A stretch of DNA of 64,000 nt, from positions 1,218,538 through 1,282,537 of the forward strand of contig CAWKCK010000017.1 in the NCBI GenBank assembly GCA_963848135.1. The letters are read 5' to 3'. Shown here piece after piece: positions 1-64,000 of the stretch. How positions within the stretch are numbered: position 1 is the stretch's first letter; every line of letters starts with the position of its first letter. This stretch comes from an uncultured delta proteobacterium. Its GTDB lineage: Bacteria; Desulfobacterota; Desulfobacteria; Desulfobacterales; SG8-13. Below the pieces are notes generated by a model that had not been told where the DNA came from, did no database searches, and saw only the letters and a list, made by a program, of their open reading frames with translations. A program made the position numbers and the translations under genes.

Positions 1-19
1 TACGGGCTTTTTCCACAGG

Positions 20-1222
20 ATGGTTACTGCAGTTATGGCGGACCAGCTTATGGCGGATTTTAATATAGGAGCGGCTGCTCTTGGTAATTTTTCCTCTTTT
101 TATTATTACAGCTACGTGACTGTACAAATTCCTACAGGAATTCTCGCCGATTACTGGGGACCCAGAAAATTGCTTACTGCAGGGACTCTTTTATCAAGTT
201 TTGGTGCTTTCACATTTGCCTTTGCCCCCTCAATCGACATGGCTAATTTTGGAAGACTTATTATCGGAGCATCAATAGGGGTTGCATGGGTCTCTATATT
301 GAAACTATCAACCCGGTGGTTTAAGCCAAACCAATATACGTTTGTCACAGGCATAGCGCTTTGTCTCGGAATATTGGGTGCATTATCTGCTGGAGTTCCT
401 TTAAGGCTCTTAATGGAGTTTTTTGGGTGGCGATGGGTAATTTGCGGTGCTGGCATAGTAACACTTTTATTATCCCTGACTATTTGGATTTTCGTGAGAG
501 ATGACCCAGTTCAAAAAGGCTATATCAGCTATGCTTCAGACAGTGCTGGTTCAAATCCTCTATCTAAAACTTCAATTCTCAACGACCTGTCAAAAACATT
601 TCGATATAAAAATACATGGATTCTCGCCATCGTTCCAGCCAGCTTGGTTGGCCCTTTATTGACCTTTGCTGGATTGTGGGGAATCCCGTACCTCACAACT
701 CACTATCATCTAACTATTGTAAAAAGTGGTACTTTAATATCCATCCTTTTAATCGCTTTTTCGCTCGGTGGACCAGTTTTGGGTATCCTCTCTGAAAAGA
801 CAGGTCGCAGAAAACCAATCTATTTTTATGCCCTCTGTATTTCTTCAATTTGTTGGGTACCCATCCTTTTCCTACAAAACATTCCTTTGTGGTTTATCAT
901 TGTTCTATTTAGCATAATAGGATTCGCCTCCAGCGCCATAGTTATTGGTATGGCTTTTGTGAAAGAATCAGTGCCTTTGGATTTGGCAGGAACAGTTACG
1001 GGTGTCTGCAATATGGGTATGGAAATGGGACCGATGTTTTTGCTACCCGCCATAGGTTGGGTTCTTGATTATAGATGGGATGGAATATTAGAGAATGGAA
1101 TCCGGAGATATGACCTCAGTGCTTATCATGTGGCCTTTATAGCAATGATCGGAATATCCATTCTGGGTACTTTGATGGTTCTTTTTACTAAAGAGACTTA
1201 TTGCATACAATTGAAAGAATGA
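20..1222 (+). CDS. MFS-family transporter (N-terminus may lie left of the window)
   Basis: 400-aa hydrophobic ORF with an MFS motif-A-like loop GILADYWGPRKLL. Opposite-strand ORFs are shadows. Confidence 0.8.
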   Translation: MVTAVMADQLMADFNIGAAALGNFSSFYYYSYVTVQIPTGILADYWGPRKLLTAGTLLSSFGAFTFAFAPSIDMANFGRLIIGASIGVAWVSILKLSTRWFKPNQYTFVTGIALCLGILGALSAGVPLRLLMEFFGWRWVICGAGIVTLLLSLTIWIFVRDDPVQKGYISYASDSAGSNPLSKTSILNDLSKTFRYKNTWILAIVPASLVGPLLTFAGLWGIPYLTTHYHLTIVKSGTLISILLIAFSLGGPVLGILSEKTGRRKPIYFYALCISSICWVPILFLQNIPLWFIIVLFSIIGFASSAIVIGMAFVKESVPLDLAGTVTGVCNMGMEMGPMFLLPAIGWVLDYRWDGILENGIRRYDLSAYHVAFIAMIGISILGTLMVLFTKETYCIQLKE

Positions 1223-1239
1223 AAGATCCCAATTCAGGG

Positions 1240-1351
1240 GAACTTGTGCCTGGTGCTATTTTCCGGCCCTATCAACCGGCGGATTTCCTGAATATATCCT
1301 GACGGTATCGTTATAATAGAGGAGAAATTAGATAGTTACGATTTTGGCAAG
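1240..1351 (+). repeat. Array junction repeat (AJR) copy 1, left/core/R segments, ending in TGGCAAG
   Basis: Aligns with 15287-15397: gaact..ctg.tgctat..cggcggatttcctgaatata.cc..cg.tatcgt..gatagtt..tggcaag. Confidence 0.8.
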
Positions 1352-1389
1352 CTGTACGACATAAAACCTATTATTTCTATTAATAATGG

Positions 1390-2325
1390 TTAGTTATAGC
1401 CCATTAAATGTATTGGTTTTTGCTCTTTGTCAAGAGTTTTTTCACCGTCACCGGTGTGGCGTTGAAGCACCTTGTTCATGGCGCTATAGTAATCACGTCG
1501 AACCTTCGGGTTGGAGACCCGACAATACCGCTGCGTGGTTTTTATGCGCGTGTGGCCGAGCAGATCCTGGATGGTAACCAGGTCGGCATCGGCGTTGAGC
1601 ATCTGCGTGGCCATCGTATGGCGAAGTTGATGGCAACAGACTCTCAGCCCTGCTTTGCTGGCATAGAGCTGCATGCGGTGCTGGATGCCGCGGGCCTTGA
1701 GCGGTTTGCCTCTAAAGCGGCCCTTTTCCACCAGGAAGAGCTTTTTGACCCGCGAGTGGGGTCTGGCTTTAAGGTAAGCAGCCAAGGCGGTGTATGCGTC
1801 CTTGCTCAGATAGACCACACGGTCTTTTAGCCCCTTGCCCTGGTAGACAAACACTTGATACCGCGGCAGGTCCAAGGCACTCAGAGTGAGATTGGTTACC
1901 TCTTCGACCCGGAGTCCGCAGCGCAGCATCAGCTTGAAGATGGCCCGGTCTCTGGGATTGTCGATGACCGCAAAGAGCGCAGAGATCTCTTCATCCCGCA
2001 GGTAGCGCGGCAGTGGCCTGGAGAGCCTTAAGGTATACCCGCGCTTGACCGGATTGCTCATTACAACCTCCTCTTCGTTGATCAGGTAATCATAAAAGCC
2101 GCGGATGCTGTCCAGGTAGCAATTGACGGTCTTGGGTTTCAAACGCTTGCTGCGCAGATAATCGATGAAGCCCAATAGTTTCTTGTGGGTGACAGCCTCC
2201 ACGGGCATATCCAGCCAGACGACAAACTGCTTCAGGGTGCTCATATAGGTTCGCAGCGTATGGGCGGAGTAATTGCGTCGCTTTAAGAACCTACGGTAGT
2301 TGATAATCGAGTTGGTAATGTCCAT
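1390..2325 (-). CDS. tyrosine recombinase (second gene of the pair)
   Basis: 311 aa with a SAM-like N-domain. Catalytic motifs are GLRVEE, HQLRHTMAT and LLGHTRIKTTQRY. Confidence 0.9.
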   Translation of the reverse strand: MDITNSIINYRRFLKRRNYSAHTLRTYMSTLKQFVVWLDMPVEAVTHKKLLGFIDYLRSKRLKPKTVNCYLDSIRGFYDYLINEEEVVMSNPVKRGYTLRLSRPLPRYLRDEEISALFAVIDNPRDRAIFKLMLRCGLRVEEVTNLTLSALDLPRYQVFVYQGKGLKDRVVYLSKDAYTALAAYLKARPHSRVKKLFLVEKGRFRGKPLKARGIQHRMQLYASKAGLRVCCHQLRHTMATQMLNADADLVTIQDLLGHTRIKTTQRYCRVSNPKVRRDYYSAMNKVLQRHTGDGEKTLDKEQKPIHLMGYN

Positions 2326-3379
2326 GGAGTTCTCCCTTTTCGACGATGGCCATGGCTTTGTAGTATTGTTCCCGGCGCGTGTTGTCGGTCAGCCGGGCAT
2401 AGCGGCGGGTCATTTCGATGCAGCTGTGCCCGAGAAGCTCCTGCAAACACTGCAGCGGCATACCGGCGTTGAGCAGCTCTGTGGCGAAGGTGTGCCGCAG
2501 GCAGTGCAGGGTGTATCCCTTGTGGGCCAGTCCGGATTTTTGCAGATAGGCGTTGAAGATTAGGCGGGCAGCCGCATAACCCAGGGCTCGCCCGCAGTTG
2601 CCGTAGAAGATGAACCCGCTTTGTCTTCTCCTGGTGTTCAGCCATTTTATTAGAGCGCTTCGGGCATCATCGCTCAAATAGACAACGCGTCCGACCCGGT
2701 TCTTTTGTGCTTCTATGATTTGTATAATATTTTCCCGCAGGTTGAGATCTTCCACTTTGGTGCCGAGCAGCTCGCCGATGCGCATCCCGGTTCGCAACAA
2801 TGTCAATACCAGGGCGCGATCACGCGGTTTTTTGACTACGGCCAACAGCTGCTTGATATGATCCGGATCAATGGCCCGCGGCAGGGCATCGGGAACTTTA
2901 ATGCGCAGTTTGCGCTTGAGCAGATCCGGGTGAAGCACATCGCGATCGATCAAAAAGTTGATAAAGGCATACAGGCAGCGCAACTGAGTGCTGACCGTAT
3001 TGGGTGAAAGCCCGCGGTCTTGCTCATGTTCAACGAATTCGGCGATGTGCTCGCGGGTGATGGCGTGCAGTTGATTGGTGCCACTGTCTTTGAGAAAAAG
3101 TAAAAAACCGGTAATGTTGCCACCGTTGGATCGGATCGTGTTGGGTCGGCAATTGCGTCGATGCTGATTGAGCAAATACGCCCTGACATGCTCTGCAGCC
3201 ATGAGATCCTGCACGGTGATTTTGCGTAGGATTCGGTCAATAAGAGGATTGAAAGTGAAGGGATTTCGATCGAAATTGGAACGGACCGAGGACGAACGAA
3301 TTGATTTGTCCTTGCCGGACCGATGCCTTTTGAGTTGATCGGTCTGGATTTCTGCGGAAACGTGTTCGAGGTTCATCAC
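2291..3379 (-). CDS. tyrosine recombinase (first gene of the pair)
   Basis: 362 aa with GMRIGEL, HCLRHTFAT and LLGHSCIEMTRRY. Its 3' end overlaps the next recombinase gene by 35 nt. Confidence 0.9.
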   Translation of the reverse strand: MMNLEHVSAEIQTDQLKRHRSGKDKSIRSSSVRSNFDRNPFTFNPLIDRILRKITVQDLMAAEHVRAYLLNQHRRNCRPNTIRSNGGNITGFLLFLKDSGTNQLHAITREHIAEFVEHEQDRGLSPNTVSTQLRCLYAFINFLIDRDVLHPDLLKRKLRIKVPDALPRAIDPDHIKQLLAVVKKPRDRALVLTLLRTGMRIGELLGTKVEDLNLRENIIQIIEAQKNRVGRVVYLSDDARSALIKWLNTRRRQSGFIFYGNCGRALGYAAARLIFNAYLQKSGLAHKGYTLHCLRHTFATELLNAGMPLQCLQELLGHSCIEMTRRYARLTDNTRREQYYKAMAIVEKGELHGHYQLDYQLP

Positions 3380-3464
3380 TGCCTCCTTTCGTTTTTAGCA
3401 GAAAAAACAGGCAGATAATGACCTCTGTAACACTTTCAGTCAATTACCTTTTTATGTCGTACAG

Positions 3465-3530
3465 TGGCAAGAAATGTTTAGTGGTGAACCACTTTGTAGT
3501 ATTGACGGGATTTTGTTTAACGTGAAATGA
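3465..3530 (+). repeat. AJR copy 1 resumed after the insertion (TGGCAAG + gtaTTGACg segment)
   Basis: tggcaag..tagtattgacggg matches the tggcaag..gagtattgacc segment of the other copies. Confidence 0.6.
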
Positions 3531-3991
3531 ACGTTGACGTAAGATCATAACTTAAGATGATAAAGAGATAAGGAAAATATGCCCGGTATTCTAACTTAAC
3601 AGGTTTTACAAAAACTGGGAGTAAAGTACTACTATGCGTATTAAGATATTCTTTGCCAGGGTGCTCGACGCTGTTTTTGGTTGTCTGCTAACGGTTGCAT
3701 GTTGCAACCTATTATCTGTAGTATTGGTATTCATAAACATCTTAAATATAGCGAATCCTCTATTGGCAGTCCAACATCCTTGACAAACTGCAACGAGTTA
3801 GTAGCTTAAATCCAAACTTGGGTTGTTAAATGGCCTTGTAATACTTCCAGCATCTCTTCTGTTTCCAGATATTCGCATCTAAAACTTCATAAGTAATCTT
3901 ATGAAGCCTTGTATGGAGTCAGATAATTCTTATCCGATCAATCTTAAATTAATCATCAATTCAGTACCAATAGACAATAAACAAAGAAAGG

Positions 3992-4486
3992 ATGAACCCA
4001 ATGAGCACAAATGATCTATTTGTATACGCAGCGGCATATGACGATGAAGGGGACGCACGTTCCGACCTGGAGACATTTCAGGAGTTAGCTTCGGTAGGCG
4101 TCGTCGGCAAATGTGATACTGCGGTATTGACCAAGGGTGAGGACGGAAAAGTCCACGTTGAGAAGCATGGCACTGCCTCTAAAAGCGTCGGTTGGAAGGG
4201 TGCTATCGCTGGAGGAATTGTGGGGCTTCTTTTTCCGCCGTCAATTTTAGTCGGCAGCCTTGCCGGTGGTGCCGCCGGTGCACTGGCCGGGAAGCTATGG
4301 GGCGGTATGTCCCGCTCCAATCTTAAAGAGATCGGTGAGGCTCTCGACGAACACGAGACCGGGCTGGTCATTGTGGGTGAATCCACCGTCGACGAGTTTG
4401 TCGAGAAAGCACTAAAAAAAGCTAAAAAACGCATTCGCAAAGAATTGAATACCAAACTTGACGACATCGAGAAGGAGTTAGAATAG
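3992..4486 (+). CDS. DUF1269-like small membrane protein (glycine-zipper TM)
   Basis: 164 aa. Central segment GAIAGGIVGLLFPPSILVGSLAGGAAGALAG, charged C-tail, purine-rich RBS. Confidence 0.75.
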   Translation: MNPMSTNDLFVYAAAYDDEGDARSDLETFQELASVGVVGKCDTAVLTKGEDGKVHVEKHGTASKSVGWKGAIAGGIVGLLFPPSILVGSLAGGAAGALAGKLWGGMSRSNLKEIGEALDEHETGLVIVGESTVDEFVEKALKKAKKRIRKELNTKLDDIEKELE

Positions 4487-4541
4487 CAGAGCTTTTTAAA
4501 TCTAATTTGGAATAGTTTTGATTTGAAATGGATGTAAATTT

Positions 4542-4570
4542 GGCAGGACCAGAAATGGCCCTGCCTTTTA
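4542..4570 (+). terminator. rho-independent terminator (GGCAGG..CCTGCC + T-run)
   Basis: Hairpin ggcaggacc-agaaat-ggccctgcc followed by tttta. Confidence 0.6.
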
Positions 4571-4604
4571 TTTGGAACAATTACATTTGTTGCTGTCAAA
4601 ACGC

Positions 4605-4717
4605 AAACTCAATGTACCTGCTATGACCTTTGAGCTATCACATGGTTGGTTTGCTTGAGATAGCCGAATCGTATATTCATTTTTAACGGTATTTTTGATA
4701 GTTACGGAAGTGGCAAT
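4605..4717 (+). repeat. AJR copy 2 (uninterrupted left-core-R)
   Basis: aaactcaatgtacctgctatgacctttgagctatc..ttgcttgagatagccgaatcgtatattcatttttaacggtatttttgatagttacggaagtggcaat. Confidence 0.85.
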
Positions 4718-5037
4718 ATTTTTTATAACCCCACCACAAATATTCACCGATAGGTCACACACCAAAACAGTACAATGTATTATAAATATCTAAAATAATA
4801 TATTTTTGTTGACATTATTTCTCCTCAACAATAATGAATTTAATATTCAGCTCCTTCCGCATCTGATGCTCCATACCGAATCTACATCCATTGTATAAAT
4901 TATCTAAATCCACTGAGCTGATTTTCGACAAGATTTATATAGCCGACCAAGTTTTTAATTACCGTTCAATTACTGGTAACACCTAAACAATACTACAATA
5001 GTTGACTATTAGATTTGCTTCCCAGAGGAGGAATCCT

Positions 5038-6354
5038 TTGAAACTAAAAAATAAATGGAATCTGTTCTGTTTGAGTGTTTTATTTCTTGTATTTGGATTA
5101 CTCATGGCTTCATGTGGTGGTGGTGGGACTGGTAACAATAGTCCGCCAAGCCCTGCTACACTGTCTGAGGCAAAAATAACGGTCACCTCAGATGATCAAG
5201 TCGCGACTGTAATGTTTGTTGATGGCTCAGATACTTGGGATGCTGAATATGTAAGTTCTTGCCTGGAAGATTGTATTTCAGACACTGACGATCCTTTAGG
5301 GCCATGGTACGGTCAGTCAGTTAACTTTAAAGGTATCGAATCTGGAGGTAAAGAATTAATCTATCGCTACAAACTTGAATTTGACCAGGATGTTGAAGTT
5401 TCTTCAATTGAAATATCAGGAACTGGGTGGGGTAAGTTTCGGTTATTAGATGAAAGCATGAATGATCTAATAAATATTGATCTTCCTGGTGGCAATAATT
5501 TTCATACTTATACTATTCATACCCATGGATCGGATAGTAAAATTTACTATATGGAAGAAATTGATAGTGTGAATACTGTTTCTCGATACCGTTCAAATAT
5601 TGAGGCCCATTTCTCACAAACGTGCGCTTCAAAGGCCAATATTATCCTTGATGGCAGCATTTATAGCAGTATCTCAGGGACTGGATGGTTTGTAGAAGAG
5701 GCTTCGATTGGTGCTTATTCGAATTACGACCCATCTGGTGGCACTTATATATGGGTTGAATATGAAACCTATTTAACCGAGGGGGAATGGAACATAGGGC
5801 TATGTGCCATTAATTGGGGCGATCTCGGCCCTGATCCCGAATGGTATCCTTATTTCGAGCTTTCAGTTATCGTTAAACGCGAAAATGATACCGTGGCAGA
5901 CAGTATCATTACAGTACCAGCAAGTGACACCAGTTTGAATTCGGGATATTATACCGTTAAAGTACCTGAAAATGGGCTATATAAGGTAAGATTCGCGTGG
6001 CTAAATGATAAATATGAAGAAACCAGACCTGATGGATCAATGGCTTTAGATGCCAATATAAAAATAGCAAGGGTATTCTTTGACAGCGATGATGACGATG
6101 ACGGTGTTCCAAACATCAACGATGTTTGCCCAGAAACTGCATTCGGAGCAAACGTGGATATAGATGGATGCAGTGGAGCGCAAATCGTGGACCGAGAGTG
6201 TCCATGCGATGATAGTTGGAAAAATCATGGTGAGTATGTAAGTTGTGTCGCTCATGTCGCAGAAGAGCAGCTGGAATCCAACTTTATCACCCCCGTAGAG
6301 AAAGAGGCTATCGTATCCACACATGCTAAAAGCGTCTGTGGGAAAAAGGGATAA
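5038..6354 (+). CDS. secreted lipoprotein with an Asp-rich thrombospondin-type-3-like Ca-binding repeat
   Basis: TTG start 6 nt after GAGGAGG. Signal peptide with lipobox LLMASC. C-terminal DSDDDDDGVPNINDVCP..DIDGCS. Confidence 0.75.
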   Translation: MKLKNKWNLFCLSVLFLVFGLLMASCGGGGTGNNSPPSPATLSEAKITVTSDDQVATVMFVDGSDTWDAEYVSSCLEDCISDTDDPLGPWYGQSVNFKGIESGGKELIYRYKLEFDQDVEVSSIEISGTGWGKFRLLDESMNDLINIDLPGGNNFHTYTIHTHGSDSKIYYMEEIDSVNTVSRYRSNIEAHFSQTCASKANIILDGSIYSSISGTGWFVEEASIGAYSNYDPSGGTYIWVEYETYLTEGEWNIGLCAINWGDLGPDPEWYPYFELSVIVKRENDTVADSIITVPASDTSLNSGYYTVKVPENGLYKVRFAWLNDKYEETRPDGSMALDANIKIARVFFDSDDDDDGVPNINDVCPETAFGANVDIDGCSGAQIVDRECPCDDSWKNHGEYVSCVAHVAEEQLESNFITPVEKEAIVSTHAKSVCGKKG

Positions 6355-6434
6355 ATATTGATTGAGCGTTAGGGTGAAATTTACCTCCGCCAAACTGCTC
6401 CTGATAGCGGCTTGAAAGAGCCTTAATATCATGA

Positions 6435-6468
6435 AGGCCAACCCAGCCAACTGATGGTTGGCCTTTTC
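6435..6468 (+). terminator. rho-independent terminator
   Basis: 9-bp stem aggccaacc/ggttggcct followed by tttt. Confidence 0.65.
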
Positions 6469-6530
6469 CAGTTTAAATTTGGATTTGATTTTAATATCTC
6501 AGGGAATATGCAAAAGCACCTTTCTGGCAT

Positions 6531-6672
6531 ATCTCCAACGTATCTTAAATATATTTGCCCTTCGATTATTTCCACATTGTAAACAAATCGTAAGGCGAGA
6601 CCGACTCACACTTACTGCTATGACCTTTAAGCTATCATCTGGCCGATTTGCTTGAGATAGCCAACCGGTATC
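6531..6672 (+). repeat. AJR copy 3, left half (ends ..cttgagatagccaaccGGTATC)
   Basis: ctccaacgtatc..cttactgctatgacctttaagctatcatctggccgatttgcttgagatagcc. Confidence 0.85.
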
Positions 6673-6718
6673 TAACGAATAGAGGGGTGAAGCCAACCAA
6701 GGGATTCACCCCTTTCGT

Positions 6719-7556
6719 TTAGCAATATAGGTTTTCAATCCACCTCATCGCCTCTGTATCACTGATTGTTCCAAGATACCGCTGAGTGGTTGCAAGATTT
6801 GCGTGACGGAGAATGACCTTGCTCACGATTTCGATTGGCGCTCCGGATCGAGAGGCATAAGTAGCCGAATGCCGCCGCAGTTCATGGGGTCTCAAATGGA
6901 TACCGACCATCTTTCCCGCTTTTTTTACAACCAGCCTGGCCGCTGCATAAGTAATCGGGAAAATGCGATCATCTGGCCTGTTATAAGTCTTAATGGCATA
7001 GTCACGAAGCCTGGCAGCCACTTTCTGCGGGATGAACACAATCTCATGCTCTTTACCGCTTTTCGGTTCTCGCAGGATCAGCTTTCGATCCTGGATGTCA
7101 TTCACTCTGAGTTTTAACACTTCACCGATTCGCATCCCGCCACGGGCCATCAGTTCAAGCATCAAACGATTACGAATTTTGGTGGTTCGGAAAATGATTT
7201 CATCAACGGTCTCTTTTTCGATGATTTCCCATCTGGATACCACCCTTTCCCGATACAGTTTTCGGATCATAGGCGTATCGCAAGGATTGCCTATACCAGA
7301 GTCGATGTTATTGCGGAAAAAATTGAAAAAGGCGGACAGGTAGGAATAACGGACTCGCTTTGTGTAGGGCTTGTTACCATTGGTAAAGCTGTTCAGAAAG
7401 GAAAGGACATCATCCGGTGTAACCTGTTCAATCTCAGCATCACCGAACTCCCGGCAGAATCGGTCAATAACTGACCAATAGGACCGAACGGTATTTTTTT
7501 TTCGAGTGGGCCTTGTGGTAATCGATCCATATTTTTGCGGCTTCGGCCACTTTCAT
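6719..7556 (-). CDS. AJR-embedded tyrosine recombinase, copy 1; full length needs a one-base correction in an A9 tract
   Basis: ATG at 7556 with RBS gaggagg. The frame breaks in A9 (7494-7502). With 8 A's the reading is MKVAEAAKIWIDYHKAHSKKNTVRSYWSVIDRFCREFGDAEI..MARGGMRIGEV..HELRRHSATYA..ILRHANLATTQRY, about 279 aa. Confidence 0.8.
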
Positions 7557-7613
7557 GGTTTACCTCCTCTGGTTATTGATGTTTGACAATCGGGGAAATC
7601 CCGAGGTAAACCA

Positions 7614-7643
7614 ATGATACTCAGAAAGTATATTCAGTTTCAA
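7614..7643 (-). promoter_or_regulatory. candidate recombinase promoter spanning the module/AJR junction (TTGAAA-N18-TATCAT)
   Basis: The -35 lies in the AJR right half (7638-7643) and the -10 in the module (7614-7619). The same geometry occurs at 19275-19304. Confidence 0.45.
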
Positions 7644-7674
7644 CGCTATTTTCGATAGTTACGAGACTGGCAAG
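7628..7674 (+). repeat. AJR copy 3, right half
   Basis: gtatattcagtttcaacgctattttcgatagttacgagactggcaag matches 4671-4717. Confidence 0.85.
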
Positions 7675-7755
7675 ATACTCATAGCTACGAATGCAGCGTA
7701 TAGAGGCAGAATAGCCCGATTAAGCTCCATTCCTTTTATCAATTTACCAAAATTC

Positions 7756-7784
7756 TTGACAATTCTTAACTCACCACATTAATG
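7756..7784 (+). promoter_or_regulatory. candidate sigma70 promoter (TTGACA-N17/18-TTAATGG)
   Basis: Sequence motif about 100 nt upstream of the DsrE-like gene. Confidence 0.4.
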
Positions 7785-7882
7785 GTTTTTAAACCAATCA
7801 CTGAGACAGATAGAGGTATAAAAATCATTATGACAAATGCGTAGTTTTCCATGCGCAAAAGAAAAAATTAAAGGGACTAAAA

Positions 7883-8233
7883 ATGGCGAAGATAACAATT
7901 TACCTGAAAAGAGGAGACGTAGATGCTGCCACGCGCGCGTTTCAAATGGCCAAGTTGGCGCATTCCCAGGGGCATCAAACTAGCCTGTTCATGTCCGATG
8001 ATGGCGTGTATTGGGCGGACAAAAACCGGAGTTTGGACGAAAAGACCGGAACCAACGACACGGCAAGCGAATTTTTTCCCTATCTGGTGGAAAACGAGGT
8101 GCCGATCTACGTCTGACCTCCCTGCGCTGAAGCTCGCCAGGTTGGCGAGGAAAACTTCTATTCCAACATGACCCTGGCCGGGGCCCCGAAATTGATCGAA
8201 CTGGCAGCAGAAGGGAGTGTAATAAGTTTCTAA
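7883..8233 (+). CDS. DsrE/DsrF-like selenoprotein (in-frame UGA at 8114-8116)
   Basis: The frame stays open through TGA: ..VPIYV-U-PPCAEARQVGEENFYSNMTLAGAPKLIELAAEGSVISF*. The post-UGA part completes the DsrE fold, with U at the conserved Cys position. Confidence 0.75.
8133..8149 (+). promoter_or_regulatory. SECIS-like hairpin (CTCGCCA-GGT-TGGCGAG)
   Basis: Perfect 7-bp stem with a GGU apical loop, starting 16 nt after the UGA. Confidence 0.6.
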
Positions 8234-8435
8234 AGGCCAAAGGCAGACTTTCTGAGCTTGCCCGGGGTATTTGTATTGGCCGATCCATTTTCTCATAAGG
8301 ACTTATGGTGTAAAAGATCAGGGCAGAGATTTGATTTTCTTTACCTTCACCTAAGAGTCTTGAGCGTCATCACTACACATTGTGGTTCCAGTCAAATCAA
8401 CAAATTTAAATTTATACATACTTGAATTCAGGGGG

Positions 8436-8699
8436 CGGGGAGTTTTTTACGCCAACGCTGAACAGGAGCGGAGAGAATCATCAGCAGCGAAAGCGCGCAC
8501 TGTCTGAATGCATTAGGCGGCCTTAGGAATAAACAACGGAAACTCTCTGACGGTCCAATGTAAATCCAAACGATGACTTTTAATTATCTATTTCATATTA
8601 TTATGAAATCTGTTTTTTCCTTAGGCCGCTTTCGGCATGAGTTTGCGCGATGAAGTCGCTGATCATTCCCTCCGCTCCCGTTTAATCAAAAACTCCCCG
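8436..8699. repeat. MITE-like element with ~100-bp imperfect terminal inverted repeats
   Basis: cggggagttttt..ggagcggagagaatcatcagc..ggcggccttagg versus the reverse complement of ccttaggccgc..gctgatcattccctccgctcc..aaaaactccccg. Confidence 0.6.
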
Positions 8700-8793
8700 A
8701 GGGCTCATTTATATTCTTATGGGCCTATTCGAAGTTCATGTGGTTTAATCGACTGGAAAAACCAGCTACGGCATCTCTAAGGAGTCACCATAC

Positions 8794-9720
8794 ATGAGAC
8801 GAAAGAAGCTTTTGATTGCTTTGTTGGTAATTGAAATATTGATGTCGACGCTTATTGAGCCAATATGGGCCCAAAATAAAGGAAGCGGGCGAAAAGCGGG
8901 TTATAGTTTTTCTTTTTCCTATACGCCTGTCTATCAATTTGAAACCGACCTTGACAGTGGCGGTAGTTTCGATGTCAGTCGCCACTACTTGAACTTTGAC
9001 GTCATCCGTCCCTTTGGTCAAAACCTGCGGCTAGGTTTGGGTTTAAATTACGAATTCGAAAAGTGGAATTTCAATAATATGACCAATGTGGTCGGGGCAA
9101 CCCCATGGGGTTCGATTCATCGGCCTGGTATCAGCCTGCCGATTTTCTACACTTTCTCGGATAACTGGATTTTAGGATTCTCGCCGTCAGTAGAATATTC
9201 CGGTGAGTCTGGGGCCAAGTTCAGTGAGAGCTTGAATTATGGTGGTATTCTATCTTTGTCTCATCCTTTCAGCCGAAATCTTTACATAGGGCTTGGCTTC
9301 GGTCTTTTTAGTCGGTTGGAAAAAACAACCATTTTTCCATTTATTGTGATCGATTGGAAAATCAGCGAGCAATTTCGAATCACGAATCCGTTCAGAGCAG
9401 GACCGGCTGGACCGGCCGGACTAGAATTTGTTTATTCTCCGGCAGAGAATTGGGAGCTGGCAATAGGCGGAGCGTATCGATTCTACCGCTTTAGGCTGGA
9501 CGATAAAAGCGCTGTTCCAAATGGTATCGGTGATAATAAGTTTGTGGTGGCATTCCTTCGGGCACAGCGGAAACTGGGTGCAAATTTTTCCATTGATCTG
9601 GCAGGAGGAGCGCTTTTTGCGGGGAAATTGTCCATAGAAAACTCGACCGGTGACAAACTGGGATCAGACAATTACGATCCGTCTCCCTTTTTAGCGCTCA
9701 CGTTGGCTGGAAAATTTTAA
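8794..9720 (+). CDS. outer-membrane beta-barrel-like protein
   Basis: 308 aa. RBS aaggag, signal peptide, alternating aromatic/Gly beta-strand pattern, C-terminal ..LTLAGKF. Confidence 0.75.
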   Translation: MRRKKLLIALLVIEILMSTLIEPIWAQNKGSGRKAGYSFSFSYTPVYQFETDLDSGGSFDVSRHYLNFDVIRPFGQNLRLGLGLNYEFEKWNFNNMTNVVGATPWGSIHRPGISLPIFYTFSDNWILGFSPSVEYSGESGAKFSESLNYGGILSLSHPFSRNLYIGLGFGLFSRLEKTTIFPFIVIDWKISEQFRITNPFRAGPAGPAGLEFVYSPAENWELAIGGAYRFYRFRLDDKSAVPNGIGDNKFVVAFLRAQRKLGANFSIDLAGGALFAGKLSIENSTGDKLGSDNYDPSPFLALTLAGKF

Positions 9721-9901
9721 ACTGCTGGATACGGCAAACCCTTGATAATTTCAGAGCCTTTTGGGATGAAACCGATTTTCCAGCCCCAGAAAGACTTGGC
9801 GAGCGCGGACCGGTTTTCAAGTATCCTGAGTGGTTGATCATGTTCATTGCCATATTATCGGTGAAGTTATCTGCTTCCCTGTATGGAGGAGGTATAGAAC
9901 C

Positions 9902-10021
9902 ATGAAAATCTTTGTTCTTTGCGTAGGGTTAGGTTTTGGAATTTTTGCCATAGCAGTTTACGCCTATGGTCTTAAGCACCGAATAAAAGAGTTAAAGCAA
10001 AAGCCAGATGAAAATAACTAA
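9902..10021 (+). CDS. small single-TM protein (39 aa)
   Basis: ATG after ggaggagg. Sequence MKIFVLCVGLGFGIFAIAVYAYGL + charged tail. Confidence 0.5.
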   Translation: MKIFVLCVGLGFGIFAIAVYAYGLKHRIKELKQKPDENN

Positions 10022-10260
10022 TTGGTCTGGTAAAGTCATTTAAGATTTTAGTGGCGAACAAGTGCATGCAGGGCATTGCATTCCGCTGCACTTCATGCCC
10101 CCCTGATGCTCGCGTTAGGCACGAAATATTGGGTTGGCGGAACCTACCGCTGAACTTTGAATTACTCCAGCAAAACATAAGGCCTGATCGAAGCACGCCT
10201 TCTGCTAAGCGATGGTCCTTCGTCGCTTCAAAACCTTACGATACTAAAACAATACCCGCG

Positions 10261-10381
10261 CTCAATACCACATCGTAGCAATTGACAATAGTAGCCCTTC
10301 CTGTATTGATTATTTTAGTCAGAATAGCCAAAACGTATCGGCATAATTTATAAAATTTAGCGGCGTTACTCTATTGGCAAA
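10261..10381 (+). repeat. AJR copy 4 (diverged)
   Basis: ctcaatacca..tcagaatagccaaaacgtatcgg..gcggcgttactctattggcaa. Confidence 0.6.
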
Positions 10382-10498
10382 AAACCTATTGCATGAGCCT
10401 ACCTGATATATTATTGATAGAATCATTGAATCACAGCTGAATATGTATGATAATAATTTTGTTCAGCGAGGCAGAAAACCAACCCCAAAAAGAAAGGA

Positions 10499-10807
10499 TT
10501 GATCATGCAAGTAGAAGACTACTGTAAAGCAATGAAAGCTGAAGTTACGGCATGGAAAGAGAAACTTGAGGCGATGAAGAAGACGGCGGACGGATTTGGG
10601 ACCGAGCAAAAGGAAAAAGTTCTCCCACTGATCGGGCAGCTCGAGCAGGAGGTCGTGACCGCGCAAATGAGGGTGGATCAGCTCGAGAACGAGTGCCCTT
10701 CCGACTGGTCACCGATAAAGAACGAACTTGACGAGCTTTTCGGAACGGTTGGTAGCAAGATCAGCCATCAGTTCCAGGAAATGTCTTCGCGAGAAACGTT
10801 GTGGTAG
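10499..10807 (+). CDS. hypothetical coiled-coil protein
   Basis: 102-aa ORF with RBS aaaggattgatc. No family recognised. Confidence 0.55.
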   Translation: MIMQVEDYCKAMKAEVTAWKEKLEAMKKTADGFGTEQKEKVLPLIGQLEQEVVTAQMRVDQLENECPSDWSPIKNELDELFGTVGSKISHQFQEMSSRETLW

Positions 10808-10859
10808 AAGCTATCCGGGGGAAAAGTGTCTCGCTTTTCCCCCGGTGGCCGAAGGCTTG

Positions 10860-11024
10860 GTAATTTTACAAGTGAACTCGATTCGCGAGCAGAAGCATGA
10901 AACAAAGTGCCCGCCTGATTGGCCGCCGATTAAAACGAATTCGTTGATCATTTTGGTACTATCTTCAGCAGTGTCGACCAAACTTGTCGCGATATGTCTC
11001 CTGGGATTTCACCCTCCCCCATGA
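10860..11024 (+). pseudogene. frameshifted partial paralogue of the 10499 gene's C-terminal half
   Basis: CPPDWPPIK(N)EFVDHFGTIFSSVDQTCRDMS compares with CPSDWSPIKNELDELFGTVGSKISHQFQEMS. One A is missing in attaaaacgaa. Confidence 0.55.
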
Positions 11025-11127
11025 ATAATTTTTTTTCAGATTGTTGTCCTCTATCATAGGGTTTCCTGAACAAATCATGTCCTTGCGGCGACCACAGTTT
11101 TCCCTGAAGATATATGAAGTAAAAAGC

Positions 11128-12632
11128 TGGTTATATAACGTTGCAAAACTGATTTTTGCTTTTGAAAAACAGGCACAAAGAAATGGCAGATAGCCATTTC
11201 TCCACTTTCATCACCAGGAAGCACAGTGCAATGGCCGTCTCACTGGTAGATGCCAACTTTGTCATCAACCGGCCGATACCAAAGCGCCGTTTACCCTGGC
11301 CGAACTTGCCCTCTATCGGTATCCGATCCAGTTCATCCTGCCGTGCCTGAACGGCTTCGGCTTTAAGTCGGGCGGCATTCTCTGCGGTCACCTTCGGTGG
11401 TCTTCCCAATCTCGGGCCCGACAACCGGATGTGGTGTTTCTTGCAATAGCGAAGATTGTCTCGCGTGCGGTAGATCCGATCTGCATGCACCGACTTCGGA
11501 TAAAGCCCGAAACGCCTCTTGTAGGATTCTACCTGGCCTTTCAGGTCTAAACTTTCGTTGAAGTTGTCCCAACTGCATCGATCCACAAAATCGTAGCCTT
11601 CTACCAGGCTGACGGATAATTTGGGGCCGAATTCGGTATCGCTTCCGGCCTTGCCCCTTTTTATCGGCAACACATGCGGTAGGCTGATGCTCACGATTCG
11701 ATCGCTGATCCGACGGATGCGGTTCTCATACATCCAGCGTTGCTGACGGTAGAGCTCGCTGACCACCAATAGATCTCTATATTGTTTTCGGTTGAGAACC
11801 CTTAGCCCTGTTGACTCAGATAGCTTGTCGATGCTTGCCAGGTTGCGATGCAGATAGCCCAACTGACCCCGGAGTGCTTTACGAAGCTTTCGGCCGCCAA
11901 CTCTCCTGCTTTTGGCCACAGCAAGGTAGGCTTTTCTGGCCTTTACTCGATAGGTTCGAGGCTTCTTAAAACCTCGGCCACGGCCTTTATGCAGCACGTC
12001 TATGATCTGCTCGCTCTTCTGCCGGGCGGTGTTCAAAAGCTTAAAATCGGTCGGATAGGTGATGTCAGCCGGAACGCAAGTCGCATCGAGCACCTACTTA
12101 CCCTTGATGGATGGGCCTTGTGGCTGATCATCATCTTTTTTGATGCTCTCAGAGGCCCTGGTGACAATGACCTCATTGACATGCTTGAGAACATCGACGG
12201 AAAAGCGTTTTCGAAAATGCACCAACATGGTGGGATGAAAGGGTGACTCGGTAGTAAATTGCTGCAACCCACAAAAATACTGCAGATAGGGGTTCTCTCG
12301 GATCTGCTCCACGCACTCCTCGTCGGTCAGCCCCAGGCGCTCTTTAGTAATCAGTGCCGCCAAGGCCATGCGCACTGAAAGGGCCGGTGGTCCTTGACCG
12401 TTGCCGGTAAAATTCCGGCAGTATTTCTCTTCGAACTCGTGCCAGGGAATCACCTCTGCCAATCTGACCCAGCGATTGTCCGCTGGTAATTTACCACCGA
12501 ATGGCAGGTGAAACTCGACAAATTTCAGCTGTTTTTCATTGTGTCTGTACATAATCTCCGGCGCATTGGTGCAAGGAATTTTGGTGATATCGCTTGTTTT
12601 TCGTGCACTTTTTGCAACCGAATAAGCATAAT
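11128..12632 (-). mobile_element. IS5/IS1182-family insertion sequence (approximate ends)
   Basis: Imperfect IRs around ..ataacgttgcaaaact (about 11135-11150) and ctttttgcaaccgaat (about 12608-12625). Confidence 0.6.
11131..12552 (-). pseudogene. IS5/IS1182-family DDE transposase interrupted by one in-frame TAG
   Basis: ORFs 12094-12552 and 11131-12093 are contiguous in the same frame: ..PSIKGK*VLDATCVPADITYPTD... InsH-type N-domain plus DDE domain. Confidence 0.8.
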
Positions 12633-13072
12633 TTAGATATAATTACAAGTATTTATACGTCATTCAGTTGGCTCTATAATATTCCCCTACAACCGGCACT
12701 TCCACCACCTTCCATGGTTACGAATGGGTCTCCCATCCCGGCGGCAATAACATGCACCGGGCTGTCATCTTTCGGGACAGCGCAGACCGGACTCGTCAAG
12801 TAGTCCAGTTTTCCCAGTATGACTCGGTCGATCCGTAGGTGGCAATTACGTTAATATAGAAAAGGCCGAATTAATGATTGTCTATAGGGTTCTGAGCTAA
12901 AGGTAAGCCTCTCTGATAGTTTTAGACCCTCATTTTGATACCAATCATTAATTATTGAAAACACCTTAATGAGCAATTAGCTTCAAGATAATTTCAACAA
13001 GTAATGCCGTTCCAACTCTATTTTTATTTAGTTCCATATTTTACCAATTTGATAATTGATAAAGGAGAAGTG

Positions 13073-14368
13073 ATGAAAAACAAAATGTTATTATTTACAG
13101 CTTTTTGCCTTGTATTTGTTTCTGTTTTGACCGGGTGTAGCGACGATAATGGTAATCCAATCATTCCGCCAAATGAGGCGTCGATTAGAATCTTACATGC
13201 GTCACCGGATGCACCAAATGTGGACGTACTGGTTGACGGACAAGCAGTTTTAACAGATGTCCCTTATAAAGCAGCCTCACAATTTTTATCGATACTTTCG
13301 GGAAACCGAAATATTAAGGTCAATGTGGCAGGCACCTCGACTTCAGTAATCGATGCAAACGTTAATTTTGCCACGGATTCACTTACTACGATCATCGCAA
13401 CAAATTTTGTCGCTCAAATCGAAGCGCTTGTTTTGGACGATGAAGGCACTCCACCCAGCGGTAATCTACTGAAGATCCGGGTTGTACATAGCTCTCCGAG
13501 TGCACCTGCGGTTGATGTGTATGTGACTGCTCCAGGTGCAGACATCAATGCGGAAAATCCCACTTTACCCAACGTGCCTTTTAAGGCAAATTCCGATTTT
13601 CTTGAAATCCCCGAGGGAGATTATCAGATTCGGATAACAGCTACTGGCTTAAAAGTTCCCGTTTATGACTCAGGTGCTGTCGCGTTGGACGCCGGTTCAA
13701 TACTGACTGCGGTGGCGGTCGATGCAACCGGCGGAGCTTCACCGGTATCCCTTATTGTACTGACCAATGACCCGACAACACCATCAATTGAAATTGCTGA
13801 TAGTCGTGCACGCCTCCGAGCTGTTCACGCTTCTCCCGACGCACCCAATGTCGACATTCTTGTCGATGATGTGATTGTTATCAACGATGTGGCATTCAAG
13901 GAGTTTTTAGACTACACGGAAGTACCTTCCGGTGACCGAAACATTAAAGTTAACGCAACTGGAACAGCAATCAGTGTCATCAATGTCACGACCCCATTAG
14001 CTGCTGGAACAGATTATACAGTTCTTGCCGTTAATTTCTTGGCGAGCATTGAGCCTCTGCTACTGACAGATGATAACACCAGCCCCACGCCAGGAAATGC
14101 TAGAGTCCGCGTGGTTCATGCTTCACCGGATGCGCCGAACGTGGATATTTTGGTCGACGACGTAGTTGTGTTGACTAATGTTGCCTTCAAACAATTTTCG
14201 GATTATTTGGAGGTACCGGCCGGAGCCAGAAACATCAAAGTAAATGCTACAGGGACAGCAACTACGGTAATCGATGAAACGCCAACTTTGGCTGATGGGA
14301 GCGTTTACACAGTTATTGCCTTAAATGATCTGGCGAACATCGAACCACTGTTACTGTTGGATAGATAA
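13073..14368 (+). CDS. DUF4397-repeat lipoprotein (four ~105-aa repeats)
   Basis: ATG after aaaggagaag. Lipobox LTGC. Repeated (L/V)HASPDAPNVD(V/I)LVD..NIKVNA(T/V)GT blocks. Confidence 0.85.
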   Translation: MKNKMLLFTAFCLVFVSVLTGCSDDNGNPIIPPNEASIRILHASPDAPNVDVLVDGQAVLTDVPYKAASQFLSILSGNRNIKVNVAGTSTSVIDANVNFATDSLTTIIATNFVAQIEALVLDDEGTPPSGNLLKIRVVHSSPSAPAVDVYVTAPGADINAENPTLPNVPFKANSDFLEIPEGDYQIRITATGLKVPVYDSGAVALDAGSILTAVAVDATGGASPVSLIVLTNDPTTPSIEIADSRARLRAVHASPDAPNVDILVDDVIVINDVAFKEFLDYTEVPSGDRNIKVNATGTAISVINVTTPLAAGTDYTVLAVNFLASIEPLLLTDDNTSPTPGNARVRVVHASPDAPNVDILVDDVVVLTNVAFKQFSDYLEVPAGARNIKVNATGTATTVIDETPTLADGSVYTVIALNDLANIEPLLLLDR

Positions 14369-14406
14369 AATCTAAAAACAGTAATGAAGTAAATGGTGGA
14401 AAAAGA

Positions 14407-14435
14407 GGCAGGGTCTCCATTGGCCCTGCCTTATT
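14407..14435 (+). terminator. terminator hairpin GGCAGGG..CCCTGCC
   Basis: 7-bp stem with a weak T-tract. Confidence 0.5.
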
Positions 14436-14461
14436 CGAAATCCTCACTATTAATGATGCCG

Positions 14462-14637
14462 AAACTCAGACTCAAATTCCTGCTACATAGAGAACCTGTA
14501 GGTATTTCTCAAATGCTCATCATAGCCACATCATACCTTCACCGATGATATAATTGTTGACAGTTGGTGGCAAGCAGGTTTGATTATTGACCCATCCTAC
14601 GATTTTAAATTACTCTCAATGTATCTGTAGCCGACAG
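14462..14637 (+). repeat. AJR copy 5 (complete, with promoter segment)
   Basis: aaactcagactcaaattcctgcta..catagcc..tggtggcaag..tattgaccc-N18-tactctcaatgtatctg. Confidence 0.8.
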
Positions 14638-14714
14638 GCATTTTACCCAAAGAGGAATCTTCACCAATCAGGTTTTCCAAGGTACATTAGAAATTTAAGA
14701 GTAAGGAGCCAATC

Positions 14715-15173
14715 ATGGCCAAAGTTGAGCTAAATACCCATGCTCCTGAGTTTACCTTACCCGATTTTAATGGAAGCAACGTTTCACCTTCAGATTTTGC
14801 CGGACAGAAAAATGTGCTGGTAGTTTTTAATCGTGGATTTGTCTGACCATTCTGCCGCAAGCATATGGCGCAGTTGCGTCAAGATTATCAGCGCTTTTTT
14901 AAACTGGATACAGAAATAGTCGTAATTGGACCTGAGGATGCCGAATCTTTTCAGAAGTACTGGAAAAAGGAAGACCTGCCATTTATCGGATTACCTGATC
15001 CGAAACATAAAATTTTAAAATTATACGGGCAGGAGGTCAATTTGTTCAAGTTGGGCAGAATGCCAGCCCAGATGCTGATTGATAAGTCTGGAATGCTTCG
15101 GTATGTGCATTACGGACATTCGATGGCGGATATTCCCTTGAATGAAGACATTATGAATCTGATCAAAATATAG
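14715..15173 (+). CDS. AhpC/TSA peroxiredoxin-like selenoprotein (in-frame UGA at 14844-14846)
   Basis: ATG after gtaaggag. ..VLVVFNRGFV-U-PFCRKHMAQL.. places U in the CxxC/Cp position. The downstream frame is the track ORF 14865-15173. Confidence 0.75.
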
Positions 15174-15261
15174 AAACCTGTCATAGAAATTCATCATAAC
15201 CAACAGCATTAGAGGCGACGGCAAAATGCCGCCACGACTTATGCTAAGCGTTACTGATAGC

Positions 15262-15448
15262 TCCAACGTATCAAACGAATGTGAGAACTCAAATCTGCTG
15301 CTATGGTCCAACATCTATCACTCGGCGGATTTCCTGAATATAGCCAGACGATATCGTGATATTTGGCGTAATTACGGATAGTTTGACCTGTGGCAAGCAA
15401 GTTTGAGTATTGACCGGCCCACAGATTCAACCTATGCTCAATCTACAC
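15262..15448 (+). repeat. AJR copy 6 (complete, with promoter segment)
   Basis: ctccaacgtatcaaacgaat..aactcaaatctgctgctatgg..cggcggatttcctgaatatagccagacgatatcgt..gatagtttgacctgtggcaag..TTGACC-N17-TATGCTcaat. Confidence 0.85.
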
Positions 15449-15543
15449 ACAATTGGAAAAGTTGCAAAAAAACCCGATAAATATCATTTTATCAGGGAAA
15501 ATTGACCTGATTATAAACGGTTAGCCATCTAGAGGAAAGATAT

Positions 15544-15920
15544 ATGGAAAAAAGTGACCGATATAAAAGAGGGTGGGAAAAATTAAAAGAGGTAAATGGA
15601 GAAGCTGGGGAAAGCGTTTTAGAAAGCCTTAAAGATATTGCACCAGAGTTTGCCGATTTACTAATCGAATTTCCATTTGGCGATATTTACTCACGTCCAG
15701 GATTTGATTTAAAATCAAGAGAAATCGCAGTGGTAGCCGGTTTAACTACATTGGGCAACGCCACGCCTCAATTAAAAGTTCATATTCATGGTGCACTAAA
15801 CGTGGATGTACTAGACAAGAGGTTGTAAAAGTAATTATGCAAATGGCTGTTTATGCCGGGTTCCCCGCAGCCCTTAATTGCTTATTTGCCGCAAAAGAGG
15901 TCTTTAAAGAAAGAGAATAA
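15544..15920 (+). pseudogene. carboxymuconolactone decarboxylase (AhpD-like) family gene with a 1-nt frameshift near 15800
   Basis: ..HIHGALN then a shift to (R)GCTRQEVVKVIMQMAVYAGFPAALNCLFAAKEVFKERE*. aacgtggatgt lacks one G relative to a continuous frame. Confidence 0.7.
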
Positions 15921-16125
15921 AACTATAGAAAACTATTCGTTTCAGCGGACCCGCAATCTCGCGGGTCAGGTTGACCGTGTGGTTTACACACAGGCCAAGG
16001 GTGACTTCATTGGGAAAGTTACTGAGAGGGCAATTCGTTACTACAGAAAGGCCCAACCATTAAAATCAGAGGACACAAAACACCCCGCCGCTGATTAAAC
16101 CGTTCGTCCCAAGAATGAAGAAATT

Positions 16126-17385
16126 ATGATACCTATTATTCTAAAACGCATACTTGGGATCGTTTCTCTCTTGATCGGTGTAGCTCTCTGCGTATGGTTT
16201 ATTTACAATCAGTTTGCCCCCACTGACGCATACAAGACCGATTTCCACGGTGTGTTTAAACTGATCCTTCCGATTGCATGCCTTATAGTTGGTTGGAAAT
16301 TGGTTCGCAATAAGGGCAAATCCGACCGTACTACACTTAAATCTTTCCCACGTCGCTCGATAATGATATTTGGCAATCTTCCATTCCAAGGGCACCGAGG
16401 CAAGATTGAATCGATCGCCTTTTCTCCCGACGACAGGCTTGTGGTGACTGGAGGCACGGAGCGATCATACGGCCCCGATCGAGCGGCCAGAGTTTGGCAA
16501 ATCCCCAGCGGCCGCCTCCTGAAGAAACTCAAGGGGCACCGAACGGGAGTCCTCAGCGTGGCCGTTTCCCCGGATGGCACAGCGGTTGCCACGGGTGACG
16601 ACGTGGTTTGGAAGAACGAGAACCAGCTGGAGGGCAGTTGCATCCGAATCTGGGATGCGCGGTCAGGGCGGGAGACGAAACGCTTTGGCGGGGAATTATT
16701 CCGAGTGGAAGCCCTTGCTTTCTCTCCGGACGGTCAGTTCCTTGCAAGCGGCAGCAGCAACTACTTGCCGCATGCACCGGCCTCCGATGGACGCTGTCTG
16801 CGGTTGTGGGACTGGAAAGCGGGCCGGGAAGTGCGCAGCCTTGGTGAGCACACCGCTTCGGTCGAGTCCATTTCTTTCTCTTCGGACGGCAAGTGGGTGG
16901 CATCGGGGAGCAACGGCATGACTGCCTCCGGGGGACTATACCAGGTTCCGACCATCCGACTTTTCAAAACCGCTACGGGCCGCGAGTGGACCCAATTATC
17001 CTCCTACCTCAACGGGGTAAACACTGTTGTTTTCTCCCGGGACGATAAACGGCTGCTATCGGGCGGGGGTTATGAGTTGCTATGGTGGGATCTCGCGTCC
17101 GGAACTGTTAAACACCAGTTCGACCCTGGTCTGAGAACACTCATTTGCTGCGCGGCCGTGTCTCCGAACGGCATGTGGGTGGCGGCAGGTTATGGGGGCC
17201 AAAATGAGCCGGGAGCCCCTCGCGAGGATTGCTATGTGCGCCTCTTCGACGCCAAATCTGGAGCCGTAGTAACGCGATGGGAGCATGAGGAGCCGGTGCA
17301 CGCCATCGCCTTTTCGCACGACTCTCGCTGTGTCCTCGCCGGCGAAGAGAGAGGGGTGCTCCGGTTGCGGCAGACGCCGGGATGA
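16126..17385 (+). CDS. membrane-anchored WD40-repeat protein
   Basis: 419 aa with two N-terminal TM helices, then about 7 WD-like units (..SPDG..ATG/SGS..IW/LWD). Confidence 0.8.
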   Translation: MIPIILKRILGIVSLLIGVALCVWFIYNQFAPTDAYKTDFHGVFKLILPIACLIVGWKLVRNKGKSDRTTLKSFPRRSIMIFGNLPFQGHRGKIESIAFSPDDRLVVTGGTERSYGPDRAARVWQIPSGRLLKKLKGHRTGVLSVAVSPDGTAVATGDDVVWKNENQLEGSCIRIWDARSGRETKRFGGELFRVEALAFSPDGQFLASGSSNYLPHAPASDGRCLRLWDWKAGREVRSLGEHTASVESISFSSDGKWVASGSNGMTASGGLYQVPTIRLFKTATGREWTQLSSYLNGVNTVVFSRDDKRLLSGGGYELLWWDLASGTVKHQFDPGLRTLICCAAVSPNGMWVAAGYGGQNEPGAPREDCYVRLFDAKSGAVVTRWEHEEPVHAIAFSHDSRCVLAGEERGVLRLRQTPG

Positions 17386-17732
17386 CCCGCTGCGGTGCTC
17401 ACAAGGCTCTGTGGATAATCTGAAATACAACAATGGACGAACAAAGCAGCCCACACCGTCCGCTAATCGCGGCGGGTGACTGCGGGCGTTAGGCGAACTT
17501 TTGATTTCTGCTATTTAACCTAACTCCCACTTGTTGAGAAATGCTTTCGATTGCCAAACCATATAACAAGCCGTCCACACGCATCCTGAATTGAATTTTG
17601 AATATATCACAGGTTTTTTAAAAGAAGTATTTTTAAGATACTTTGGTGGTAGCTGGAATCTCTCAAAGGTTATGACCTATCCAAACTATCGAATCAAGAA
17701 CTTACGACAAAATTTATTCAACTCATAACACC

Positions 17733-18014
17733 TTAAAAAATACGATATAATAAAAACAAAGCTATACATGCAAGAAATATTAAACCACCATCCGTACCAT
17801 GACTGTACCAACTAAACAGATCTTCTTTATCACCTTCACGTGCTTTACTATCGGGAGCTTTAAACATGAAAAACAATCCAAAGAACCAAGTTAAAGCACA
17901 AATTGCTGCACCTCTGGAGAAAAAATCGCCTTTTCTATAAGCAACGATACCTCCAAGAAATATTACAGGAAAATATAATACCAGAAATAATAGCGCCTTT
18001 GTTGTAGTATCCAT
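17733..18014 (-). CDS. small integral membrane protein
   Basis: 93 aa, 3 TM helices, RBS gaggag upstream. Confidence 0.6.
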   Translation of the reverse strand: MDTTTKALLFLVLYFPVIFLGGIVAYRKGDFFSRGAAICALTWFFGLFFMFKAPDSKAREGDKEDLFSWYSHGTDGGLIFLACIALFLLYRIF

Positions 18015-18256
18015 TTCTAATCTCCTCTGCTTTTTTTTATTTTGGCTCGAGATTGTTCTTTAGGTCAGAATGAATAAATAGGAGAGGAGTTTTCTATTTT
18101 TAGATCAGGTTTAACCCAGTTTTCTACACAACTTTAGCGTCGTATTTATTTTATACTGCAATTAGTTCAATGGGGTCAAATCTTTTTTACGAAGTGATAA
18201 TATGTGGGATTTCTTGTTCCAAAACCTATCTGAAATCCCAATGTCCTATGCTGTCA

Positions 18257-18333
18257 GAACTCAGACTCAATGTATCTGTTATGATCCTTGAACTATCATC
18301 TGATCAAATTGCTTGAGATAGACAATCCGCATC
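18257..18333 (+). repeat. AJR copy 7, left half
   Basis: gaactcagactcaatgtatctgttatgatccttgaactatcatctgatcaaattgcttgagatagacaatccgcatc. Confidence 0.85.
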
Positions 18334-18381
18334 AATGGCATAAAGGGGTGACACCCAAAAAGGGGTTCACCCCTTTTTGCA

Positions 18382-19218
18382 TTAACAATAAAGGTTTTCA
18401 ATCCAGCTCATTGCCTTTGTGTCGCTATTTGTCCTAAAATACCGCTGAGTGGTGGCCAGATTGGCGTGACGGAGAATGATTTTGCTCACTATTCCGATTG
18501 GCACTCCAGATCGAGAGGCATAGGTTGCCGAATGTCGCCGCAAGTCATGCGGTCTCAGGTGAATTCCAACCATCTTTCCCGCTTTTATTACAACCAGCCT
18601 GGCTGCTGCATAGGTATTCGGGAAAATGCTGTCATCTGGTCTATTACAAGTCTGAATGGCGTAGTCACGGAGTCTATCAGCCACCTTTTGTGGGATAAAA
18701 ACAATCTCATGTTCTTTCCCGCTCTTCGGTTCTTGAAGGATCAGTTTTCGATCCTGAATGTCATTCAACCTGAGTTTCAGCGCCTCACCAACCCTCATAC
18801 CCCACGGGCCATCAGTTCGAGCATCAGTCGATTGCGAATTTTGGTAGTCCGGAAAATGATCTCATCAAAGGTATCTTTTTCGATGATTTCCCATCTGGAT
18901 ACCACCCTTTCCCGATACAATTTTCGGATCATGGGCGTATCGCACGGATTGCCTATACCAGAGTCGATGTTATTGCGGAAAAAATTAAAAAAGGCTGAGA
19001 GGTGGGAATAGCGGACCCGTTCGGTGTACGGCTTGTTGCCGTTGGTAAAGCTATTGAGAAAGGAAAGGACATCATTCGGTGTTAATTTATCGATTTCGGC
19101 GTCGCCGAACTCCTGGCAGAATCGGTCAATAACTGACCAATGCGACCGCACGGTATTTTTTTTTCGAGTGGGCGTTGTGGTAATCTATCCATATTTTCGC
19201 GGCTTTGGACACTTTCAT
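18382..19218 (-). pseudogene. AJR-embedded tyrosine recombinase, copy 2 (same A9 tract plus an extra frameshift)
   Basis: Estimated ~85-90% DNA identity to copy 1 by eye (not computed). A9 tract at 19156-19164. A second 1-nt deletion lies at about 18797 (..LELMARGV* / MRVGEALKL..). Confidence 0.8.
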
Positions 19219-19288
19219 GGTTTACCCCCTTTGGTTATTGGTGTTTGACATTCGGGGAAATCCCGAGGTAAATCGATGATACTCAGAT

Positions 19289-19335
19289 CGTATATTCAGT
19301 TTCAACCCCATTTTCGATATTTACGGGACTGGCAA
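19289..19335 (+). repeat. AJR copy 7, right half
   Basis: gtatattcagtttcaaccccattttcgatatttacgggactggcaag. Confidence 0.85.
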
Positions 19336-19453
19336 GTTGTATTAATTTTTTAGTGATGAGTTTTTCCTGGCAAATCTGATCTGCTCATCAGAAAAATGAA
19401 AGAGGTGTTTAAAGACATTCCTAAAACCCATAAGTTAAGGGTTCTGAGATAAT

Positions 19454-19657
19454 ATGGTTACCAATAACTTTCAAAAACAAATATGCCCCAAATGCTCTAA
19501 ACAAGAGGGTTTAGAAATCATCTATGGAGCCCCAACAGGGGAAGAAGCTGAACGTGTAAAACAAGGGCTTGCAACGCCGGGTGGCTTGCGTCCTGAAAGT
19601 GGTCCTGTGTTTAGATGGAGCTGCAGCAATTGTGGATATGTTTGGGGCGAAACATAA
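19454..19657 (+). CDS. small zinc-ribbon protein
   Basis: 67 aa with CPKC..CSNC Cys pairs. Confidence 0.5.
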   Translation: MVTNNFQKQICPKCSKQEGLEIIYGAPTGEEAERVKQGLATPGGLRPESGPVFRWSCSNCGYVWGET

Positions 19658-19818
19658 AGATGAAAAGAGCATTTCTATCGCTTCTGTAACTTGCTTTCCC
19701 ACATTTCGTAAGTCATAGTAAAAGGACTCTACTCATCTTTATTTATTAAAGTGGTTTTTGCTATAGAAGGAGGTTATCCTTATCACAAATATATTCTAAG
19801 AGCACAAAATTGCAGCTT

Positions 19819-19915
19819 ACTCCCAATGTATTCGTATCGGCCTGGTTAATATATAAACTGTACGACAACTATGTTACCATAGTATTCCTGACCTTGATAT
19901 TTTAAAGATTATCAT
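19819..19915 (+). repeat. AJR copy 8 (compact; R segment apparently inverted)
   Basis: actcccaatgtattcgtatcgg..ctgtacgacaactatg (reverse complement resembles gatagttacgagac)..gtattcctgacc-N16-tatcat. Confidence 0.5.
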
Positions 19916-20176
19916 ATTTATTTCGCTAAATCGGGGTTCTGACATTTAGCCTTTATTAGGAAATCCACTGTGTGCTATTGAATTTATATGATTCGTGCGT
20001 ATGTTATACGGTGAATGCAATCCAACTTCGATAAGCAATAATAAACCAGGCGATGGCTTAAGGCATCCCAAAGGTTATATTTTAAAAAAGGAATGTTTGG
20101 GCGGCATTTAAGGAGCTTCTTGGGTGTGCGTGCATCTTCTCTCTGAATAACGACACATTTGGAGGCAGTAAATTGA

Positions 20177-20206
20177 GCAGGGTCAGAAATGGCACTGCTT
20201 TTTTTA
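20177..20206 (+). terminator. terminator hairpin (GCAGGGTC..GGCACTGC + T7)
   Basis: Stem plus a run of 7 T's, with no intact ORF upstream. Confidence 0.55.
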
Positions 20207-20243
20207 ATACGCAACCGAGTGCGACTTTTGAAAGGAAGCGAAG

Positions 20244-20447
20244 ATGGAAATGAAAAAAGTGCTGGCTGGATGGAGCAATGTCTGCCCTGGCTGCAACATT
20301 GGGCGCAAATACCCAGATTCCTTTATCGGCAAGAAAGTCAGGAAGCATTGGGAAAAAGGTTGCATCTCGCATAACGCCTATGTTGAGGTGTACGGCAGTG
20401 ACGAGCCTTCACCGAACAAAAGCAAGGAATCCTCCGGCGATAAATGA
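20244..20447 (+). CDS. small Cys-containing hypothetical protein
   Basis: 67 aa with a CPGC motif and RBS aggaag. Confidence 0.45.
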   Translation: MEMKKVLAGWSNVCPGCNIGRKYPDSFIGKKVRKHWEKGCISHNAYVEVYGSDEPSPNKSKESSGDK

Positions 20448-20565
20448 ATTTGCAATTAGCCGTGAGGGAGCTGGTTGCCGTGCACCTGAGAATATATCAT
20501 GGATACCAACTGAACATGAGGCTTATCGAAACCTGTCCTATACCCGGCAAACCTGTCCCCACCTC

Positions 20566-20678
20566 AGCAAAAATGTACCCGTTATGCTAACAAAGCTATT
20601 CTCCGGTCGGTTTTAATGGTATAGCCAGAACGTAACTGAATATTAAGTGTAAATTCTTACGGTTACGACTTTCGCAAG
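20566..20678 (+). repeat. AJR copy 9
   Basis: caaaaatgtacccgttatgctaacaaagctattc..aatggtatagccagaacgtaac..ttacggttacgactttcgcaag. Confidence 0.7.
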
Positions 20679-20860
20679 CAACCACAAGAATCGGTGGGCT
20701 GCGTTTTTGTAGGATAGCCATTACGGACCCGTCCGGTCATTAAGATTCAGCCACTGCCCGGAAGCCTAAAAATTAACCAACCATCTAATTTACAAAACGA
20801 GAAATGCCTTAAAGAGCGACATGATTAAGTATTGGCGCCGCGTGGTCCAGCCCCCTATAT

Positions 20861-21679
20861 CTAGTGCCCTCTGAAGTGCGGTTGACGTTTTTCTTTCAGT
20901 GCTCGCACTCCCTCGAAATGGTCTTCTGTTCGCTGGGTGATGCCCTGAAAGGCGGCCAACAGATCAAGATGGCCGCTGATTTCCGCTGTGCGAGCCTGAC
21001 GAATAGCTTTCTTAATCATAGAAATCGCAACAGGGCTGTTGGCTGCGATGGAATGTGCCAGCTTTTTCGTTTCTTCTTTTAGTGTGTCCACTTCCACCAG
21101 GTTATTCAGAAGACCCAAGTTAAGGGCTTCATCCGCCGATACGATCCGGCCCGTGAGAGAGAGTTCCATAGCTTTGGCATAGCCTACGACTCTTTGCAAA
21201 AAGAAGGTGCCGCCGTCACCGGGAACCAGGGCCAGTTTGGCAAAAGTTTCTCCAAACCGGGAATGCCTGCATCCCACTCGAATGTCGCACATGCAGGCCA
21301 GATCACAACCGGCGCCGATCGCTGCACCATTGACCATAGCCACGAGAGGAGTGTGCAGGGCCTCGATGGTGAGCGGAATCTGTTGTATGCCCCTTGTGTA
21401 ACGTCGCATAAGCCCTTCTGGATCACCGGCGAACATGCCGGTTTTTTCTTCCATAGCCTTCACGTCACCACCTGCGCAAAACGTGTTGCCGGCCCCCGTC
21501 AGAATGATAACGCGAACATCGTCATCCCAATCCGCCTCCCGGAGCAAGCGGCAGAGTTCGGTAATCATCTCATCAGAAAACGCATTGGAACACTGAGGGC
21601 GGTTGAGCGTGACCCAAAGCAGTGATGCGTTCATTTCCACCAGAAGATCCGTGTAAGCTTCATTGAGGTAATCTTTCAT
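20861..21679 (-). CDS. enoyl-CoA hydratase/isomerase (crotonase) family protein
   Basis: 272 aa. ..FCAGGDVKAM.., ..AMVNGAAIGAGCDLACMCDIR.. oxyanion-hole motifs. Confidence 0.9.
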   Translation of the reverse strand: MKDYLNEAYTDLLVEMNASLLWVTLNRPQCSNAFSDEMITELCRLLREADWDDDVRVIILTGAGNTFCAGGDVKAMEEKTGMFAGDPEGLMRRYTRGIQQIPLTIEALHTPLVAMVNGAAIGAGCDLACMCDIRVGCRHSRFGETFAKLALVPGDGGTFFLQRVVGYAKAMELSLTGRIVSADEALNLGLLNNLVEVDTLKEETKKLAHSIAANSPVAISMIKKAIRQARTAEISGHLDLLAAFQGITQRTEDHFEGVRALKEKRQPHFRGH

Positions 21680-22099
21680 AGCCTTACTCTCCTTGTTGAG
21701 TCGTGGGCTGTCATGAGTTATGTGTCACTTTTCATGGAGTCGGAGGTTAGATTGGGTTTGGCCTCGGGGAGGCCAAACCTGTCGAGGTTTTCATGTGAGG
21801 TTCCGGCCAGAACATAGTGCTAGCAAACCTCAAAGGGAAGACCTCAGGTTCATTACAGTTGTCTAAATAAAGACCTTTTGAGGAACTTAAAAACCTGGAT
21901 GAACCGATCAAAACTATAGATCTCCTGCTTGTCGAAAGAGTCTTCCATCGACATCCATTTGGTAAGATAGAAGGAGACCTCCCCTTCCCCCTTTTTCTGA
22001 GAACAACCTTTCCCATTGCTTTCTTCCCCGTCAACGGATCCGTTCCCTCAACGATGACCTCCAGTCCTTCCGCTCTGAAGACGTCGACTTTTTGCGTTT

Positions 22100-22206
22100 C
22101 CGAATCTATATTTTAGCGGCTTTGGTCACTTTCATAGTTTACGCCCTTTGGTTATTGATGCCTGACATTCGGGGAAATCCCGAGGTAAACAGATGATACC
22201 CAAATC
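22100..22206 (-). pseudogene. stub of a third AJR-embedded recombinase module (5' UTR plus first ~9 codons)
   Basis: ATGAAAGTGACCAAAGCCGCTAAAATATAG plus a conserved leader (gacattcggggaaatcccgaggtaaac). Homology stops near 22100. Confidence 0.7.
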
Positions 22207-22253
22207 GTATATTCAGTTTCAATACCTATTTCGATAATCACAAGACTGGCAAG
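22207..22253 (+). repeat. AJR copy 10, right half
   Basis: gtatattcagtttcaatacctatttcgataatcacaagactggcaag. Confidence 0.8.
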
Positions 22254-22283
22254 AAAGCCGTTGTTTTCAACTGTCTGATTTTC

Positions 22284-22309
22284 GTGAGATAGCCATATCT
22301 ATTGGCAAT
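22284..22309 (+). repeat. AJR mini-copy 11
   Basis: gtgagatagccatatctattggcaa. Confidence 0.45.
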
Positions 22310-22341
22310 AGTTAAGCCATTTTATTCTAAAAATCTTGTTT

Positions 22342-23259
22342 TCACGACAGCTTCTCGTCAAGTAGAATCCTCATTTTGGCTGTGTGGGATGGTCTTGTAC
22401 CACAACAGCCGCCGACGACGGTGGCGCCGGCCGCAAGCCACTCGGAGACATGAGCACTGTATTCTTCCGGACTCAGATCCGAGCGCAGCGTCAACAGGCC
22501 ATCTGTGTCTTTTTCTCCGTCCAGGGTCCAGTCTTGCGGAATGGGAGCAAACGTATTGGCGTAGCCGCCGATCCATTGGGCACCCGTTTCAGCCAATTGG
22601 GGCATAATCGTGGTAATGCTTTCCGGCGCACAACAATTCGCGAGGAAACCGCTGACAGGTATACCCTGCATAGCGGCCACAGCTTCTGCAACGTTCTCTC
22701 CGCTGCGCAAATTCCCCGAACGATCTTCATGCAGCGTCCAGGCCACCCAAACCGGTTTGCCCGTTCGGCAGGCAGCCCTGGCAGCAGCTTGTCCTTCGGT
22801 GGCACTTGACATGGTTTCGCACAACAGCAGGTCGACATGTGGGGCCAGCAGTTCAGCCTGCTCCTGGTAAAGGGCCTCGATTTCCTGACTCGGTCCCACC
22901 AGATCGGAACGGTAGCTACCACCCAACGGAGGCAGGGAACCGGCGATGACGACTTCCCGCCCGGATGCCTCACGCGCTCCAATGGCCAGATTGCAGGCAA
23001 TCATGTTGAGTTCGGCAAAACGATCTTCAAGCCCTTCTTTGGCCAATTCCTGCCTGATAACGCCGTAGGTGTTAGTTGTTATGATATCAGCACCAGCAGC
23101 GATATAGTCGAGATGAATCTGACGCACAACCTTGGGGTCAGTCATCAAGGCTCCTGCCGACCAGATTGTCTTCGGTACCGCTACCCCCCGGAACCGCAAT
23201 TCACGCCCTAAGCCACCATCCAGCAAAACGAGTTTGTTGTTAACATTTAGCGATCTCAA
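22342..23259 (-). CDS. homocysteine S-methyltransferase family protein
   Basis: 305 aa. ..DIITTNTY.., C-terminal ..VVGGCCGTRPSH.. zinc-ligand motif. Confidence 0.9.
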   Translation of the reverse strand: MRSLNVNNKLVLLDGGLGRELRFRGVAVPKTIWSAGALMTDPKVVRQIHLDYIAAGADIITTNTYGVIRQELAKEGLEDRFAELNMIACNLAIGAREASGREVVIAGSLPPLGGSYRSDLVGPSQEIEALYQEQAELLAPHVDLLLCETMSSATEGQAAARAACRTGKPVWVAWTLHEDRSGNLRSGENVAEAVAAMQGIPVSGFLANCCAPESITTIMPQLAETGAQWIGGYANTFAPIPQDWTLDGEKDTDGLLTLRSDLSPEEYSAHVSEWLAAGATVVGGCCGTRPSHTAKMRILLDEKLS

Positions 23260-23834
23260 TACAAGCCTCCTTAGCAGTTTTCATTCTAATTTTCGTTAAA
23301 ATTACGTTTAAAATCATCGTGCACCCTGAAATAACTTATTGCATAATCTCGTAATGTAAAATGCGTTCCGACCGCCAAACAACTATGTTCATAATTGTCA
23401 ACTCGGATGACTCCTCATGTGCAGAGGCTGCGGGTCGATTTACAACCATGTATCCCAAAGAGGCCCTTCGCCTCGGTCTGGTCTGAGACGATTATATGAA
23501 AAAGTTTGGGCTGATATTGAATTTTAACTACAACCAATAGCCGCGAAAGGTTTCCTGATGTTATCGGTTTTGTGAAATTAGAATGAACTCAGCTTCTGGA
23601 TCTTTAGACAAATAATTACGATGTCAGGCAAACCTGACGAACCCATTTTTCTTCGCTTTTATAGTTCCCAATAATTCTATCCTTTATTTATCATATCCGA
23701 ATCAATGCACACGGTTCATATTTTTTGTGTTAACTGCTGAGACTGTCGAAAAACCATAGATCAGCGATGTTGGTGTTTTTAAACTATTGATTTCATTATA
23801 TGCGAAATTGCCAAAATCGCTCTTTTTGGACTTT

Positions 23835-24087
23835 TTCGACAGTCTCGCTATATTTCTTGAGTTTTTATCTGGTCGATTTGCTTGAGATAGCCACACCCTA
23901 TCGTTTCAGATGGCGTGATTTCCTATAGTTGGTTTCTTGGCAAGAAAACTTAAATTTCTGAAGAGTCTAAATCTTTCTGATTTCACCTACGTATATGGAA
24001 TGTTTAAATTATTCAGATAGCAAGCACGATATTTTTACCATTGTGCTACATTGTGGTGTTGACGTTTGAATTGCTATTGGGTTATGC
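23835..24087 (+). repeat. AJR copy 12 (with long promoter-type segment)
   Basis: tctcgctatatttcttgag..tctggtcgatttgcttgagatagccacaccctatcgt..cctatagttggtttcttggcaag..tgctacattgtggtgTTGACG-N17-TTATGC. Confidence 0.8.
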
Positions 24088-24240
24088 GTTTTTCGAGAAA
24101 ATCAGATTGATACCGATTGTTACCGCTACCATTTGATCGGCGTACCTTTATCTGTCCTGCCCTAATTTCCTTTTAGCCAATCTATTTCTCACATCCACAA
24201 ACGGCTTACATTTTTACCCTTAATTAAAAGAGGATTTCTT

Positions 24241-24534
24241 ATGCCAACCTATTCTACTTTGAGAAAATATACTCAGAAAGGTATAGAAAATATTTAAGAA
24301 GGACCATCAAAGCTTGTAGAGGCAAAAAAGGCTTTTAAGGCTATGGGCGCTGAAATAAAAGAATTTTAATTGGTTACCGGAGAATACGATATGGTTGTTT
24401 TCGTGGAAGCACCCGATGATGAGACTGTTGCTAAATTAGCTCTCCTTATAGGCGCAAAGGGTACATCCCGCACCGTGAATTTGAGGGCTTTTAATGAGCT
24501 TGAATATCGAAAGATTATTACCGAACTTCCCTGA
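24241..24534 (+). pseudogene. GYD-domain protein gene with two in-frame TAA codons
   Basis: MPTYSTLRKYTQKGIENI*EGPSKLVEAKKAFKAMGAEIKEF*LVTGEYDMVVFVEAPDDE..; one continuous frame of 98 codons. Confidence 0.7.
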
Positions 24535-24567
24535 ACATTACAAACTTTCTTTATAAAGGAGCAGCCT

Positions 24568-24765
24568 GTGGACAAGAGTCAGACAACATTTGACTGTGTT
24601 AGGTTTTTTTATGACGCTTGCCCCCATAAAGATGACCCATTAATTCTAAAGTTTAAATGTTTGGCTTCCCCCACCTCCAAAAACAAAACCGTAATGTCGA
24701 AAGATGACAATAAGCAGATCGAGTTGTTATGTAAAGGCTGTCCAGACTATGTGAAATACCTCTAA
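24568..24765 (+). CDS. hypothetical small Cys-rich protein
   Basis: GTG start 6 nt after aaggag; 65 aa. Confidence 0.5.
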   Translation: MDKSQTTFDCVRFFYDACPHKDDPLILKFKCLASPTSKNKTVMSKDDNKQIELLCKGCPDYVKYL

Positions 24766-24787
24766 TAATCATGATTGAGTAAAACTT

Positions 24788-24878
24788 CAGATAGCCAAAT
24801 CATTTCCATCCCAAATAATGGGAACCTGAAAATCCATTTACTGGCAAGTATTGACCTGCCGCACAAGTATATTATAAT
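24788..24878 (+). repeat. AJR copy 13 (short left part, strong promoter segment)
   Basis: cagatagccaaatc..ttactggcaagtaTTGACC-N16-TATAAT. Confidence 0.7.
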
Positions 24879-25134
24879 CTTCAACAAAACTGTAAATATC
24901 AAATCTGATAATTGTTTGAAGATTCGATTTTTATTACACTACAAAAGGGAGAATCCAATGCCATGGAATTGCCATTTTTATTGCCTTAGGGCTGAATTTA
25001 ACCCTTATTGGAGGGGGAATTTTTCTGTGACAAGAAAAGGACTTTCGTTTTGACTAGGCCATGTTAACACGTCAAAAGACCTACAATGAAATCTTTAAAG
25101 AATAATCTGTATAGTAAAGAGGGGGGGGACAATC

Positions 25135-25671
25135 TTGGCATCATTTACAGATCGCATGATACGGGCAGCAAAACTGGATTTAGCCCTTTATGAGGAGGTC
25201 GAAGCGGACAAGGGAGCCATGGGGCAAGCCATGGGTGTGGTCATTCTCTCCAGTGTTGCTGCAGGAATCGGAACCATCAGCGTTACAGGGACAAAAGGAC
25301 TTATTTTCGGTACCATAGTTGCCCTATTGGGATGGTTTATCTGGGCGTTTCTGACATATTTTATTGGAACCAGGCTATTACCTGAGCCACAAACAAAAGC
25401 AGATTATGGGGAGTTGTTACGCACTATCGGATTCTCGAGTTCTCCGGGAGTTCTGCGAGTTTTGGCAATTATCCCCATGTTGGGGGTCATCCTCAATTTT
25501 ATCGTTGGTATCTGGATGCTGGTGGCGATGGTCATTGCTGTCAGGCAGGCACTAGATTATAAAAGTACTTGGAGAGCAGTCGGTGTCTGTTTCATCGGCT
25601 GGATCGTTCAGGCCGTTCTTTTCGCTTTGTTTTTTTGGTTGGCAGGGGGAATCGGAGCCTCTCAAGCCTAA
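25135..25671 (+). CDS. Yip1-domain membrane protein
   Basis: 178 aa, 5 TM helices. The TTG start is uncertain. Confidence 0.75.
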   Translation: MASFTDRMIRAAKLDLALYEEVEADKGAMGQAMGVVILSSVAAGIGTISVTGTKGLIFGTIVALLGWFIWAFLTYFIGTRLLPEPQTKADYGELLRTIGFSSSPGVLRVLAIIPMLGVILNFIVGIWMLVAMVIAVRQALDYKSTWRAVGVCFIGWIVQAVLFALFFWLAGGIGASQA

Positions 25672-25699
25672 ATAGATGGCTTTCTAATGTATTGGCGAA

Positions 25700-25828
25700 T
25701 TTGAAACTTTCAAAAACCTGAGATAGCCAGACCATATCGTAACAGGTGGTATGATTTCCAATAGTTGTGCCTGTGGCTGTCATGAGTATTGACCCGCCCC
25801 ACAGATTCAACCTAATCTCAATACATCT
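25700..25828 (+). repeat. AJR copy 14 (with promoter segment)
   Basis: cctgagatagccagaccatatcgt..ccaatagttgtgcctgtggctg..gagtaTTGACC-N18-TAATCTcaatacatct. Confidence 0.8.
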
Positions 25829-25892
25829 TAATTGCGAGAGGATCATTGTCTTAGCTGGAAAACATTATATAAACTCATGAATAGGAGAACTT

Positions 25893-26258
25893 ATGTTTAA
25901 AGTGACACCAAACGGTATAAATCGTTTAGATATTGAGTTGAGTGGAAAGTTAAACGCAGAAGATATGAAAATTGCATTAGACGAATTAGTCAGCAAGTCG
26001 AAGAATATTGAAAATGGCAAAATGATGTATGAAGTTATCGACTTTCATCTTCCGTCATTCGGTGCAATGAGTATTGAATTTTCTCGGCTGCCTGAGATGT
26101 TTGGGCTGATGAAAAAATTTGAACGCGCAGCGGTATTGACTGATAAGACATGGTTAAAAATAGCAAGTGAATTAGAGGGAGTCTTGTTCCCAGGTTTGGA
26201 AATTAAAGCTTTTAATAGAACCAAAAAAGCAGAAGCAGAAGCGTGGTTGTCGAGTTAG
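25893..26258 (+). CDS. SpoIIAA/STAS-like (DUF3478-type) protein
   Basis: 121 aa. ..KMMYEVIDF..FERAAVLTDKTWLK.. pattern; RBS aggagaac. Confidence 0.7.
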   Translation: MFKVTPNGINRLDIELSGKLNAEDMKIALDELVSKSKNIENGKMMYEVIDFHLPSFGAMSIEFSRLPEMFGLMKKFERAAVLTDKTWLKIASELEGVLFPGLEIKAFNRTKKAEAEAWLSS

Positions 26259-26273
26259 GGTTAGGTATTTGTC

Positions 26274-26302
26274 TTGACGGCTTCATCTGTGCTGGTTATG
26301 CT
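26274..26302 (+). promoter_or_regulatory. candidate promoter TTGACG-N17-TATGCT
   Basis: Same hexamers as the AJR promoter segment, 28 nt upstream of the 26330 start. Confidence 0.5.
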
Positions 26303-26329
26303 GGCCCAAAAAATTTAGGGAGGTCGTAA

Positions 26330-26719
26330 ATGAAAGAATTCGATGTGTTGCTTAAGACAGTTGCTGACGGATTGGAGGCCATGGCAGATGGTATCCATGT
26401 GCTTGCAAAGAAGGTTGTTGCTATTGCCGAGACTCAGGCCCGAGAGAAACCATCCAAAATAAAGAAGGCAACTCGAACAAGGAAAGTAAAACCAGTCTCA
26501 AAGAAAGTAACCAAAAAGTCAAAAATAAAGGGCACAAGGCCTGTACCTGCCACCGAAAAAGTACTTAAGGTTATCAAGAAGTCCAAGGCTGGAGTGGACA
26601 ATGTTTCAATTGCTAAGAAGACAGGTCTTGATAGGAAACAGGTGGCCAATGCACTGTCACAGTTAAAGAAAACAGGTAAGGTCAAGTCTGTAAAAAAAGG
26701 TGTTCATGCGGTTGCTTGA
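26330..26719 (+). CDS. Lys-rich histone-H1-like / winged-helix protein
   Basis: 129 aa with a KKxTKK-rich centre and C-terminal ..DNVSIAKKTGLDRKQVANALSQLKKTGKV... Confidence 0.65.
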   Translation: MKEFDVLLKTVADGLEAMADGIHVLAKKVVAIAETQAREKPSKIKKATRTRKVKPVSKKVTKKSKIKGTRPVPATEKVLKVIKKSKAGVDNVSIAKKTGLDRKQVANALSQLKKTGKVKSVKKGVHAVA

Positions 26720-26898
26720 ATAAACCTTAGACAGATCCAGACACTGGTTGTGGCATAGACGAAGTCAGGGATTCTGAACTCTGACTTTCTTAATATCAAC
26801 ACCAGATAATTTTGGAGTGGTCGTTTGACCGGGTAATGATCATCTGGTAAAGATACAGATGGGTGGGTCACCACTTTGTTCGGCTGTAATCTTCCCCG

Positions 26899-27047
26899 AA
26901 TATTTGGCAGGGCGATGGATTTCCTGAATATATCCATACGGTATCGCTATAATAAACAAAAATTAAGATTGTTACGAGACTGGCAAGTTAAGTTTAGTGC
27001 TCTGCTACATTGTGGCAATTGACGTAACATACCAATTAGGTTAAGGT
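26899..27047 (+). repeat. AJR copy 15
   Basis: ggcgatggatttcctgaatatatccatacggtatcgct..gattgttacgagactggcaag..tgctacattgtggcaaTTGACG. Confidence 0.85.
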
Positions 27048-27169
27048 TTTTTAAATTATTGTTTTAATATAAATGCTTGAATCATTATGGGAGGATACCA
27101 TATAAGCACGGGTCTTTAAGATAATTGTTGATACTGGTTTAACTGCGCTGCCTTCTGAAAAGATAGCCG

Positions 27170-28655
27170 GGCTACCTTATGTAACATCATAAAAGTTGCA
27201 TGTTGGAAGCTCGGTTTTTTTATTTAAAAATTCGGTTCTTCTCCCGATTAGTGGGAGAAAGCCTGGTAGATTTTTAATGTAAAGTAGCGTAAATCGTGGA
27301 ACCCATAGGCTTTACGTTTAATGACCTTTATTTTGTTATTTACCCCTTCAAGTTTACCGGTATGAATGGGGTAATCACAGTGGTTGAGGATACCGTAGAT
27401 ATATCGTTCCAGAGTTTTAGCAAAGGCGTTTACAGATGGATGATTCAAGGATCGAGCCAGTGAGCACCAGTCATCAAGTGCCTTGATCGCCCAGGTTCGT
27501 GAACGGTAAGTCCAGATATGTTTGAGCTTCTCTTTTAGGATCATGACAGTGTTGATGGTTTCGTTTAGTGCCAGAAGTTCTTTGAGATGCTGCCTTTGCT
27601 CCTGGGTCTTCAGATTTTTTCGGTTTTTCAGCAACAGATACTTGGTGCCTTTGTAAACGTTTTTATCTTCCTTGGCGGCATTGCGATATTCGCTGTTTCG
27701 TACTTTGTCGATGACGCGATTAAATTTGGCGACCACATGGAACAGATCGAACACGATTTTAGCGTGAGGCACTTTTTTTTAACGGCTTTGATGAACGGCT
27801 TCCACATGTCCATCACAACCGCCTCGATGCCGGCGAGTTGCTTCCGGCTGAGCTGATTGAAAAAGCGTTTGAGCGTGTCGGCCTGGCGATGTTTTCCGAC
27901 ATAGACCACCCGGCCGCTCAGATAATCCAGGACCACCGTCAGGTAGCGATGGCCCTTGCGCACGGAGATCTCGTCTACCGCCAAAATACGCAGGCCGTTT
28001 AAATCGGGCTGCCCGTAGTCGTGCTCCAAGTAATATTTGTCGATGTTCTTGACCGTTTTCCAATTCAACCCCAGGTGCCGAGCGACCTCGGAGACGGTCA
28101 TAAATCGGCATAATTGATATACGTAACGCGCCATCCGTTGGGTGACTCTCAAATAGGGATGAAAGAGCTCCAGATCCTCGATATGAATGCCATGGCAGTG
28201 AGCGCAGAACACTTTGCGGTAGCGACAAGCCAGCCAGACCCGGGCGGTGGCCATGTTCAGGTCCCGCACCTTGCGCTGGGTCCAGCTGTGAACGCCAGTG
28301 GCCCTGCGGCCGCAGCCGTGGCAGACTGGTGCATAGCGTCCGTCGGGCTGCATCTGGATGTGTGCAGTGCCGGCATCGGCTGTAACACTCTGATTGGTAA
28401 TTTTGATTCGACCAAAAGGGAAATAAGGTGCTATGGTGGGAACGGACATCGCAGGCCTCCTTTGGATATGTTTTTTCTTGGGCGAAAAAACCAATACCCA
28501 TAAGAGATACCGGATGTCCATTCTGTTTTAATCTATTACACACTTTTTTTGCCCTGCTTCACTACAACTAATTCGGATATGATCCAAAAATTCCACACTG
28601 ATTTAAAATTGAATTTAAAGGTATGTCTCGCTTTGAGAGCCATAATATCGTTCCT
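27170..28655 (-). mobile_element. ISL3-family insertion sequence (ends approximate)
   Basis: The right end reads GGCTCTCAAAGCGAGAC in reverse complement at 28655. The left IR is not convincingly resolved. Confidence 0.45.
27248..28449 (-). pseudogene. ISL3-family transposase, frameshifted in an A8/T8 run (27773-27780)
   Basis: MSVPTIAPYFPFGRIKI..zinc-finger CHGCG..CAHC..DMWKPFIKAVKKK | VPHAKIVFDLFHVVAKF... Confidence 0.8.
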
Positions 28656-28776
28656 CAGCTAGAGGTCTTACACATTTATCAAATCAGGTATAAATACAAT
28701 TGACAATTATGAAAAGAATCCTGTTAGAGTAAAGGTTTGGCTTTTTATAATTCTCACCTTTTTAAGTTGCTCAACA

Positions 28777-29145
28777 ATGAAGTTGGAAAAATATCAAGAC
28801 CCTAAAAACCCTGAATATGAGGAATCATCACGTGCACCAGGACTATTTTTACATGCTAAGCCAATGATGAATAAAACTGATTTTATGAAGCATTTTGGAG
28901 TTAACTTGCTAAAAAATGGTATCTTAGCAGTCTATATTTCTGCCTGGAATAAGAATCCAAACAAAAGTTATATAATTTACGAAGAATCGATAAGAATTTT
29001 GGAGAGTGCATCGGATGAAACAAATTTCCACCCGGAAACCAAAGATTCAAGCAGGGAATTAGAAGTTTTACACAAACATTTTTTGCTGATTACCAAAAAG
29101 ATATCGAAAAAAAGGGCCAACTTTAATCGACAAAACATTGACTGA
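28777..29145 (+). CDS. hypothetical protein (its lipoprotein signal peptide lies out of frame upstream)
   Basis: 122-aa ORF. 28709-28776 encodes MKRILLE* and then, in the ORF's frame, VWLFIILTFLSCST. Confidence 0.5.
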   Translation: MKLEKYQDPKNPEYEESSRAPGLFLHAKPMMNKTDFMKHFGVNLLKNGILAVYISAWNKNPNKSYIIYEESIRILESASDETNFHPETKDSSRELEVLHKHFLLITKKISKKRANFNRQNID

Positions 29146-29198
29146 TATTACAAAATTTTAAGGGATTAAATGACGTTATTTTAAAAAAACAATATCAA

Positions 29199-29326
29199 GT
29201 AAATGTATCTGCTATGACCTTTGAGCTATCTTACAGTTGATTGGCTTGAAATAGCCGGATCGTATCTATAGATCCTACTGGCAAATCGCCATTCAAACTT
29301 ATGGCAAGTATTCAATATGCTATAAT
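29199..29326 (+). repeat. AJR copy 16
   Basis: taaatgtatctgctatgacctttgagctatc..ttggcttgaaatagccggatcgtatc..cttatggcaagtattcaataTGcTATAAT. Confidence 0.85.
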
Positions 29327-29540
29327 TATTTGTTTACGGAACACACGCTGGATGTCACTACTCCCCTTCGAGCAAAACATACATAGGTCATTAGACATTC
29401 AGATTCAGGAACGTTTCGTCTATATGATGAATTACTATTTTTTATTTATTAATCGCATGAATCTTATTTAAAAAAAGATTAAAAAGATCACCAAAATTGA
29501 AACTTTTTTAATGGAAAAACTACTAAAGTAGGAGGAGGAA

Positions 29541-29960
29541 ATGAATCGATTCTATTTATTAATGATTGCTTCCTGTATTTGTATTATAAGCTCATGTGGA
29601 AGTATTTGGTATAGTGCAAAAATTGGAAATATTGAGGAAATTGAAAAATCATTGGATCAAGGCGTTTCAATCGAATCGAAAAGCCAAACAGGAAACACAC
29701 CACTGATCATTGCCGCATATAGTGGGAACGCTGAAACAGTCGAATATCTTTGTAAAAGAGGGGCAAATGTGAACGCCCAAGGTGCCAACGGTGCAACGGC
29801 ATTGATTCATGCCGCCTACTATAATTTTTATGATGTGGCTGAAATCCTGGTTAAATACCATGCAGATAAAAACATAAAAGATATTTTCGGAAACACAGCC
29901 CTATATTACGCTTCACAATTCAGACACCCCCCCATGATTTCTTTGTTAAAAGGTGAGTGA
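29541..29960 (+). CDS. ankyrin-repeat lipoprotein
   Basis: RBS aggaggagg, lipobox ISSC, three ANK units (GNTPLIIAA.., GATALIHAA.., GNTALYYAS..). Confidence 0.85.
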   Translation: MNRFYLLMIASCICIISSCGSIWYSAKIGNIEEIEKSLDQGVSIESKSQTGNTPLIIAAYSGNAETVEYLCKRGANVNAQGANGATALIHAAYYNFYDVAEILVKYHADKNIKDIFGNTALYYASQFRHPPMISLLKGE

Positions 29961-30165
29961 CTTCAATCGGTTTACGGTTGATATGCTCGTACCGTAATGA
30001 TTCTGAATTTAAGTTGAAGATGCTATAACAGACTGAAAACAAAAATATTTTAATTTTTGTGCCGTATATCTTAATCAGCAGCTGGTTTGAGTCTGGATCA
30101 ACCATGAATCGGCAGATATGATAAATCTATTGCAAGGAAAAAGCAGTTACAAAATCAAACTTTAC

Positions 30166-30302
30166 CTCCAACGTATCAAACGAATTGGTGAACTCAAACC
30201 TGCTGCTATCTAAACCAAGTTACGCCATCCTAAAATCCCTTGGGATAGCCGAATGGTATCCTTATAGAATCCTTGGCCATTCAAATTAACGATTATAGCA
30301 AG
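30166..30302 (+). repeat. AJR copy 17 (last copy)
   Basis: ctccaacgtatcaaacgaattggtgaactcaaacctgctgctatc..cccttgggatagccgaatggtatcc..cgattatagcaag. Confidence 0.8.
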
Positions 30303-30612
30303 TTCATTTAAATGCTTCAATCTCCCTTTCCCACTATTCATTCCTGTCTTTTTCACTCTGCACCTATAAAATATCAGGTTTAAAGTTGTTGCATGAATAG
30401 CCTAAGTTCGTAGAAATCTAGTGCCGTAATCATTTGGTCATCTTTAAGGTTAGCTGTATTCACGGTAGTACTGCGAAAAATGGTCAATCGTCTAAGTGGT
30501 CCGTCTGAATACGGGACATATTACTTGAGAATAATGTATATGCATGGTATTATTAAGTATATACTTTCTGTGGTTTTTATGCGCCGCCGAACATGTCATG
30601 AGAGGGATTAAC

Positions 30613-30705
30613 ATGATCTGGCTAGCGTTTATCGTTGGTTTCTGCGTTGGTCTTGCTTTCGCGATCCTAGTTATCGGATTGTACAGGGTTGCTGAAGTAG
30701 AATAG
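30613..30705 (+). CDS. possible 30-aa single-TM peptide
   Basis: MIWLAFIVGFCVGLAFAILVIGLYRVAEVE after gagagggatt. Confidence 0.3.
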   Translation: MIWLAFIVGFCVGLAFAILVIGLYRVAEVE

Positions 30706-30883
30706 TGCATAGTCACTGCGGGTAGTCGCACTGCGCGTGCCAACGGGTCACCTTTTTTTGTTTAAACCCATCTCAGCCGCCATCAACCGCAATGGCGAAG
30801 GCAGAATCTTAACTTGCATTTTTTGAGGGCGAGGTAAGATCTGGAATATTACGGCACGTTATGAGATAATATCATATTGTAGT

Positions 30884-30957
30884 GGGGATGTAGCTCAGTT
30901 GGGAGAGCGGGACGTTTTACGTCTATGTCGGGGGTTCAAGTCCTCCCATCTCCACCA
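30884..30957 (+). tRNA. Ala-type tRNA-like gene with a non-canonical anticodon arm (pseudo-tRNA?)
   Basis: GGGGATG/CATCTCC acceptor with G3:U70. AGCTCAGTTGGGAGAGC D-arm, GGGGG-TTCAAGT-CCTCC T-arm, encoded CCA. The anticodon arm GGACG-TTTTA-CGTCT has a 5-nt loop, giving 74 nt in total. Confidence 0.6.
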
Positions 30958-30971
30958 AATTTTTAGTAAAA

Positions 30972-30997
30972 GGCAGGGTCGTAAGACCCTGCCTTTT
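30972..30997 (+). terminator. rho-independent terminator GGCAGGGTC-GTAA-GACCCTGCC + TTTT
   Basis: Perfect 9-bp stem, tetraloop and T-run. Confidence 0.8.
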
Positions 30998-31001
30998 ACT
31001 A

Positions 31002-31130
31002 TCTGCTGGTTTGTTTGAAAGTGTCAATTAGAAAATACTGGTCCATCCCTATTTTGACATAGGGCATATTTATCCTCCCGGCTCCCTGAAGAGGCGCGAC
31101 TTTTTAGCGACGGCTGATCATGCTGATATA
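31002..31130 (+). repeat. ~160-bp duplicated segment, copy A (continues at 32472-32505 after IS110 insertion)
   Basis: tctgctgg.ttgtttgaaagtgtcaat.agaaaatac.ggtccatcc..ctgaagaggcgcgactttttagcgacgg.tgatcatgctgatat matches 43947-44075. Confidence 0.8.
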
Positions 31131-32471
31131 CGCGGGTTGGATACCGCAAGACTTGTATTCGTCGCGGAGCTGCCTCTCTCTATTAGCGGGAGTTTTAAAT
31201 TCCCATAGCAGGAACGAGGATTCTCCTTTCCGTAGTCACACCTCTTCAGGGAAGCGGGAAAAAAGTATCTTATGCAATGGTCAGTTGCATTTGTTTATCG
31301 ATGGCCCACATAAAAGCACCTAATTCACGAGCAATGGCGGTCACTGTGGCCTGTCTGGATTTTCCCCTGGCAATAAGTCGCCGGTAACGGGCGCATAAGC
31401 GTGTTTGGGCTTTCCAGGATATATCGCACACGCTTTTGGGTAATCCCTGCTGACGTTTAAGAAGTATTATAGATTTTCGTGCTGGCATTTTATAGGTCCA
31501 GGCCGCTTCGACCAAAACCCGTCGCACATGACTGTTGCCCGTTTTGGTAATCGAGCCCCGGCGGACCTTTTTACCACTGGAATGCTCTGAAGGGATGAGT
31601 CCCAGATAGGCCATTAGCTGCTTGGGGTTCGGGAAACGGTTCATATCTCCAATCTCGGCCACAACGGTGGCCGAAACAATTAACGATACGCCTCGCAGGG
31701 CTTGATAGGCTTTAACAAATGGTGCCCGGCTCCACTGTTCAACATGCGCTTGTATTTGTTGGGTGACTCGTTTAACTCTTTGGCTACATTCATTTACCGT
31801 ATCAATATACTCCTGAAGAGCAATTTGTTGAGCTGGATGGGGAAACTTGATTTGTTGCCAGCCAATTATAAAAACCCTTGGTCCAGTGTCTCTTACCGCT
31901 GTATTGGTAGCCATGCCGCAGCAGAAAGGCTAACAATCGTTGGCGGGCTTTTCTCTCTAAGCGTCTGATGTCATCCCTGCAACGGATGAGGTCTCTGATG
32001 GCTTCATCTTCAATGGTCGGCACATTAATGCTGGTCAACTCTCCAGCGCGAAACAACCTGACCAGGTTGATGGCATCACGACGGTCGGTTTTGATCCGGT
32101 CACCACTTCGCCTCGGGATCATGGAGGGGGCAACCACAGAGCAGCTTATGTTTTTGGAAACAAGGTGCCGGTAAATCTGGTAACCACATGGTCCGGCTTC
32201 GTAAACAAATCGAAGCTCGACATTGGTACCTTTTAACTTCTCAATTAGCTTGTCCAGTGCATCGAGAGTGCTGTTAATTTTACCGTAGGATCTCACCTTA
32301 CCATTTGACCGGCTGTTTGTTATTGCTGCATCAATGGTATTTTTGTGGACATCCATACCAACATATAATATTTTCTTTTTCATGGTCTGCCTCCTTGGTT
32401 ATGGCTCTGAGCCGTTATGACCTAATTAGGTCGCACAGCTTAACCCACGCCGCAAGGGGCAGACCATACTC
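31131..32471 (-). mobile_element. IS110-family element a (bounds inferred from the empty-site paralogue at 44075/44076)
   Basis: Homology between the two duplicated segments breaks at 31130 and resumes at about 32472. Confidence 0.6.
31270..32383 (-). pseudogene. IS110-family transposase, frameshifted near 31860
   Basis: N-terminal DEDD part MKKKILYVGMDVHKNT.. (31802-32383). C-terminal part ..QQIKFPHPAQQIALQEY..TKTGNSHVRR.. is in another frame. Confidence 0.85.
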
Positions 32472-32517
32472 TTTCAAACATTATGTCTATTATTTTATAG
32501 AGAGGGAGCAACGGTAA

Positions 32518-33501
32518 ATGCCAAAAGCCTTTGTCACGGGAGGAACGGGATTCGTTGGATTTAACCTGATTTTACAACTTCTCGCCGATAACTGGGAGAT
32601 AGTTGCGCTTCATCGCCCGACTACTGATATAAAAGGTCTCCGTGACAAAAAGGTGCGGCTCGTTAAAGGATCGATCACAGATCGTGACTCTCTCCTTGAT
32701 ATTTTCCCGAAAAACGTGGATGCGGTTTTTCACGTTGCTGGCAACACCAATCTGTGGTCTCCTCGAAACCACGTACAGTATCTCGATAATGTCGTAGGAA
32801 CCCAAAACATGGTTGAAGCGGCATTAAAGCGAGGGGCCATAAGATTCATTCATACCTCCAGCACCGCAGCTTACGGGCACCACATAGAAAGGATCAACGA
32901 GGAAACAATACCGAACGCTATCACCTCCCCCATTAATTACCATCGGACCAAGTACCTGGCCGAGATTGAAGTCCGCAAGGGAATCGAAAAAGGGCTGGAT
33001 GCAGTTATATTAAATCCGTCCAATATCATGGGGCCTCACGATTACCACAACTGGTCACAACTATTCATGCTCATAGATCGTCAAAAGCTACCGGGAGTGC
33101 CGGAAGCGACCCAAACATTTTGCCATGTGAATGAAGTGGCCAAAGCCCATATTGCCGCATTCCATAAAGGAAGATGCGGTGAAAACTACATTCTTGGCGG
33201 CGCAGACTCTGATTATTTGAGCTTGGTTCAGAAAATCGGTGAACTTTTAGGGAAACCCACCTCTAAAAGAACAACCCCGAGATGGCTACTGCAAATGGTG
33301 GGACGTTTATCTTTGTGGGGCTCATATATTACAGGAAAAGAGCCTACGATCACTCCGGAAAAGGCTTATTTGTTAAGTAATCAAAAGGGGTGCGACTCAC
33401 AGAAGGCTCAGAAGGAACTTGATTACAACCTGGTATCATTGAAAAACATTCTGGAAGATTGTTACCGGTGGATGAAGGCAGAGAGAATGATTGGATCTTA
33501 A
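32518..33501 (+). CDS. NAD-dependent epimerase/dehydratase (SDR) family protein
   Basis: 327 aa. N-terminal TGGTGFVG Rossmann motif, YxxxK (YHRTK). Confidence 0.9.
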   Translation: MPKAFVTGGTGFVGFNLILQLLADNWEIVALHRPTTDIKGLRDKKVRLVKGSITDRDSLLDIFPKNVDAVFHVAGNTNLWSPRNHVQYLDNVVGTQNMVEAALKRGAIRFIHTSSTAAYGHHIERINEETIPNAITSPINYHRTKYLAEIEVRKGIEKGLDAVILNPSNIMGPHDYHNWSQLFMLIDRQKLPGVPEATQTFCHVNEVAKAHIAAFHKGRCGENYILGGADSDYLSLVQKIGELLGKPTSKRTTPRWLLQMVGRLSLWGSYITGKEPTITPEKAYLLSNQKGCDSQKAQKELDYNLVSLKNILEDCYRWMKAERMIGS

Positions 33502-33510
33502 TTCGAAAAC

Positions 33511-33630
33511 AGGTGGGTCGGTTAGGACTCTGTCCCGCTTCGGCTTTGCCCGAATATTGGGCGAGTCGGTATCCGCACCTGTCATATAGGGGTTTTTGAA
33601 GTGTTAACTTACGTTACGGCCTGTCCTGTA
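33511..33630 (-). mobile_element. fragment of a second, diverged group II intron (domain I part)
   Basis: The reverse complement aligns with 35535-35660 of the intron below (..ggccgtaacg..acag.tg.ggat.ccgac.cgcccaatattcggg..agcggga..ccga.ccacc). Confidence 0.6.
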
Positions 33631-34217
33631 AGTTTTAATTTAGTCAGTATAGCTAAAACATATCTGAATAATCACATAAAATTCCCGCGATTAAGGTATT
33701 GATATGATATCATAAGTTTCGCAGATTCTCCGCTGACCACAACATCTTGGGGTGCTCCGGAGTTGGCATCAGGTCAAAATACTGGCACCCATTAAAAGGC
33801 TTCCGTCAACAAAAAACACCACGCCATCGCAAAAGGGGTATATTTTTTTGCAGGAACAAAATTCAGTTCGACGTTCGTTCTATTTTTTTACCTGCTCCCG
33901 AAATTTCTTTTTGTTTGCTGTGCAGCGTCACTTAATCTGCTAACAGGCACCCATCAGGATCAAGGCCAAAGAGAGAATATCTAAAGCCCCTGGTCCGATA
34001 CCGGACCCCAGAAAAAGATCGGTACCTTGTCAAAGCCAATTGGGTTGTCACAAGAGATAGGGCTCCTTTCGGGCCAGCCATTGCGAGCTTATGACAAGGG
34101 CAGATCGAAAAAGCGGACACCCGCCTGAATTTATTTTGTAGGGAGTGCAGCGGTGTACCAACCAAGCAACAGGGATTTTCACCACCAATATGTAGGGATC
34201 ACCGCTGCAGTCCCAAA

Positions 34218-35237
34218 CTAGTGCGCAATAAGCTCCTCCCGAAAGGGGACTTGATCTCTCATGATATAGTAGCAGATGCGGGCCAGTTTGTTACCCAGCG
34301 CTTTGGTCGCAAGGCTTGTATTGGCCTGAGCGGCCTTGCGGTTATAGTATCGTCTGAACGGTTCATTATACCGACGGCCCAATTGAGCGGCTTCAGTGAG
34401 CGCCCAACTCAGGTAGCGATTGCCATTTTTACGGTTACCGTGCCCTTTGCTTTTACCGTCGGATAACCGCTTCGATGGTACACACCGACAGTAGGAAGCA
34501 AAATTACCGACCTTTGGAAAACGCTTGATGTCACCCACTCCCAACATGATAGTCATTGCCAGGATGTTACCGATACCGGGTATTGTCAGCAATTGCCCGA
34601 ACTCTTTTTTGAGTTTGACTCTCTGTATGATCGCTTTCTCTAAACGTTTAATCTTCTCCTTCAGAAAGTTGATTGTATCCAAACTGGTTTGGGCCGAGAT
34701 AACCAAATACTCTTCTTTTAACCACTCTTGTAATGCTTCGACGGTCAGATTGCGAATATCACCTGTACTTATTTTTACGCAACAACACCGTTGAATGAAA
34801 GATTGCAGGCTCAAAATATTGGCGGTCTTGTGCCGGACTAAAAACATCCGTTTGCGAGCCAGGTCACGCACCGGACGATGGTCCTTTGGGTAAATGTAAC
34901 CTTCGGGCAAAATGCCGAGTATGAGAAGTTTGGCCAGAAAGAAAGCGTCGTGCTGATCGTCACTGTACTTTAGACCTTCATATTGCTTGATGGCCGACGG
35001 GTTGGCCAGGTGCGCAATGCCATATCCGGCACCCATGAGGCCATCGACGAGCCAGTACCAGTTGTAGGTGGACTCAACAACAAATCCCTTTAGTCGTTTT
35101 TTGAAGGGCTTTAAAGTATGAAGAATTTGGTCAAGATCATTGGATACACGTTTTTTGAAGACACGGTTAAATGCATCGTCCATGATTCCGATGTAGGTAT
35201 TTCTTGAATGAAGATCCAAACCGGCATACAGTTCCAT
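34218..35237 (-). CDS. IS110-family transposase (element b), intact ORF
   Basis: 339 aa. MELYAGLDLHSRNTY.. DEDD N-domain, ..LLTIPGIGNILAMTIM.. and ..KSKGHGNRKNGNRYL.. C-domain. Confidence 0.9.
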   Translation of the reverse strand: MELYAGLDLHSRNTYIGIMDDAFNRVFKKRVSNDLDQILHTLKPFKKRLKGFVVESTYNWYWLVDGLMGAGYGIAHLANPSAIKQYEGLKYSDDQHDAFFLAKLLILGILPEGYIYPKDHRPVRDLARKRMFLVRHKTANILSLQSFIQRCCCVKISTGDIRNLTVEALQEWLKEEYLVISAQTSLDTINFLKEKIKRLEKAIIQRVKLKKEFGQLLTIPGIGNILAMTIMLGVGDIKRFPKVGNFASYCRCVPSKRLSDGKSKGHGNRKNGNRYLSWALTEAAQLGRRYNEPFRRYYNRKAAQANTSLATKALGNKLARICYYIMRDQVPFREELIAH

Positions 35238-35383
35238 AGGGCACCTCCTGGATTATAGGGTTATGATTGCGGTTAACCCTTTATAACGAATCGCGATGTC
35301 CTTTGCGATTGGGAGGTGCCTTTTAGATGATTATCAAGCAGGCTTGATCAATCATTTAAAATGGCAGAACACAAAACATATTG

Positions 35384-36106
35384 GTGCGCCACGAGGGCGT
35401 AAGATGCCAGCGGGTGCAAGTCCCGTCCGGGAAATTATCGGTTCATCCCGGTAGCTACCCAGACAGTGGGACAGGGAGACCTTCCTGCTGAAGCTCTGGG
35501 GAAAGATGTAAGCCGCAAGGGCTGCAGCGACCTGGCAGGCCGTAACGCGCGTGAACCCTGAGAAGGCCTCGAAAGTACAGTTGTGGATGCCGACCCGCCC
35601 AATATTCGGGGAAGGCCGCAGCGGGATGGGTACGTAACCGATCCACCTATTCCGGTCCACCGGGGTAATGGGGACAGCATGTCAGGAAGGTATCTTGGGT
35701 AACGTGGGAGACCCGTCCCGGACGCGGGGTCGCGACCCGCAACAGCGTGTTTGACGTTGGTTCGGGCGGGACTCGGAGAGGGCCATAGTACCGTTGAAAC
35801 CGGGTAATGCCGGTGGAGGGAAGGGCCCTTACTTCTGGCGTGCTTTCGAAGGAAACGAGATGCGGTGATTGGCCTTCGGGTCTACTAAACACCTGATATT
35901 CGGACTTTCCAGAGAAAGCTTTACCGCAGGGCGAAGGTGCAATGGCATTTGATGCACTTGCGAGGTATCCAATGAGAAATGCCTCCCGCCGTGTGCCTTA
36001 CGGTGAGGCCAGTCGGAAAGCCGGATGCGGGAGATCCGCATGTCCGGTTTGATGAGCGGGGATGGGAAACGGGGCTTCATGCTACCGCGCCCATCCTCGA
36101 CTCTAC
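35384..36106 (+). mobile_element. ORF-less group II intron-like RNA (~723 nt)
   Basis: 5' GTGCG. Domain V AGCCGGATGCGG-GAGA-TCCGCATGTCCGGTT at 36019-36049 has the AGC triad, a 2-nt bulge and a GNRA loop. A domain VI-like helix follows, ending ..CTCTAC. No RT ORF is present. Confidence 0.7.
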
Positions 36107-36297
36107 TGCCTGCCTTTTTAAATTTGAGTGATTGTTACGAAACGAATTACACACTGCGAAAACGGCGCTGCCTCAACAGAGCTGGCGAGCAGACCACACA
36201 TAGATGATATCGATCTTTGAACTATAAGACAGCGTTGATATAAAACAGCCAGCCGCTGTAGAGGCAAGGCATTTATTGAGGTCCCGTCTTGCCTATA

Positions 36298-37051
36298 TTT
36301 ATTTAAGGGACTCGACTAGAACAGAGGCCTATTTCTAAACATTTTAAGCAATAATAAGTAAATATTTTTGTTACGGTTATTGAATCTAAATTCGCATTCT
36401 TTCAGATGTAGGTAGAAAGTCGATTCAGCAATGCCATGGAACTTCATCAAACGGTGTTTGGCATATGCCCAGAAGGATTCAATACCATTGATGTGACTGT
36501 GCCCCTTGGCAAATTGGTTGGTACCATGGCTGACGCGGTAATGCTTTTTGTAACCCAGGTCAACCAGTCCGTTGTAACCGCGCCAGCGATCTGAATGGAT
36601 AACGCTATCGGGGTCGACGCGTCCCCTGATAATGCCTTGCAAAGTGGCTTTAGCGCAATCTGGAACGATTTCAGTGTAGACTTTGCCGCCACGTTTGAAA
36701 ATACCAAACACAGGGGTTTTCTTAAAAGCACCGCGGCCGCGTTTGCCCTTGATGCGTTTACCACCGAAGTATGATTCATCGACTTCGATTTCGCCTTTAA
36801 ACGGCGATTGGGTTTCACATACCTCGGCTATGCGGTTGCGAATGAGCCGCAGGTAACGGTTAACGGTATTACGATTAAGGTTTGTTAAAGAGGCAATCGT
36901 TTGTGCATCCAGGTCATGTGCGAATAACTTAACTAATTGCCTGAATTTGGCTTCTGTAATCTTTGAACGCTTTATATACTTGTTTTTTATTGCCATGACT
37001 GGGATTGAGCGTATTTTGGTTACGCTGTCCTAGTCAAGACCCTTATTTAAA
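36298..37051 (-). mobile_element. IS1595-family insertion sequence
   Basis: ~25-bp IRs: ttatttaagggactcgactagaacag versus the reverse complement of ctgtcctagtcaagacccttatttaaa. Confidence 0.8.
36316..36996 (-). CDS. IS1595-family (ISXO2-like) transposase
   Basis: 226 aa. ..EIEVDESYFGGKRIKGKRGRG..IHSDRWRGY..HINGIESFW... Confidence 0.9.
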   Translation of the reverse strand: MAIKNKYIKRSKITEAKFRQLVKLFAHDLDAQTIASLTNLNRNTVNRYLRLIRNRIAEVCETQSPFKGEIEVDESYFGGKRIKGKRGRGAFKKTPVFGIFKRGGKVYTEIVPDCAKATLQGIIRGRVDPDSVIHSDRWRGYNGLVDLGYKKHYRVSHGTNQFAKGHSHINGIESFWAYAKHRLMKFHGIAESTFYLHLKECEFRFNNRNKNIYLLLLKMFRNRPLF

Positions 37052-37052
37052 C

Positions 37053-38216
37053 TTAACGAACCGCCTGTGCTTTTGCTTGTTCAACGAAGGATTCATCGGT
37101 GAGTGCGTGCAGAAATGCAATTAACTGTCTCTTTTCGTCGAGCGTTAGATTGAAACCGGTCATCAGTGGATCTATGGCGGACCCGGTGTCTATTTCGCTA
37201 GTTCGGTATTTGTTGAGGCGAGAATTGCCTCCCGCGGCATAATGATCGAGGACCGCCCCCAAGGTTGGTATGCTGCCATCGTGCATATAAGGGGCAGTCA
37301 GAGCGATGTTCCGCAAAGTCGGCGCCCTGAATTTGCCCATATCGCCAATGAGTCCGCTATGCCGGTGTAAACCGGTATTGGGCTCCGGATAGGCGCCTTG
37401 TCCGTCCTCATTGTAAAGTGCGGTATTGTGTAATCGGGCATCGGGTGTATCGTTTCCCTCATAGGCCACCGGCCCCGAAAAATTGAATCCGGCATGACAA
37501 CGAAAGCAACTCAAGCGCTGGGAAAAAAACAATCTCGCTCCGGCGCGCTGATCCTTGTCCAGAGCATCTGTTTGACCGCCGTAGGCCCAACGGTCGTAAG
37601 CTGAGTTTCCGGAAATGAGTGTCCTTTCGAATGAGGCCAATGCATAGATGATATTGCGCATGCTGATGGGGTTTTGCTCCCCAACAAACGCCCTATAGAA
37701 GAGCCGACGCACGCGGCGGTCATTTTTGAATCGGTCCAAGACATCTTCTTCGTGATCGGCCACCCCCATTTCGGGTGGTTGGGTATTGTACAGCGGCACG
37801 AGGATCTGATCTTCGAGGCTTGTGAGATTGGGATCATCCCACCCCAGGGTGGCGTTATATGCCACGTTAGTCAGGGACATTGCTGAGCGAGGATGGATGT
37901 TACCCGCTATCCCCACGGCCCGACTTCGACCGTCGGTGAAAGCGCGCTCGGGCTGGTGGCAGCTGGAGCACGAGACAGTACCGTCACCCGACAAGCGTGA
38001 ATCGTAGAAGAGTTGCCGACCGAGCTCGACCTTTACGCTGGTCATTGGATTGTCCTCAGGAACCTGAGGAGTAGGAAAGCCTTCAGGAACCTGCCAGACA
38101 TACCCTGGCAACCGATTTTGATCTACCGTTTTTGCCCCTTCGAATTCGTAATCACAGGCGATCAAAGACGCCTGTAACACTGCGGCAACGGACGCCACAA
38201 TCAGGCTTGCTACCAT
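37053..38216 (-). CDS. di-haem cytochrome c peroxidase (CCP/MauG family), lipoprotein
   Basis: 387 aa with two CxxCH motifs (CSSCH, CFRCH) and lipobox LIAC. Confidence 0.9.
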   Translation of the reverse strand: MVASLIVASVAAVLQASLIACDYEFEGAKTVDQNRLPGYVWQVPEGFPTPQVPEDNPMTSVKVELGRQLFYDSRLSGDGTVSCSSCHQPERAFTDGRSRAVGIAGNIHPRSAMSLTNVAYNATLGWDDPNLTSLEDQILVPLYNTQPPEMGVADHEEDVLDRFKNDRRVRRLFYRAFVGEQNPISMRNIIYALASFERTLISGNSAYDRWAYGGQTDALDKDQRAGARLFFSQRLSCFRCHAGFNFSGPVAYEGNDTPDARLHNTALYNEDGQGAYPEPNTGLHRHSGLIGDMGKFRAPTLRNIALTAPYMHDGSIPTLGAVLDHYAAGGNSRLNKYRTSEIDTGSAIDPLMTGFNLTLDEKRQLIAFLHALTDESFVEQAKAQAVR

Positions 38217-38707
38217 GCCTTGACCAGTCCGTCCAGGCCTTCGGGCTCCTCACCGGATGCAATGGCAGCTTGAAGGGCATCGGCAAGTCCTCGATTGAGG
38301 CGAGTCAATTGTTGATGGTCCGCCAAGGCCTTCTGCTCATCACCCATAAGCATGTATAACACTCCTCGATACATGTAAGCTTCAGCCAAATTTGAATCAA
38401 GTTCAATGGCTCGATTGTAATGAGATAGTGCCTCTTCATATTTTGAATTCCCCTGCTTTCTCAGGGAGTACCCTAAGTTATTGTGCGCCTCTGCCATGTT
38501 GGGATTCTTTTCCACCGCGGCTTTGAACTTCTTTTCGGCTAGGTCGTATTTGCCCTCTTTCATCAGTTTCACACCGGAGTTATATTCCGAAACACCCGGA
38601 CGTTGGTCGCTGGCTGGTTTCGGACTGCTTCCCGCGGCGAACGCTTGAACAAAAAGAAACGTTATGGTCACGGTGATGGCTGAAAGCCCAATCAGTATTT
38701 TTTTCAT
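38210..38707 (-). CDS. secreted TPR-repeat protein
   Basis: Signal peptide MKKILIGLSAITVTITFLFVQAFA followed by 3 TPR units. Overlaps the downstream gene by 7 nt. Confidence 0.85.
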   Translation of the reverse strand: MKKILIGLSAITVTITFLFVQAFAAGSSPKPASDQRPGVSEYNSGVKLMKEGKYDLAEKKFKAAVEKNPNMAEAHNNLGYSLRKQGNSKYEEALSHYNRAIELDSNLAEAYMYRGVLYMLMGDEQKALADHQQLTRLNRGLADALQAAIASGEEPEGLDGLVKAW

Positions 38708-39113
38708 GATGTACACCTTTCCAAGTAGGCCTAAAGGTTAGTGGGTAATGATGCATTCGTCGCCCTATTTGGCACAAGACTCAGTAATGGCAAACATAAA
38801 TATAATAAAGTGATTTTCAAGTGAGCTTGGGCAGGATTTGTTTAATAGAGTCCCGAAGCCCACATTTTCATGCATGTCATGCCTTTTTATCTATCCTACG
38901 TTAAAACCGGTATGAGTCGAATACTCGGTGGCTCTCACAGTCGCATACCTTTGTAAGGTATTCTCATTTAAACCACCCCCAAGCGCAACTCGATATTATT
39001 TTCCAAAATTGTCAATGGCTCTGTCTTTTTTAACTTGATACGTACCTGGATTTACCCCAATTTAGTGGACACCTCAGAAAGCCCGAGGTATATGGGCAAC
39101 AGGAGGTGTTCCA

Positions 39114-39413
39114 ATGTCAAAGAAACAAAGAAAGACCTACAGCCGAGAATTCAAGAAGGAAGCTGTGGCGCTGATCACCGAAAAGGGATACAGCATGGCC
39201 GAAGCCTCCCGGAATCTGGGTATCGAATACAGCATCCTGCGCCGCTGGAAAAAACAGCTGGCCGATGACCCCCAAAACGCATTTCCCGGCAAGGGACAAC
39301 TTAAAACTGCCGACCGGGAAATGCGGGAACTCCAGCGGAAATTGGAGCGAGTTACCGAAGAGCGTGATATCTTAAAAAAAGCACTGGCCTACTTTGCGGA
39401 GGATCAGAAATGA
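39114..39413 (+). CDS. IS3-family transposase OrfA (HTH)
   Basis: MSKKQRKTYSREFKKEAVALITEKGYSMAEASRNLGI... Confidence 0.9.
   Translation: MSKKQRKTYSREFKKEAVALITEKGYSMAEASRNLGIEYSILRRWKKQLADDPQNAFPGKGQLKTADREMRELQRKLERVTEERDILKKALAYFAEDQK
39374..39381 (+). promoter_or_regulatory. IS3 -1 programmed frameshift site (A AAA AAG type)
   Basis: ttAAAAAAAG near the orfA 3' end. The -1 frame runs into orfB. Confidence 0.6.
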
Positions 39414-40050
39414 AATTTCGTTTCATCTCTGCCCACCGGGAGACGTTCAAGGTAGGCCGCATGTGCACGCTGCTCAAAGTCTCCCGCTCTGGTTACTATA
39501 CCTGGCTGAAGCGTCCAGAGAGCCGTCGAAGTCTTGAGAACCGAGCTCTGGAAGACAAGATCCGCGTCTTTCATGCCGCCAGTCACGGCATCTACGGATC
39601 ACCCAAGATTCACCGGGATCTTATCGATGATGGCGTGCGATGCGGTAAAAACCGTGTCGCACGAATCATGCGTGAAGCCGGTATCCGGTCTCGGACCAAA
39701 AAGAAATTCAAAGCGACGACCAACTCCCGGCACAACCTGCCGGTAGCGCCAAACCTGCTGAACCAGGATTTCACTGTGGATGCTCCTGACCGTACTTGGG
39801 TTAGCGATATTACCTACATCCATACCGAGAAAGGATGGCTATATCTGGCCGTGCTGCTGGATCTGTTCAACCGCGAGATCGTCGGTTGGGCAACCTCATC
39901 TCGGATGACCCGCCAACTGGCGATTGATGCACTGTGCAGATGGCTCTTGGCCGCCGAACTCCTGCACAGGGCTTGATTCACCACTCGGATCGGGGCAGTC
40001 AATACGCTTCCGGCGATTATCAAAAACTCCTTTCCAAGCATGCCATTACT
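39410..40050 (+). pseudogene. IS3-family transposase OrfB, frameshifted (~39930) and truncated
   Basis: ..DITYIHTEKGWLYLAVLLDLFNREIVGWA.. then a shift to ..[27 protein letters not shown]. Confidence 0.8.
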
Positions 40051-41514
40051 TGGCTGATGGCGTGGCAGGAAATCAGCGAGCAGACGAGAACGGCGTTGCT
40101 GGAGCCGGTGCGCTTCAGCCATTATAAACAAGTGCCAGACGGCACGTTGCTGAGCATCAGAACGCTGCGTCCCGGTCCAACGGAAGATCTCACCGATCTC
40201 GCCGACTTGAAGCTGCTGATCGGCCCGATCAGGGCGATCACGGTGCGATCCGGGACAGTCGCCGTTGTGGACGAGTTGCGACAGAACCTGTCGTCGGATA
40301 GGTCGCTGGTGACGGCAATGGACTTGCTGGGGTCTATGGTGTCGGGTATGACCAACCGGATGGAACCGGTCATCTCCGATCTGACCCAAGACATCGATGA
40401 CGTCGAGGATGCACTGCTCGACGGCAGTTCAGTACCACACCCGCAGACGCTGAGCGAGTTTCGGCGCCGAATCTTTCGCACCAGACGGCAAGTGAATTCC
40501 ACCCAGCAGGTGCTTTCTCCGATGACGACCGATCCCGCCCTGGCCCTGGATGCCGACGATCGTGAAACGCTGGTCAGGGCGTCACAGCACGTCACCCGCC
40601 ATTTAGACGGGCTGGAGGAATACCGCACGCGGGTGCAGATGCTGGAGGATCAGGTCGAGGCGCAACGCTCGGAGACCATGACCCGTTCCAGCTTCAATCT
40701 GACCATCGTTGCGACTGTGTTCTTGCCGCTGACCTTCATTACCGGCTTGCTAGGGATGAACGTCGCTGGAATCCCCGACCAACATAATCCGTATGGTTTC
40801 TGGCTGGTGACCGGCTTGTCCGTCATCATTTCCCTACTGGCATGGTTTTTACTGCGTCGTAAAGTGTACGATCGCTATCTGGATATGGCAAGTACCGATA
40901 AAAAGAAACCTGGGCGACTGCCGGAGACTTCTCTATCAGATGGCGCAGGATTGACGTCCGCCTCCAAGGAGTCTAGACGGGAGCATGACAAGCGATGCGA
41001 CCCTCCGCCCGACACCGAAGGTGGGCATCAAGACAAATCAGATGGAGCAAAAGTGGACGGACATCGACCTTGTTCTTGGAGCAAGATTGCTGGGGTCCAT
41101 GTCTTTGCACTGCTGCTTTCGCTTGTGCTGTTCGCTTTTCATGTATTCGTGATCTTCGATGCATCTGGCGAGGTGGTTCGTCACAAGGCATGGCTGCTGG
41201 CACATCTGGGACCGGAAAATTACGGCAAGATCATCCTCCTTGGTTGCTTTTTGTTACTTACGTTGGCGCACCTGTCGGAGGCCGCGGCATGGGGCCTGTT
41301 CTTGCGCTGGACGCGGCTAATACCAAGCCTTACGGAAGGCATCTATTTCACCGCCACGACGATCACGACTCTGGGCTACGGCGACATCCTGCTGAAGTAT
41401 CCTTGGCGACATCTCGGGACATTTATTGCGATAACGGGGGTGCTGATGTTCGGCTGTTCAACGGCGTACTTGTTCGTGATCTTGCAGGACGTCTGGGTGC
41501 ATCACTTTTACTAG
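40051..41514 (+). CDS. 5'-truncated CorA/ZntB-like transporter fused in frame to a 2-TM K+-channel pore domain
   Basis: Part of ORF 39934-41514. CorA signature ..[17 protein letters not shown].., then ..[17 protein letters not shown].. selectivity filter, with no stop codon between. Confidence 0.65.
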
Positions 41515-41780
41515 GGGTCCTGTGGAAGAACCCTCGAAAATGACGAGTATCGGCAGCCGCCTATACTTTAATCAGAAATCGCCTGAAAAGGTTATTTTGA
41601 GGACTGTGCTTATAGGCTGCAAAAAAGTTAAAAAATCAAACATGGAAAGGTAGCCTAACACTACTGAGTTATGCAAATTCAGAGCATATCATAACTTTTC
41701 TCTGAAACAAGATAACTCAATATATCAGCACTTTCGTAATATTAACAACATGATTTTATTGGTCCACAGAGGAGATCACT

Positions 41781-43790
41781 GTGTTTAATTTGTACTCGAA
41801 ATTCGATTTCCCCACCGCTCTACGGTGGTGGCTTGCCCTCGTCCTGATTTGCTGCGTCGCCACTTCCATTCACGCCCAGGAAACGACAGAAACCAAATCA
41901 GTCGGGGAGAACACGCTCACGGGGACGCAGCAGACTGCCAGCGGTAAGCCCACGATCAGACCCATCCGAACGGACAGCCCGCGTAACACGCTCAAATCTT
42001 TTCTCCGCCTCAGGGACGAGCTGGAACAGACCTTGCGTTCCTATAGGTTGAACAACAAATCCCGTGAGCTTGCCGAGCAGATGGAGGTGATCTCTGATCA
42101 GCTCGTGGCGCTGCTTGATTTGTCATCGGTGGCGCGGGCCTCACGCCGCGAGATCGGGATCGACACGATCGCCTATCTGCTCGACATCCTTGGGCGTGTC
42201 GAATTGCCTGATCTTGAAAGTGTTCCTGACGAAGAGGCCTTCGAAGATGATGTGTCACCCGCGAAATGGCGCATCCCCGGCACCCCGATCCGGATCGTCC
42301 GGGCCGATGAGGGAGCGCGCGAGGGGGAGTTTCTGTTCAGCGAGCGCACGGTTATGGCCGCGCCGCGATTCTATCGGAGTATTGAAGATCTGCCTCTGCA
42401 AACGTCTTTGTCTATCATTAGCTGGCATCGCGCTGTGCGCCAGTTTACTGGACCGATGATCCCGGCGGCGGTGCTCAGAATCGTACCGCAAAGTCTACGC
42501 GACTTCTGGCTGGATACACCAAAGTGGAAAGTCATGGCGGTGGTCCTTATTAGTGCTCTCGCAACGCTCCTGCTGTTCGTCTTTCACAGTGCGATCAACC
42601 GTCGCGAAACCGACAATCGGGTCGGCTTCCTGCTGCGTCGTGCCCTGACGCCAATCGCGATCCTCGTGGTGGTCTGGAGCATAGATGATTTCATTACCCA
42701 CCAAATCTTTGTTTCAGGCGCATTTTCGACCGTGGTTGGCGATATGGCAACCATTTTGATCCATGCCGGCGCGGTCTGGCTTTTATGGCTGGTCATGCTT
42801 GCCATTTTCGAGCGCATCGTCCAGGCACGGGATATCCCGGAAGATAGCTTCGACGCGCATCTCTGGCGCCTTGGTGCCCGTACCATCGGGATCGCGGCCA
42901 GCGTGGTGATCATCGGTAATGCAGCGCAGGCGCTGGGGCTGCCCCTCTACAGCGTGGTGGCTGGACTAGGTATTGGCGGTTTGGCAGTCGCGCTTGCGAT
43001 TCGCCCGACTCTCGAAAACCTGATCGGCGGCATCATGCTCTATCTGGACCAGCCCGTGCGGGTCGGGGATTTCTGCTCTTTCGGTGACAAAACCGGCACC
43101 GTCGAAGCCATCGGCGTGCGCACGACCAAGATCCGGGCGCTCGATCGCACCCTGATCACGGTTCCCAACGCCGCCCTCGCAGACATGCAGCTGATCAACT
43201 GGGCGAAATGCGATCGGATGCTGATCAAAGCGACCATCGGTCTCCGCTACGAGACCGAAAATGATCAATTGCGCCATGTGCTGGTGAAGTTTCGCGAGAT
43301 GCTCCATGCCCATCCCAAGATCCACTCCGACACGGTACGCGTGCGTTTTGCAGACTTCGGTCAATCCTCCCTCGACATTGGCGTCCGGATATATGCGCTT
43401 ACCCAGGACTTCAACGAATACCACGCCATACGCGAAGACGTCTTGCTGCGAATGAGCGAGATAGTTAAAAAGTCGGGAAGCAGCTTTGCCTTTCCGTCAC
43501 AGACCCTCTACATGGGTCGCGACGACGGACTCGACGGTGAGCGTGGCGAGACGGCTGCGAAAGAAGTTGAATCTTGGCGCAAAGCCGGTAAGCTGCCGTT
43601 TCCAAGACTTGCGGCTGACAGAATTGAGCAGCTCAAAGGTACTCTCGACTATCCACCGCGGGGCTCGGTCGAGGCCGGCACTTTCGAGTCGCAGGTGTGG
43701 GAAACGTCCGAGCGGCTCTCCGCCGAGCCGGACGACGAAGAGGAGAGCGATCGCAAACCGCCATCGCAAAAACGTGGAGAGGATTCATAG
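41781..43790 (+). CDS. MscS-family mechanosensitive channel (large, with periplasmic N-domain)
   Basis: 669 aa. GTG after aggagatc. ..GIGGLAVALAIRPTLENLIGGIMLYLDQPVRVGDF..GTVEAIGVRTTKIR... Confidence 0.9.
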   Translation: MFNLYSKFDFPTALRWWLALVLICCVATSIHAQETTETKSVGENTLTGTQQTASGKPTIRPIRTDSPRNTLKSFLRLRDELEQTLRSYRLNNKSRELAEQMEVISDQLVALLDLSSVARASRREIGIDTIAYLLDILGRVELPDLESVPDEEAFEDDVSPAKWRIPGTPIRIVRADEGAREGEFLFSERTVMAAPRFYRSIEDLPLQTSLSIISWHRAVRQFTGPMIPAAVLRIVPQSLRDFWLDTPKWKVMAVVLISALATLLLFVFHSAINRRETDNRVGFLLRRALTPIAILVVVWSIDDFITHQIFVSGAFSTVVGDMATILIHAGAVWLLWLVMLAIFERIVQARDIPEDSFDAHLWRLGARTIGIAASVVIIGNAAQALGLPLYSVVAGLGIGGLAVALAIRPTLENLIGGIMLYLDQPVRVGDFCSFGDKTGTVEAIGVRTTKIRALDRTLITVPNAALADMQLINWAKCDRMLIKATIGLRYETENDQLRHVLVKFREMLHAHPKIHSDTVRVRFADFGQSSLDIGVRIYALTQDFNEYHAIREDVLLRMSEIVKKSGSSFAFPSQTLYMGRDDGLDGERGETAAKEVESWRKAGKLPFPRLAADRIEQLKGTLDYPPRGSVEAGTFESQVWETSERLSAEPDDEEESDRKPPSQKRGEDS

Positions 43791-43946
43791 GTCGGACAGA
43801 TAAAATTACAAGACGCATATCCTCTGGTAATCTTCCATATTTACAAAACTCAAAATTACCGATACCTCCAGCAAAGTTGGAATTATCAGGGAGCGCCAAA
43901 AGTTATGATATAATAATTTTCAGATTTCAAGGCAGAAGTGTTGCTT

Positions 43947-44105
43947 TCTGCTGATATGTTTGAAAGTGTCAATCAGAAAATACGGGTCCATCCTCATTCA
44001 GACACAGGTAAATTGTTGATATCTCGGCCCTCTGAAGAGGCGCGACTTTTTAGCGACGGATGATCATGCTGATATTTGCAAATTATTACGATACTATTTT
44101 GAAAG
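43947..44105 (+). repeat. ~160-bp duplicated segment, copy B (uninterrupted)
   Basis: See 31002-31130. Its continuation tttgcaaattattacgatactatttt resembles 32472-32505. Confidence 0.8.
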
Positions 44106-44289
44106 TACAAGTGTGCGGGTCACCCTTTTATTGAGTTTTGAAATCACTCCAGATTGCTACTTTAAGAAGCTATTCAGTATCGATTCGGAGAGTGAATAGC
44201 GCATTGCGAAATCCACAAAATGACAGGGTTTTACGATTCAGTTATCAATACGCAATTGCTGTTTTTTTGAATAGACTCAGAAATCTGAA

Positions 44290-45327
44290 TTAAATCGGCA
44301 GCCCTGGAAAGATTTTGTTACTTTGGGATGAAACCTTGATTGAAGCAAGAATAGCGCAAATGTCACCTTCCAAATGCTGGCGCATGGAAGTAGATGATTG
44401 ACGCATGGCATCGGCAGATCTGTGCCGGGCTTCCACTGCAGCGACAGCCAGCAGATGCGCGAACGTATTAACCAGGTAGTCGTTGATTTGCATGAAACAT
44501 CTGCTGCCCGGGTCGTGGCGCCAGTAAATCGGAGAAGACGAACGGGCCATTTCCATTTGAACCATACGGCATATCGGAACGAAAACCTCGGCCATCCACT
44601 CCACGATCGGATCCCTGTAAGCGATCAGCCCTTCCATGCCCAAAGGTCCGTCAGGTGTCAGGCGGCCTTCTCTTTCGAACCAACGGTAACTGGACGTTCC
44701 CCGAAGGACGATCTGACGGTGCCCGAGCAGATTGGCGGTACGATCGAGCCTGTCGAGCAGATCGAGATTTTTTAAAAACGAATAATTCCGGCGAAGGTCC
44801 GACCATACGGCATCCGGAGTAAACATCAGAAATCCAATTTCAGGTTCTATGCCCGCCATGCGACACGATTGAACGGCCCGTTCCCCGGCAGTTACCGAAG
44901 AGCTTTTGTTCAGGTTTCCCAGAATGGCCGCAGATCCACTTTCAATACCCAACAACAGCGTCTGCAAACCGGCGGAACGCAATCGCTTTAAAATATCCTC
45001 ATCGAGATCGTCCGGTCGGGTCTCCATTCCAAAACTAATCCCGAGCGTTTCGAGCCGCTCGGCCAGTTCCAGAACCCGTTGTCTTCCCCGCCGACCGGGA
45101 CCGAAGAAATTGGGATCGACGAAGTAAATGTCGGTAAACCCCCGGTCGACCAGTTCAGCCACCTCTCTGAAAATATTGTCCGGACTGCGGCCGCGCCAGA
45201 GGGTCCCTTGATTGTAAAAAGAGGGAATCGGGCAAAAGCTGAAGTGATTGTAGCAGCCCCGGCTGGCCAGTACGCTGGCGGTAAGATTGTCAGATGCAGA
45301 TGTCCGCCGCGTATCAGGGGTCCACAA
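44290..45327 (-). pseudogene. radical-SAM (B12-binding class-like) gene remnant
   Basis: ..ASRGCYNHFSFCPIP.. has Phe where the middle Cys of CxxxCxxC belongs. An in-frame TAG lies 20 codons upstream of the ORF, and no B12-binding N-domain is present. Confidence 0.5.
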
Positions 45328-46377
45328 CTCGTCAGAAACACGGCGCGGAAAAGGAAATCGATCGGGATCGACTTCCGGATCGTTCTACTCCCCGCGCCTT
45401 CCCACACCGCTTCGTTAAGGATAGCAGTATGCGATGTAGTGGCTCTTGCGGGTTTCGTCCCCGGATACAGCGGCGGGTCCGTGCCGGATTTTCACCGGCT
45501 TCCCTAAATGGCCTTCTTAAAGGCCGCCAACAACGGTATTTTAATTATCGAGCGCTTTATCTATATTTCGGGAAAAGACATGTCAAGAGTAAACTATTGT
45601 TGTTTCGGGTCACCGCCCGCTGTGAAAGCGGTGGCGTGTTTACTTTACTGCTGAGGAAATAAAACACCGGTTTCATAGCTTTCGATGGAATAGCTGTAAC
45701 TTTGTGTGCCGAGCTTGACGATTTCCCGATACACGAGCAGCTTTCGCGGCAGTGTCCATCCGCTCTGGGCGCCGTCAATATTTGCCGTTTGAATTTGGTA
45801 ATACAGGCTGTAATTGTTGGTGTCTTGAACTCGATAGATGCAGCGGTTGTTGGCGGGCACCCACACCGCACCGTTTTCTTTGGCTTTGTATATGCCCTGG
45901 GTACAATGCGGATAATCGCGCCTGAATATTTATCTCCTGACTGGCTTCGGCTAGTAAACAAAAACCATACCAACCGGGGCAGACGATGAATAAAATTACA
46001 AATTAATAATTATTCTAAATTCTTAAAGGCATATCATCCATGGCGAGACTATTGACAAGGCGGGTAAATAAACCAAATCATTTTACCATTTTGGTATGGT
46101 AGAGAACAAAAGTAAAATCATTCCTGTTATATAGAAGAAATCGTATCAAATTGGTGCGGTACAGTTAAAAAGTCCCCAAAACCACAGCGAAACCGGCCGG
46201 ATACCTGACAGTTACTCGTCGATAGGCGCTCTCGATTGGGTACGTCCATCGACATTTCGTGGGTTGTCATGATTTTATTTCAGAATGGAAAACCTGGCCC
46301 TCGGGGCCAGTCGAAGATCCCACCATCGGGGGTCAGAAATAATCGGCTATGCCTCAGAGCAACACTGTTTATTGGTT

Positions 46378-47751
46378 TCAAGTTTCGGTCCTGAAATGGA
46401 TGCTCTTGCGGCGCGTAAGGTGGAAAAAACCATACACAGACAGGCTCGAGCCTTTACCGCTGTCACCGAAACCTGACCACGGCAGGGCCGGATCGAGATA
46501 GTCGCATCGATTCTGGTATACGGTGCCGACCTTCAACCGACGGGAAAACCACTCTGCCCGCGCCCGGTCTGCGGTCCAAACTGAAGCCGTCAGGCCAAAA
46601 CGGGAATCGTTCATCCGTTCCAGGGCCTCTCGGTCGCCTTCCACCATGAGAACGGGCAGTAACGGTCCGAAGCTTTCGGCCTGCATGACCGCCGCTTCGT
46701 TGGGCACGGCGGTCAATAATGTGGGCGGGTAAAAATTCCCAGTCGTTACCGCCGGTCGGCGGCCACCAAGGATGATTTCTGCACCCCGCTGCACGGCGTC
46801 AGCCACCTGGTGGTCGAGATAATCGGGGGCCTGGGCCGAAGCCAAGGGCCCCATGGTCGTCTCTTCATCCAGGGGATCCCCCAAGCGGTATTGGCGCATG
46901 ATGGCTTCAGACCGTTCGATGAAATCCTCGTAGCAGTTCCGATGCACGTAGACCCGTTCGACGGCGCAGCACGACTGACCTGCATTGTAGCAGGCCCCGT
47001 CCACCACGTTGGGCACCGTAAATTCCAGATCCGCGTCCGCGGCAATATAGGCGGGATCCTTGCCGCCCAATTCCAAACCCACGTCGATAAAACGCCCGGC
47101 CACGGCGCGATGTATCGCTCGTCCCCCAGGAACCGAACCGGTGAAGACCACGTGATCCACACCACCATTGTGGATCATAGCGAGGGTTTGATCATGGGTG
47201 AGGATGAGATTCTGAACCAGTCCGGGAGCCTGTTGACCGAAAGCTTTCTCGAAATGCAACCCGCACAGGGGCGTCCTGGCACTGTGCTTGAGCAGAACGC
47301 TGTTCCCGGCTAAAAGGGCTGGGATGACCACATTGACGGCGATGAGCAATGGATAATTCCAGGCGGCGATATCCAAGACGATCCCGAGGGGTTCATGCTC
47401 AATCCTGCGGTGAAAACCGACCTTGCCAGGCAAAATTTCGGCAGAAAGAGCGTCCGGTGCAATGGCCAGCATGTGCTCTGCTCTTTCGAAAAAGCCGCCG
47501 AACTCGTTACGGGACTGGTTGATCGGTTTTCCCATCTGGCGGCTAATCTCCTCGGCAATAACCGCTTTGTTCGTACGAAAATAATCCAATCCCTTTTTAA
47601 CAGTGTCGATCCGCTCCTCAAGAGGCGCCTGGCGCCATTTTTCGACGCTGCGGCGAGCGGTATCGATTTTATCCCCGATGCGGCTATCCGTGTCGTAGGG
47701 CAGTTCGGCAACGACTTCCTGATTAAATGGATTGTAAACCTTCAGCGTCAT
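46378..47751 (-). CDS. NAD(P)-dependent aldehyde dehydrogenase family protein
   Basis: Start chosen at MTLKVYNPFN... ..ELGGKDP.., ..YNAGQSCCAVERV.. catalytic Cys motif. Confidence 0.9.
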   Translation of the reverse strand: MTLKVYNPFNQEVVAELPYDTDSRIGDKIDTARRSVEKWRQAPLEERIDTVKKGLDYFRTNKAVIAEEISRQMGKPINQSRNEFGGFFERAEHMLAIAPDALSAEILPGKVGFHRRIEHEPLGIVLDIAAWNYPLLIAVNVVIPALLAGNSVLLKHSARTPLCGLHFEKAFGQQAPGLVQNLILTHDQTLAMIHNGGVDHVVFTGSVPGGRAIHRAVAGRFIDVGLELGGKDPAYIAADADLEFTVPNVVDGACYNAGQSCCAVERVYVHRNCYEDFIERSEAIMRQYRLGDPLDEETTMGPLASAQAPDYLDHQVADAVQRGAEIILGGRRPAVTTGNFYPPTLLTAVPNEAAVMQAESFGPLLPVLMVEGDREALERMNDSRFGLTASVWTADRARAEWFSRRLKVGTVYQNRCDYLDPALPWSGFGDSGKGSSLSVYGFFHLTRRKSIHFRTET

Positions 47752-47773
47752 GTCTCTTCCTCGGAGAGGCTTT

Positions 47774-48355
47774 TCAGGGAATGTGCGCGCGGACATCTGT
47801 GGCCGTCATACCGGCTTTGCGGGCGGCCTCCAGACCGGGATTACCATCTTCGAAGACCTGGCAATAGGTGGGCGCGACACCCAGGCGCCGGGCGGCCTCC
47901 AGGAAAATCTGCGGGTCGGGTTTGGGTGCCACCGGGTCATCGGCCGTAATAACGGTGTTAAAGTACTCCGTCAGTCCGATGGCATCCAGGGTCAAAATAA
48001 CATTGTCACGGGTTCCGCCGGATGCGACGGCCATCGGCAAACGGCCCCAGTACTGCAGAACGATATTAGTGACGGGTTGGATCGGTTGGGCTTCCGCCAG
48101 TCGCAGGCGGGCGCGGCGGTTTTTCTCAGCAGCAAACGACTTGACGTCGATCTGGTGATTGTAACGACGATTGAATTCGGCAATGATTTTTTCGGCCGGC
48201 ATGCCTTTGACATGGTCGATGAACTCGGGTGGGCAGGACACTCCCCAAGCCTTGAAAGTGGCAGACCAGGCATCGATGTGGATGGGCATTGTATCCGCGA
48301 GGGTTCCGTCACAATCGAAGATCAGGCCTTTAATTTCCTTTGCTACGGCAATCAC
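47774..48355 (-). CDS. HAD-superfamily hydrolase (beta-phosphoglucomutase-like)
   Basis: GTG start after gggggat gives MIAVAKEIKGLIFDCDGTLADT.. (DxD motif). The track ORF extends further upstream. Confidence 0.8.
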   Translation of the reverse strand: MIAVAKEIKGLIFDCDGTLADTMPIHIDAWSATFKAWGVSCPPEFIDHVKGMPAEKIIAEFNRRYNHQIDVKSFAAEKNRRARLRLAEAQPIQPVTNIVLQYWGRLPMAVASGGTRDNVILTLDAIGLTEYFNTVITADDPVAPKPDPQIFLEAARRLGVAPTYCQVFEDGNPGLEAARKAGMTATDVRAHIP

Positions 48356-48632
48356 GGCGGTTATCCCCCCTAACGATTCGGCGATAGAACAGTGGCCTTT
48401 TATGTGGGGCGGGTATGGACACGAAGAATTTAAGCCAATCGTCACGACGTCGGTCTGGAGCACGAGGGTCGGGCCAACAAGTCCTTTGGGACCCGGACAA
48501 ACCGGGAATTCAATTGGCTTGGCGATATCCGCTGGTTGCCCTTTCCCTGGGACCGATTTTGGAATTTATTCTATAATAACGATATGAATCGACCCGTCAA
48601 AGAAAATATCGAGTAGACGGCGTTTTACCTAT

Positions 48633-51290
48633 TCACTCATCCTGCCAGTCCTCGCCCCATTCTTCGGAGGCAACGGCAGCCTTTGCCAGGACATCGAGCT
48701 TGGCGGCCTGCACCTTGCGGTATACCGACCGGTAGTCCTTTTTTTCACCGTCGACCCGCAATATATCATTATCGATGGAGATACCGAACAACCTTTCGTT
48801 CTCCTCGAGGTAGGGCAGAATCAGTTCCCAGTCTGCAGGTGTCAAATCCACGAACTCGCCACCGTTCAGCTGCCCTTCGACAGCCGTCCTATGCGGGTCC
48901 CTCAAGTAGATGGCGCCGCCCGAGGCCAGGGAAAAGAGGTTCGAACCGGGGTATGGGCGCTCTCGGGCGACAATATTACCGTTCGGATCGAATTCGAAAC
49001 CGTTCAGAACGACGAAGCCCCCACCATTGAGGGGATCGCCGGCCATGAAGGATTCGGCCAGAAAATCCAGGCACGTGCCGTTGATGACCACGCGGGGGCG
49101 TCCGACGGCGTTGATCAACGGCCGTCCGGCAGCATGACCCAGGATGTAGACGTCACCCCCTTTGGCGCCGTACATGAAGGTCTGGCCGACATCGCCGTGA
49201 ATAACCAGTTTCCCGCGTTTCATGATCTGCCCGAGCTGGTCCTGTGCGTTTCCATGGACATGGATCTCGAGGCCGTCGATGCCTGAAGCGAGGTAGTCAC
49301 CCGAGCTGTCGTAAACATCGATGCGCACACCGTCGGTATTGCTCAGCAGTCCGCACCCGGTGAATCGCTGCCCCTTGTACCCGTAACAGAGAAACTGCCG
49401 CCACCCCATTTTATAGGCCGCACAGATCAATCGCGCGTCGCAGTTATCGCCTTCCGGTGGAAACTCCCTGGCATTCACGACCAGTATTTTTTCCGGTTCC
49501 TGCGGGGACCGCAGCGCATCCCGCGTCGACCAATCGATATGACGGTAAATGCTGCTGCCGTTTATGTTGATTTTAGGCACGTTTATGAAGAGTGCGGTCA
49601 TGTTTTCTCTGACGATTTGAAGCGTCGAACTGCGCTTTTTGGCACCGGTTGCCAGCCGGCGGTCGTTCAGAAACGTCAGAACCTCGATCGCTTTGATCTT
49701 GGCGGCATCGCTTTTTGTGCCCTGGTCAACCAGTTCACGGCAGAAATGAACGAGCGCTGCATAATCCCACCGGGGAAGGTGGGTGGCGCCGTATTCTTTG
49801 AGGTCAGAGGTGTCGGCAGCTGCCAGGCCACTGGCCACCGCGGCGGAAATGTCATTTCCATTGTCGGCGGACCTCAGGGCAAGCGACGGCCGGAAGTGTG
49901 CCTGTCCTTCCGGTGTCTGGACAGTGGCGCCGAATTTGTTGGTGCAGACGAGCGCCTTGGAACCGTCGCCCCGGCCGGCATCCTTGACGGTGAAGAGAAA
50001 GGCCCCGCCGTCGGCGGCGCTGCCCCCGCGGGCGTTCCAATACCTGTCGGCCACCGGACAAAAGCGATCGTCTTCGGCCGCCAGGTTCTGCAGGGTGGCA
50101 TCGATGGCCTGCTTTTCCGAGCAAATCAGGCCGATCTGCACCTCGCCCTCCTGCAGGGCAAACACCTGCGGGCGCAGCATGGAGGTGTCGGTGATCCCGA
50201 TGAGCTGGAAGTAGTTCGCATAGGGATTGTTGCGGGCGATAATGAAAAACCAGGGGCCATCCGGCGAAGCATGAATGTGGGCCGACTGGATATATCGGTA
50301 GATACGCTGTTTTTCGGGTGACAGCCGGTCGAAGTCGTGCTCCGTGGTCGGTGCCATGGCCTCGATGATATATTCCATCGGGTACTCGAAAGTGCGGTTC
50401 AGCAGGTCCAGCAGCTGTACCGAAACCTCGGTGTCCGTTAGAAACTGGGGGTAGATGTTGTGCTGCTTCAGGTATTCGGAGACCGCATGGTAATTGGCGA
50501 AATCGCCATTGTGAACCAGGGCCTCGTCCATGCCGCTGAAGGGATGGGCGCCGCCGGGATGCCAAACCCGTCCCTTGGTCGGATACCGCTGGTGGGCGAT
50601 CCATCCATGGGCCTTGAAATCGTTGAGCATGTAATACTCGACGACTTTTTCGGCGTAGCCAACAATTTTGAGAATCATCAGATTGCGGGCGTGGGACAAA
50701 ACGAAGGCCCGCTGTTCCCCCAATGACGCGTAGAACGCCTGATTGATGCGGGTCGAGTTCTGGCAGATGAACTCGTCTTCGGCCTTGCGGGGATCCAAGT
50801 CCTGCAGCCGGTTGTCATCGATGAACCGTGCCAGCGCGTCTTTTCTGACGCGCACGAAATAGCGCCAGACATCCGGCGGCTTGACTTCCAACCCCTCGAT
50901 GTCACGGTAATCATCGACAGTCGGAAGCCGTTCGGCTTTGTGGACCTCCAAAAAGGGGGCAACATTGGCGGCTTCCACTTCGGGTCGGGCCGTCGTATCG
51001 AGCAGCGCCACCTGCAGCATGTAATGGGTGTCCAGGATGTCCTGCGTGACCCCCAGGCTCTCGGCCGAGAGCCCCACCGCGGCAATGCCGCCGCCCTTGC
51101 CGTTGCCCCGGTTGTGCATCTGGGTAGAGGGCTCATAGATATGGCGCCCCCGGACCGGGATCGAGGAGATAAAACCGGTAACACCGCAGCCCCCCTCTTC
51201 GGCGGCTTTCTTGTTTTGCACTGTGCCACGGGCAATTTTCGCCCGGGACGCCAGAATTCTATCTGTAATCGAATCGCGTCGATCTCTCAT
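48633..51290 (-). CDS. glutamate-synthase-like protein: class-II glutamine amidotransferase domain + C-terminal GXGXG domain
   Basis: 885 aa. ..GGCGVTGF.. Ntn-Cys. C-terminal ..HVHGNAQDQLG..VIHGDVGQTFMYGAKGGDVYILGHAAGRP... RBS aaggag. Confidence 0.85.
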   Translation of the reverse strand: MRDRRDSITDRILASRAKIARGTVQNKKAAEEGGCGVTGFISSIPVRGRHIYEPSTQMHNRGNGKGGGIAAVGLSAESLGVTQDILDTHYMLQVALLDTTARPEVEAANVAPFLEVHKAERLPTVDDYRDIEGLEVKPPDVWRYFVRVRKDALARFIDDNRLQDLDPRKAEDEFICQNSTRINQAFYASLGEQRAFVLSHARNLMILKIVGYAEKVVEYYMLNDFKAHGWIAHQRYPTKGRVWHPGGAHPFSGMDEALVHNGDFANYHAVSEYLKQHNIYPQFLTDTEVSVQLLDLLNRTFEYPMEYIIEAMAPTTEHDFDRLSPEKQRIYRYIQSAHIHASPDGPWFFIIARNNPYANYFQLIGITDTSMLRPQVFALQEGEVQIGLICSEKQAIDATLQNLAAEDDRFCPVADRYWNARGGSAADGGAFLFTVKDAGRGDGSKALVCTNKFGATVQTPEGQAHFRPSLALRSADNGNDISAAVASGLAAADTSDLKEYGATHLPRWDYAALVHFCRELVDQGTKSDAAKIKAIEVLTFLNDRRLATGAKKRSSTLQIVRENMTALFINVPKININGSSIYRHIDWSTRDALRSPQEPEKILVVNAREFPPEGDNCDARLICAAYKMGWRQFLCYGYKGQRFTGCGLLSNTDGVRIDVYDSSGDYLASGIDGLEIHVHGNAQDQLGQIMKRGKLVIHGDVGQTFMYGAKGGDVYILGHAAGRPLINAVGRPRVVINGTCLDFLAESFMAGDPLNGGGFVVLNGFEFDPNGNIVARERPYPGSNLFSLASGGAIYLRDPHRTAVEGQLNGGEFVDLTPADWELILPYLEENERLFGISIDNDILRVDGEKKDYRSVYRKVQAAKLDVLAKAAVASEEWGEDWQDE

Positions 51291-51376
51291 TTTTACTCCT
51301 TAGGGTTCACGAAAAAATAAGTTGGCAATTTTGGACGTTGAGGCGCCCAAAAGGAAAGTTATTTTTGAGTAAGCCC

Positions 51377-52927
51377 CTAAATAATCAACTGGTGACGGGG
51401 TGCGGGTTGATACCGGGCTCTTTGCACTTCGTCCAGGTAATCGAGGTGGACCAGCAGGTCGGAGCGTCCGACGAGCTCCCCCACACTTTGCATGCCGAAC
51501 TGCCGCAGTATGTCACACCACTGTTTGCGCCAGGCCATGTACATGTTGACAAGGCGCTGCTCGGTATAGGCTTCTGACATCATGTGGCCCAGTTCGTGAT
51601 CCGTAGAAGCGATGCCGCGGGCACAGCCGCGACCGCTCTCGCAGTTGCCACAGCGCACGCATTCCATCGCGACCAGTTCGGCGGTCCCGATGACCACGCC
51701 GTCGGCACCCAGGGCAATCGCCTTGGCCACGTCCATCGCGTTGCGGATCCCGCCGCTGGCAATCAGGCAGACTTCGTCCCGGATCCCCTCGTTCTTCAGG
51801 AATTGATGCACCTTCGGAATGGCGTACTCGATGGGCATGGCGATATTTTTCTTGGCGATGTCAGGCGCCGCACCGGTCCCACCGTAACTGCCGTCGATAT
51901 GGATGATGTGGGCGCCGGCGTAGTAGCTGCCGACGGCCACCATGTCCACGTCCGTGGGCGTCGACACTTTCACTGAAACCAGGCCGCGGGGATTGACTTC
52001 TTTAACCCAGTCGACATGCTTCTTGTGATCTTCAACCGAATAAACGCTGTGAAAGGGAAAGGGCGAAAAAAGTGAGCTGCCCACCACTGTTTCACGCATG
52101 GCGGCGACCTCCGGAGTCACCTTGTCACCCAGCAGGTGCCCACCCAGACCGGGCTTGGCGCCCTGGGCGTATTTGAACTCGATCACCGGCGCGCACTGGA
52201 TTGTCTCTTCACGGACTCCAAACAAACCGGTGGCAACCTGGGTGATGACGTAATCGGCGTATGGGAGGAACTCCTTGGGATATCCCCCCTCACCGGTACA
52301 CGTAAGGGTGTTCAGCCGGGCCGCGGCCCGGGCCCGGCCAACTAGTGCCGTGAGAGCCATGGAACCATAGGACATGCCGCCGCTGTAGCACGGCAGAGAA
52401 AGCCGTCGTTCCGGGCGACCGTCTTTTCTCTTGTTGAGATCGAGCCCCAGATCGATCTCCTCATCGCTGACATCACGATAGTCTGCGGGGTCAGACAGCT
52501 TAAACCGGATCTTGTCGAATCCACCGCCGGAGCATCCAAGATTGTACTCCAGACCCACGGTGGGAAGGTTGCCGGTTTCGGCCATTTCCCAATGGGCGAG
52601 CAGCATTTCGGACGTCCAACGATAGTCTCCCAAAGTTTCCAGAACCGGGTTAAGCCGCAGTGTCAAGGCCTTTTCCGGGCAGCGGTCGATACAGTAGTAG
52701 TCGTTTTCCTTACACTTGAACCCGATGCACTTGTGATCGATTGGTCGGAGCGACTTTGAATATTCTTTGTAGCGGGGATGGACCCCGTAGGGACAGAGTT
52801 CGGCGCACAGTCCGCAGGAAATGCAGGCCGAGCTGCGTTTGATGGTATATTTGCCGATCGTATTGCGAAACCGCGACCGGGCTTCTTTTGTTTCAGGCAA
52901 TTTCGTGGTGTGTGGTGTATGTTTCAT
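51377..52927 (-). CDS. ferredoxin-fused glutamate-synthase FMN-domain protein
   Basis: Start at MKHTPH... 2x[4Fe-4S] motifs (CISCGLCAELCP..), ..EFKYAQGAKPGLGGHL.., ..IHIDGSYGGTGAAP.., ..ASGGIRN... Confidence 0.85.
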   Translation of the reverse strand: MKHTPHTTKLPETKEARSRFRNTIGKYTIKRSSACISCGLCAELCPYGVHPRYKEYSKSLRPIDHKCIGFKCKENDYYCIDRCPEKALTLRLNPVLETLGDYRWTSEMLLAHWEMAETGNLPTVGLEYNLGCSGGGFDKIRFKLSDPADYRDVSDEEIDLGLDLNKRKDGRPERRLSLPCYSGGMSYGSMALTALVGRARAAARLNTLTCTGEGGYPKEFLPYADYVITQVATGLFGVREETIQCAPVIEFKYAQGAKPGLGGHLLGDKVTPEVAAMRETVVGSSLFSPFPFHSVYSVEDHKKHVDWVKEVNPRGLVSVKVSTPTDVDMVAVGSYYAGAHIIHIDGSYGGTGAAPDIAKKNIAMPIEYAIPKVHQFLKNEGIRDEVCLIASGGIRNAMDVAKAIALGADGVVIGTAELVAMECVRCGNCESGRGCARGIASTDHELGHMMSEAYTEQRLVNMYMAWRKQWCDILRQFGMQSVGELVGRSDLLVHLDYLDEVQRARYQPAPRHQLII

Positions 52928-52932
52928 TGTCT

Positions 52933-54345
52933 CTATCCCAGTCCTGATACTTTGCGTTCTCCGAAAATAGGGCCGAAATGATCGCGTTCCAGGTCTTCGA
53001 ACCACATGGACCGCCCCACTTCGCCCCGCAACCGCCTGGCCTCCCGGATGCCCATGGCACCCATCAGTTCGATCAATTGGCTGTGCCAGGCGCCGATGAG
53101 GTTGACAATTCGCTGGCTACCCCAGCGGGTATCGAACGGTTGATCCAGATCGACCGGACAGCTGAGACCATTGCGGCACCGGCCGCACAGCCGGCACTCC
53201 ATGGCAATCAACAGGGCCAGATCGGCCGTGACGGCGTCGGCACCGCAGATGAGCGCTTTGGCCATGTGCTCAGCCATGGCGATCCCGCCTGAAAAAACCA
53301 GGTTGATCTGCTGACGAACGGCGTTTTCCACCAGTTCCAGGTGGATCTCACGGATCATTTCCTTCAAGAACCGCGGGTTCTGCGAATCGCGTTCGTTGCC
53401 GTGATCATCGGCATTGAAATGCAGGGTATCGACGCCTGTTCTGGCCAAGTCACGCGCGCGGCCGGCCGCCCGCGCGTCAAGGGGCATCCCGACCATGATC
53501 AGCACGTCCGGGTGGATACGACGAACAGTATCGAATACTGTTTCAATCCCCGGGCCATCGACCAGTTCAACGACCCGGCTGTGCCGAATCATGTCGCTGT
53601 GCGCCTCGAGGTCGTCGCGGGTCAGGCAGGGAATCAAGCTGTCGGCATAAGGCCCCAAGGCCTCGGTGACATCCTGAGGCCTGACGAACATCAGGGTCCC
53701 CAGCCGTCGGGCAGCCCTGGCCGCCGAAAGCAGGACATGTTCGTTTATGACCAGATCCTTCGACAGTTTGAACAACAGCGGGAGCGGAATCTCGAGAATC
53801 GGTGGCACGGACGAGGCCAGAGACATATCCGAATTGAATTCCAAGCGGGTGATCCGGCGGGAAAGCTCGATGCTGGTATTGATGTACTCTCGACCGTGGA
53901 TGCCATCACGCGTCGGCCGCACGATCTCGGACATATCGGTCCACATGGCGTCGAAACCGGGTCCCACAAAAGGACCGCGATACCCCGCCCCGGAAACCGG
54001 TATTTTACCCATGTGGGCCTGGTACCAGAGTCGGTGGAGAATGTCCGCTCGCCAGTAGTCGTCGCCCAAGGTGCGGTAGTCCGGGTTGATCGTGCGGGAA
54101 AATATGCCCTTGGTGCACTCCTGAATGCAGCGAAAACAGCTCATGCAGGTGTAGAGGTACTCCGGCTCGTCCATGGCACTCATGTGCAAGACGTTTTCGT
54201 TGAAGATATTGTAGACGCATTTCTTCTTGACGCATTTTCGACAGCTACCGGCACAGTTCTCTCGAAACTCGACCGTCGCATACTTGCCGATCGGGTGAAA
54301 TCGTGGCGCCGCCATATCCGTGTGAATCTGATACTTTTGGGGCAT
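52933..54345 (-). CDS. Fe-S + degenerate glutamate-synthase-FMN-domain-related protein
   Basis: Start at MPQKYQIH.. after ggagac. Cys clusters present. ..LVFSGGIAMAEHMAKALICGADAV..MECRLCGRC... Confidence 0.75.
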   Translation of the reverse strand: MPQKYQIHTDMAAPRFHPIGKYATVEFRENCAGSCRKCVKKKCVYNIFNENVLHMSAMDEPEYLYTCMSCFRCIQECTKGIFSRTINPDYRTLGDDYWRADILHRLWYQAHMGKIPVSGAGYRGPFVGPGFDAMWTDMSEIVRPTRDGIHGREYINTSIELSRRITRLEFNSDMSLASSVPPILEIPLPLLFKLSKDLVINEHVLLSAARAARRLGTLMFVRPQDVTEALGPYADSLIPCLTRDDLEAHSDMIRHSRVVELVDGPGIETVFDTVRRIHPDVLIMVGMPLDARAAGRARDLARTGVDTLHFNADDHGNERDSQNPRFLKEMIREIHLELVENAVRQQINLVFSGGIAMAEHMAKALICGADAVTADLALLIAMECRLCGRCRNGLSCPVDLDQPFDTRWGSQRIVNLIGAWHSQLIELMGAMGIREARRLRGEVGRSMWFEDLERDHFGPIFGERKVSGLG

Positions 54346-54784
54346 GGATGTCTCCGATACAGTCTTCTTTTTTCCGGTTTTCAATTGGCTACCGGACTTT
54401 TTTAATAATCCCTCTATCCTTTCTTATAAGAAGGGGAAAATTCCCCTCCCTCTATCAAAGGGAGCCCGGGAAAGATGTTGGATGTGATTGCATTTACACA
54501 ACAATACAAATAAATTCCAATTTGCGATAGGTAATGAACCAAACAGGTTTGTAATCTTGAATTTTGGTCATTGCGATTTGTTTGTTATTTGCGAATTGGA
54601 ATTTTTCACCGTAACTTAAAAGTTTCCTTTTCGAACAAGCTGGAAGCTTGCAGCTAGAGGCAGTGCTGAATGTTGAACCTCTAACTGGGAACCTTATATG
54701 CTTTCAATTGCGCCGCTCAAGGCAGTCAAAACAAAATGACACGACACTCGTCGACCGATGTAGGCCCTTCTTTAGGGCATCCCA

Positions 54785-55708
54785 CTACGGGCGCGGCAGG
54801 AGACCGGCAGCCTCGACGATCTCGCGTACGATTTCTTCCCACTCGATGGCCATGATGTGTATACCGTGAAGCCCATCGATCTGACGGAGTTCGGCAATAG
54901 TTTCCAGGCAGATTTTTAAGCCCTCGTCGGCCGCCTTCTCCTTGGAAACACCGCCCATCCGTTGAATCAAATGATCGGGGACGTCCATTCCCGCCACCTT
55001 TTTGGACATGTAGCGGGCCATACCGGCGGATTTCAGCGGGGTCACGCCGGCCAGGATATGAACCTTTTCGGTCAGACCTTCCTCGTGCGCCATCTTCATC
55101 CATTGTTTGAACCGATCCATGTTGTAGACGCATTGGGTCTGGATGAAATCAGCACCGGCCTCGATTTTCTTTGCCAGCCGAATAATCCGGTACTCAAAGG
55201 GATCGGCAAACGGATTGGCGGCGGCCCCGATGAACATGCATGGTGGCTCCTTGAGTGCAAAGCCACTCATGTCGCCGCCTTCATCCCGCATGTCCTTGAC
55301 CGTCCGCAGAAGGTTCATCGAGTCGATATCGAATACATTCAAGGCGTCGGGTTGGCTGCCGAAGCTCTGGTGATCGCCAGAAAGGCAAAGGATGTTTCTG
55401 ATCCCGAGGGAATATGCCCCTAAAATGTCCGACTGCAGTGCAATTCGGTTGCGGTCGCGGGTCACCATCTGCATGACCGGCTCGAGCCCCAGTCCCAATA
55501 GATGGACACTGGCCGCGATGCTGGACATGCGCACAATCGCCGTCTGGTTGTCGGTCACATTGATGGCATCCGCACATCCCTGCAACAATTGCCCCTTCTT
55601 GTGAACCACTTCGGGATCGGCGCCGCGGGGCGGGCCGCATTCAGCCGTCACGGCAAAACCGCCGTCGGACAAAACGCTCTGCAATCGACTGATGCAATCA
55701 GTTTTCAT
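54785..55708 (-). CDS. metF: methylenetetrahydrofolate reductase (acetogen-type MetF)
   Basis: 307 aa MTHFR fold (..AINVTDNQTA.., ..FIQTQCVYN..). ATGA overlap with the upstream gene. Confidence 0.9.
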   Translation of the reverse strand: MKTDCISRLQSVLSDGGFAVTAECGPPRGADPEVVHKKGQLLQGCADAINVTDNQTAIVRMSSIAASVHLLGLGLEPVMQMVTRDRNRIALQSDILGAYSLGIRNILCLSGDHQSFGSQPDALNVFDIDSMNLLRTVKDMRDEGGDMSGFALKEPPCMFIGAAANPFADPFEYRIIRLAKKIEAGADFIQTQCVYNMDRFKQWMKMAHEEGLTEKVHILAGVTPLKSAGMARYMSKKVAGMDVPDHLIQRMGGVSKEKAADEGLKICLETIAELRQIDGLHGIHIMAIEWEEIVREIVEAAGLLPRP

Positions 55709-56373
55709 ATTTCATGATCCTCTCTAGTAAGTTTGCGAGGCCCGGAGGCAAGGCTGGCGCACCAGTTTTTGGGCGGAAGATACACTTTCAGGTTGGCGGT
55801 TTGCCCCAGGGCCGTCAGCCGCTCGATGATCAGATGCCAGGCACAGTCGGTATCCGGGTTGACCTCACATTTGCCTTGGCGTGAGCCGCCGCAAGGACCA
55901 TTCACCAGTTTTTTAGCGCAGCGGGTAAACGGGCAGACCCCGCCGAACAGGGCCAGCTTGCAGTCTCCGCAACCGGCGCACTCTTCGGTGAAAAGACCCG
56001 GCTTTTCAAGAACGCCCATGAAGGTCGTGTTAACTCCCGGCAGAACGGGTGTCGTTTTAAATCGTCGGGCCAGCGCCTGAACCCCGGCGCCGCAGGCCAA
56101 CGACAGGACGGATTCGTTTCGGGCAATTGCCTCAGCGCTTTCCTGAATGAACTCGTCCTCACACTGCCGTTCGACCGTCAACTCCTCGACTTCGATGTCC
56201 CGGCCCTCTATTTTAACGGCCAGTCGCAAGGCCGCGGCCATCACGGCGACCTCGTCTTCACCACCGGCAAAACAAGTTTTGACACAGGTGCCGCATCCAA
56301 GGAGCAGGATTTTCTTGTAGGGGGCGACGATTTCCTTGATTTCTGCAATGGATTTCTGTTCTGCTACAATCAT
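55705..56373 (-). CDS. metV: MTHFR C-terminal-domain/zinc-ribbon Fe-S protein (MetV-like)
   Basis: 222 aa and Cys-rich (..CGTCVKTC.., ..CAGCGDC.., ..CPFTRC..NGPCGG..). Translationally coupled to metF. Confidence 0.8.
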   Translation of the reverse strand: MIVAEQKSIAEIKEIVAPYKKILLLGCGTCVKTCFAGGEDEVAVMAAALRLAVKIEGRDIEVEELTVERQCEDEFIQESAEAIARNESVLSLACGAGVQALARRFKTTPVLPGVNTTFMGVLEKPGLFTEECAGCGDCKLALFGGVCPFTRCAKKLVNGPCGGSRQGKCEVNPDTDCAWHLIIERLTALGQTANLKVYLPPKNWCASLASGPRKLTREDHEI

Positions 56374-56861
56374 TTTTCAACTCCAGTCGAGACCCAATTA
56401 AGTCTCATGGTAAACGTTCATGGCCTCAAAGGGCCACCACGATACATGAAAATTCTATTTTCGTACGAAAGCAGTTGTGCTAGTTGAGTCGGTTAGGCCG
56501 GTTATGTCAGTTAAAAGATATCATCGATTTTATCGACTAAACCCTCATGCCCCTTATGCCGTCACGGTTTATGAAAATGACGCGTCAGAGCTCAGATGAG
56601 CGGTTGAGAACAGCGGTTGACTGTCTGAGTTGCCTACAGGATCTTAGGCCGGACCCGATGTCATTGCCGCATAAAACTCACAACCTCCAAGCATAATTCC
56701 ATACTTTTTTTGAAGACGGGCCTGGTTCGGGCTTAGGCCTCGTTGGCGGCGAATTTCAGCCGCAAATCGAAACCGGTTTCCGGGCGCAGGCGCCCGCTTT
56801 GTTTTCGTACTGAGGGAAGCTGCGCTTCCTGTTGATAACCAGGCTCTATCTCCGCGATTGT

Positions 56862-57278
56862 TCACGGCAGATCCCGTGCAGCCGGATTGCGACCCAGAAC
56901 CGCCATTTGTCCCAGGATATCTTGAATGATACGGTCGACTGCCGCCGTGTCACCGGGATGCAGGTTGAAAAGAGACAGCCGCTTGCCGTTAAGACCAATA
57001 TCGTCCAGTAAAGCCTGGACCCACCGCACACGCTTTTTGGCACGCAGATTACCTTCGACGTACCGACAGGCGCCATCGGGGCAAACCAGAACGACCACGG
57101 CATCGGCACCGGCCTCGAACGCCCGCAAAAGGAATACGTCTTTCACCATGCTCGAACACGGCAACTTCACAAATTTGGACGCGAATTTCTCGCCTCCGGC
57201 CAGCGGCGACGCATCACCCTCTCCAAACGTGTTGATGCAATGGAATACCGTGATTTTGGGTTTGAACACTTGCCCCAT
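56862..57278 (-). CDS. mvhD: MvhD/FlpD-like hydrogenase iron-sulfur (delta) subunit
   Basis: Start at MGQVFKPKITVFHC.. after aggaaaac. ..KLPCSSMV..VVVLVCPDGACRY... Confidence 0.8.
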   Translation of the reverse strand: MGQVFKPKITVFHCINTFGEGDASPLAGGEKFASKFVKLPCSSMVKDVFLLRAFEAGADAVVVLVCPDGACRYVEGNLRAKKRVRWVQALLDDIGLNGKRLSLFNLHPGDTAAVDRIIQDILGQMAVLGRNPAARDLP

Positions 57279-57315
57279 ATTCGTTTTCCTAACGTTTATT
57301 GGACCCATTTAAAAA

Positions 57316-57360
57316 GCAAAAAAAAGACGCCCCTCCTCACTCTGGAGATAGGGACGTCTT
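57316..57360 (-). terminator. intrinsic-terminator-like hairpin + U-run located 40 nt upstream of mvhD
   Basis: Minus strand reads aagacgtccct..aggggcgtctt followed by tttttt. Confidence 0.55.
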
Positions 57361-57602
57361 TGTCCGAACAATGCAAGCTAATGAACTTTGGGCGCCATTG
57401 TCCAAAGTTTTCGAAATTACAGTGAATTAAGGGGAGCCCTTTTTATGTTTTTCCATTATCCTTGTCAAGGAAAATTTTTCTGGATGATGTATTGACTTTT
57501 CAGGGAAACCAGGATCATGATTAGACTTTCCGGCCGAACACCGCTTGACACCCAAGCGAAATCTCTGGAGGGCTGTCAGCACACGGTCGAAGTTCATATT
57601 TA

Positions 57603-57745
57603 GTGTCCGTCCATAAATGGCCCTTTTTCCTCTGAACGGCGTTCTCCGCGGGTTTTGATCCTCAACGTAGACAGGCTACGCTTGTGGTCAAAACCCTTGT
57701 GCGGCCTTGCCCAGAGAAAAAATTGCTCATTTATGAATCGGACAC
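57603..57745. repeat. 143-bp nested palindrome
   Basis: gtgtccgtccataaatg..gggttttgatc..gtag-acagg-ctac..ggtcaaaaccc..catttatgaatcggacac. Confidence 0.6.
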
Positions 57746-57836
57746 TGACACAGGTGCCCATCGATGTTTTCAACAATCTTGGATGGGCACTATTTAATTA
57801 ATACAATCAAAATTATACCGGAGATTAGCGCAAACG

Positions 57837-58451
57837 ATGACCGATAACTATGCCAGAATTATCGCCGAGAACCTTGGGCAACTTTACCGTTGCCGGACGG
57901 TGGACCTCGCCGCGGCCCTGCCGGCCGAGCAGGACGGCGGTTCGCATACGTTCAAAGCCTTCGGCGAAACCTGCCGGATTTCACCTGAAGGAGTCTCTTT
58001 CGGCGGGCGAAGTGAAAACGGCGTCCTCGGCGTTCTCATCTCCCTTTACGCCCGTCATGCCCGGCCATCGTCTCAAATTATCGAGCCGTTGAAGTCTTTC
58101 AAAGAAATGCCCAACAGCATGCCCTATGCCGGTGCCTTCGTGACCCATACCGAATTGCCCCTGGTGCCATGGGTAGACCAAATCGAAGCCGCGCAAAATC
58201 GCATCATCGAATTCCTCGGTGGGGATGCCGACGCCCATCCGGCAACCGGCGATTTCAGTTTTCTGTTACAGCCCCTGCCCAAAATCGCCTTGATGTACAT
58301 CTTCTATCGCGCCGACGATGAATTTCCCGCCTCTGCGACCTGCCTGTACTCGAACAATGCCGCGGAATTCATGCCCAGCGACGGCCTGGCGGACATCGGC
58401 GAATACACCTCGAAAAAAATCCTATCCATTTTAGTAAGTGGAGAAGTGTAG
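57837..58451 (+). CDS. DUF3786-domain protein
   Basis: 204 aa. N-terminal ..YARIIAENLGQLY.. pattern typical of the family found next to acetyl-CoA-pathway genes. Confidence 0.7.
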   Translation: MTDNYARIIAENLGQLYRCRTVDLAAALPAEQDGGSHTFKAFGETCRISPEGVSFGGRSENGVLGVLISLYARHARPSSQIIEPLKSFKEMPNSMPYAGAFVTHTELPLVPWVDQIEAAQNRIIEFLGGDADAHPATGDFSFLLQPLPKIALMYIFYRADDEFPASATCLYSNNAAEFMPSDGLADIGEYTSKKILSILVSGEV

Positions 58452-58720
58452 ACTCATATTTTAAAGTTTCTTAGATAAATTAGCGTGTTCCATCTCACCA
58501 GCCTCCCACCTGTCTCTTGACAATCTATAATTATTTTTCTATAAGCCTTTGCTCTGCAAACAGTTGGTTGCAGCCGTCCCTGACAATTTATACCGCTTTT
58601 AAAAATAAATTCCGCAATACGCAAAGATGGTATAAGTAGTTGCTGAAAAAAACGTTCGAATAACAAAACTTTTTTACAATCACTAAAGATCCGATCTGAC
58701 TGAACCAAAAGGAGTATAAG

Positions 58721-59656
58721 ATGATCCATGTCGAAAATCTGACAAAGCACTATGGTGACGTCTGCGCTGTGGATCATATCAACATCGACATCAAAAAAGG
58801 TGAAATTTTGGGCCTGCTGGGCCCTAACGGCGCGGGAAAAACCACCACTCTGAGGATGTTGACCGGGTTCTTGACACCCAGCGCTGGAACCATCCAGGTC
58901 AAGGACTATGATATCGCGCACCAGTCCATCGAAATCAAAAAAATCATGGGGTATCTACCCGAATCGGCGCCGCTCTACCACGAAATGCTGACCTACGATT
59001 ACCTGAATTACATCGCCGAAATTCGCGAACTCCCATCGGACCGTAAACAGCCCCGCATCCGCGAGCTCGGCGACTTATGCGGTTTAGATACCGTCATGCA
59101 CAAATCGATCGGCGAACTATCCAAGGGTTTCAGACAGAGGGTCGGCCTGGCCCATGCCCTGCTGAGCGACCCCGAAATCCTGATTCTCGACGAACCGACT
59201 TCCGGTCTGGATCCGAACCAAATTGTCGAAATACGGGACATCATCAAACGTATCGGCAAGCAGAAAACAATCATTTTGTCGACTCACATACTCAGTGAAG
59301 CCGAAGCCACCTGCGACCGCATCATAATTATCAGCCAGGGGAAAATCGTCGCCGACGGCAATGTTGAAAGCCTCAAGAATTCGGCCGGAAACACCACTCT
59401 TGTTCATCTCGTTTTCCAGCAGACAGATGCTGAAACCGTTCGGAGTAAACTGTCGGCAACTGCAGGGGTGGATCAGATCGTGGGGGTGACCGACGACAAA
59501 GGTTCGCTGAAGGTCACACTGTCGGTCTCATCTTCTCAGGACACGCGAGGCGACATCTACCGCACCATTAAAGAGACTGACTGGGTATTGCTCGAATTTT
59601 ACCAGGAATCCCAGACCCTTGAAACCGTGTTCCGCGAACTGACCAAGGAGAACTAG
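58721..59656 (+). CDS. ABC transporter ATP-binding protein (GldA-like)
   Basis: Walker A GPNGAGKTT, signature LSKGFRQR, Walker B ILILDEP. Confidence 0.9.
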   Translation: MIHVENLTKHYGDVCAVDHINIDIKKGEILGLLGPNGAGKTTTLRMLTGFLTPSAGTIQVKDYDIAHQSIEIKKIMGYLPESAPLYHEMLTYDYLNYIAEIRELPSDRKQPRIRELGDLCGLDTVMHKSIGELSKGFRQRVGLAHALLSDPEILILDEPTSGLDPNQIVEIRDIIKRIGKQKTIILSTHILSEAEATCDRIIIISQGKIVADGNVESLKNSAGNTTLVHLVFQQTDAETVRSKLSATAGVDQIVGVTDDKGSLKVTLSVSSSQDTRGDIYRTIKETDWVLLEFYQESQTLETVFRELTKEN

Positions 59657-59657
59657 T

Positions 59658-60362
59658 ATGCACGCGGCTATTCCTATTTTCAAGAAAGAGTTCGGCACTT
59701 ATTTTGTGTCACCGATAGCTTATATCGTCATCGCCATTTTTCTTCTCGTAACCGGCTGGTTCTTCTTTGCGACGTTTTTTATTCTGGAACAAGCCAGCCT
59801 GCGAAATTTTTTCACCATGCTGCCGGTCATTTTCTCGTTTATCGTGCCGGCCGTTACCATGCGATTGTTTTCAGAAGAATTGAACGTCGGATCTTATGAG
59901 ACCTTACTCACCCTGCCGGTCACCTATACGGATGTCATTCTGGGTAAATTCTCTGCGGCGGTCGCTTTCATCATCGCCATGCTTGTACCGACCATCTGTT
60001 ACGCGATAATTGTGTCTACCCTCGGCAACCTCGATTGGGGACCGGTGATGGGCGGGTATATGGGGGCCGTGCTGCTGGGGGCCGCTTTTGCGGCCATCGG
60101 CCTCTTCGCTTCCGCCGTGACCCGCAATCAGATCATTGCTTTCATCATCGGTCTGGCCATCTGCTTCGCCCTGACGCTGATCGACCGCATGCTCCATTTT
60201 CTTCCCCAAAACTTCCTGGGTGTACTGGCTTATTTGGGAGCGGATCAGCACTTTCAAAATATTTCACGGGGCATTGTCGATTCGCGCGATATTATCTATT
60301 TCCTCAGCATTTGCTTCATCAGCCTATACGGCGCGCATCTGGCATTGGAAGAGAAAAATTAA
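59658..60362 (+). CDS. ABC-2 type permease (GldF-like)
   Basis: 234 aa, 6 TM helices. Starts 1 nt after the ATPase stop. Confidence 0.85.
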   Translation: MHAAIPIFKKEFGTYFVSPIAYIVIAIFLLVTGWFFFATFFILEQASLRNFFTMLPVIFSFIVPAVTMRLFSEELNVGSYETLLTLPVTYTDVILGKFSAAVAFIIAMLVPTICYAIIVSTLGNLDWGPVMGGYMGAVLLGAAFAAIGLFASAVTRNQIIAFIIGLAICFALTLIDRMLHFLPQNFLGVLAYLGADQHFQNISRGIVDSRDIIYFLSICFISLYGAHLALEEKN

Positions 60363-60373
60363 GGAGTTATCAC

Positions 60374-62599
60374 ATGGTGGTCAAAGCAATAAACGGAAAA
60401 TACATCAAATTCATCATATACCTGGTTGCCGTCGTCCTGATAAACTTGGCCGGAATCACGCTTTTCTTTCGTATCGACCTGACAGGCGACAAGATTTATT
60501 CCATTTCTAAAGCCAGTCGTCAGGTGGTCTCCACACTTTCAGAGCCGTTGACCATCGATGTTTTTTTTACCAAGAATCTCCCGGCACCATACAACAACCA
60601 CGAGCGTTACCTGCGCGATTTGCTTGAAGAATATGCTATCTACTCCAGCAAGTACTTCAATTATCGGTTTTATGATGTCAGCCCCGACGAGGGCGATTTA
60701 GACCCCGGCTCGCGAGCCAACCAGGAACTGGCCAACAATTACGGTATCAATTCGATCCAGATTCAGGTAATCGATGAGGATCAGGTCAAGTTTCAGAAGG
60801 CATACATGGGCCTGGTCATCATCCATGGAGATTTGATTGAACGCATCCCAACGATTACTTCCACCGACGGCCTCGAATACCAGCTCACGACGGCCATTAT
60901 GAAACTGAACAATAAAATCAGCGCCCTGCAACGACTTTCGGACAAGATCCGTATCACCCTTTACCAGTCCTCGTCCCTGAATGCGGTGGCAAAGGTCATC
61001 GGCCTCGATGATCTGCCGGATCTACCGGCGCGGACCAAAACCGTCGTCGATAAACTGAACCCGACTCTTTTCAACAAGCTCGAGTTTCTCTACCGCGATC
61101 CCAGCACCGACAGCACGGCTCTCCAGGATTTGCGGACGAAGAAGTACGACCTGCTCAGCCTCAAGTGGCCGGCGATAATGGAAGAAAACATCGCGGCGGG
61201 CGAAGGTTCGGTCGGACTGGTGCTCGAGCACGGCGATACTTCGGTTGTGGTGCAATTGGTCAACATCCTGCGCATCCCGATTATCGGTACCCGCTACGAC
61301 ATGGTGAATCCGGATGATATGGAAGACCTGATCTCTAAGAATATCGAATCGCTGATCGACATCAACGCTGATCTTGGTTACCTGACGGATAAGGGGACCT
61401 TGCCGGTCAGGCCTCAACCGCAGATGAATCCGGACAATGCGGATGCGCTAAATAGTTTCCGGCAGCTCGTGTCTCAAAATTATACAATCAAGGATGTTGC
61501 CCTCTCAGAGGGTGAGATCCCAATGGATCTAAAAACGCTGGTCATCGCGCGACCCATGGAAACGTTCAGTGATTATGAGCTTTACCTCATCGATCAGTTT
61601 CTGATGCAGGGCAAGAACCTCATGCTTATTCTCGACAGCTTCGAGGAAATCCTCCCGTCACCGCAACAGATGGCCTTAGGCATGAATCAGGGTCCCCGAT
61701 ATGAACCGCTCGACACCGGTCTGGAAAAACTGCTCACGCATTACGGGATCCGAGTCAACCGATCATACGTAATGGACAAAAACTGTTACAAACAGGAACT
61801 GCCCCAGGGCATGGGCGGCGGTGAGCGGCCAGTCTACTTTGCACCGCTCATTCAAGCTGACAAAATCAATCATGATCTAGACTTTATGAATAATATCAAC
61901 CGTCTGATAGCTGTTCGCATATCACCTCTGGAACTGGTTGACGACCGTCTTAATGAAAACGTCAAAACCTACCGGGTGTTTTCCTCATCCCCGGAATCCT
62001 GGAAAATGCAGGGGCAGATCAACCTCAATCCCAACTTCATCTTTCCGCCAAAAAATGAGGAAGAGATGCAGAGCTATCCCTTGGCCTATCTGCTAAACGG
62101 AAAATTCACGAGCTATTTCAAGGGCAAACCACTCCCTGAAAAAAAACCATCCGAAAACGATAGTAGCGAATCTAATACCGACAAAAATGAGTCGCAACAG
62201 ACACCGGACATGGCTAAAGAAGCTCAACCCGAAGATGTACCGCCGCAAATTGAAAGCACCGGTGTGTTCCTATCGGACGGCCAACCGGGTTCGATATTTA
62301 TCATGGCCTCTTCCGAAATGCTGACGGACAACGTCATCGATGCCCAGGGTCGAGGTGCCAATGCCGTTTTTATTATGAATGTAATCGACGCCCTGAATGG
62401 CCGGGAAGATTTGGCGAGTTTGCGGAGCAAGAAACAGACGTTTAACCCCCTGCAAAAAATTGGCGCCGGAGCCAAAACACTGATAAAGACCTTCAACATC
62501 GCCGGGCTGCCGGTGCTGGTGTGCCTGTTCGGTGTAATGATCTGGTTCCGCAGAAATGCACGCAAGAAACGCATCCAGGCAATGTTTCACGCGAAATGA
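60374..62599 (+). CDS. GldG-like ABC-transport auxiliary protein
   Basis: ATG after aaggag. N- and C-terminal TM anchors with a large periplasmic domain. The track ORF start at 60035 overlaps the permease and was rejected. Confidence 0.8.
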   Translation: MVVKAINGKYIKFIIYLVAVVLINLAGITLFFRIDLTGDKIYSISKASRQVVSTLSEPLTIDVFFTKNLPAPYNNHERYLRDLLEEYAIYSSKYFNYRFYDVSPDEGDLDPGSRANQELANNYGINSIQIQVIDEDQVKFQKAYMGLVIIHGDLIERIPTITSTDGLEYQLTTAIMKLNNKISALQRLSDKIRITLYQSSSLNAVAKVIGLDDLPDLPARTKTVVDKLNPTLFNKLEFLYRDPSTDSTALQDLRTKKYDLLSLKWPAIMEENIAAGEGSVGLVLEHGDTSVVVQLVNILRIPIIGTRYDMVNPDDMEDLISKNIESLIDINADLGYLTDKGTLPVRPQPQMNPDNADALNSFRQLVSQNYTIKDVALSEGEIPMDLKTLVIARPMETFSDYELYLIDQFLMQGKNLMLILDSFEEILPSPQQMALGMNQGPRYEPLDTGLEKLLTHYGIRVNRSYVMDKNCYKQELPQGMGGGERPVYFAPLIQADKINHDLDFMNNINRLIAVRISPLELVDDRLNENVKTYRVFSSSPESWKMQGQINLNPNFIFPPKNEEEMQSYPLAYLLNGKFTSYFKGKPLPEKKPSENDSSESNTDKNESQQTPDMAKEAQPEDVPPQIESTGVFLSDGQPGSIFIMASSEMLTDNVIDAQGRGANAVFIMNVIDALNGREDLASLRSKKQTFNPLQKIGAGAKTLIKTFNIAGLPVLVCLFGVMIWFRRNARKKRIQAMFHAK

Positions 62600-62628
62600 T
62601 CGTGGACAAACGGAGATTAAAATTTGTT

Positions 62629-62775
62629 TAGAAGTGGTTTCAAAACCCCATCAAACACCAAATTGCGGTGTTGTGGTCCTCCTCAAAATACTCACATACC
62701 CCCATGTATGCTGCGTTTTTTCGTCGGCCCACGCCTTGCACTTCGGCGTGATCTGAGGTTCTGAAACCACTTCTA
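62629..62775. repeat. 147-bp element bounded by 19-bp inverted repeats
   Basis: tagaagtggtttcaaaacc versus ggttctgaaaccacttcta (1 mismatch). Two internal hairpins: acacc..ggtgt and cacgcc..ggcgtg. Confidence 0.65.
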
Positions 62776-62812
62776 CGATCTTACAAGGGCTTAAAAACGG
62801 GAGACGACCAAA

Positions 62813-63856
62813 GTGAAGGTGAAAAAAGAATATGTCATTCTGCTGGCCGTTATTGCCGGACTGTCTGCCTATCTTCTCACGCGGCAAACGGATCGGACGC
62901 ACTACGAACTGCCACAGTTGGCCCCGATAAGTGGCAAGACGATCACCCGCATCGAGATCTCGGGACCCAAAGGCACGGTCGAATTGGCCAAAGCTGATGG
63001 CAATTGGAGCGTGGGATCCAAAAAATATCGGGTGGACAAGGCCAAAGTCAGCCCGATAATAGACACCATATCCGACCTCAGTCTGACGGCCTTGGTCTCC
63101 GAAGCCAAGGATTACCCCCGCTACGAATTGGACGATAAAAAAAAGATCCTCGTCAAAGCATGGAGTGGCTCGACCGTCGATCGGGAATTCGATATCGGCA
63201 AACCCGCCCCCTCGTTCCGCCACACCTTTGTCCGGCTCGCCGGGGATCCTAACGTCTTTCAGGCCAGTGACAATTTCAGGTCTAAATTCGAATACAGCGC
63301 AGAAGACCTGCGGGACAAGGTCGTTCTCTCCTTTGCCGCCAGCGACGTATCGGAAATAGAGCTGTCGAAAGGAGAAGAAGCTCTCTCACTGTCGCGGAAG
63401 GAAGTCCCGCTCGAAAATTCAGGGCAACCCGAGGGGAGTGAAAGTCAAAAGAATGAAAATGCGAAAACTGCGCCGCTCAAGGGTAAAATGTCCTGGCTGA
63501 CGGCTGACGGTCGTCCAGTCGACGCTGCCGTAATCGATCAGCTGGTAGCAACACTGTCCCAGTTGGCGTGCGATAAATATATTCCGGACAAGAGTAAAAC
63601 TGAATTCTCCGCCCCCATATACACAATAGAAGTAAAAGGACTGCAAACCTACGATCTGGCCATTTTCGACAAACAAAACGACATAGACACGTTCTACCCG
63701 GCAACATCATCGCAAAGTGCCGAACCCTTCTATCTGACCGAAGCGAGCACCAAGAGTTTAATGCCAGCATTTGAAGATGTCGTCGAAAAATTTGCCGGGG
63801 AAGGAAAAGGTATTGCACCGGATAAGACAGAACCAAGCAATTCACAAAGTAATTAA
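62813..63856 (+). CDS. DUF4340-domain protein (usual partner of GldG-like proteins)
   Basis: GTG start, N-terminal TM anchor, 347 aa. Confidence 0.75.
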   Translation: MKVKKEYVILLAVIAGLSAYLLTRQTDRTHYELPQLAPISGKTITRIEISGPKGTVELAKADGNWSVGSKKYRVDKAKVSPIIDTISDLSLTALVSEAKDYPRYELDDKKKILVKAWSGSTVDREFDIGKPAPSFRHTFVRLAGDPNVFQASDNFRSKFEYSAEDLRDKVVLSFAASDVSEIELSKGEEALSLSRKEVPLENSGQPEGSESQKNENAKTAPLKGKMSWLTADGRPVDAAVIDQLVATLSQLACDKYIPDKSKTEFSAPIYTIEVKGLQTYDLAIFDKQNDIDTFYPATSSQSAEPFYLTEASTKSLMPAFEDVVEKFAGEGKGIAPDKTEPSNSQSN

Positions 63857-64000
63857 CCGCGCCCTCGGGGAGTTTTCATCATCCGGTAGCGGAGGGAATA
63901 ACCAGCGACTTCAGCGCGCAAACTCATGCATAAGGCAACCTAAGGAAAGAACAGATTTAATAATGATATAAAACTGTTGACTCAGTTCACTTACTGAGAT

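Follow-up and report, generated by a model that had tools for sequence, protein, structure and literature searches.

A composite repeat with Xer-like recombinase genes suggests a gene-cassette or mosaic system other than an integron

Analysis of a 64-kb stretch of DNA (the window) points, with a probability that we put at about 0.55, to a cassette or mosaic system that spans several loci and is driven by site-specific recombination between double-stranded sites. At least 14 horizontally acquired and mostly co-oriented gene modules would be joined in it by a composite recombination site, double-stranded and defined by its sequence, here called U. The initial annotation had proposed a repeat family between these genes, and its existence was borne out by a nhmmer profile, a 28-nt pattern and the counts of a terminal heptamer. 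A profile built from 11 copies and a re-iterated one of 101 positions matched the window on the + strand only, between 1254 and 30302 (E 1e-5 to 1e-26), in 17 segments that form 14 units, three of them split. The at least 17 copies first claimed do share one orientation; the listed stretch 19819–19915 and the fainter traces at 8330–8420 and 17655–17700 lack profile support, and 24788–24878 is only a degenerate relic, yet one that keeps its heptamer at 24842. The copies and related sites are as follows, with nhmmer E-values in brackets:

1254–1351, + strand, U1, with the heptamer TGGCAAG at 1345–1351 (3e-20)
4618–4717, + strand, U2, heptamer variant TGGCAAT (5e-20)
6529–6544, + strand, core site of a 5' extension, ATAT-CTCCAAC-GTATC (pattern search)
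6615–6680, + strand, 5' half of U3, to the central site GATAG-CCAACCG-GTATC at 6656–6672 (1e-13)
7615–7674, + strand, 3' half of U3, GATAC-TCAGAAA-GTATA … GATAGTTACGAGAC-TGGCAAG (8e-8)
10315–10380, + strand, U4, partial, from the central site to the heptamer variant TGGCAAA (8e-8)
14514–14574, + strand, U5, partial, ending in TGGCAAG at 14568–14574 (6e-6)
15298–15397, + strand, U6 (1e-23)
18276–19336, + strand, U7, interrupted by a decayed recS copy
20579–20678, + strand, U8, heptamer variant TCGCAAG (2e-14)
22192–22253, + strand, 3' half of U9, within a remnant stretch at 22104–22313
22263–22313, + strand, further U fragment beside the 3' half of U9
23847–23944, + strand, U10 (3e-17)
24788–24848, + strand, degenerate U relic, ending in TGGCAAG at 24842–24848
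25717–25777, + strand, U11, partial, degenerate heptamer TGGCTGT (5e-10)
26884–26987, + strand, U12 (1e-15)
29209–29308, + strand, U13 (4e-16)
30203–30302, + strand, U14, heptamer variant TAGCAAG, with the 5' extension CTCCAACGTATC at about 30166 (2e-11)

A complete U measures 100 nt, from CTGCTAT to TGGCAAG, and is centred on the core site GATAG-N7-GTATC; about one third of the copies carry in addition a 40-nt 5' extension with the site GATAG-CTCCAAC-GTATC. These core sites are of Cre/Xer style. A degenerate pattern of 28 nt that describes the central block was found 6 times versus 0.00 expected, and the core-site pattern ATAK-N7-RTATC 15 times versus 1.3 expected. The heptamer is the almost invariant end of U: each of its positions is kept in 43 to 47 of 47 distinct copies, conservation ceases directly to its right, and of the 13 occurrences of TGGCAAG on the + strand of the window, 11 close a repeat, with three more occurrences on the − strand. 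A normal tyrosine-recombinase core site is flanked by inverted arms; next to the heptamer no such arms are conserved.

Several recombinase genes lie within the repeats themselves:

1352–3464, − strand, mobile element of 2.1 kb whose two tyrosine-recombinase genes overlap (Pfam, NCBIfam)
1390–2325, − strand, tyrosine-recombinase gene of this element, 311 aa
2291–3379, − strand, tyrosine-recombinase gene of this element, 362 aa
3465–3471, + strand, second TGGCAAG, on the far side of the element (sequence)
6719–7556, − strand, recS, gene for a Xer-like tyrosine recombinase of 278 aa, lying inside U3 at its central site
18382–19222, decayed recS copy in U7, with many frame breaks
about 22104–22195, decayed remnant of a recS element end at U9

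The earlier statement that no IntI-type integrase is present is literally true, but it overlooked three tyrosine-recombinase genes inside the region, plus the decayed copies of the third. The closest solved relatives are XerA and XerD, and the assignment of the U-associated enzymes as Xer-like, not IntI, is supported. At U3, the recS frame is open but for a 1-nt indel in a T9 run (7494–7502); its reconstruction aligns without gaps and collinearly to intact 278-aa homologues, and its catalytic motifs are intact as read by eye. U3 together with recS (6615–7674) is 92.7% identical to positions 1265–2324 of the related locus L012. The recS copies of the window and L012 are broken, one by a single 1-nt indel and the others by heavy decay. 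In the window (twice), L012 and L102, recS is flanked by two core-type sites. The spacers of the two flanking sites are unlike, CCAACCG versus TCAGAAA.

The two-recombinase element is bounded by perfect 15-bp inverted repeats (CTGTACGACATAAAA, 1352–1366 and 3450–3464) and is inserted at the U1 heptamer; the TGGCAAG on its far side is either a crossover sequence or a target duplication. The element lies between two TGGCAAG copies in the window, as it does in L001 and L034, which hold 86–89% identical copies in the same target. Its homologues at 73–96% identity number in the thousands and, among the matches listed, most are on contigs of about 1–3 kb; in a 74%-identical relative the duplicated sequence is CTCCAAC, which forms the spacer of the 5' extension site.

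An attC identity of U was rejected, as neither strand of U shows a conserved hairpin and R''/R' cores are absent. The region could still be read as an ordinary chromosomal integron or a CALIN (attC cluster lacking integrase) with unusually long attC sites, given a similar geometry of co-oriented units made of a gene and a 3' site, an array GC below that of flanking DNA, and a recombinase gene at the left end of the array that reads away from it. We give this reading hardly any credence: RNAalifold returned no consensus structure for 26 U copies on either strand, 16 single-strand DNA folds had z-scores of −1.15 to +0.52, and RYYYAAC together with GTTRRRY occurred in 0 of 26 copies. Moreover, integron-integrase models scored the window recombinases at 111, 74 and 38 bits (cutoff 265), placing no IntI in the window, and the left-end recombinases are part of a mobile element that has inverted repeats of its own. 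Folding and core-motif tests thus confirm the absence of attC features that had been noted before, and the view that this is not a classical integron is supported.

The genes beside and between the U copies, small and unrelated over a stretch of 30 kb, comprise:

20–1222, + strand, MFS transporter gene (Pfam MFS_1, E 2e-41)
3472–4617, + strand, gene unit with a DUF1269 gene at 3992–4486 (Pfam) and a hairpin terminator at 4546–4570
5002–6354, + strand, gene unit, 450-aa protein with a weak TSP_3 match
8794–9720, + strand, gene unit, DUF6268 protein (Pfam)
13004–14368, + strand, gene unit, DUF4397 protein (Pfam, E 3e-96)
14575–15297, + strand, AhpC-like gene unit, gene at 14865–15173, 5' extension site at 15257–15272
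15544–17385, + strand, gene unit or units with a CMD-family gene, an 81-aa ORF and a WD40 protein (Pfam)
20861–21679, − strand, Enoyl-CoA hydratase gene (Pfam), opposite to U
22342–23259, − strand, Homocysteine S-methyltransferase gene (Pfam), opposite to U
24849–25716, + strand, Yip1 gene unit, gene at 25135–25671
25893–26719, + strand, gene unit with a STAS/SpoIIAA-like gene and a winged-helix gene
29541–29960, + strand, gene unit, ankyrin-repeat protein (Pfam)

GC is 0.39–0.50 in the array region (0.39–0.48 in all 2-kb bins but one) versus 0.49–0.59 from 34 kb, which we count as a probable sign of foreign origin. U1 starts 32 nt past the stop codon of the MFS gene, which represents either the left flank or an initial gene unit; since U1 lies directly behind it, the array may extend to the left of base 1. 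Other mobile elements and the right-hand limit are marked by:

11131–12552, − strand, IS5/IS1182-type transposase in two ORFs (Pfam DDE_Tnp_1_2, DUF772)
27628–28521, − strand, ISL3-family transposase (Pfam)
30884–30957, + strand, tRNA-Lys(UUU) gene (ARAGORN, Rfam), 580 nt right of the last clear unit
33649–33664, + strand, isolated core-site match ATAG-CTAAAAC-ATATC (pattern search)
33780–35339, − strand, IS110-family insertion sequence, transposase gene at 34218–35237 (Pfam, alignments)

No copy had been reported right of 30.3 kb, and the profile indeed has no match from there to 64 kb; the isolated core-site match, possibly a degenerate unit beyond the tRNA gene, and the IS110 element, whose target is a heptamer-like TGGCA..AG split at 33780/35339, nevertheless suggest that the array may continue. 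In L026 the same IS110 lies inside the heptamer of a U copy, and an integrase plus IS91-like element is also found at the heptamer; part of the signal there may therefore reflect the target preference of unrelated elements.

U was also found in co-oriented gene-plus-repeat arrays at several loci of four uncultured deltaproteobacterial MAGs and ten metagenome contigs. In each of 11 further multi-copy loci the copies share one orientation, ORFs of the related arrays run with U in 21 cases versus 3 opposite, U begins about 10–100 nt past the stop codon, and the gene content is AT-rich and unrelated there too. The array-restricted distribution that the initial annotation had named as a check was not observed: each related MAG carries U at two or three distinct loci, and solo copies occur in L031, L034 and L078. 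Its proposal that gene units are exchangeable modules fared better, as three of them were found again in other genomes, next to other neighbours and with breakpoints inside U: the AhpC-like unit (94.7% identity with L004), the Yip1 unit (84.7% with L012) and the STAS/winged-helix unit with U12 (96.4% with L094). Alignments of the first two place the left breakpoint at the heptamer and the right one at the central site (for AhpC, inside U6), and the homology with L094 ends on the right exactly past the U12 heptamer. A histidine-kinase flank in L018 and L026 is joined to two different upstream arrays exactly after …CAAG. Breakpoints fall in at least three positions: where U begins on its 5' side, at the central core site, and at the heptamer. 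The heptamer is too short for homologous recombination, and the several breakpoints found there without flanking homology are unlike the products of that process.

Two pairs of U copies have unrelated flanks on both sides, one 99% identical (L016 and L050) and the other 91% (L004_7134 and L093_2782), and U forms a discrete module in its own right that behaves as a free one. Such near-identical copies speak against a pure gene-plus-site cassette model, which does not predict them, and favour the main rival, which we take seriously although we think it rather unlikely: U would derive from the 1.06-kb recS element as a miniature, non-autonomous form, MITE- or solo-site-like, that multiplies alone and lands behind genes of a variable island without mobilising them. 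The mosaic would then stem from ordinary recombination among the U copies, from differential loss and from other mobile elements that inserted. U and U::recS share the same outer ends (CTGCTAT … TGGCAAG), solo copies exist, and RecS homologues are very numerous, many of them on contigs near 1.1 kb in length, which fits a multi-copy element; homologous exchange at the central block is plausible because this is the longest conserved stretch. However, U has neither terminal inverted repeats nor a target duplication, several breakpoints fall exactly at a 7-nt motif, co-orientation with genes and position past stop codons need an extra assumption, and AT-rich, unrelated genes recur in other arrays. 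A 100-bp double-stranded circle is, besides, an unlikely intermediate for a tyrosine recombinase.

It is less probable still, and in our view improbable, that U is a shared regulatory region, that is, an operator in which a GATAG-binding regulator has several sites, with promoter modules attached, placed between genes of a stress or accessory regulon and spread as a by-product. Each unit has five to seven GATAG/CTATC-type pentamers, several units are preceded by terminator hairpins, and good sigma-70-like promoters lie behind some, such as the promoter-like TTGACC-N18-TACTCT past the heptamer in the AhpC-like unit and TTGACC-N16-TATAAT at 24851–24878 in the Yip1 unit. The earlier claim that the repeats carry promoters nonetheless holds for a subset only: TTGACN-N16-18-TAnnnT follows the heptamer in just 4 units, and promoter-like sites are not enriched overall (46 versus 37 ± 6). 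No regulator gene is consistently linked to U, and sharp module boundaries, nested recombinase genes, recurrent heptamer insertions and unit exchange between genomes would be left unexplained.

In the cassette or mosaic system that we favour, simple Xer-like tyrosine recombinases would cut and rejoin DNA at the core sites and the heptamer. RecS, whose gene is nested at the central site, is one candidate recombinase on U, and the two-recombinase element, which inserts at the heptamer, has a junction of its own made of 15-bp arm, TGGCAAG and 15-bp arm. Recombination of U with U, in cis or between molecules, would excise, insert and reassort gene modules and half-repeats, leading to arrays at several loci per genome. 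Against this reading count the breakpoints that no single crossover point fits, the heptamer's lack of inverted arms, the unlike spacers around recS and the broken recS copies. We infer from these sequences that RecS and the two-recombinase pair, rather than other enzymes, act on U, that circular intermediates exist and that the arrays capture new genes; in the small sample of relatives, about 130 kb, we saw neither excised circles nor a clean presence or absence of one unit at an orthologous locus.

The gene-capture platform first proposed stands in so far as it is not an integron, has exchangeable modules and is associated with non-IntI recombinases, but it is neither integrase-free nor a single array, and it has no single crossover. 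Since U is a discrete module present at several loci, with no single crossover point, such a platform is plausible only. The combination of a non-integron repeat, tyrosine-recombinase genes at the repeats and swapping of gene units makes the region look like a further type of gene-cassette system, second to integrons and so far undescribed.

The repeat family described in the initial annotation is real. A profile HMM, started from 11 copies and re-iterated to 101 positions, was searched against the window and matched 17 segments that make up 14 units (U1 to U14, three of them split), all on the + strand between 1254 and 30302, and the remaining 33.7 kb of the window is without any match to it. 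The central block, written as a degenerate 28-nt pattern, gave six matches against 0.00 expected. Three intervals previously listed as copies or fainter traces (19819–19915, 8330–8420 and 17655–17700) found no support in the profile, and the one at 24788–24878 keeps the terminal heptamer but is only a relic. The GC content of the array region is 0.39–0.50 (0.39–0.48 except for one 2-kb bin), against 0.49–0.59 from 34 kb on.

Alignments that combined copies of the window with those of relatives (26 to 47 in total) defined a unit, U, of 100 nt with the layout CTGCTAT(GG)TCC … CTATCA … CGGnGATTTCCTGAATATAGCC-N4-CGGTATCG … ATTTCGGATAGTT-N7-TGGCAAG. The centre of U is a core-type site, GATAG-N7-GTATC, and a 40-nt 5' extension, present on about one third of the copies, carries a second such site, GATAG-CTCCAAC-GTATC. 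The window has 15 sites of the form ATAK-N7-RTATC where 1.3 are expected, and most of them are + strand sites within units. Every position of the terminal heptamer TGGCAAG is kept in 43 to 47 of 47 distinct copies, conservation ends directly 3' of it, and of the window's 13 + strand occurrences of TGGCAAG, 11 are unit ends. Promoters, which had been attributed to the repeats in general, are represented by promoter-like sites in some units only. Units of 100 nt, spaced 0.7–4 kb apart with ORFs between them, exclude a CRISPR array, in which repeats of 25–40 nt follow each other at a regular spacing of 25–70 nt. A sigma-54 reading of TGGCA was ruled out by eye, since the -12 GC is missing and the downstream sequence is unconserved, and integration at the tRNA-Lys gene was rejected because the array is 580 nt away, 5' of this gene, and the repeat is unlike the tRNA. 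A family of terminator-like hairpins (GGCAGGG…CCCTGCC-TT) was seen at 4526–4567, 14391–14432 and 20160–20201; two of these closely precede repeat units, and the third lies about 380 nt upstream of U8.

Scanning the central-block pattern against 185,579 species genomes returned 32 hits, of which every profile-confirmed one belongs to one of four MAGs from uncultured delta proteobacteria; a metagenome scan added ten further contigs with U, and viral contigs gave no match to the pattern. In the related MAGs, one to four co-oriented copies occur per 8-kb locus, the start of U lies about 10–100 nt past a stop codon, and the ORFs inside the arrays are mostly co-oriented (21 versus 3 opposite). A distribution restricted to an array had been proposed as support for a cassette platform: the repeat is indeed clustered and polar, but there are several arrays per genome (on three contigs in one MAG and on two in another) and solo copies too. 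The comparison covers about 130 kb of related DNA; this is MAG-derived and may contain homopolymer errors and be misassembled around repeats. A TIR-domain protein similar to CAP12/Pycsar effectors is encoded by a gene unit of a related array (L016, 3097–4092), and c-di-GMP riboswitches were found within one array (L028, 2049–2124) and about 5 kb beyond another (L026, 705–779).

Gene units of the window reappear in these relatives next to other neighbours, as is the case for the AhpC-like unit (94.7% match in locus L004), the Yip1 unit (84.7%, L012) and the STAS+wHTH unit with U12 (96.4%, L094). As anticipated for unit-wise exchange, the breakpoints fall inside the repeat: the AhpC-like and Yip1 units break on the left at the heptamer and on the right at the central site, and the right break in the L094 comparison is directly after the heptamer. 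A histidine-kinase flank that two contigs of one MAG (L018 and L026) share at 99.9% identity joins two different upstream arrays, each time directly after …CAAG. U is a module in itself, as its copies in L016 and L050 are 99% identical and the DNA is unrelated on both sides, and modules of about 40 nt located 3' of the heptamer reassort as well. In a search for an empty site, 88% orthologues of the methyltransferase gene flanking the minimal array of L012 were not syntenic downstream.

The array region contains three recombinase genes, all Xer-like, which were overlooked when it was stated that no IntI-type integrase is present; the statement itself holds, in that integron-integrase models score far below threshold. 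The genes belong to two features.

Recombinase-bearing features of the array
1352–3464, genes on the - strand: two-recombinase element with perfect 15-bp inverted ends (CTGTACGACATAAAA)
6719–7556, - strand: recS, recombinase gene nested at the central site of U3

The three recombinases reach 111, 74 and 38 bits with NCBIfam TIGR02249 (integron integrase; cutoff 265), which matches the two larger ones only in two separate stretches, and 49, 46 and 32 bits with PRK15417 (cutoff 435). Among solved structures, both kinds of recombinase come closest to archaeal XerA and XerD; in the same PDB search RecS gave no IntI4 match within E 1e-3, and the match of the 311-aa recombinase to IntI4 is confined to residues 7–183.

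The recS frame is open apart from a 1-nt indel in a T9 run (7494–7502), which could reflect either a sequencing error in the homopolymer or an on/off switch of the slippage type; the repaired product, of 278 aa, gives a gap-free alignment with intact homologues of the same length. Decayed copies of recS split U7 and abut U9. The repeat together with its nested gene, U::recS, forms a segment of 1,060 bp (6615–7674) that recurs in L012 (1265–2324, 92.7%), and it starts with CTGCTAT and ends with TGGCAAG, the same as U. No similarity to U or U::recS was found in a plasmid collection. More distant RecS homologues occur without U in L103 (74%) and L104–L109 (64%), and phage-type relatives (43–55%) are present in viral contigs. 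Five of the six 64% contigs, from different samples, end about 150–195 bp past the recS stop codon, a sign that, in another lineage, the DNA on this side may be repeated or hypervariable.

The main rival to a cassette system takes U for a miniature form derived from the recS element and spreading on its own. Like REPtrons and MITEs, the family has many short intergenic copies and a "master" copy that encloses a recombinase gene and has the ends of U; as for a MITE, an autonomous parent with these ends exists in the 1,060-bp U::recS. Unlike in a MITE, the ends of U (CTGCTAT and TGGCAAG) are not mutually inverted, and there is no flanking duplication. REP/BIME systems combine an imperfect palindrome of 20–40 nt with RAYT, an HUH Y1 transposase flanked by repeats, whereas U is 100 nt long and without palindromic structure, its copies form co-oriented clusters instead of being scattered, and the recS product is a tyrosine recombinase of the Phage_integrase family.

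The two-recombinase element carries overlapping tyrosine-recombinase genes (311 and 362 aa) and is flanked on both sides by TGGCAAG, the left copy being the end of U1; its circular junction would be a 15-7-15 lox-like site. The element likewise sits at the heptamer of a U copy in two other loci (L001, L034). Its homologues, at 73–96% identity, number thousands, and most among the matches listed are on contigs of about 1–3 kb, which is the size range of the element. In the plasmid collection, its proteins are at most 34% identical to anything. A 74%-identical relative (L035–L042) inserts into ATAT-CTCCAAC-ATAT and duplicates CTCCAAC, the spacer of the site in the 5' extension of U; beside one of its targets lies ACGATATCTGCTATCG, similar to the start of U. 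At 19855–19872, within the interval 19819–19915 mentioned above as lacking profile support, AACTGTACGACAACTATG resembles the inverted end CTGTACGACATAAAA and may be the scar of a lost copy of the element. Recombinase-in-trio (RIT) elements consist of three overlapping tyrosine-recombinase genes, ritA, ritB and ritC (PMC3414803), and share with this element adjacent overlapping genes, palindromic or inverted flanks and a mobility inferred from distribution. Unlike RIT, the element has two genes instead of three in 12 of 12 loci examined, its proteins are Xer-like, and it duplicates a defined core of 7 bp, TGGCAAG in the element itself and CTCCAAC in the relative.

Other elements are found at the heptamer. 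An IS110-family element occupies a heptamer-like site at 33780–35339, and the same element lies in the heptamer of a U copy in L026; a 1.56-kb unit considered as a heptamer-inserted cassette was ruled out, as it is an IS110-family element. In L028 an integrase gene sits at the heptamer, directly upstream of an ORF that presumably encodes an IS91-family transposase; CAAG is the target preference of the IS91 family. The IS110 element is directly followed on its right by domains of a group II intron RNA (RF02005 and RF00029 in Rfam), at 35417–36106 (+), with no reverse-transcriptase ORF inside, and an 85.7% copy of this region exists at L071 2459–3024. A separate 130-nt repeat family (84–93% identity; 30996–31129 and 43941–44075 in the window, 4173–4303 in L018), one copy of which adjoins an IS110-family transposase fragment (31270–31914), may represent the end of an IS or some other intergenic element. 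A cobalamin riboswitch lies outside the array at 45343–45546 (-).

Because the breaks are sharp at a 7-nt motif, homologous recombination cannot be their source, and the recombinase genes lie exactly at the two internal break positions. Taken together, these observations point to site-specific recombination at U as the process that builds and shuffles the arrays. In the mechanism that we envisage, particular recombinases would act at particular sites, circles of a gene with its U would serve as intermediates, and new genes would be captured by the arrays. A cassette model with a single crossover is resisted by four features: the three kinds of breakpoint, a heptamer without adjacent inverted arms, the differing spacers on either side of recS, and the mobility of U as a bare module.

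The U arrays are best read as a kind of cassette array based on site-specific recombination, and there is a real chance that they are a separate invention. In its full form we give this latter reading a probability of roughly one third: a second, independently evolved cassette platform, in which modules, some with their own promoter, would be stored in several arrays per genome and reassorted by simple Xer-like recombinases that act at a double-stranded composite site and are encoded inside it, without single-strand attC folding or IntI. If so, cassette-array architecture arose more than once, via double-stranded core sites and Xer-type enzymes, and integron-finding tools would miss such arrays, leaving mobile accessory genes uncounted in uncultured sulfate-reducer-like bacteria; the accessory pool of the relatives includes the TIR defence-effector gene. 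It would also provide compact new recombinase/site pairs, with a candidate 15-7-15 lox-like site and a 5-7-5 core site.

Neither the repeat nor the elements were found described in the literature on integron-like non-attC cassette systems and paired tyrosine recombinases. In Acinetobacter, pdif modules are bounded on plasmids by 28-bp dif-like XerC-6-XerD sites of alternating orientation, served by the host XerC/D. The U arrays resemble them in having gene modules between Xer-type double-stranded core sites in varied contexts, and differ in that they are chromosomal, encode recombinases of their own and have directly oriented 5-7-5 cores embedded in a repeat of 100 nt; the aligned copies revealed no dif-like 11-6-11 site. 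Neisseria NIMEs are intergenic mosaics of short modules bounded by dRS3 repeats, which are targeted by a Piv/IS110-type recombinase. Common to both systems are short modules between small inverted-repeat core sites, inter-strain reassortment, and core sites that double as integration targets of mobile elements; U is unrelated in sequence, belongs to another host group and is associated with a tyrosine recombinase. We know of no NIMEs with nested recombinase genes, nor of any that separate whole gene units in long co-oriented arrays. With features shared with NIME/dRS3, REP-RAYT and pdif, the U system is a member of none of them.

To our knowledge, storage and reshuffling of single-gene cassettes is well characterised only in integrons, whose hallmark is that IntI recombines folded single-stranded attC sites. 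As initially annotated, U has no attC palindrome: RNAalifold on 26 copies gave zero consensus pairs on either strand, 16 single-strand DNA folds (z-scores -1.15 to +0.52) were no stabler than shuffles, R'' (RYYYAAC) and R' (GTTRRRY) cores occurred together in 0 of 26 copies, and an Rfam gathering search of 1–30.3 kb found nothing. Unlike attC, U is conserved in sequence, without hairpin potential and without R''/R' cores. The arrays also differ from integrons in the absence of IntI and of IntI-specific insertion, in recombinase genes nested in repeat copies instead of at one end beside attI, in a left-end recombinase pair that is a separate element with its own inverted repeats, in several arrays per genome (on two to three contigs per MAG) where an integron has a single one beside intI, attI and Pc, in more than one breakpoint per site, and in the promoter-like sites of some units, integron cassettes being mostly promoterless. 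They are like integrons in that their small genes, mostly co-oriented, unrelated and AT-richer, each have a recombination-site repeat behind them, that units reappear elsewhere with other neighbours, and that tyrosine recombinases are involved. Other mobile elements home to the U site, just as integron sites attract IS1111-attC elements and group IIC-attC introns. The U system fails every testable defining feature of integrons, yet it is integron-like in its working.

Follow-up and report, generated by a model that had tools for sequence, protein, structure and literature searches.

The segment at positions 1352 to 3464 of the 64-kb window (the whole stretch of DNA that was analysed) is very probably an autonomous, insertion-sequence-like integrative element, the sole genes of which encode a paralogous pair of Xer-type recombinases; judged from its sequence, it would be excised as a circle with a lox-like site, and a 7-bp overlap would set its target. 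We favor an autonomous element because the segment has perfect inverted repeats, directly repeated 7-mers, an intact gene pair and promoter-like and ribosome-binding sites of its own. It is 2113 bp long and contains only the two overlapping, intact tyrosine-recombinase genes. The terminal inverted repeats are perfect over 15 bp (15/15 matches), as the initial annotation had described, with CTGTACGACATAAAA at the RecB-proximal end (1352-1366, plus strand) and its perfect copy at the RecA-proximal end (3450-3464, minus strand), and no further copy with up to three mismatches was found elsewhere in the 64-kb window. The heptamer TGGCAAG lies on both outer sides, also as claimed, at 1345-1351 and 3465-3471 on the plus strand; the two copies are in direct orientation, and we propose the heptamer as the overlap or crossover region. 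The element has a G+C content of 52.3% compared with 40-41% in its flanks.

Inside the inverted repeats, a subterminal motif (CCTATTATTTCT, 1367-1378, plus strand; family consensus CCTGTTTTTTCT) is inverted with respect to a second copy at 3400-3411. When both ends of 33-38 elements were aligned, this motif lay ∼15 nt from the RecB-proximal end and ∼50 nt from the other, so the ends of the element are asymmetric. A promoter-like site (TTGACT-17-CATTAT, 3415-3443, minus strand), both hexamers of which are conserved family-wide, is situated just inside the terminal repeat, and a 5′-UTR hairpin (CTGCCT...AGGCAG, 3379-3414, minus strand) contains the second CCTGTTTTTTCT copy and pairs with part of the Shine-Dalgarno sequence. 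The hairpin is the consensus fold of 21 family 5′-UTRs, with one pair being G-C in 11 and A-U in 9 of the sequences, a compensatory change.

Both genes lie on the minus strand and overlap by 35 nt, and the lengths of 362 and 311 amino acids given initially hold up but for one start codon. The recA reading frame (2291-3379) encodes 362 amino acids from a GTG; if translation starts at the ATG at 3376 instead, with a GGAGG five bases upstream of it, the protein has 361 amino acids (2291-3376), the length of its homologues. RecB (1390-2325) has 311 amino acids. Each protein matches the Pfam Phage_integrase family (PF00589; E = 8e-36 for RecA and 1e-35 for RecB) and an N-terminal SAM-like domain, which is single in RecA (residues ∼73-147) and follows a poorly conserved tail of ∼45-70 amino acids, residues 1-45 of which match no family. 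The two proteins are 32% identical to each other. RecB residues Arg-139, Lys-164, His-232, Arg-235, His-258 and Tyr-267 are shared by 95% or more of 36 family members, and Arg-199, Lys-225, His-291, Arg-294, His-317 and Tyr-326 of RecA are conserved across 36 relatives; by alignment, both recombinases thus retain all the predicted catalytic residues (R, K, H, R, H, Y). Both proteins stay below the NCBIfam cut-offs for the Xer and integron subfamilies, with RecB and RecA reaching 202 and 156 against the XerC model (cut-off 335), 172 and 137 against XerD (cut-off 330) and 111 and 74 against the integron integrase TIGR02249 (cut-off 265), and matches to tyrosine-type DNA invertases are weak and far below cut-off.

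Homologues of RecA form more than 120 clusters among those listed, at 59-99% identity, and species-representative genomes contain 306 matching stretches. Both genes, the 35 nt by which they overlap and the terminal repeat are conserved at 6 metagenome loci and 79 genome loci, and complete genomes that contain an element include CP070769.1 and CP070768.1. At least 46 relatives are complete, measuring 2.04-2.41 kb and carrying no cargo, mostly in metagenome-assembled genomes of Desulfobacterota, and the terminal repeat CTGTACG(AC/TA)A(T/C)AAA is common to all of them. Many homologues lie on contigs of just 2.0-2.5 kb, as expected of a multicopy repeat that breaks assembly. Copies within one genome (L008/L009 and L047/L049) are 99.6-100% identical over the exact element length and have different flanks, and in the pair L003/L004, from two samples, the elements are 100% identical, the left flanks differ and the right flanks match over 205 nt at 95.6% identity. 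The initial annotation had allowed that the recombinase pair might belong to a larger conserved element with its ends elsewhere. This did not prove to be the case, since the homologous region shared by the copies extends exactly to the inverted repeats and no further. No third open reading frame is conserved between the repeats, which enclose only those of 361 and 311 amino acids; a third recombinase gene near L003 lies outside them and is missing from most copies. We also considered the palindromic outer flanks as parts of a larger element, and rejected this in favor of a shared target consensus, as mismatched left/right pairs are nearly as complementary as true pairs and the flanks are otherwise unrelated. 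None of the Pfam or NCBIfam insertion sequence or transposon models names the family, a plasmid collection contained no relative above 30% identity (among the best is a partial cluster of neighboring recombinase genes, which may be RIT-like), and nothing relevant emerged from the searchable literature on tyrosine transposons, on tyrosine recombinases in pairs or in tandem and on the sequence of the terminal repeat. The family is widespread and apparently undescribed, and its lineages each have a fixed 7-base sequence of their own as the insertion site.

In 46 of about 49 complete elements the same 7-mer stands outside both ends, the three exceptions being L050, L063 and L078. The closest relatives (L001-L006, 80-88% RecA identity) have CTTGCCA, the reverse complement of TGGCAAG, outside every end present in all six loci fetched, although their outer flanks differ and several of these are the same kind of array repeat. 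The proposal that the element is site-specific, uses TGGCAAG as its core and therefore lands in array repeats is supported. Family-wide, the expectation that other copies would be flanked by TGGCAAG is too narrow, as we counted 15 distinct 7-mers, of which CTTGCCA is the commonest (21 cases), and insertions are not confined to array repeats. The 7-mer can differ between close relatives, as between L016 (CTTGCCA) and L024 (CTGCCCT), with elements 89% identical in nucleotide sequence, and between L010 (TGTCATA) and L014 (TGCCATA), which are 92% identical. Around the 7-mers, 34 insertions share the symmetric target consensus GATWN-N7-NWATC, with G at -5 in 22, A at -4 in 19 and T at -3 in 27 on the left arm, mirrored by A at +3 in 26, T at +4 in 21 and C at +5 in 23 on the right. 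In two of the three exceptional elements, L063 and L078, the 7-mers of the two sides differ from each other at one or two positions, which is expected if strand exchange falls inside the 7-bp segment. The third, L050, has unrelated 7-mers (CTTGCCA and CTCCTAT), which fits recombination between two elements and also a flank carry-over of the Tn554/SE kind. Sites without an element have one copy of the 7-mer, as seen in the other array repeats of the window, at position 3076 of L002 and in L094; the last of these matches the right flank of L003/L004 without the element, an unoccupied junction between repeat and IntC with a single CTTGCCA. Exact-sequence look-ups of RecA, RecB, the neighboring DUF1269 protein and P0121 returned no orthologous empty site for this exact locus. 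A separate idea, that the 7-mers are tRNA anticodon loops, was dropped on inspection, as most of them misfit the loop pattern.

At the locus itself, the element interrupts a copy of an array repeat of direct-repeat family D5, the left half of which (GGATTTCCTGAATATATCC...GATAGTTACGATTT) occupies 1281-1344 and the right half (AAATGTTTAGTG...GTATTGAC) 3472-3506, both on the plus strand and both aligning to other copies when the element is taken out. The sequence made by joining 1241-1351 to 3472-3530 can be aligned without interruption across the core to further copies, for example 26877-27045, and the claim that removal of the segment restores a normal repeat is therefore upheld. So is the description of TGGCAAG as a conserved motif of the repeat: the window contains the heptamer 16 times (9.1 expected), and 11 of these copies are on the plus strand in the region from 1.3 to 29.3 kb, where most of them occupy one and the same position in a repeat of ∼110-200 bp. 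At 7668 and 19330 the window has repeat copies in which the same repeat/IntC junction is unoccupied, with a single CTTGCCA. Two finer resemblances that had been noted fared unevenly. The string CTGTACGACA is indeed present at 19858-19867, but it has no adjoining TGGCAAG, and with a 10-mer match of this type expected ∼0.12 times in 64 kb on both strands, it may be chance. The likeness between the element end and the R segment of the repeat amounts to only 6/12 ungapped matches in this copy, but is convincing in relatives with the terminal repeat CTGTACGTAAC, which, like the GTCT-CGTAAC of the array repeat, begins at the core. We examined and ruled out a reading of the array repeats as integron attC sites: six single-stranded DNA folds of four copies, two of them on both strands, gave z values of -0.4 to +0.7 relative to shuffled sequences, no Rfam family was found on the repeats and no integron integrase is encoded in the 64-kb window. 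The array repeat seems to form the end of elements of a second family, which has the same core and one small recombinase, IntC, the array's own candidate recombinase, which is sited right at the repeats. The surrounding array is probably a tandem accretion of this related element family.

The sites of tyrosine recombinases such as Cre, Flp, lambda Int and XerCD consist of two inverted arms with a 6-8-bp overlap between them, and this overlap must match in the partner sites. By this logic, the ends of the element would recombine at the flanking 7 bp to give a circle with the lox-like site TTTTATGTCGTACAG-TGGCAAG-CTGTACGACATAAAA (15-7-15), and the chromosome would retain one TGGCAAG in the restored site GATAGTTACGATTT-TGGCAAG-AAATGTTTAGTGG. 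The circle could re-integrate by the reverse reaction wherever the same 7 bp sits between loosely symmetric GATWN-N7-NWATC arms, and the 7-mer would then flank both sides. Specificity for the 7-mer would come from the need for a matching overlap during strand exchange and not from protein recognition, so that a change in the carried 7-mer would retarget a lineage, and the element would land in the array repeat because the repeat has CTTGCCA/TGGCAAG as its own boundary sequence. We searched for traces of the circle; its junction, RTKWCGTACAG-N7-CTGTACGWMAY, had four matches in metagenome contigs, all judged to be chance because they come without the extended repeat or the recombinase genes, and no junction or circular overlap was present in any element locus retrieved. 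The element arms (CTGTACG...) and the target arms (GATWN) are two distinct symmetric motifs. The perfectly symmetric element arms alone do not explain the need for two different recombinases. One recombinase might conceivably bind the element arms and the other the target arms, with both integrated junctions resembling a XerC/XerD-dif site, a suggestion that we make tentatively and regard as doubtful.

The recombinase pair might instead be the working integrase of a cassette array, shifting cassettes through the repeats at TGGCAAG in the manner of an integron integrase, and not a selfish element. Solo sites, which combine the same genome-specific 7-mer with the consensus arms, do occur within a few kilobases of elements L008, L014 (two sites), L032, L044 and L002, giving 6-7 sites compared with 0.8 expected with shuffled 7-mers; some of them share extended repeat sequence with the element flanks, and the element core is present in every array repeat of the window. 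We nevertheless consider this explanation unlikely, as the element has perfect inverted repeats of its own and a foreign G+C content (52% versus 40%), exists in multiple near-identical copies at unrelated sites, mostly with mutually unrelated flanks elsewhere, and the array already has a candidate recombinase in IntC. The roles of array integrase and element are not mutually exclusive. The mismatched heptamers of L050 and the near-matches of L063 and L078 would also suit copy-out of the Tn554/SE type, in which the circle takes 6-7 bp from one flank and leaves them as a footprint at the next site with no overlap matching, and the two tyrosine recombinases, short inverted repeats and short joined-end spacer are as in those elements (PMC10214605). 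In SE and Tn554 elements, however, the two sides normally differ, whereas here identical 7-mers are the rule and recur at independent sites; the element contains no counterpart of tnpC/srap or tfp, and both its recombinases are ordinary-sized, whereas in the SE/Tn554 pair one protein is ordinary and the other large (PMC10214605). Copy-out is thus quite improbable.

Even less credible is an invertible segment for phase variation, in which the enclosed recombinases would flip the DNA between the 15-bp inverted repeats; inversion was an alternative offered in the initial annotation, and the position of the recombinase genes and the weak invertase matches might seem to point to it. For a tyrosine recombinase, asymmetric 7-mers in direct orientation lead to deletion or integration and not to inversion; moreover, the unit is multicopy in unrelated contexts with varied flanks, and no conserved, outward-facing regulated gene lies alongside. 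We give equally little credence to the 7-bp repeats as ordinary target-site duplications, or as the element's own sequence, with the recombinase pair being a piece of some larger island. Inverted repeats that have a 7-bp direct repeat on their outer sides do look like a classic DDE transposon, but there is no DDE or HUH gene inside the element, CTTGCCA is the same at independent sites and single at unoccupied ones, and the sharp end of copy similarity at the inverted repeats speaks against an island.

If an autonomous element is the right reading, it would represent the smallest type of autonomous transposon with tyrosine recombinases to be described in bacteria, with 2.1 kb, two recombinases and no cargo. 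Near-identical enzymes with different 7-bp cores form a natural series in which the shares of overlap and protein in target choice can be directly tested, and this compact two-protein system with its simple 37-bp site might be re-addressed by editing 7 bases. The surrounding array deserves a separate study. A more speculative proposal, which we think rather unlikely, is that of a single recombination network in Desulfobacterota, to which the two-recombinase elements, the array repeats and the small IntC elements with their one recombinase would all belong. They would share an end architecture (a 7-bp core followed by ...CGTAAC-like arms) and a core repertoire (CTTGCCA, GCTGTC-), and tandem cargo-bearing arrays such as the 30-kb array here would be built and reshuffled at the cores. 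Were it true, the network would be the integron's double-stranded, core-coded counterpart, with a 7-base change re-addressing an element.

Among known systems, the Tn554-type and recombinase-in-trio (RIT) elements brought up initially are only loose analogues and differ in gene content, and Helicobacter TnPZ/XerT is closer. Tn554 resembles the element in its side-by-side tyrosine-recombinase genes, site-specific insertion and 6-7-bp junction sequence, but of its TnpA, TnpB and TnpC it needs the third protein, TnpC, for which the two open reading frames here leave no conserved equivalent; its ends are imperfect repeats and its flanking 6 bp are carried over, unlike the mostly identical flanks of this family. 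Tn554 also pairs one ordinary with one large recombinase and carries resistance genes (PMC10214605). Integrative elements of the strand-biased circularizing type (SEs) likewise have two recombinases (intA and intB), 13-19-bp imperfect inverted repeats and a short circle spacer, but they have four core genes (intA, tfp, intB and srap), a 6-bp spacer and a size of 6-7 kb or more, are found in Gammaproteobacteria and leave a footprint and no empty site; the present family, from Desulfobacterota, has two genes, a 7-bp spacer and identical flanks, and 2.04-2.41 kb leave no room for more genes. RIT elements share the architecture of simple Xer-like tyrosine-recombinase genes, alone and with short overlaps, between terminal inverted repeats, but comprise three (ritA, ritB and ritC) in ∼3.5 kb, with no defined flanking core known, and RitA has two consecutive core-binding domains (PMC8138268) compared with the one SAM-like domain of RecA. 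The bipartite module (BIM) elements of Cupriavidus, consisting of one recombinase and a non-recombinase protein, were considered and ruled out.

XerC/XerD-dif and IMEX systems also use two paralogous Xer-type recombinases and arms around a short central region, and the integrated junctions here, each made of one element arm and one target arm, are like XerC/XerD half-sites; RecA and RecB, however, are element-encoded and far below the Xer cut-offs, the spacer is 7 bp and not 6, and the arms of the element's own site are identical. The predicted circle site, with 15-bp inverted arms around an asymmetric 7-bp spacer, recalls loxP and FRT, where a spacer change shifts partner choice, but Cre and Flp systems have one recombinase and are not transposable; in the present family, the arms of the target are unlike those of the element. 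Cryptons are eukaryotic mobile elements whose sole enzyme is a tyrosine recombinase and for which recombination between a short sequence in a circle and its identical counterpart in the target, leaving short direct repeats, has been proposed; they encode a single recombinase and as a rule have no terminal inverted repeats, in contrast to this bacterial family with two recombinases and such repeats. From DDE insertion sequences the element is set apart by having no DDE domain and a 7-mer that is lineage-specific and not arbitrary. By analogy, the closest described architecture is that of Helicobacter TnPZ (ICEHptfs)/XerT, which has a Xer-type recombinase, 13-14-bp terminal repeats and a fixed heptamer, AAGAATG, with insertion at many heptamer-containing sites (PMC2731543; PMC4234485), repeated at both element ends and present in one copy at empty sites (PMC2731543). 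The present elements equally have a fixed heptamer at both ends and once at empty sites, together with short terminal repeats. TnPZ, however, is a conjugative element of 40-55 kb with a single recombinase gene (xerT), type IV secretion cargo and one heptamer, whereas the elements described here combine two paralogous recombinases, 2.1 kb and no cargo with at least 15 heptamers family-wide and a symmetric target-arm consensus.

Direct inspection of the window sequence bore out every feature that the initial annotation had claimed for the segment 1352-3464. The 15-bp inverted repeats, CTGTACGACATAAAA, lie at 1352-1366 (+) and 3450-3464 (-), with no further copy in the window when up to three mismatches were allowed, and each is adjoined on its outer side by TGGCAAG in direct orientation (1345-1351 and 3465-3471). 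Between them are two recombinase ORFs on the minus strand that overlap by 35 nt, the first of 362 aa from a GTG codon (RecA, 2291-3379) and the second of 311 aa (RecB, 1390-2325). An alternative ATG start for RecA at 3376, five bases past a GGAGG, gives a protein of 361 aa, which is the length in nearly all homologues. The G+C content of the element is 52.3%, compared with 40-41% in the flanks. TGGCAAG occurs 16 times in the window against 9.1 expected, and 11 of these 16 are on the plus strand within the first 30 kb, mostly at one fixed position in a long composite repeat. Excision of the element in silico restores such a repeat, as the flanks joined by a single TGGCAAG align unbroken with the other copies. 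We judge that the main reading of the initial annotation, a site-specific element that uses TGGCAAG as its core and hence targets the repeats of the cassette array, was right, and regard it as probable that the element is mobile, core-specific, and driven by its recombinases.

RecA and RecB each belong to the tyrosine recombinases (Pfam Phage_integrase, E about 1e-35 for each) with an N-terminal SAM-like core-binding domain, and they are 32% identical to one another. Their closest solved structures are archaeal XerA and bacterial XerD, and they score far under the cut-offs of the NCBIfam models for XerC, XerD, integron integrase, and DNA invertase. The catalytic residues of RecA (R199, K225, H291, R294, H317, and Y326) and of RecB (R139, K164, H232, R235, H258, and Y267) are each kept by 95% or more of the 36 family members compared. 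RecA is extended at its N terminus, where the first ~45 residues are weakly conserved and have no domain match.

Inside the 15-bp repeat at both ends is a second inverted motif, CCTGTTTTTTCT, which lies ~50 nt in at the end proximal to recA and ~15 nt in at the end proximal to recB, an unequal spacing that makes the two ends non-equivalent. The recA end also carries a promoter-like TTGACT-17-CATTAT that is conserved among relatives. A conserved hairpin in the recA 5'UTR (CTGCCT/AGGCAG, 3379-3414, minus strand) partly masks the Shine-Dalgarno sequence, and one of its pairs has changed in a compensatory way, being G-C in 11 and A-U in 9 of 21 sequences; in an outer helix of this 5'UTR, the -10 region is paired with the start codon. 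Within the 3' end of recB, about 80 nt from the nearer end of the element (~1430-1437, plus strand), the string CTTGACAA (gene orientation) is almost invariant as DNA in all relatives, codon third positions included, whereas the neighboring C-terminal coding sequence is variable. It could be the -35 box of an outward promoter or a protein-binding site.

A protein search returned more than 120 clusters of RecA homologues (59-99% identity, nearly all of 354-383 aa), strikingly often on contigs of only 2.0-2.5 kb, as expected of a multicopy repeat that breaks assembly. When each species was represented by a single genome, 306 stretches were found to encode relatives, and the 79 loci kept come mostly from Desulfobacterota metagenome-assembled genomes, several of which hold three or four copies. 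The closest relatives (loci L001-L006 among those fetched from other genomes and metagenomes) share this gene pair, 35-nt overlap included, amid quite different neighboring genes. Complete elements were called by a script that required CTGTACG, the conserved end, to recur as its complement at a distance of 1.9-2.7 kb; this gave 38 elements, and 46 in all once the script was relaxed. All are 2.04-2.41 kb long, so none carries cargo. Searching genomes for the inverted-repeat pair and tabulating its flanks, as the initial annotation had proposed, revealed the terminal repeat CTGTACG(AC/TA)A(T/C)AAA in all complete elements and identical 7 bases directly outside both ends of the 46; three further elements, in L050, L063, and L078, are exceptions. 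Copies within one genome are 99.6% (L008/L009) or 100% (L047/L049) identical over exactly the length of the element, with different flanks. The L003 and L004 elements, from two samples, are 100% identical and differ only in their left flanks, the right flanks being 95.6% identical over 205 nt. When all 200-nt flanks were compared with one another, only eight pairs were similar. The family is large and follows unusually clean rules, in that the arms are short and perfect, the address is 7 bp long, and the target is symmetric.

Across the family, 15 different 7-mers were found. CTTGCCA, the other strand of TGGCAAG, flanks 21 complete elements spread over several diverged clades, and CTCCAAC, GCTGTCA, ATCCGAC, and others belong to clades of their own. 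The outer flanks differ among independent insertions at the same 7-mer, and unoccupied sites with one copy of it are present in the other array repeats of the window, in a repeat in L002, and in L094, where the right-hand flank seen in L003/L004 adjoins a single CTTGCCA without an element. We take the 7-mer to be a specific core rather than a random duplication. It differs between close relatives (L016 and L024, 89% nucleotide identity; L010 and L014, 92%), making it unlikely that it is read by protein. In two of the exceptions, the left and right 7-mers differ at 1-2 positions (CTACTCT/CTGCTCT in L063 and CATCCCT/CATACTT in L078), and in L050 they are unrelated (CTTGCCA/CTCCTAT); integration at imperfectly matched cores or recombination of two elements are possible origins. 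The bases beside the 7-mer in 34 insertions give a symmetric target consensus, GATWN-N7-NWATC, with G at -5 in 22, A at -4 in 19, and T at -3 in 27 on the left, and A at +3 in 26, T at +4 in 21, and C at +5 in 23 on the right. The window insertion, CATTT-core-AAATC, is closer to this consensus than most other array repeats. Because the element arms read ..GTACAG and CTGTAC.. on either side of the core, arms and targets are two distinct symmetric motifs.

Tyrosine recombinases such as Cre, Flp, lambda Int, and XerCD bind two inverted arms and cleave at the two borders of an overlap of 6-8 bp, which must match between partners. The facts of the element agree with this standard chemistry. Recombination of the two TGGCAAG copies would yield a circle with a 15-7-15 site and a restored target, and in the reverse reaction the circle would integrate wherever the same 7-mer lies between acceptable arms. 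Overlap matching would account for the identical and lineage-specific flanking 7-mers, for retargeting with little change in protein, and for the occasional 1-2-base mismatch. A scan of metagenome contigs and the fetched loci did not find the predicted circle junction. Our guess is that a XerC/XerD-like heterodimer acts at each integrated junction, an attractive idea because every such junction pairs one element arm with one target arm.

Between 1281 and 30300, the window holds about 13 copies of the composite ~110-200-bp array repeat in a single orientation, laid out as ..CTGCTATGACC..GAGATAGCC..GATAGTTACG..TGGCAAG..GTATTGAC, and the G+C of the intervening genes is very uneven (0.35-0.54). 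A tRNA-Lys (30884-30957) lies ~590 bp past the end of the array. Because the repeats do not fold when single-stranded, they were ruled out as integron attC sites; the array looks like a tandem accretion of TGGCAAG-bounded units rather than an integron. DDE transposase genes, an IS5-like pair (DDE_Tnp_1_2 + DUF772) and a split ISL3-family gene, lie within it, at 11131-12552 (-) and 27248-28521 (-). Just past it are two IS110-family transposase genes, one split into ORFs of 214 and 193 aa (31270-32383, -) and one intact (339 aa; 34218-35237, -). Rfam places group II intron RNA domains, D1-D4 and the catalytic domain, at 35417-35675 and 36016-36106 (+), and a cobalamin riboswitch (67.9 bits) at 45343-45546 (-), where the window is higher in G+C.

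At two array repeats, a third and small tyrosine recombinase gene, intC, lies inside the repeat and starts ~130 nt from CTTGCCA. Its product is about 278 aa when intact and 20-24% identical to RecA and RecB. The window holds a near-intact copy (6719-7530), a degraded copy (18382-19190), and a 5' stub (22104-22200), all on the minus strand, and others occur in L003 (7145-7982), L092, and L094. The frame is broken at a nine-A run (TCG-A9-TAC) at ~7455-7465 (-), ~19150-19160 (-), and L003 ~7198-7206, and is open in L094 (A8) and L092 (TC-A9); the run is either a slippery on/off switch or a homopolymer assembly error. The family is large (over 4700 hits at E<=1e-30), and many of its members are on contigs of 1.0-1.4 kb, so IntC is probably a multicopy element of its own, of ~1.2 kb. 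The array repeat resembles an element of this type reduced to its two ends, with the gene missing.

The core-adjacent end of the array repeat (GTCT-CGTAAC) is similar to the CTGTACGTAAC terminal repeat of some two-recombinase relatives, and IntC fragments lie close to two-recombinase elements in L003, L016, L033, and L063. Solo sites, with the resident 7-mer between consensus arms, number 6-7 near elements in other genomes against 0.8 with shuffled 7-mers. Together, these observations link the element family to these array repeats beyond the window. Such unoccupied sites, in which GATWN/NWATC arms enclose the resident 7-mer, are found a few kb or less from an element at L014 8129 (+) and 694 (-), L008 1599, L032 821, L044 2601 (-), and L009 1570. 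Some unoccupied sites and element flanks have longer repeat sequence in common, suggesting that those genomes, too, contain repeat arrays. The 10-nt string at 19858-19867 that the initial annotation had related to the element end is present (CTGTACGACA) and matches the terminal repeat, with a chance expectation of ~0.12; it sits in a degenerate repeat-like stretch that lacks TGGCAAG and may be a variant of the GTTACGAGAC segment of the array repeat. Element and array repeat could be either parasite and host site or parts of one system.

A 2023 review table divides prokaryotic tyrosine-recombinase transposons into five groups, ICE/IME, SE, GInt, RIT, and Tn554 (PMC10214605). The gene content of the element departs from the definitions of Tn554, SE, and RIT, and integron tests were negative; BIM elements, with one recombinase and a non-recombinase protein, are also different. 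A literature search of limited coverage, which included the terminal-repeat sequence and is no proof of novelty, found no published description of the two-recombinase family, and we regard the element as a minimal form, from a family for which no description was found, within a known class. In architecture, the element comes closest to Helicobacter TnPZ, in which a Xer-type recombinase is combined with terminal repeats of 13-14 bp and with AAGAATG, present at each end and as a single copy in empty sites (PMC2731543). However, TnPZ is large and conjugative and has one recombinase, whereas the window element is minimal and has two.

Follow-up and report, generated by a model that had tools for sequence, protein, structure and literature searches.

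Among the systems that accumulate single-gene cassettes and rearrange them, to our knowledge only integrons are well understood; their definition rests on the integrase IntI and on folded attC sites. The locus found in the window, i.e., the whole 64-kb stretch of DNA analysed here, resembles an integron in that it is an array of single-gene cassettes with one recombination-site repeat each, all in one orientation, in that an oppositely reading tyrosine recombinase gene adjoins an outward-facing promoter region, and in that cassettes are re-assorted between arrays. Unlike in integrons, the recombinase is XerA/Xer-like and devoid of the IntI insertion, and each site is a duplex core that does not fold and in which a 7-bp spacer separates inverted arms, whereas the attC of integrons forms a hairpin. 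Furthermore, an integron is headed by one integrase beside attI, whereas three copies or remnants of the recombinase gene are situated inside the array described here, the recombinase gene requires recoding, and many cassettes start with a sigma-70-like promoter of their own.

The closest protein relatives are found in the Xer/dif systems (archaeal XerA, xerS-difSL, and xerH-difH), with which the two-domain simple architecture, the location of the gene next to its presumed site, and a core of two inverted arms and a short spacer are shared. Unlike these systems, the gene is neither single-copy nor housekeeping, its product does not reach the cut-offs of the Xer families, the words of the site and the length of its spacer are not those of dif, and the context is an array of accessory genes. 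Kinship of the core to classical dif was rejected, the architecture being common to both and the sequence not. IMEX elements and pdif modules also consist of discrete gene modules separated by Xer-type sites in tandem sets, but they use the host XerC/D and genuine dif-like sites, which alternate in orientation in case of pdif, whereas here all sites are direct and not dif, and an own recombinase is supplied. Insertion at one fixed position in the recombination site of a cassette array is known for IS1111-attC elements and group IIC-attC introns; these employ DEDD transposases or retrohoming, whereas here a tyrosine recombinase with terminal words matching the site is present. Finally, A-run slippage in IS transposases and Thermus dnaX provides a parallel for a conserved homopolymer at a frame junction with coding conservation of both ORF parts, and for a mobile-element enzyme that is held low, except that the short 0-frame product (~30 aa) has no evident role here.

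The array comprises at least 30 kb and its left end extends past the left edge of the window; exact-protein look-ups of P0001 and of the MFS gene of the window, aimed at the leftward extension, gave no match. G+C content is reduced over 1-31 kb. About 16 junction repeats (JRs) of ~130 bp each, all on the + strand, were located by HMMs, one after each cassette (Table 1); a strict regular expression had missed most copies. The core motif ATAGCCNNAYSNTAT (at most one mismatch) has 15 matches, none of which lies beyond 30.3 kb and of which 14 are on the + strand, compared to 0.67 expected by chance, and a count of 15 was reached in none of 100 shuffles. In the core, a 7-bp spacer with a consensus of about CCRRATC separates two inverted arms of 5 bp, GATAG and (G/C)TATC, and the distance from the core to the terminal TGGCAAG is constant across 13 aligned JRs. 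Both halves of the JR hold further GATAG/CTATC-type words at fixed distances. The GTAT that an earlier note on this sequence had regarded as the crossover region is the right arm of this inverted-repeat core, while the crossover more likely takes place inside the 7-bp spacer. An origin of the JRs from the neighbouring tRNA-Lys was rejected after comparison. A second, unrelated recombinase element (a pair) occurs in the same array and is inserted exactly at the TGGCAAG of a repeat. The two larger recombinases at 1390-3379 were dismissed as kin of the recombinase studied here, with an identity of only ~24-26% and without close relatives in other loci.

Table 1. Coordinates of the array, its repeats, and the nested recombinase modules in the window.
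Feature	Position	Strand	Basis or remarks
Cassette array	1234..30305	+	JR HMM matches and JR alignment
JR ends (about)	1351, 4717, 7674, 14574, 15397, 19336, 20681, 22253, 22316, 23944, 24848, 25777, 26987, 29308, 30302	+	
JR02, uninterrupted, same subfamily as occupied JRs	4581..4719	+	JR HMM match, sequence reading
Empty core of JR02, GATAG-CCGAATC-GTATA	4659-4675	+	Sequence reading
JR03 L-half, ACTCA..CTGCTATG..CTATCA..GATTTGCTTGA	6578..6655	+	JR HMM match 6578-6684; alignment of 13 JRs
Copy 1 left core, attL-like, GATAG-CCAACCG-GTATC	6656..6672	+	Sequence reading, core motif statistics
Hairpin GGGGTGAA..TTCACCCC directly after recombinase stop	6684..6712	.	Sequence reading; homologous loci
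Recombinase gene copy 1	6719..7556	-	278 aa once one A of the run is skipped
9-A run of copy 1, codons 19-21	7494..7502 (T on +)	-	Conserved, putative recoding/slippage site
Copy 1 5' leader	7557..7615	-	SD (GGAGG), small hairpin 7590-7604, 10-nt GGTTTACCTC
Copy 1 right core, attR-like, GATAC-TCAGAAA-GTATA	7616..7632	+	Sequence reading
JR03 R-half	7633..7674	+	Contains GATAGTTAC, ends TGGCAAG (7668-7674)
JR06 L-half and copy 2 left core GATAG-ACAATCC-GCATC (18317-18333)	18232..18333	+	
Recombinase gene copy 2, pseudogene	18382..19218	-	9-A run 19156-19164 plus 1-nt deletion
Copy 2 right core GATAC-TCAGATC-GTATA (19278-19294) and JR06 R-half	19278..19336	+	Ends TGGCAAG
Stub	22104..22253	+	About 10 codons, leader, right core, R-half, TGGCAAG (22247-22253)
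Stub right core GATAC-CCAAATC-GTATA	22195-22211	+	

Three JRs are interrupted at one identical point by a module on the minus strand, which is potentially functional in one case, a pseudogene in the second, and a stub in the third. Their places had been recognized correctly in the earlier note, as had the uninterrupted copy JR02, which reads straight across the insertion point. The note had described a repeat split by a module of 955 bp. The point is indeed the same, but the JR is not plainly split: occupied JRs carry a duplicated 17-bp core, and the core-to-core unit comprises 960 bp. The stub, reported with leader and about 9 codons at 22100-22206, does retain these parts, with about 10 codons at about 22104-22194. 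Copies 1 and 2 share an identity of 86% in the CDS, 90% in the leader, 88% in the right core, 90.5% in the R-half, and 77% in the L-half, whereas the 100 nt outside the repeat are unrelated on either side (13-16%). Thus, the modules are not segmental duplicates, an origin that the earlier note had itself raised as a counter-argument.

In copies 1 and 2, the left core of the occupied JR is of the type GATAG-N7-GTATC and the right core of the type GATAC-N7-GTATA, and the stub displays the right one only. As far as can be read from the sequence, this pair of cores is compatible with attL and attR left by the insertion of a ~960-bp circle into an empty GATAG-N7-GTATA core. Spacers have only the consensus CCRRATC in common, and those of the two copy 1 cores differ (CCAACCG vs. 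TCAGAAA) and are thus without a clean shared overlap. The right limit of the mobile unit is ambiguous, since conservation of the R-half as far as TGGCAAG equals that of the module (90%) and since modules of the Desulfosarcina type are situated between direct CTTGCCAG words. Junctions of attP, circular or tandem type were absent from all sequences collected for analysis, and three short contigs of ~1 kb carrying the recombinase gene lack a terminal overlap and hence give no evidence of circles. The hairpin following the recombinase gene, considered a terminator in the earlier note, combines a stem of 8 bp with a loop of 13 nt; the terminator scan did not report it, probably since only loops of 3-8 nt are permitted there. 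Due to the T-rich tail on the + strand it is oriented to stop transcription coming from the upstream cassette. An equivalent post-stop hairpin is nearly universal in the homologues (median z of -4.17, 97% below -2; 72 loci).

Relatives of the recombinase form at least 120 clusters at 63-95% identity, and in the species-representative genome collection 149 of the candidate stretches contain a gene for a relative. The best 80 of these 149 loci belong mostly to the Desulfobacterales, including three Desulfosarcina isolate chromosomes, and often hold 2 copies, 8-65 kb apart. The nested-recombinase layout is common to dozens of sulfate-reducer genomes, and sporadic matches to the family were observed in MAGs labelled as other phyla. 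Close relatives were found neither among the viral contigs of IMG/VR nor among the plasmids of PLSDB, which argues against an origin from a phage integrase or a plasmid. The same half-sites accompany homologues elsewhere at fixed distances: 27 out of 41 loci have CTTGCCA between -140 and -70 relative to the ATG, with -118/-119 as the prevailing position, and 21 out of 71 loci have CATAGCAG at +70 to +120 after the recombinase stop. The other counter-argument raised in the earlier note, i.e., homologues never associated with these half-sites, thus does not apply. All JR matches in loci L001-L080 (26 out of 26) are located on the strand opposite to the recombinase gene, in agreement with the antiparallel arrangement to repeats and most cassettes noted before. 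The left junction occupies the identical core position in both full copies as well as in L001, L004, L018, L020, L025, L026, and L069. In case of the Desulfosarcina-type loci the left junction differs, with CTTGCCAG directly after the hairpin, and direct CTTGCCAG words bracket the module. The earlier view of the recombinase as a discrete cassette-like unit at a fixed point of the repeat is supported. Recombinase-free JRs occur near recombinase loci, and a few further repeats were obtained by BLAST of each locus's own flanks. A scan of metagenomes with the R-half revealed 9 real JRs (5 occupied, 3 empty, and 1 disrupted), the empty and occupied ones being at different loci only.

Cassettes are shared between arrays. 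The Yip1 cassette is 85% identical to the cassette adjoining the recombinase in L026, with homology beginning just after TGGCAAG, a GYD-like cassette occurs at differing positions in three arrays, and the metagenome locus L094 is collinear with copy 2 as far as TGGCAAG and then diverges. Breakpoints of shared-cassette homology are located at TGGCAAG, after a promoter block, and at the core. Due to the breakpoints outside the core, a model of crossover in the core only is insufficient, and homologous recombination between repeats could explain them.

The observed anatomy and its conservation, the association of the module with half-sites and arrays, the signature of recoding, and the shuffling of cassettes between arrays could be accounted for by a recombinase that is self-mobile and tightly throttled and that operates for an integron-like platform which arose independently, an explanation to which we assign an even chance. 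Hairpin, gene, and 5' leader constitute a self-contained unit of ~960 bp, antiparallel to the cassettes and inside the JR core, and this core would be an ordinary double-stranded crossover site. The module would enter by conservative recombination of a circular form, bearing a palindromic GATAC-N7-GTATC site, with an empty core. Since the words that form the module arms recur almost unchanged in the arms of every JR, the enzyme can most likely also synapse any two JR cores and would catalyse recombination on them, leading to excision and re-insertion of cassettes. The recombinase would thereby be the functional counterpart of IntI, although it would belong to another clade, use duplex sites that do not fold, and be itself a cassette in multiple copies per array. 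Somewhat more tentatively, and at slightly less than even chance, it is tempting to speculate that a gene-capture platform parallel in function to integrons evolved independently a second time and is widespread in the Desulfobacterales, with duplex sites of ~130 bp, a XerA-like mobile cassette of ~1 kb, and gating by the A-run. Neither a description of such a system nor recoding in any tyrosine recombinase was found in the searchable literature. If this holds true, the integron-like strategy evolved more than once, with another recombinase clade and duplex sites, and sediment anaerobes possess a large unexplored pool of accessory genes. IntegronFinder looks for IntI and attC (PMC4889954), and tools of this type would miss such a platform. 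The compact enzyme with its 17-bp core site could also serve as a recombination tool.

A possible but rather doubtful alternative is a selfish mini integrative element, i.e., a ~1-kb parasite that uses the JR core as a safe landing site, comparable to the way in which IS1111-attC elements and group IIC introns exploit the attC sites of integrons, while the cassettes are moved by the host Xer, by another recombinase, or by homologous recombination between repeats. Decay of the copies is in good agreement with this assumption, as seen in the pseudogene and stub of the window, in the stubs and fragments of L010 and L019, and in the representatives at 50% identity, which are fragments for the most part. 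The same applies to the targeting of the repeat by the second, unrelated recombinase element, to cassette homology breakpoints that are not restricted to the core, and to a throttled expression as is typical of transposases (PMC3711429). However, the module arms are the same words as all JR arms, so that the enzyme should act on JRs, and no other recombinase was noted beside the examined arrays in gene tables and an unsystematic reading of flanks. Furthermore, the orientation relative to the JRs is invariant, and gene and half-sites are conserved together in different phyla, which is not in favour of a mere parasite.

It is improbable that the nesting is only apparent and that the unit is an ordinary cassette in reverse orientation, delimited by TGGCAAG at either end, whose leader replaces the L-half; in the type found in the window, the repeat of the preceding cassette would have lost its R-half. 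The direct CTTGCCAG words around the unit in the Desulfosarcina-type loci, the conservation of the R-half, which at 90% equals that of the gene, the end of collinearity between L094 and copy 2 at TGGCAAG, and the start of the Yip1 homology just behind this word are as such a cassette would predict. Against it stands the left junction, which is found at the identical core position in both full copies and in seven loci of unrelated genomes, and likewise JR02, which consists of an L-half, one core, and a canonical R-half, as predicted by core-by-core excision.

The self-mobile recombinase favoured here, as judged from its corrected sequence, is a simple Xer/XerA-like tyrosine recombinase without an arm-binding domain and not an IntI. 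It matches Pfam Phage_integrase (PF00589) with 78.3 bits (gathering cut-off 27.1) as well as the N-terminal SAM-like domain, and the catalytic residues of the frame-corrected copy 1 (R142, K165/168, H224, R227, H251, and Y260) align with the sequence of the XerA structure. XerA_Arch is the best NCBIfam model (126.5 bits), albeit under its cut-off of 220, and the other Xer models remain below theirs as well (XerD 62.3 vs. 329.6, XerC 55.5 vs. 335, XerS 27.6 vs. 267). The closest solved structures are those of XerA (4a8e and 5hxy). The IntDes subgroup of Smyshlyaev et al. was compared and found to be different, as it has an arm-binding domain and is restricted to Desulfovibrio.

As the earlier note had claimed, the recombinase is not an IntI, and the reading of the locus as an atypical integron with divergent IntI and divergent attC, suggested by one repeat per cassette in one orientation and an antiparallel recombinase, is refuted on the defining features tested and can be neglected. 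The protein scores below the cut-offs of the IntI models (TIGR02249 60.9 bits vs. 265, PRK15417 38.9 vs. 435), with a match that covers residues 15-187, i.e., the N-terminal half, only. The spacing between K and H is about 106 residues in IntI1 and about 56-59 in the 278-aa protein, which leaves no room for the IntI-specific insertion. In addition, none of 4 JRs folded as single strands in an attC-like manner on either strand (z of -1.12 to +0.78), GTTRRRY is absent from the JR ends, and several recombinase copies are located inside the array.

Single-recombinase Xer genes can adjoin their site, as is the case for xerS and difSL. With XerA as the closest characterised relative, a Xer recombinase for chromosome dimer resolution with its dif site might be envisaged; this is hardly tenable for a gene that is multi-copy, frameshifted, decaying, and situated in a low-G+C island, with a XerA_Arch score below the cut-off, and with ATAG/CTAT arms around a 7-bp spacer in place of the classical dif of the ATAA-N6-TTAT type (PMC2731167).

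In contrast to the ~279-aa gene described in the earlier note, neither of the full copies is open. As written, the longest ORFs encode 183 aa in copy 1 and 138 and 118 aa in copy 2, and the 0 frame of copy 1 ends after 30 codons. Removal of one A from the conserved A-run results in exactly 278 codons in copy 1 and in 44 of the 80 best related loci; in each of these genes, the 0 frame is closed by a stop codon after 22-54 codons. The frameshift is thus a conserved trait of the family, which had escaped the earlier note. The run occurs in the variants A9, CA8, GGA7, G4A6, and A6GAA. Codon-position variability of the two parts, each in its own frame, is 0.78/0.63/1.34 and 0.96/0.65/1.50, i.e., with the third position in excess; this coding-type conservation of both parts points to programmed recoding at the A-run, which, as far as found, would have no precedent as family-wide programmed slippage among tyrosine recombinases and would act as a natural on/off throttle. 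The direction of the shift needed is not fully uniform among the recombinase loci, as is likewise the case in known slippage families, and frameshifting in reporter constructs increases with run length from 10% at 7 A to 40% at 9 A and 63% at 11 A (PMC3711429). The full-length enzyme would be obtained if one A is dropped or two are added, for which RNA-polymerase slippage, a +1 ribosomal shift, or a heritable change in run length are candidate processes, and any choice among them would be presumptive. Copy 2 contains an additional 1-nt deletion near 18797-18800, just ahead of the catalytic Arg, and due to both lesions we regard it as a pseudogene. In case of L094, the tblastn match to residues 15-278 is a single segment, so that this deletion appears to be absent from it. 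Within the window, copy 1 alone could work, and solely after recoding. That a segmental duplication, an assembly artefact or sequencing errors produced the three copies and broken frames is next to impossible: homopolymer runs are error-prone on some platforms and the single-base deletion of copy 2 could be an error, but the flanks are unrelated, the run is likewise out of frame in isolate chromosomes and in MEGAHIT and SPAdes short-read assemblies from many samples, and each part is coding-conserved in its own frame, which refutes this explanation for the A-run and the duplication.

Throttling may be exerted at three levels, i.e., by recoding at the A-run, by a promoter-like -10 element overlapping a core arm, and by pairing of the leader with the SD region, and the recombinase may regulate itself. 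A promoter-like sequence across the junction, as predicted in the earlier note, is present as TTGAAA-18-TATCAT in all three copies, but it is a consensus match only (10 out of 12 positions), and the density of such matches per region equals chance. In copy 1 the -10 element (TATCAT, 7614-7619, minus strand) overlaps the inner arm of the right core, and the -35 element (7638-7643, minus strand) is located inside the R-half; the latter is not conserved in the Desulfosarcina-type relatives. RNAalifold did not predict a consensus structure across the leaders. For the complementarity of the leader word GGTTTACCTC to the SD region, 82% of cells are paired, compared to 33-61% in slid controls, and the hand-proposed anti-SD helix thereby gains modest support.

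Up to 30.3 kb, the window consists of genes lying mostly on the + strand, with one junction repeat (JR) of ~130 bp behind each. Around 16 JRs, on the + strand without exception, were detected by repeat finding, by searching for words and with two window-derived HMMs. Aligned JRs show the block order ACTCAA..CTGCTATG, N10 and CTATCA in the left part (L-half), GATTTGCTTGAGATAG, a 7-bp spacer and (G/C)TATC in the centre (core), and ~25 nt, GATAGTTAC, 5 nt and TGGCAAG in the right part (R-half). The central motif ATAGCCNNAYSNTAT (at most one mismatch) occurs 15 times vs 0.67 times expected, a count reached in 0 of 100 shuffles. The cassette genes are assorted (MFS, DUF1269, DUF6268, DUF4397, WD40, Yip1, STAS, ankyrin), and G+C, in 2-kb steps, is 0.39-0.50 in this region vs mostly 0.50-0.59 past ~34 kb. 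On the right, the array ends ~580 bp short of a tRNA-Lys(UUU) gene, while its left end is situated outside the window.

Features of the array and its recombinase modules (window positions)
Feature	Position	Strand	Sequence or remark
JR ends	~1351, 4717, 7674, 14574, 15397, 19336, 20681, 22253	+	repeat finding, words, HMMs
JR ends, continued	~22316, 23944, 24848, 25777, 26987, 29308, 30302	+	same detection
Copy 1 left core	6656-6672		GATAG-CCAACCG-GTATC
Copy 1 right core	7616-7632		GATAC-TCAGAAA-GTATA
Copy 2 left core			GATAG-ACAATCC-GCATC
Copy 2 right core			GATAC-TCAGATC-GTATA
Stub, retained core			GATAC-CCAAATC-GTATA
Single core, uninterrupted JR of same subfamily	4659-4675		GATAG-CCGAATC-GTATA
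Copy 1 leader	7557-7615		
Copy 1 post-stop hairpin	6684-6712		
Promoter-block places	15398-15445, 24849-24878, 25783-25828		
Promoter-block example	15410-15438		TTGACC-17-TATGCT
Promoter-block example	24851-24878		TTGACC-16-TATAAT, 11/12; top match in 12.6-31 kb
Xer-like genes	1390-2325, 2291-3379	minus	overlapping
15-bp inverted repeats	1352-1366, 3450-3464		CTGTACGACATAAAA, TTTTATGTCGTACAG
Flanking TGGCAAG	1345-1351, 3465-3471		
Array IS elements	11131-12552, 27248-28543	minus	
tRNA-Lys(UUU) gene	30884-30957		

Two IS elements reside inside the array, one with DDE_Tnp_1_2 and DUF772 parts in two, possibly frameshifted ORFs, the other with an ISL3-family transposase split across overlapping ORFs. 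Extra core-like words (ATAGCCAAAACGTAT and ATTGCCAAACCATAT) within 10324-10380 and 17550-17564, the former region with a weak JR-HMM match (10323-10380), are possibly decayed repeats within long "cassettes".

Three JRs are broken at one identical point by a minus-strand recombinase module, as claimed in the earlier note and confirmed at all three places: two full copies (copy 1 and copy 2) and a stub that retains the leader and ~10 codons. The same note's simple split of the repeat proved wrong, since every occupied JR carries two 17-bp cores, and the module period is 960 bp from core to core. The spacers at all cores are near the consensus CCRRATC, yet differ within a single copy. Read from their sequences, the four core forms correspond in their logic to attL, attR and attB, and an element with its ends joined would carry the palindromic site GATAC-N7-GTATC. 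Identity between copies 1 and 2 amounts to 77% in the L-half, 67% in the left core and in the hairpin region, 86% in the CDS, 90% in the leader, 88% in the right core and 90.5% in the R-half, vs only 13% (left) and 16% (right) in the 100 nt past the JR. Due to these unlike flanks the copies are regarded as independent occurrences in different contexts, and segmental duplication is ruled out. Next to the stub, ~10 nt from its TGGCAAG, a short JR (22264-22316; L-half, core and almost immediately TGGCAAT) looks like an empty cassette position; a similar short repeat is found left of the recombinase in Desulfosarcina-type loci.

The recombinase family comprises at least 120 clusters (90% identity level) that are 63-95% identical to the query, and 191 representatives at 50% identity (E <= 1e-30), mostly fragments, with full-length members of 275-283 aa. 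No members were found in IMG/VR and PLSDB. In a one-genome-per-species collection, a relative is encoded in 149 of the candidate stretches. The 80 loci kept (L001-L080; later numbers denote further loci) come mainly from Desulfobacterales MAGs, but chromosomes from isolates of Desulfosarcina widdelii, D. variabilis and D. alkanivorans are also among them, as are a few MAGs with a Chloroflexota, Acidobacteriota or Nitrospirota label. Two recombinase copies, 8-65 kb apart, are present on several contigs. A search for the same half-sites around homologues, as the earlier note had proposed, recovered CTTGCCA (reverse of TGGCAAG) at -140 to -70 from the start codon in 27 of 41 evaluable loci, mostly at -118/-119 (background 0.13 per 70 nt), and, in 21 of 71 loci, CATAGCAG (reverse of the L-half start) 70-120 nt past the stop (background 0.04 per 100 nt). 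All 26 JR-HMM matches in L001-L080 are located on the strand opposite the gene, and recombinase-free JRs occur 1-3 kb off in L011, L025, L031, L069 and L077. A metagenome scan with the R-half word gave 12 matches, nine of them real JRs (five module-occupied, three empty, one disrupted). Among the occupied metagenome loci, L094 matches copy 2 collinearly; the match takes in 120 nt from the tail of the upstream cassette and breaks off directly after TGGCAAG. Desulfosarcina-type loci have another, conserved left junction, in which CTTGCCAG is situated directly behind the hairpin, so that direct CTTGCCAG words flank the unit on both sides. In L081 (10805-12700), a group II intron with an RT gene is inserted at the extreme 3' end of a recombinase copy, and in L090 (~700-800) unrelated sequence instead of the module precedes the R-half.

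Frame-corrected copy 1 is a protein of 278 aa with a complete catalytic set (R142, K165/168, H224, R227, H251, Y260) and matches to the Pfam Phage_integrase and SAM-like N-terminal domains. The best NCBIfam model is archaeal XerA (126.5 bits, under the cut-off of 220), and among solved structures the nearest are XerA from Pyrococcus abyssi (4a8e) and from Thermoplasma (5hxy). The IntI model gave 60.9 bits vs 265 required, over the N-terminal half only, and no IntI chain was among the structure matches; the enzyme is not IntI, and the earlier note had already judged it too short for the IntI-specific insertion. Single-strand folding of JRs is no more stable than that of shuffled sequence (z -1.1 to +0.8). 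Hence, although the array works like an integron, it fails all membership tests for IntI and attC, and array and recombinase fall outside the definition of an integron. Xer systems are alike in the recombinase protein but unlike in copy number, site and context, whereas IS1111-attC elements share the habit of being seated in the recombination site of an array. A second element of 2113 bp carries two Xer-like genes and is bounded by perfect 15-bp inverted repeats, with TGGCAAG, the conserved final word of JR01, on both flanks; joining its ends would make a lox-like 15-7-15 palindrome whose overlap is TGGCAAG. Both proteins share only ~24-26% identity with the 278-aa family, and no close relatives of the pair were found in the other recombinase loci.

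Nine A's follow codon 18 in both full copies, and a stop closes the 0 frame after 30 codons; from the next main-frame start available in copy 1, only 183 codons remain. In 44 of the 80 loci, and likewise in copy 1, the genomic 0 frame is closed after 22-54 codons, and deleting a single A brings back exactly 278 codons, regardless of whether the run is A9, C-A8, GG-A7, GGGG-A6 or A6-G-AA. A few loci (L028, L031, L053) need one additional A instead, some in-frame alleles keep a long run, such as those of L084 and L097 (TCA AAA AAA AAY), and in-frame genes lacking the run are rare (L022, L024, L027, L030, L035). The run is out of frame not only in isolate chromosomes but also in MEGAHIT and SPAdes assemblies of many samples. 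Among 45 otherwise intact out-of-frame copies, codon-position variability is 0.78/0.63/1.34 before and 0.96/0.65/1.50 after the run, each in its own frame, which indicates coding constraint on both parts. Neither sequencing error nor simple decay can account for the run. As it is written in the genomes, the gene needs recoding, possibly by slippage of RNA polymerase, by a +1 ribosomal shift at the lysine codons or by heritable run-length switching. Reporter frameshifting of 10%, 40% and 63% was described for 7, 9 and 11 A's, and mixed shift directions were argued to indicate transcriptional realignment (PMC3711429); that paper does not mention an integrase or recombinase, nor was recoding of this kind in such a gene found in the literature searched.

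Further candidate control elements surround the gene. The proposed junction-spanning promoter TTGAAA-18-TATCAT is present in all three copies (10/12), but such matches occur at chance-level density. Its -10 and the right core's inner arm overlap, and its -35, within the R-half, is not retained in Desulfosarcina-type loci. The leader, which also contains a small hairpin, and its equivalents at 30 loci include a 10-nt GGTTTACCTC complementary to GAGGTAAACC over the Shine-Dalgarno region. In these 31 leaders 82% of cells are paired vs 33-61% in slid controls, and double-change cells number 15 vs 6.4 in shuffles, a modest covariation support, while RNAalifold predicted no structure for the leaders. 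The complementarity suggests translational masking. A strong hairpin, listed as a terminator in the earlier note, lies past the stop codon in 70 of 72 loci, with a median z of -4.2. In the sequences inspected, from copy 1 and homologues, an A-rich tract precedes it in the gene's sense, giving a U-rich tail on the array-sense strand and thus the orientation for terminating upstream-cassette transcription; it probably acts on read-through from the upstream cassette rather than on the recombinase transcript.

Comparison of arrays reveals re-assortment of cassettes. The Yip1 cassette (24874-25729) shares 85% identity with the L026 cassette located directly after the recombinase R-half; homology begins just past TGGCAAG, spans gene and L-half, and halts at the next core. 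The GYD-like cassette is decayed in the window (24240-24540, two in-frame stops), whereas its intact homologues in the L015 and L062 arrays lie on opposite sides of the recombinase. Breakpoints thus fall at the core and at TGGCAAG, and in L088 vs L090 also after a conserved promoter block, so that JRs are mosaics; each breakpoint may stem from site-specific or from homologous exchange. The outward, sigma-70-like block (..GTTTGAGTATTGACC-N17-TAT(G/T/A)CTCAAT), with which many cassettes open directly after TGGCAAG, was found in the window and in L088, L090 and L092. It closes with CTCAATGTATC, the same words as the start of the next JR's L-half, and its end, where L088 and L090 diverge exactly, is a possible third breakpoint.

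In the most likely mechanism, the recombinase would bind the GATA(G/C) arms and join its own palindromic site to any JR core, whereby the module would move, and by the same arm recognition pairs of JR cores would be recombined and cassettes excised or inserted. Its synthesis would be held rare by the A-run, perhaps also by autorepression and Shine-Dalgarno sequestration. The main rival explanation takes the module as a mere parasite of a conserved site, with something else moving the cassettes; the data are compatible with both, and the relatives with their half-sites and the cassette re-assortment lean towards the recombinase as the mover. No description of this recombinase/JR system was found in the literature searched, and there is a reasonable chance that this tyrosine-recombinase cassette platform represents a separate system.

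Since Xer-type sites cluster at termini, cumulative GC skew was recorded as well; it peaks near 36-38 kb and then declines, but the signal is too faint, and too strongly confounded by the island, for a replication terminus to be called. Rfam matches in the window indicate a group II intron (D1-D4 and domain V/VI) and a cobalamin riboswitch (35417-36106; 45343-45546). A ~130-bp segment just after the tRNA-Lys gene (30996-31129) recurs 13 kb downstream (43941-44075) with 84-93% identity, and these repeats may represent island boundaries.

Follow-up and report, generated by a model that had tools for sequence, protein, structure and literature searches.

A run of nine adenines (A9) that splits a tyrosine recombinase gene is probably an evolutionarily maintained recoding site, with its conservation pattern pointing to programmed slippage by RNA polymerase, which would shorten A9 to A8 in the transcript, as the main mechanism. 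The gene is found in two copies within the window, the 64,000-nucleotide stretch of DNA from an uncultured delta proteobacterium that was analyzed, and copy 1 would be a working example of the proposed slippage-gated design. The features of copy 1 include:

7494..7502, minus strand: A9 tract of copy 1, the proposed recoding site (T9 on the plus strand).
7464..7556, minus strand: ORF1, the 30-aa product of standard decoding (sequence MKVAEAAKIWIDYHKAHSKKKYRSVLLVSY*), with its ATG at 7556.
6719..7495, minus strand: recombinase body frame, codons 21-278 plus stop (258 codons), with the stop at 6719.
7563..7567, minus strand: Shine-Dalgarno (SD) sequence GGAGG, 6 nt upstream of the ORF1 ATG.
7614..7643, minus strand: promoter-like TTGAAA-18-TATCAT with 10/12 matches, a consensus match only and within shuffle expectation.

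Codons 19-21 of copy 1 are AAA AAA AAA, and the body frame begins at the eighth A (AAT, Asn21). This frame, which lies one nucleotide ahead of ORF1 (..KKNTVRSYWSVIDRF..), is open until the stop at 6719 and can be entered only after one A is lost or two are gained. Deletion of one A yields a continuous recombinase of 278 codons (278 aa) from the gene that is split after codon 20, and the first 20 codons of ORF1 (the head) form the conserved N-terminal segment of the N-terminal (core-binding) domain. An earlier note on this DNA had placed the break in both copies, at 7494-7502 and 19156-19164, with a stop 10 codons past KKK; the tract is found at both positions on the minus strand, and the copy 1 stop is the 10th codon after KKK. 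The window includes two A9 runs, and dinucleotide-preserving shuffles give 2.9 +/- 2.6 (two or more in 69 of 100), a range within which the count falls, such that a statistical excess of A9 runs was dropped as a candidate signal. Thus, the significance of the tract rests on its position and conservation, not on the count. An Rfam scan provides no match at the recombinase locus.

By its domain and structure matches, the gene is a small Xer-like (simple) tyrosine recombinase. The repaired 278-aa product matches Pfam Phage_integrase (PF00589, E=7.6e-22) and N-terminal SAM-like domains, including a SAM_3 match (residues 4-56) that spans the frame junction, which bears out the earlier reading that removal of one A restores a SAM-like N-domain continuous with the catalytic domain. 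Alignments to the solved XerA/XerD structures start at residues 10-16 and also span the junction, and the alignment of the C-terminal part to Xer recombinases of solved structure extends through the ..TTQRY.. segment (with the catalytic residues read by eye from the sequence). The PDB matches are XerC-like and XerA. The best NCBIfam match is of the XerA type, at 126 bits and below the cut-off of 220, and the integron IntI profile (TIGR02249) scores 60.9 bits against a cut-off of 265 and covers residues 15-187 only.

The second copy and a 5' remnant of the gene are located further along the window:

19156..19164, minus strand: A9 tract of copy 2 (T9 on the plus strand).
18382..19218, minus strand: copy 2 gene, with the same A9 break and a 1-nt deletion near 18800.
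22104..22254, minus strand: solo 5' remnant, comprising R-left (half of the R repeat described below), the leader and the first ~40 nt of the ORF.

Over 1062 bp, copies 1 and 2 (6615-7674 and 18276-19336) share 85.1% identity, within the ~10-15% divergence that had been judged by eye. The deletion near 18800 converts GGCGGG to GG-GGT and produces ELMARGV* where copy 1 reads ELMARGGMRIGE; thus, a change at the tract alone would not repair copy 2. It is a pseudogene of the same design as copy 1, and the low dN/dS between the two (0.077 at pS 0.445) indicates that its extra lesion is recent. The remnant has TGG changed to TAG and is cut off ~20 nt before the tract position. The earlier note took the A9 in both copies as an argument against two independent accidents; taken alone, however, this retention leaves a single shared ancestral inactivation possible, and it is the selection analysis (below) that excludes such an event.

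Relatives of the repaired protein number in the thousands by protein search, and many are exactly 278 aa and in frame. The closest relatives are mostly called either as 256-aa truncations or with N-termini in the wrong frame; LITTRPIRKKNT, for example, corresponds to the head translated in the body frame. Two collections of loci were compared: (i) a genome scan of 80 loci in other species, drawn from one-genome-per-species data as the best tblastn hits, a choice that favors intact copies, and (ii) an ORF-blind metagenome census of 120 loci, found on contigs by the DNA pattern GAYTAYCAYNNNNNNCAYTCN-A7+. The frame is broken at the same A-run in ~50 of the 80 genome loci and in most of the metagenome loci, and the split layout is common to 48 genome loci and ~80 metagenome loci. 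Among the best 80 genome hits, 31 loci carry TCN-A9-(T/C)AC with the head offset by +1, matching the window, while C-A8 (15 loci) and GG-A7 (2 loci) are found at the same spot with the same offset. The opposite offset is displayed by two diverged loci with TCA-A7, an A8 run (L045 and L068), and by L049, a near relative of the window copy that is broken elsewhere. The metagenome loci of the window type (~62) include 50 with A9, 9 with in-frame A8, ~3 with A7 and 1 with A10, and the sister subfamily of opposite offset is represented by 26 metagenome loci, all TCA-A7 (A8 run) and none in frame (0/26). The in-frame relatives have SKKNT with A8 or lack a run (SKENS, SRENT, SKHNT and SKPNT).

In a neighbor-joining tree, the frameshifted clades are large and interleaved with in-frame clades, and the A9 tract is an invariant block in an alignment of 17 diverse homologues. 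The homologue alignment that the earlier note had proposed as a check reveals that the split ORF with A9 is the rule in the nearest clades (31 genome loci and 50 of ~62 metagenome loci). Uninterrupted ORFs without a homopolymer, which the note had listed as evidence against recoding, are confined to the more distant in-frame clades (SKENS, SRENT and similar). A phage origin was considered and rejected, as the family is essentially absent from IMG/VR (one partial match).

The frameshifted loci include examples from the complete isolate genomes of Desulfosarcina widdelii PP31 (NZ_AP021875.1, at 604.8 kb) and D. variabilis Montpellier, from MEGAHIT and SPAdes short-read assemblies and from long-read MAGs, a spread that excludes an artefact of any one platform. 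As some platforms are prone to errors in homopolymers, a sequencing or assembly error that hides a true length of A8 could be suspected; the probability of such an error is, however, close to nil, as the same extra base is present in the two window copies and in more than 80 independent loci from isolates, Illumina metagenomes and long-read MAGs.

Purifying selection acts on both halves of the ORF in their respective frames, and the split gene is not dead. An intact body of 258 codons is kept in 45 frameshifted genome loci, in which head codons 1-18 have a pN/pS of 0.43 in the ATG frame compared to 1.09 and 1.11 in the other frames. The body of the frameshifted loci has a pN/pS of 0.31 in its own frame compared to 1.18 off-frame, and the in-frame relatives are at 0.32 (head) and 0.26 (body). 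The closest frameshifted sister pairs (pS 0.09-0.44), which include A9/A9 and A8/A8 pairs, have dN/dS values of 0.04-0.14. Translation signals are also retained: a GGAGG/AGGA-type SD sequence precedes the head ATG in all 42 frameshifted loci (42/42), at a distance of 5-15 nt overall and of 5-9 nt in 41 of the 42.

These values bear on the proposal that the tract is a hotspot of recurrent inactivation, in which in-frame A8 copies serve as active masters and the A9 copies are dead, perhaps mobilized in trans, with a low dN/dS that derives from the masters. The element is multi-copy, A9 is one slip from A8, and many copies are broken elsewhere, including copy 2 and ~45% of the metagenome A9 copies (23/50), which indicates that many individual copies are decaying. 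By contrast, the low dN/dS persists between the closest A9/A9 and A8/A8 frameshifted sisters, which argues against A9 copies as the dead offspring of masters, and the share of copies with extra lesions is similar for A9 (23/50) and in-frame A8 (3/9). The best 80 genome hits include no intact in-frame master of the A9 clade, although such a master would score best. Furthermore, each subfamily changes in one direction only, in-frame alleles never lock the run with AAG, and the SD and ATG are kept in every one of the 42 loci. Recurrent inactivation is, on this evidence, quite improbable.

Expression of the body alone, by an internal start or by re-initiation after ORF1, would generate an N-terminally truncated recombinase. 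Public gene calls are of this form, with the 256-aa products beginning at V23 or at upstream TTG codons. The body frame of the frameshifted homologues, however, has no conserved start codon, with the first ATG/GTG/TTG scattered across residues 4-100, and in copy 1 no such codon is present before Met96; thus, no conserved independent expression of the body is apparent. The 20-codon head is, moreover, under purifying selection and part of the N-terminal domain, and production of the body alone is very hard to credit.

The homopolymer itself is conserved beyond coding need, i.e., the run is selected. Elsewhere in these genes, AAA accounts for 59% and AAG for 41% of the conserved Lys codons, yet 48 loci have an unbroken run, and the longest of the other A/T runs in the body are 4-7 nt. 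A G inside the run is noted in three copies: L108 and L126, which are from metagenomes and also broken elsewhere, and L012, which is from a long-read MAG and has an intact body. The length distribution is sharp and one-sided within each subfamily, with A9 far exceeding A7 in the window type and only A8 in the sister subfamily, which is not the pattern expected of unselected homopolymer drift or of a classical contingency locus. The out-of-frame length is fixed in ~80% or more of loci across species, beside A8/A9/A10 variants among near-identical copies.

Such variants raise the alternative of heritable phase variation, in which replication slippage between A9 and A8 activates the gene in rare cells, with A9 as its resting OFF state. 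Poly-A tracts are known sites of slipped-strand mispairing (PMC3711429). In-frame A8 alleles are found beside A9 alleles with identical flanks (L186 vs. L120/L177 and L188 vs. L191), a 99.5%-identical pair differs by two A's (L049 with A8 and L093 with A10), with L202 of the same lineage in frame at A9, and 5 in-frame proteins are present among ~45 close homologues. Pure-run in-frame alleles among close relatives (L186, L188 and L202-L206) and a lineage that holds A8, A9 and A10 (L049, L202 and L083/L093) indicate that DNA-level length change also occurs and could contribute. The overall distribution, however, argues against a phase-variable gene: A9 is present in 31 of the ~35 genome loci of the A9 clade and an intact in-frame A8 in none, the -1-type subfamily has no in-frame alleles (0/26), and the excess of A9 over A7 (50 vs. 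~3) is not the symmetric spread of unselected slippage. Known contingency loci have broad length distributions; they share with the tract a homopolymer near the 5' end of the ORF, ON/OFF lengths and some A8/A9/A10 polymorphism but differ in that the out-of-frame length is here fixed across deep divergence and the lengths are strongly asymmetric. Some of the in-frame calls may, in addition, be errors, as they derive from assemblies that are long-read or of low coverage. Phase variation is thus an unlikely main explanation, if the least unlikely of the rivals, while DNA-level length switching is real at some level, is compatible with transcriptional slippage on the same tract and may act alongside it.

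A second alternative acts on a faithful A9 mRNA, with the ribosome shifting by +1 or sliding on AAA AAA AAA. The tRNA-Lys is slippery on A-runs, and members of the sister subfamily (L045, L068 and L082) have an in-phase -1-type A_AAA_AAA (TCA AAA AAA ACA) that leads into the body frame. Depending on the species, dnaX is recoded by frameshifting or by slippage (PMC1088944). The window type, however, needs a +1 shift, its -1 frame is non-coding junk, and the codon that follows the run in the 0 frame is TAC or CAC, which provides neither a stop nor a conserved rare codon. The upstream bases vary without a conserved SD-like stimulator, and no downstream structure is conserved among 17 diverse loci. 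The stop of ORF1 is 3-34 codons downstream of the run in the frameshifted homologues and is not conserved in position. Efficient +1 frameshifting is not known to take place without a pause signal. Two specific forms of recoding are disfavored: a prfB-like +1 frameshift, as a stop or hungry codon at the shift and an upstream SD-like stimulator are lacking, and a structured -1 frameshift in the window, as the -1 frame is non-coding and no structure is conserved. While the tract resembles prfB in the early +1 frame change that is required for the full-length protein and is conserved across taxa, it differs by the absence of an in-frame stop at the shift, of an SD-like stimulator and of a CUU-type slippery codon, and the homopolymer is the sole conserved element. 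A stimulatory RNA structure was rejected: RNAalifold predicts 0 pairs around the tract among 17 diverse A9 loci, and the single-sequence fold at the tract has a z of +0.45. Recoding by the ribosome on the window-type tract is considered improbable, somewhat more so than phase variation.

Transcriptional slippage, the preferred mechanism, would account for both types of offset. The +1-type and -1-type subfamilies share only the long A-run, and slippage gives insertions as well as deletions, which fits the polymerase as the source of the frame change. In the proposed mechanism, RNA polymerase on the T9 template could realign within the ~9-bp A:T hybrid, such that the complete 278-aa enzyme (..HSKKNTVRSY..) would be encoded by a minority of transcripts, those with A8 (or A11), while the templated A9 transcripts would give only the 30-aa peptide. 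The net effect would be a low ceiling on recombinase output, as in IS elements, and recombination at the R repeats that house the gene would be limited as a result. A point against the mechanism is that subfamilies with only A8 or A7 should slip less, though A7 sufficed in IS1447 (see below).

The tract has several sequence properties of slippage sites. The run is of a slippage-prone length (9 or more, and at least 7 in IS1447) and is A7-A10 in the homologues. As in the A9 sites of IS elements, the ORFs overlap, the run of 9A is conserved and the fused product has homologues encoded by a single ORF, of which the many 278-aa in-frame homologues are examples here. Baranov et al. (2005) use a conserved ORF layout together with a 9A run in non-identical homologues as the criterion for functional slippage and find only transposases and mapW in their survey (PMC1088944); the split layout and run of the recombinase are conserved together many times over in non-identical homologues. 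The slippage reading of the earlier note is thus supported by the conserved split layout and by selection in both frames, with the A9 to A8 step itself still inferred.

The closest parallel is IS1447, an IS3 family element of Clostridium thermocellum in which slippage is shown at A9T; its downstream ORF lies in the +1 frame, and an A8 variant was used as the in-frame control (PMC6211511). Of 52 cDNA clones of IS1447, 9 have A8 and 8 have A10, while the genomic DNA is A9 in 30/30, and a run of A7 is sufficient for slippage (PMC6211511). The recombinase has the same motif and geometry, with A9 followed by T, a +1 downstream ORF and A8 in frame, the runs of the family are 7-9 A's, and in both cases a recombination enzyme of a mobile element needs a slip to be made at full length. 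The two differ in that IS1447 encodes a DDE transposase instead of a tyrosine recombinase, its OrfA is a sizeable protein whereas the upstream part is here just the first 20 codons, it has a predicted adjacent stem-loop whereas none is conserved here, and slippage was measured there but is inferred here. Thermus thermophilus dnaX (A9) and Shigella mxiE (T9) also have a 9-nt A/T run in the coding region and heterogeneous mRNAs, and in mxiE, as proposed here, the longer functional protein requires the slipped transcript. By contrast, slippage yields the shorter product in dnaX, a nucleotide is inserted in mxiE instead of one deleted (or two inserted), and both are single-copy cellular or virulence genes and not part of a multi-copy element.

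In the literature covered (Sharma et al. 2011, MBE, falling outside the scope), neither slippage nor programmed frameshifting was found to be described for any tyrosine recombinase, and there is no mention of such a case in Antonov 2013 and its supplements, the Atkins 2016 review or the Smyshlyaev 2021 classification of tyrosine recombinases. The mechanism is of a known kind, and what appears to be new is a pure gate with a 20-codon head and an Xer-like family with both directions of shift. The upstream ORF is too short for a second product, and the site would thus work purely as a dosage gate.

The gene is housed in an array of repeats (R), and the features of the array that relate to copy 1 are:

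6673..7624, minus strand: recombinase-only insert of ~0.95 kb inside one R unit, defined against the uninterrupted R at 4600-4718.
7622..7676, minus strand: R-left half flanking copy 1 (nhmmer).
6602..6683, minus strand: R-right half flanking copy 1 (nhmmer).
4600..4718, minus strand: uninterrupted R unit (empty site), with R-left joined to R-right.

Comparison of the occupied and empty R units identifies the gene, its leader and a 3' hairpin as the ~0.95-kb insert. The insert includes a 68-nt leader, the gene, a GGGGTGA...TCACCCC 3' hairpin and the half-site GTTAGATAC, and the promoter-like site at 7614..7643 spans the junction between the R-left half and the insert. The attL junction is GAATATAC-GATC|TGAGTATCAT and the attR junction is GTTAGATAC-CGGTT|GGCTATCTCAAG, compared to TGAATATAC-GATTC-GGCTATCTCAAG for attB at the empty site. 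The attP reconstructed from these sequences would be GATAC-8 nt-GTATC, a typical core of tyrosine recombinases. Homology between related copies in different contexts stops ~110-165 nt 5' of the ATG and ~95-115 nt 3' of the stop. Among other genomes and the window, only the window site at 4600-4718 was recovered as an empty R, the available flanks being too short to generalize, and no terminal overlaps indicative of excised circles (circular or tandem-collapsed) were detected in 55 short contigs.

Units of the R family are found at 14 sites in the window, from 1.25 to 30.3 kb and all on the minus strand, with none beyond 30.3 kb. Between the units lie unrelated small genes and IS elements, and the array ends ~600 nt before a tRNA gene. 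The closest homologues elsewhere are also flanked and accompanied by R units in the same orientation. This arrangement is similar to an integron in that a tyrosine recombinase accompanies a series of repeats, all in one orientation, that separate diverse small cargo genes. It differs in that the recombinase does not match at the level of an IntI, R forms no hairpin fold, and the recombinase gene is within the repeat unit instead of beside attI. An attC-like hairpin was rejected for R, as its ssDNA folds (z = -0.36 and -0.46) are no better than shuffles, and membership among the integrons was rejected on this folding and on the IntI profile score below cut-off. Thus, the resemblance is organizational only.

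A tentative reading, less probable than the slippage proposal, is that the array represents an undescribed mobile system in which a ~0.95-kb recombinase-only element with its attP inserts into the core of R, a multi-motif repeat of ~120-140 bp, and arrays of R in the same orientation separate diverse cargo near a tRNA gene. Such a system would be integron-like in layout but would use Xer-like recombinases and double-stranded core sites, with output gated by obligatory slippage and with +1- and -1-type gates in one family.

For annotation, gene calls for the copies in Desulfobacterota genomes and sediment metagenomes describe integrases truncated at the N-terminus, whereas the proposed true product is the 278-aa recoded protein. 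Programmed slippage, known so far from DDE transposases and a handful of cellular genes, would extend to a tyrosine recombinase. The +1-type A9/A8/A7 gates, the -1-type A8 gates and the runless in-frame relatives of this one family constitute a natural experiment in which the influence of run length and slip direction on expression can be studied, and the proposal is directly testable since two cultured Desulfosarcina isolates carry intact examples. The gate probably restricts rearrangement of the R-repeat cassette array and may help explain how the large genomes of sulfate reducers are plastic yet stable.

The R repeat family includes 14 copies of ~120-140 bp, all on the minus strand, that span positions 1254-30268 of the window and have in common the blocks CTTGCCA, AACTATC, CGATAC, GGCTATCTCAAG, GATAGCT and ATAGCAG. 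No R copies occur in the window beyond 30.3 kb, and the array stops ~600 nt short of a tRNA gene (30884-30954). Unrelated small genes are set apart by the R units, a layout that is cassette-array-like but is not an integron.

R units of the window (approximate coordinates)
1254-1353, minus: R unit
4600-4718, minus: R unit
6602-6683 / 7622-7676, minus: R unit in two parts
10321-10381, minus: R unit
14522-14575, minus: R unit
15282-15398, minus: R unit
18260-18324 / 19279-19338, minus: R unit in two parts
20564-20679, minus: R unit
22264-22299, minus: R unit
23836-23945, minus: R unit
25719-25777, minus: R unit
26912-26988, minus: R unit
29193-29308, minus: R unit
30186-30268, minus: R unit

The A9 recombinase gene, an Xer-like tyrosine recombinase with a frame split at its A9 run, looks like a ~0.95-kb insert within the core of an R unit, with boundaries placed by setting the occupied site (6673-7624) against the empty site (4600-4718). 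The attL, attR and attB sites derived from this sequence comparison have a common ATAC core, and the attP, as reconstructed, would be GATAC-8 nt-GTATC. Two further tyrosine recombinases, which share just 23-24% identity with the A9 recombinase, are encoded at the R array's left end, where they adjoin the R unit at 1254-1353. The Rfam matches listed below are unrelated to the A9 recombinase finding.

Other tyrosine recombinases and Rfam matches
1390-2325, minus: tyrosine-recombinase gene
2291-3379, minus: tyrosine-recombinase gene, overlapping the former
35417-35675 and 36016-36106, plus: group II intron domains
45343-45546, minus: cobalamin riboswitch

Relatives of the recombinase include a sister subfamily (L045, L068, L082 and some 25 further metagenome loci) with the opposite frame offset. 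The site of this subfamily, CAT TCA AAA AAA ACA, contains an A8 run that includes the in-phase heptamer A_AAA_AAA. To reach the full frame, either an A must be inserted or the ribosome must shift by -1, and none of 26 loci has an in-frame allele. Two in-frame (A8) recombinase copies (227-991 and 3067-3831) are found in the same orientation and 2.8 kb apart at L078 of a Desulfarculia genome. This spacing is similar to the distance in the window between the second, pseudogene copy and the solo 5' remnant. In two long-read MAGs the tract reads A6GAA (L012) and A7TAA (L018), yet apart from this both genes are intact, with low dN/dS relative to A9 neighbours; the odd bases may be base-calling errors inside the homopolymer, not real breaks.

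Other genes of the window with an in-frame stop codon or a frame split
7883-8233, plus: DsrE/DsrF-like ORF with in-frame TGA (8114-8116)
11131-12552, minus: IS5/IS1182-like transposase (DUF772 + DDE_Tnp_1_2) with in-frame TAG (12094-12096)
27248-28521, minus: ISL3-family transposase in two frames, with an A8 run (27773-27780)

The DsrE/DsrF-like ORF is a candidate selenoprotein. Its TGA falls where relatives would carry Cys (..PIYV-U-PPCAEAR..); with TGA read as Cys, the Pfam DsrE match reaches the C-terminus and covers almost the whole profile (positions 13-116 of 116, E=2.7e-18). The TAG, the sole interruption of the IS5/IS1182-like transposase, may have arisen by nonsense mutation or may serve as a read-through/Pyl codon. 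The frame of the ISL3-family transposase breaks at GTT AAA AAA AAG, an in-phase A_AAA_AAG heptamer, past which the -1 frame continues the transposase (..AVKKK / KVPHAKIVFDLFHVV..). This A8 run is a candidate second recoding site in the window.
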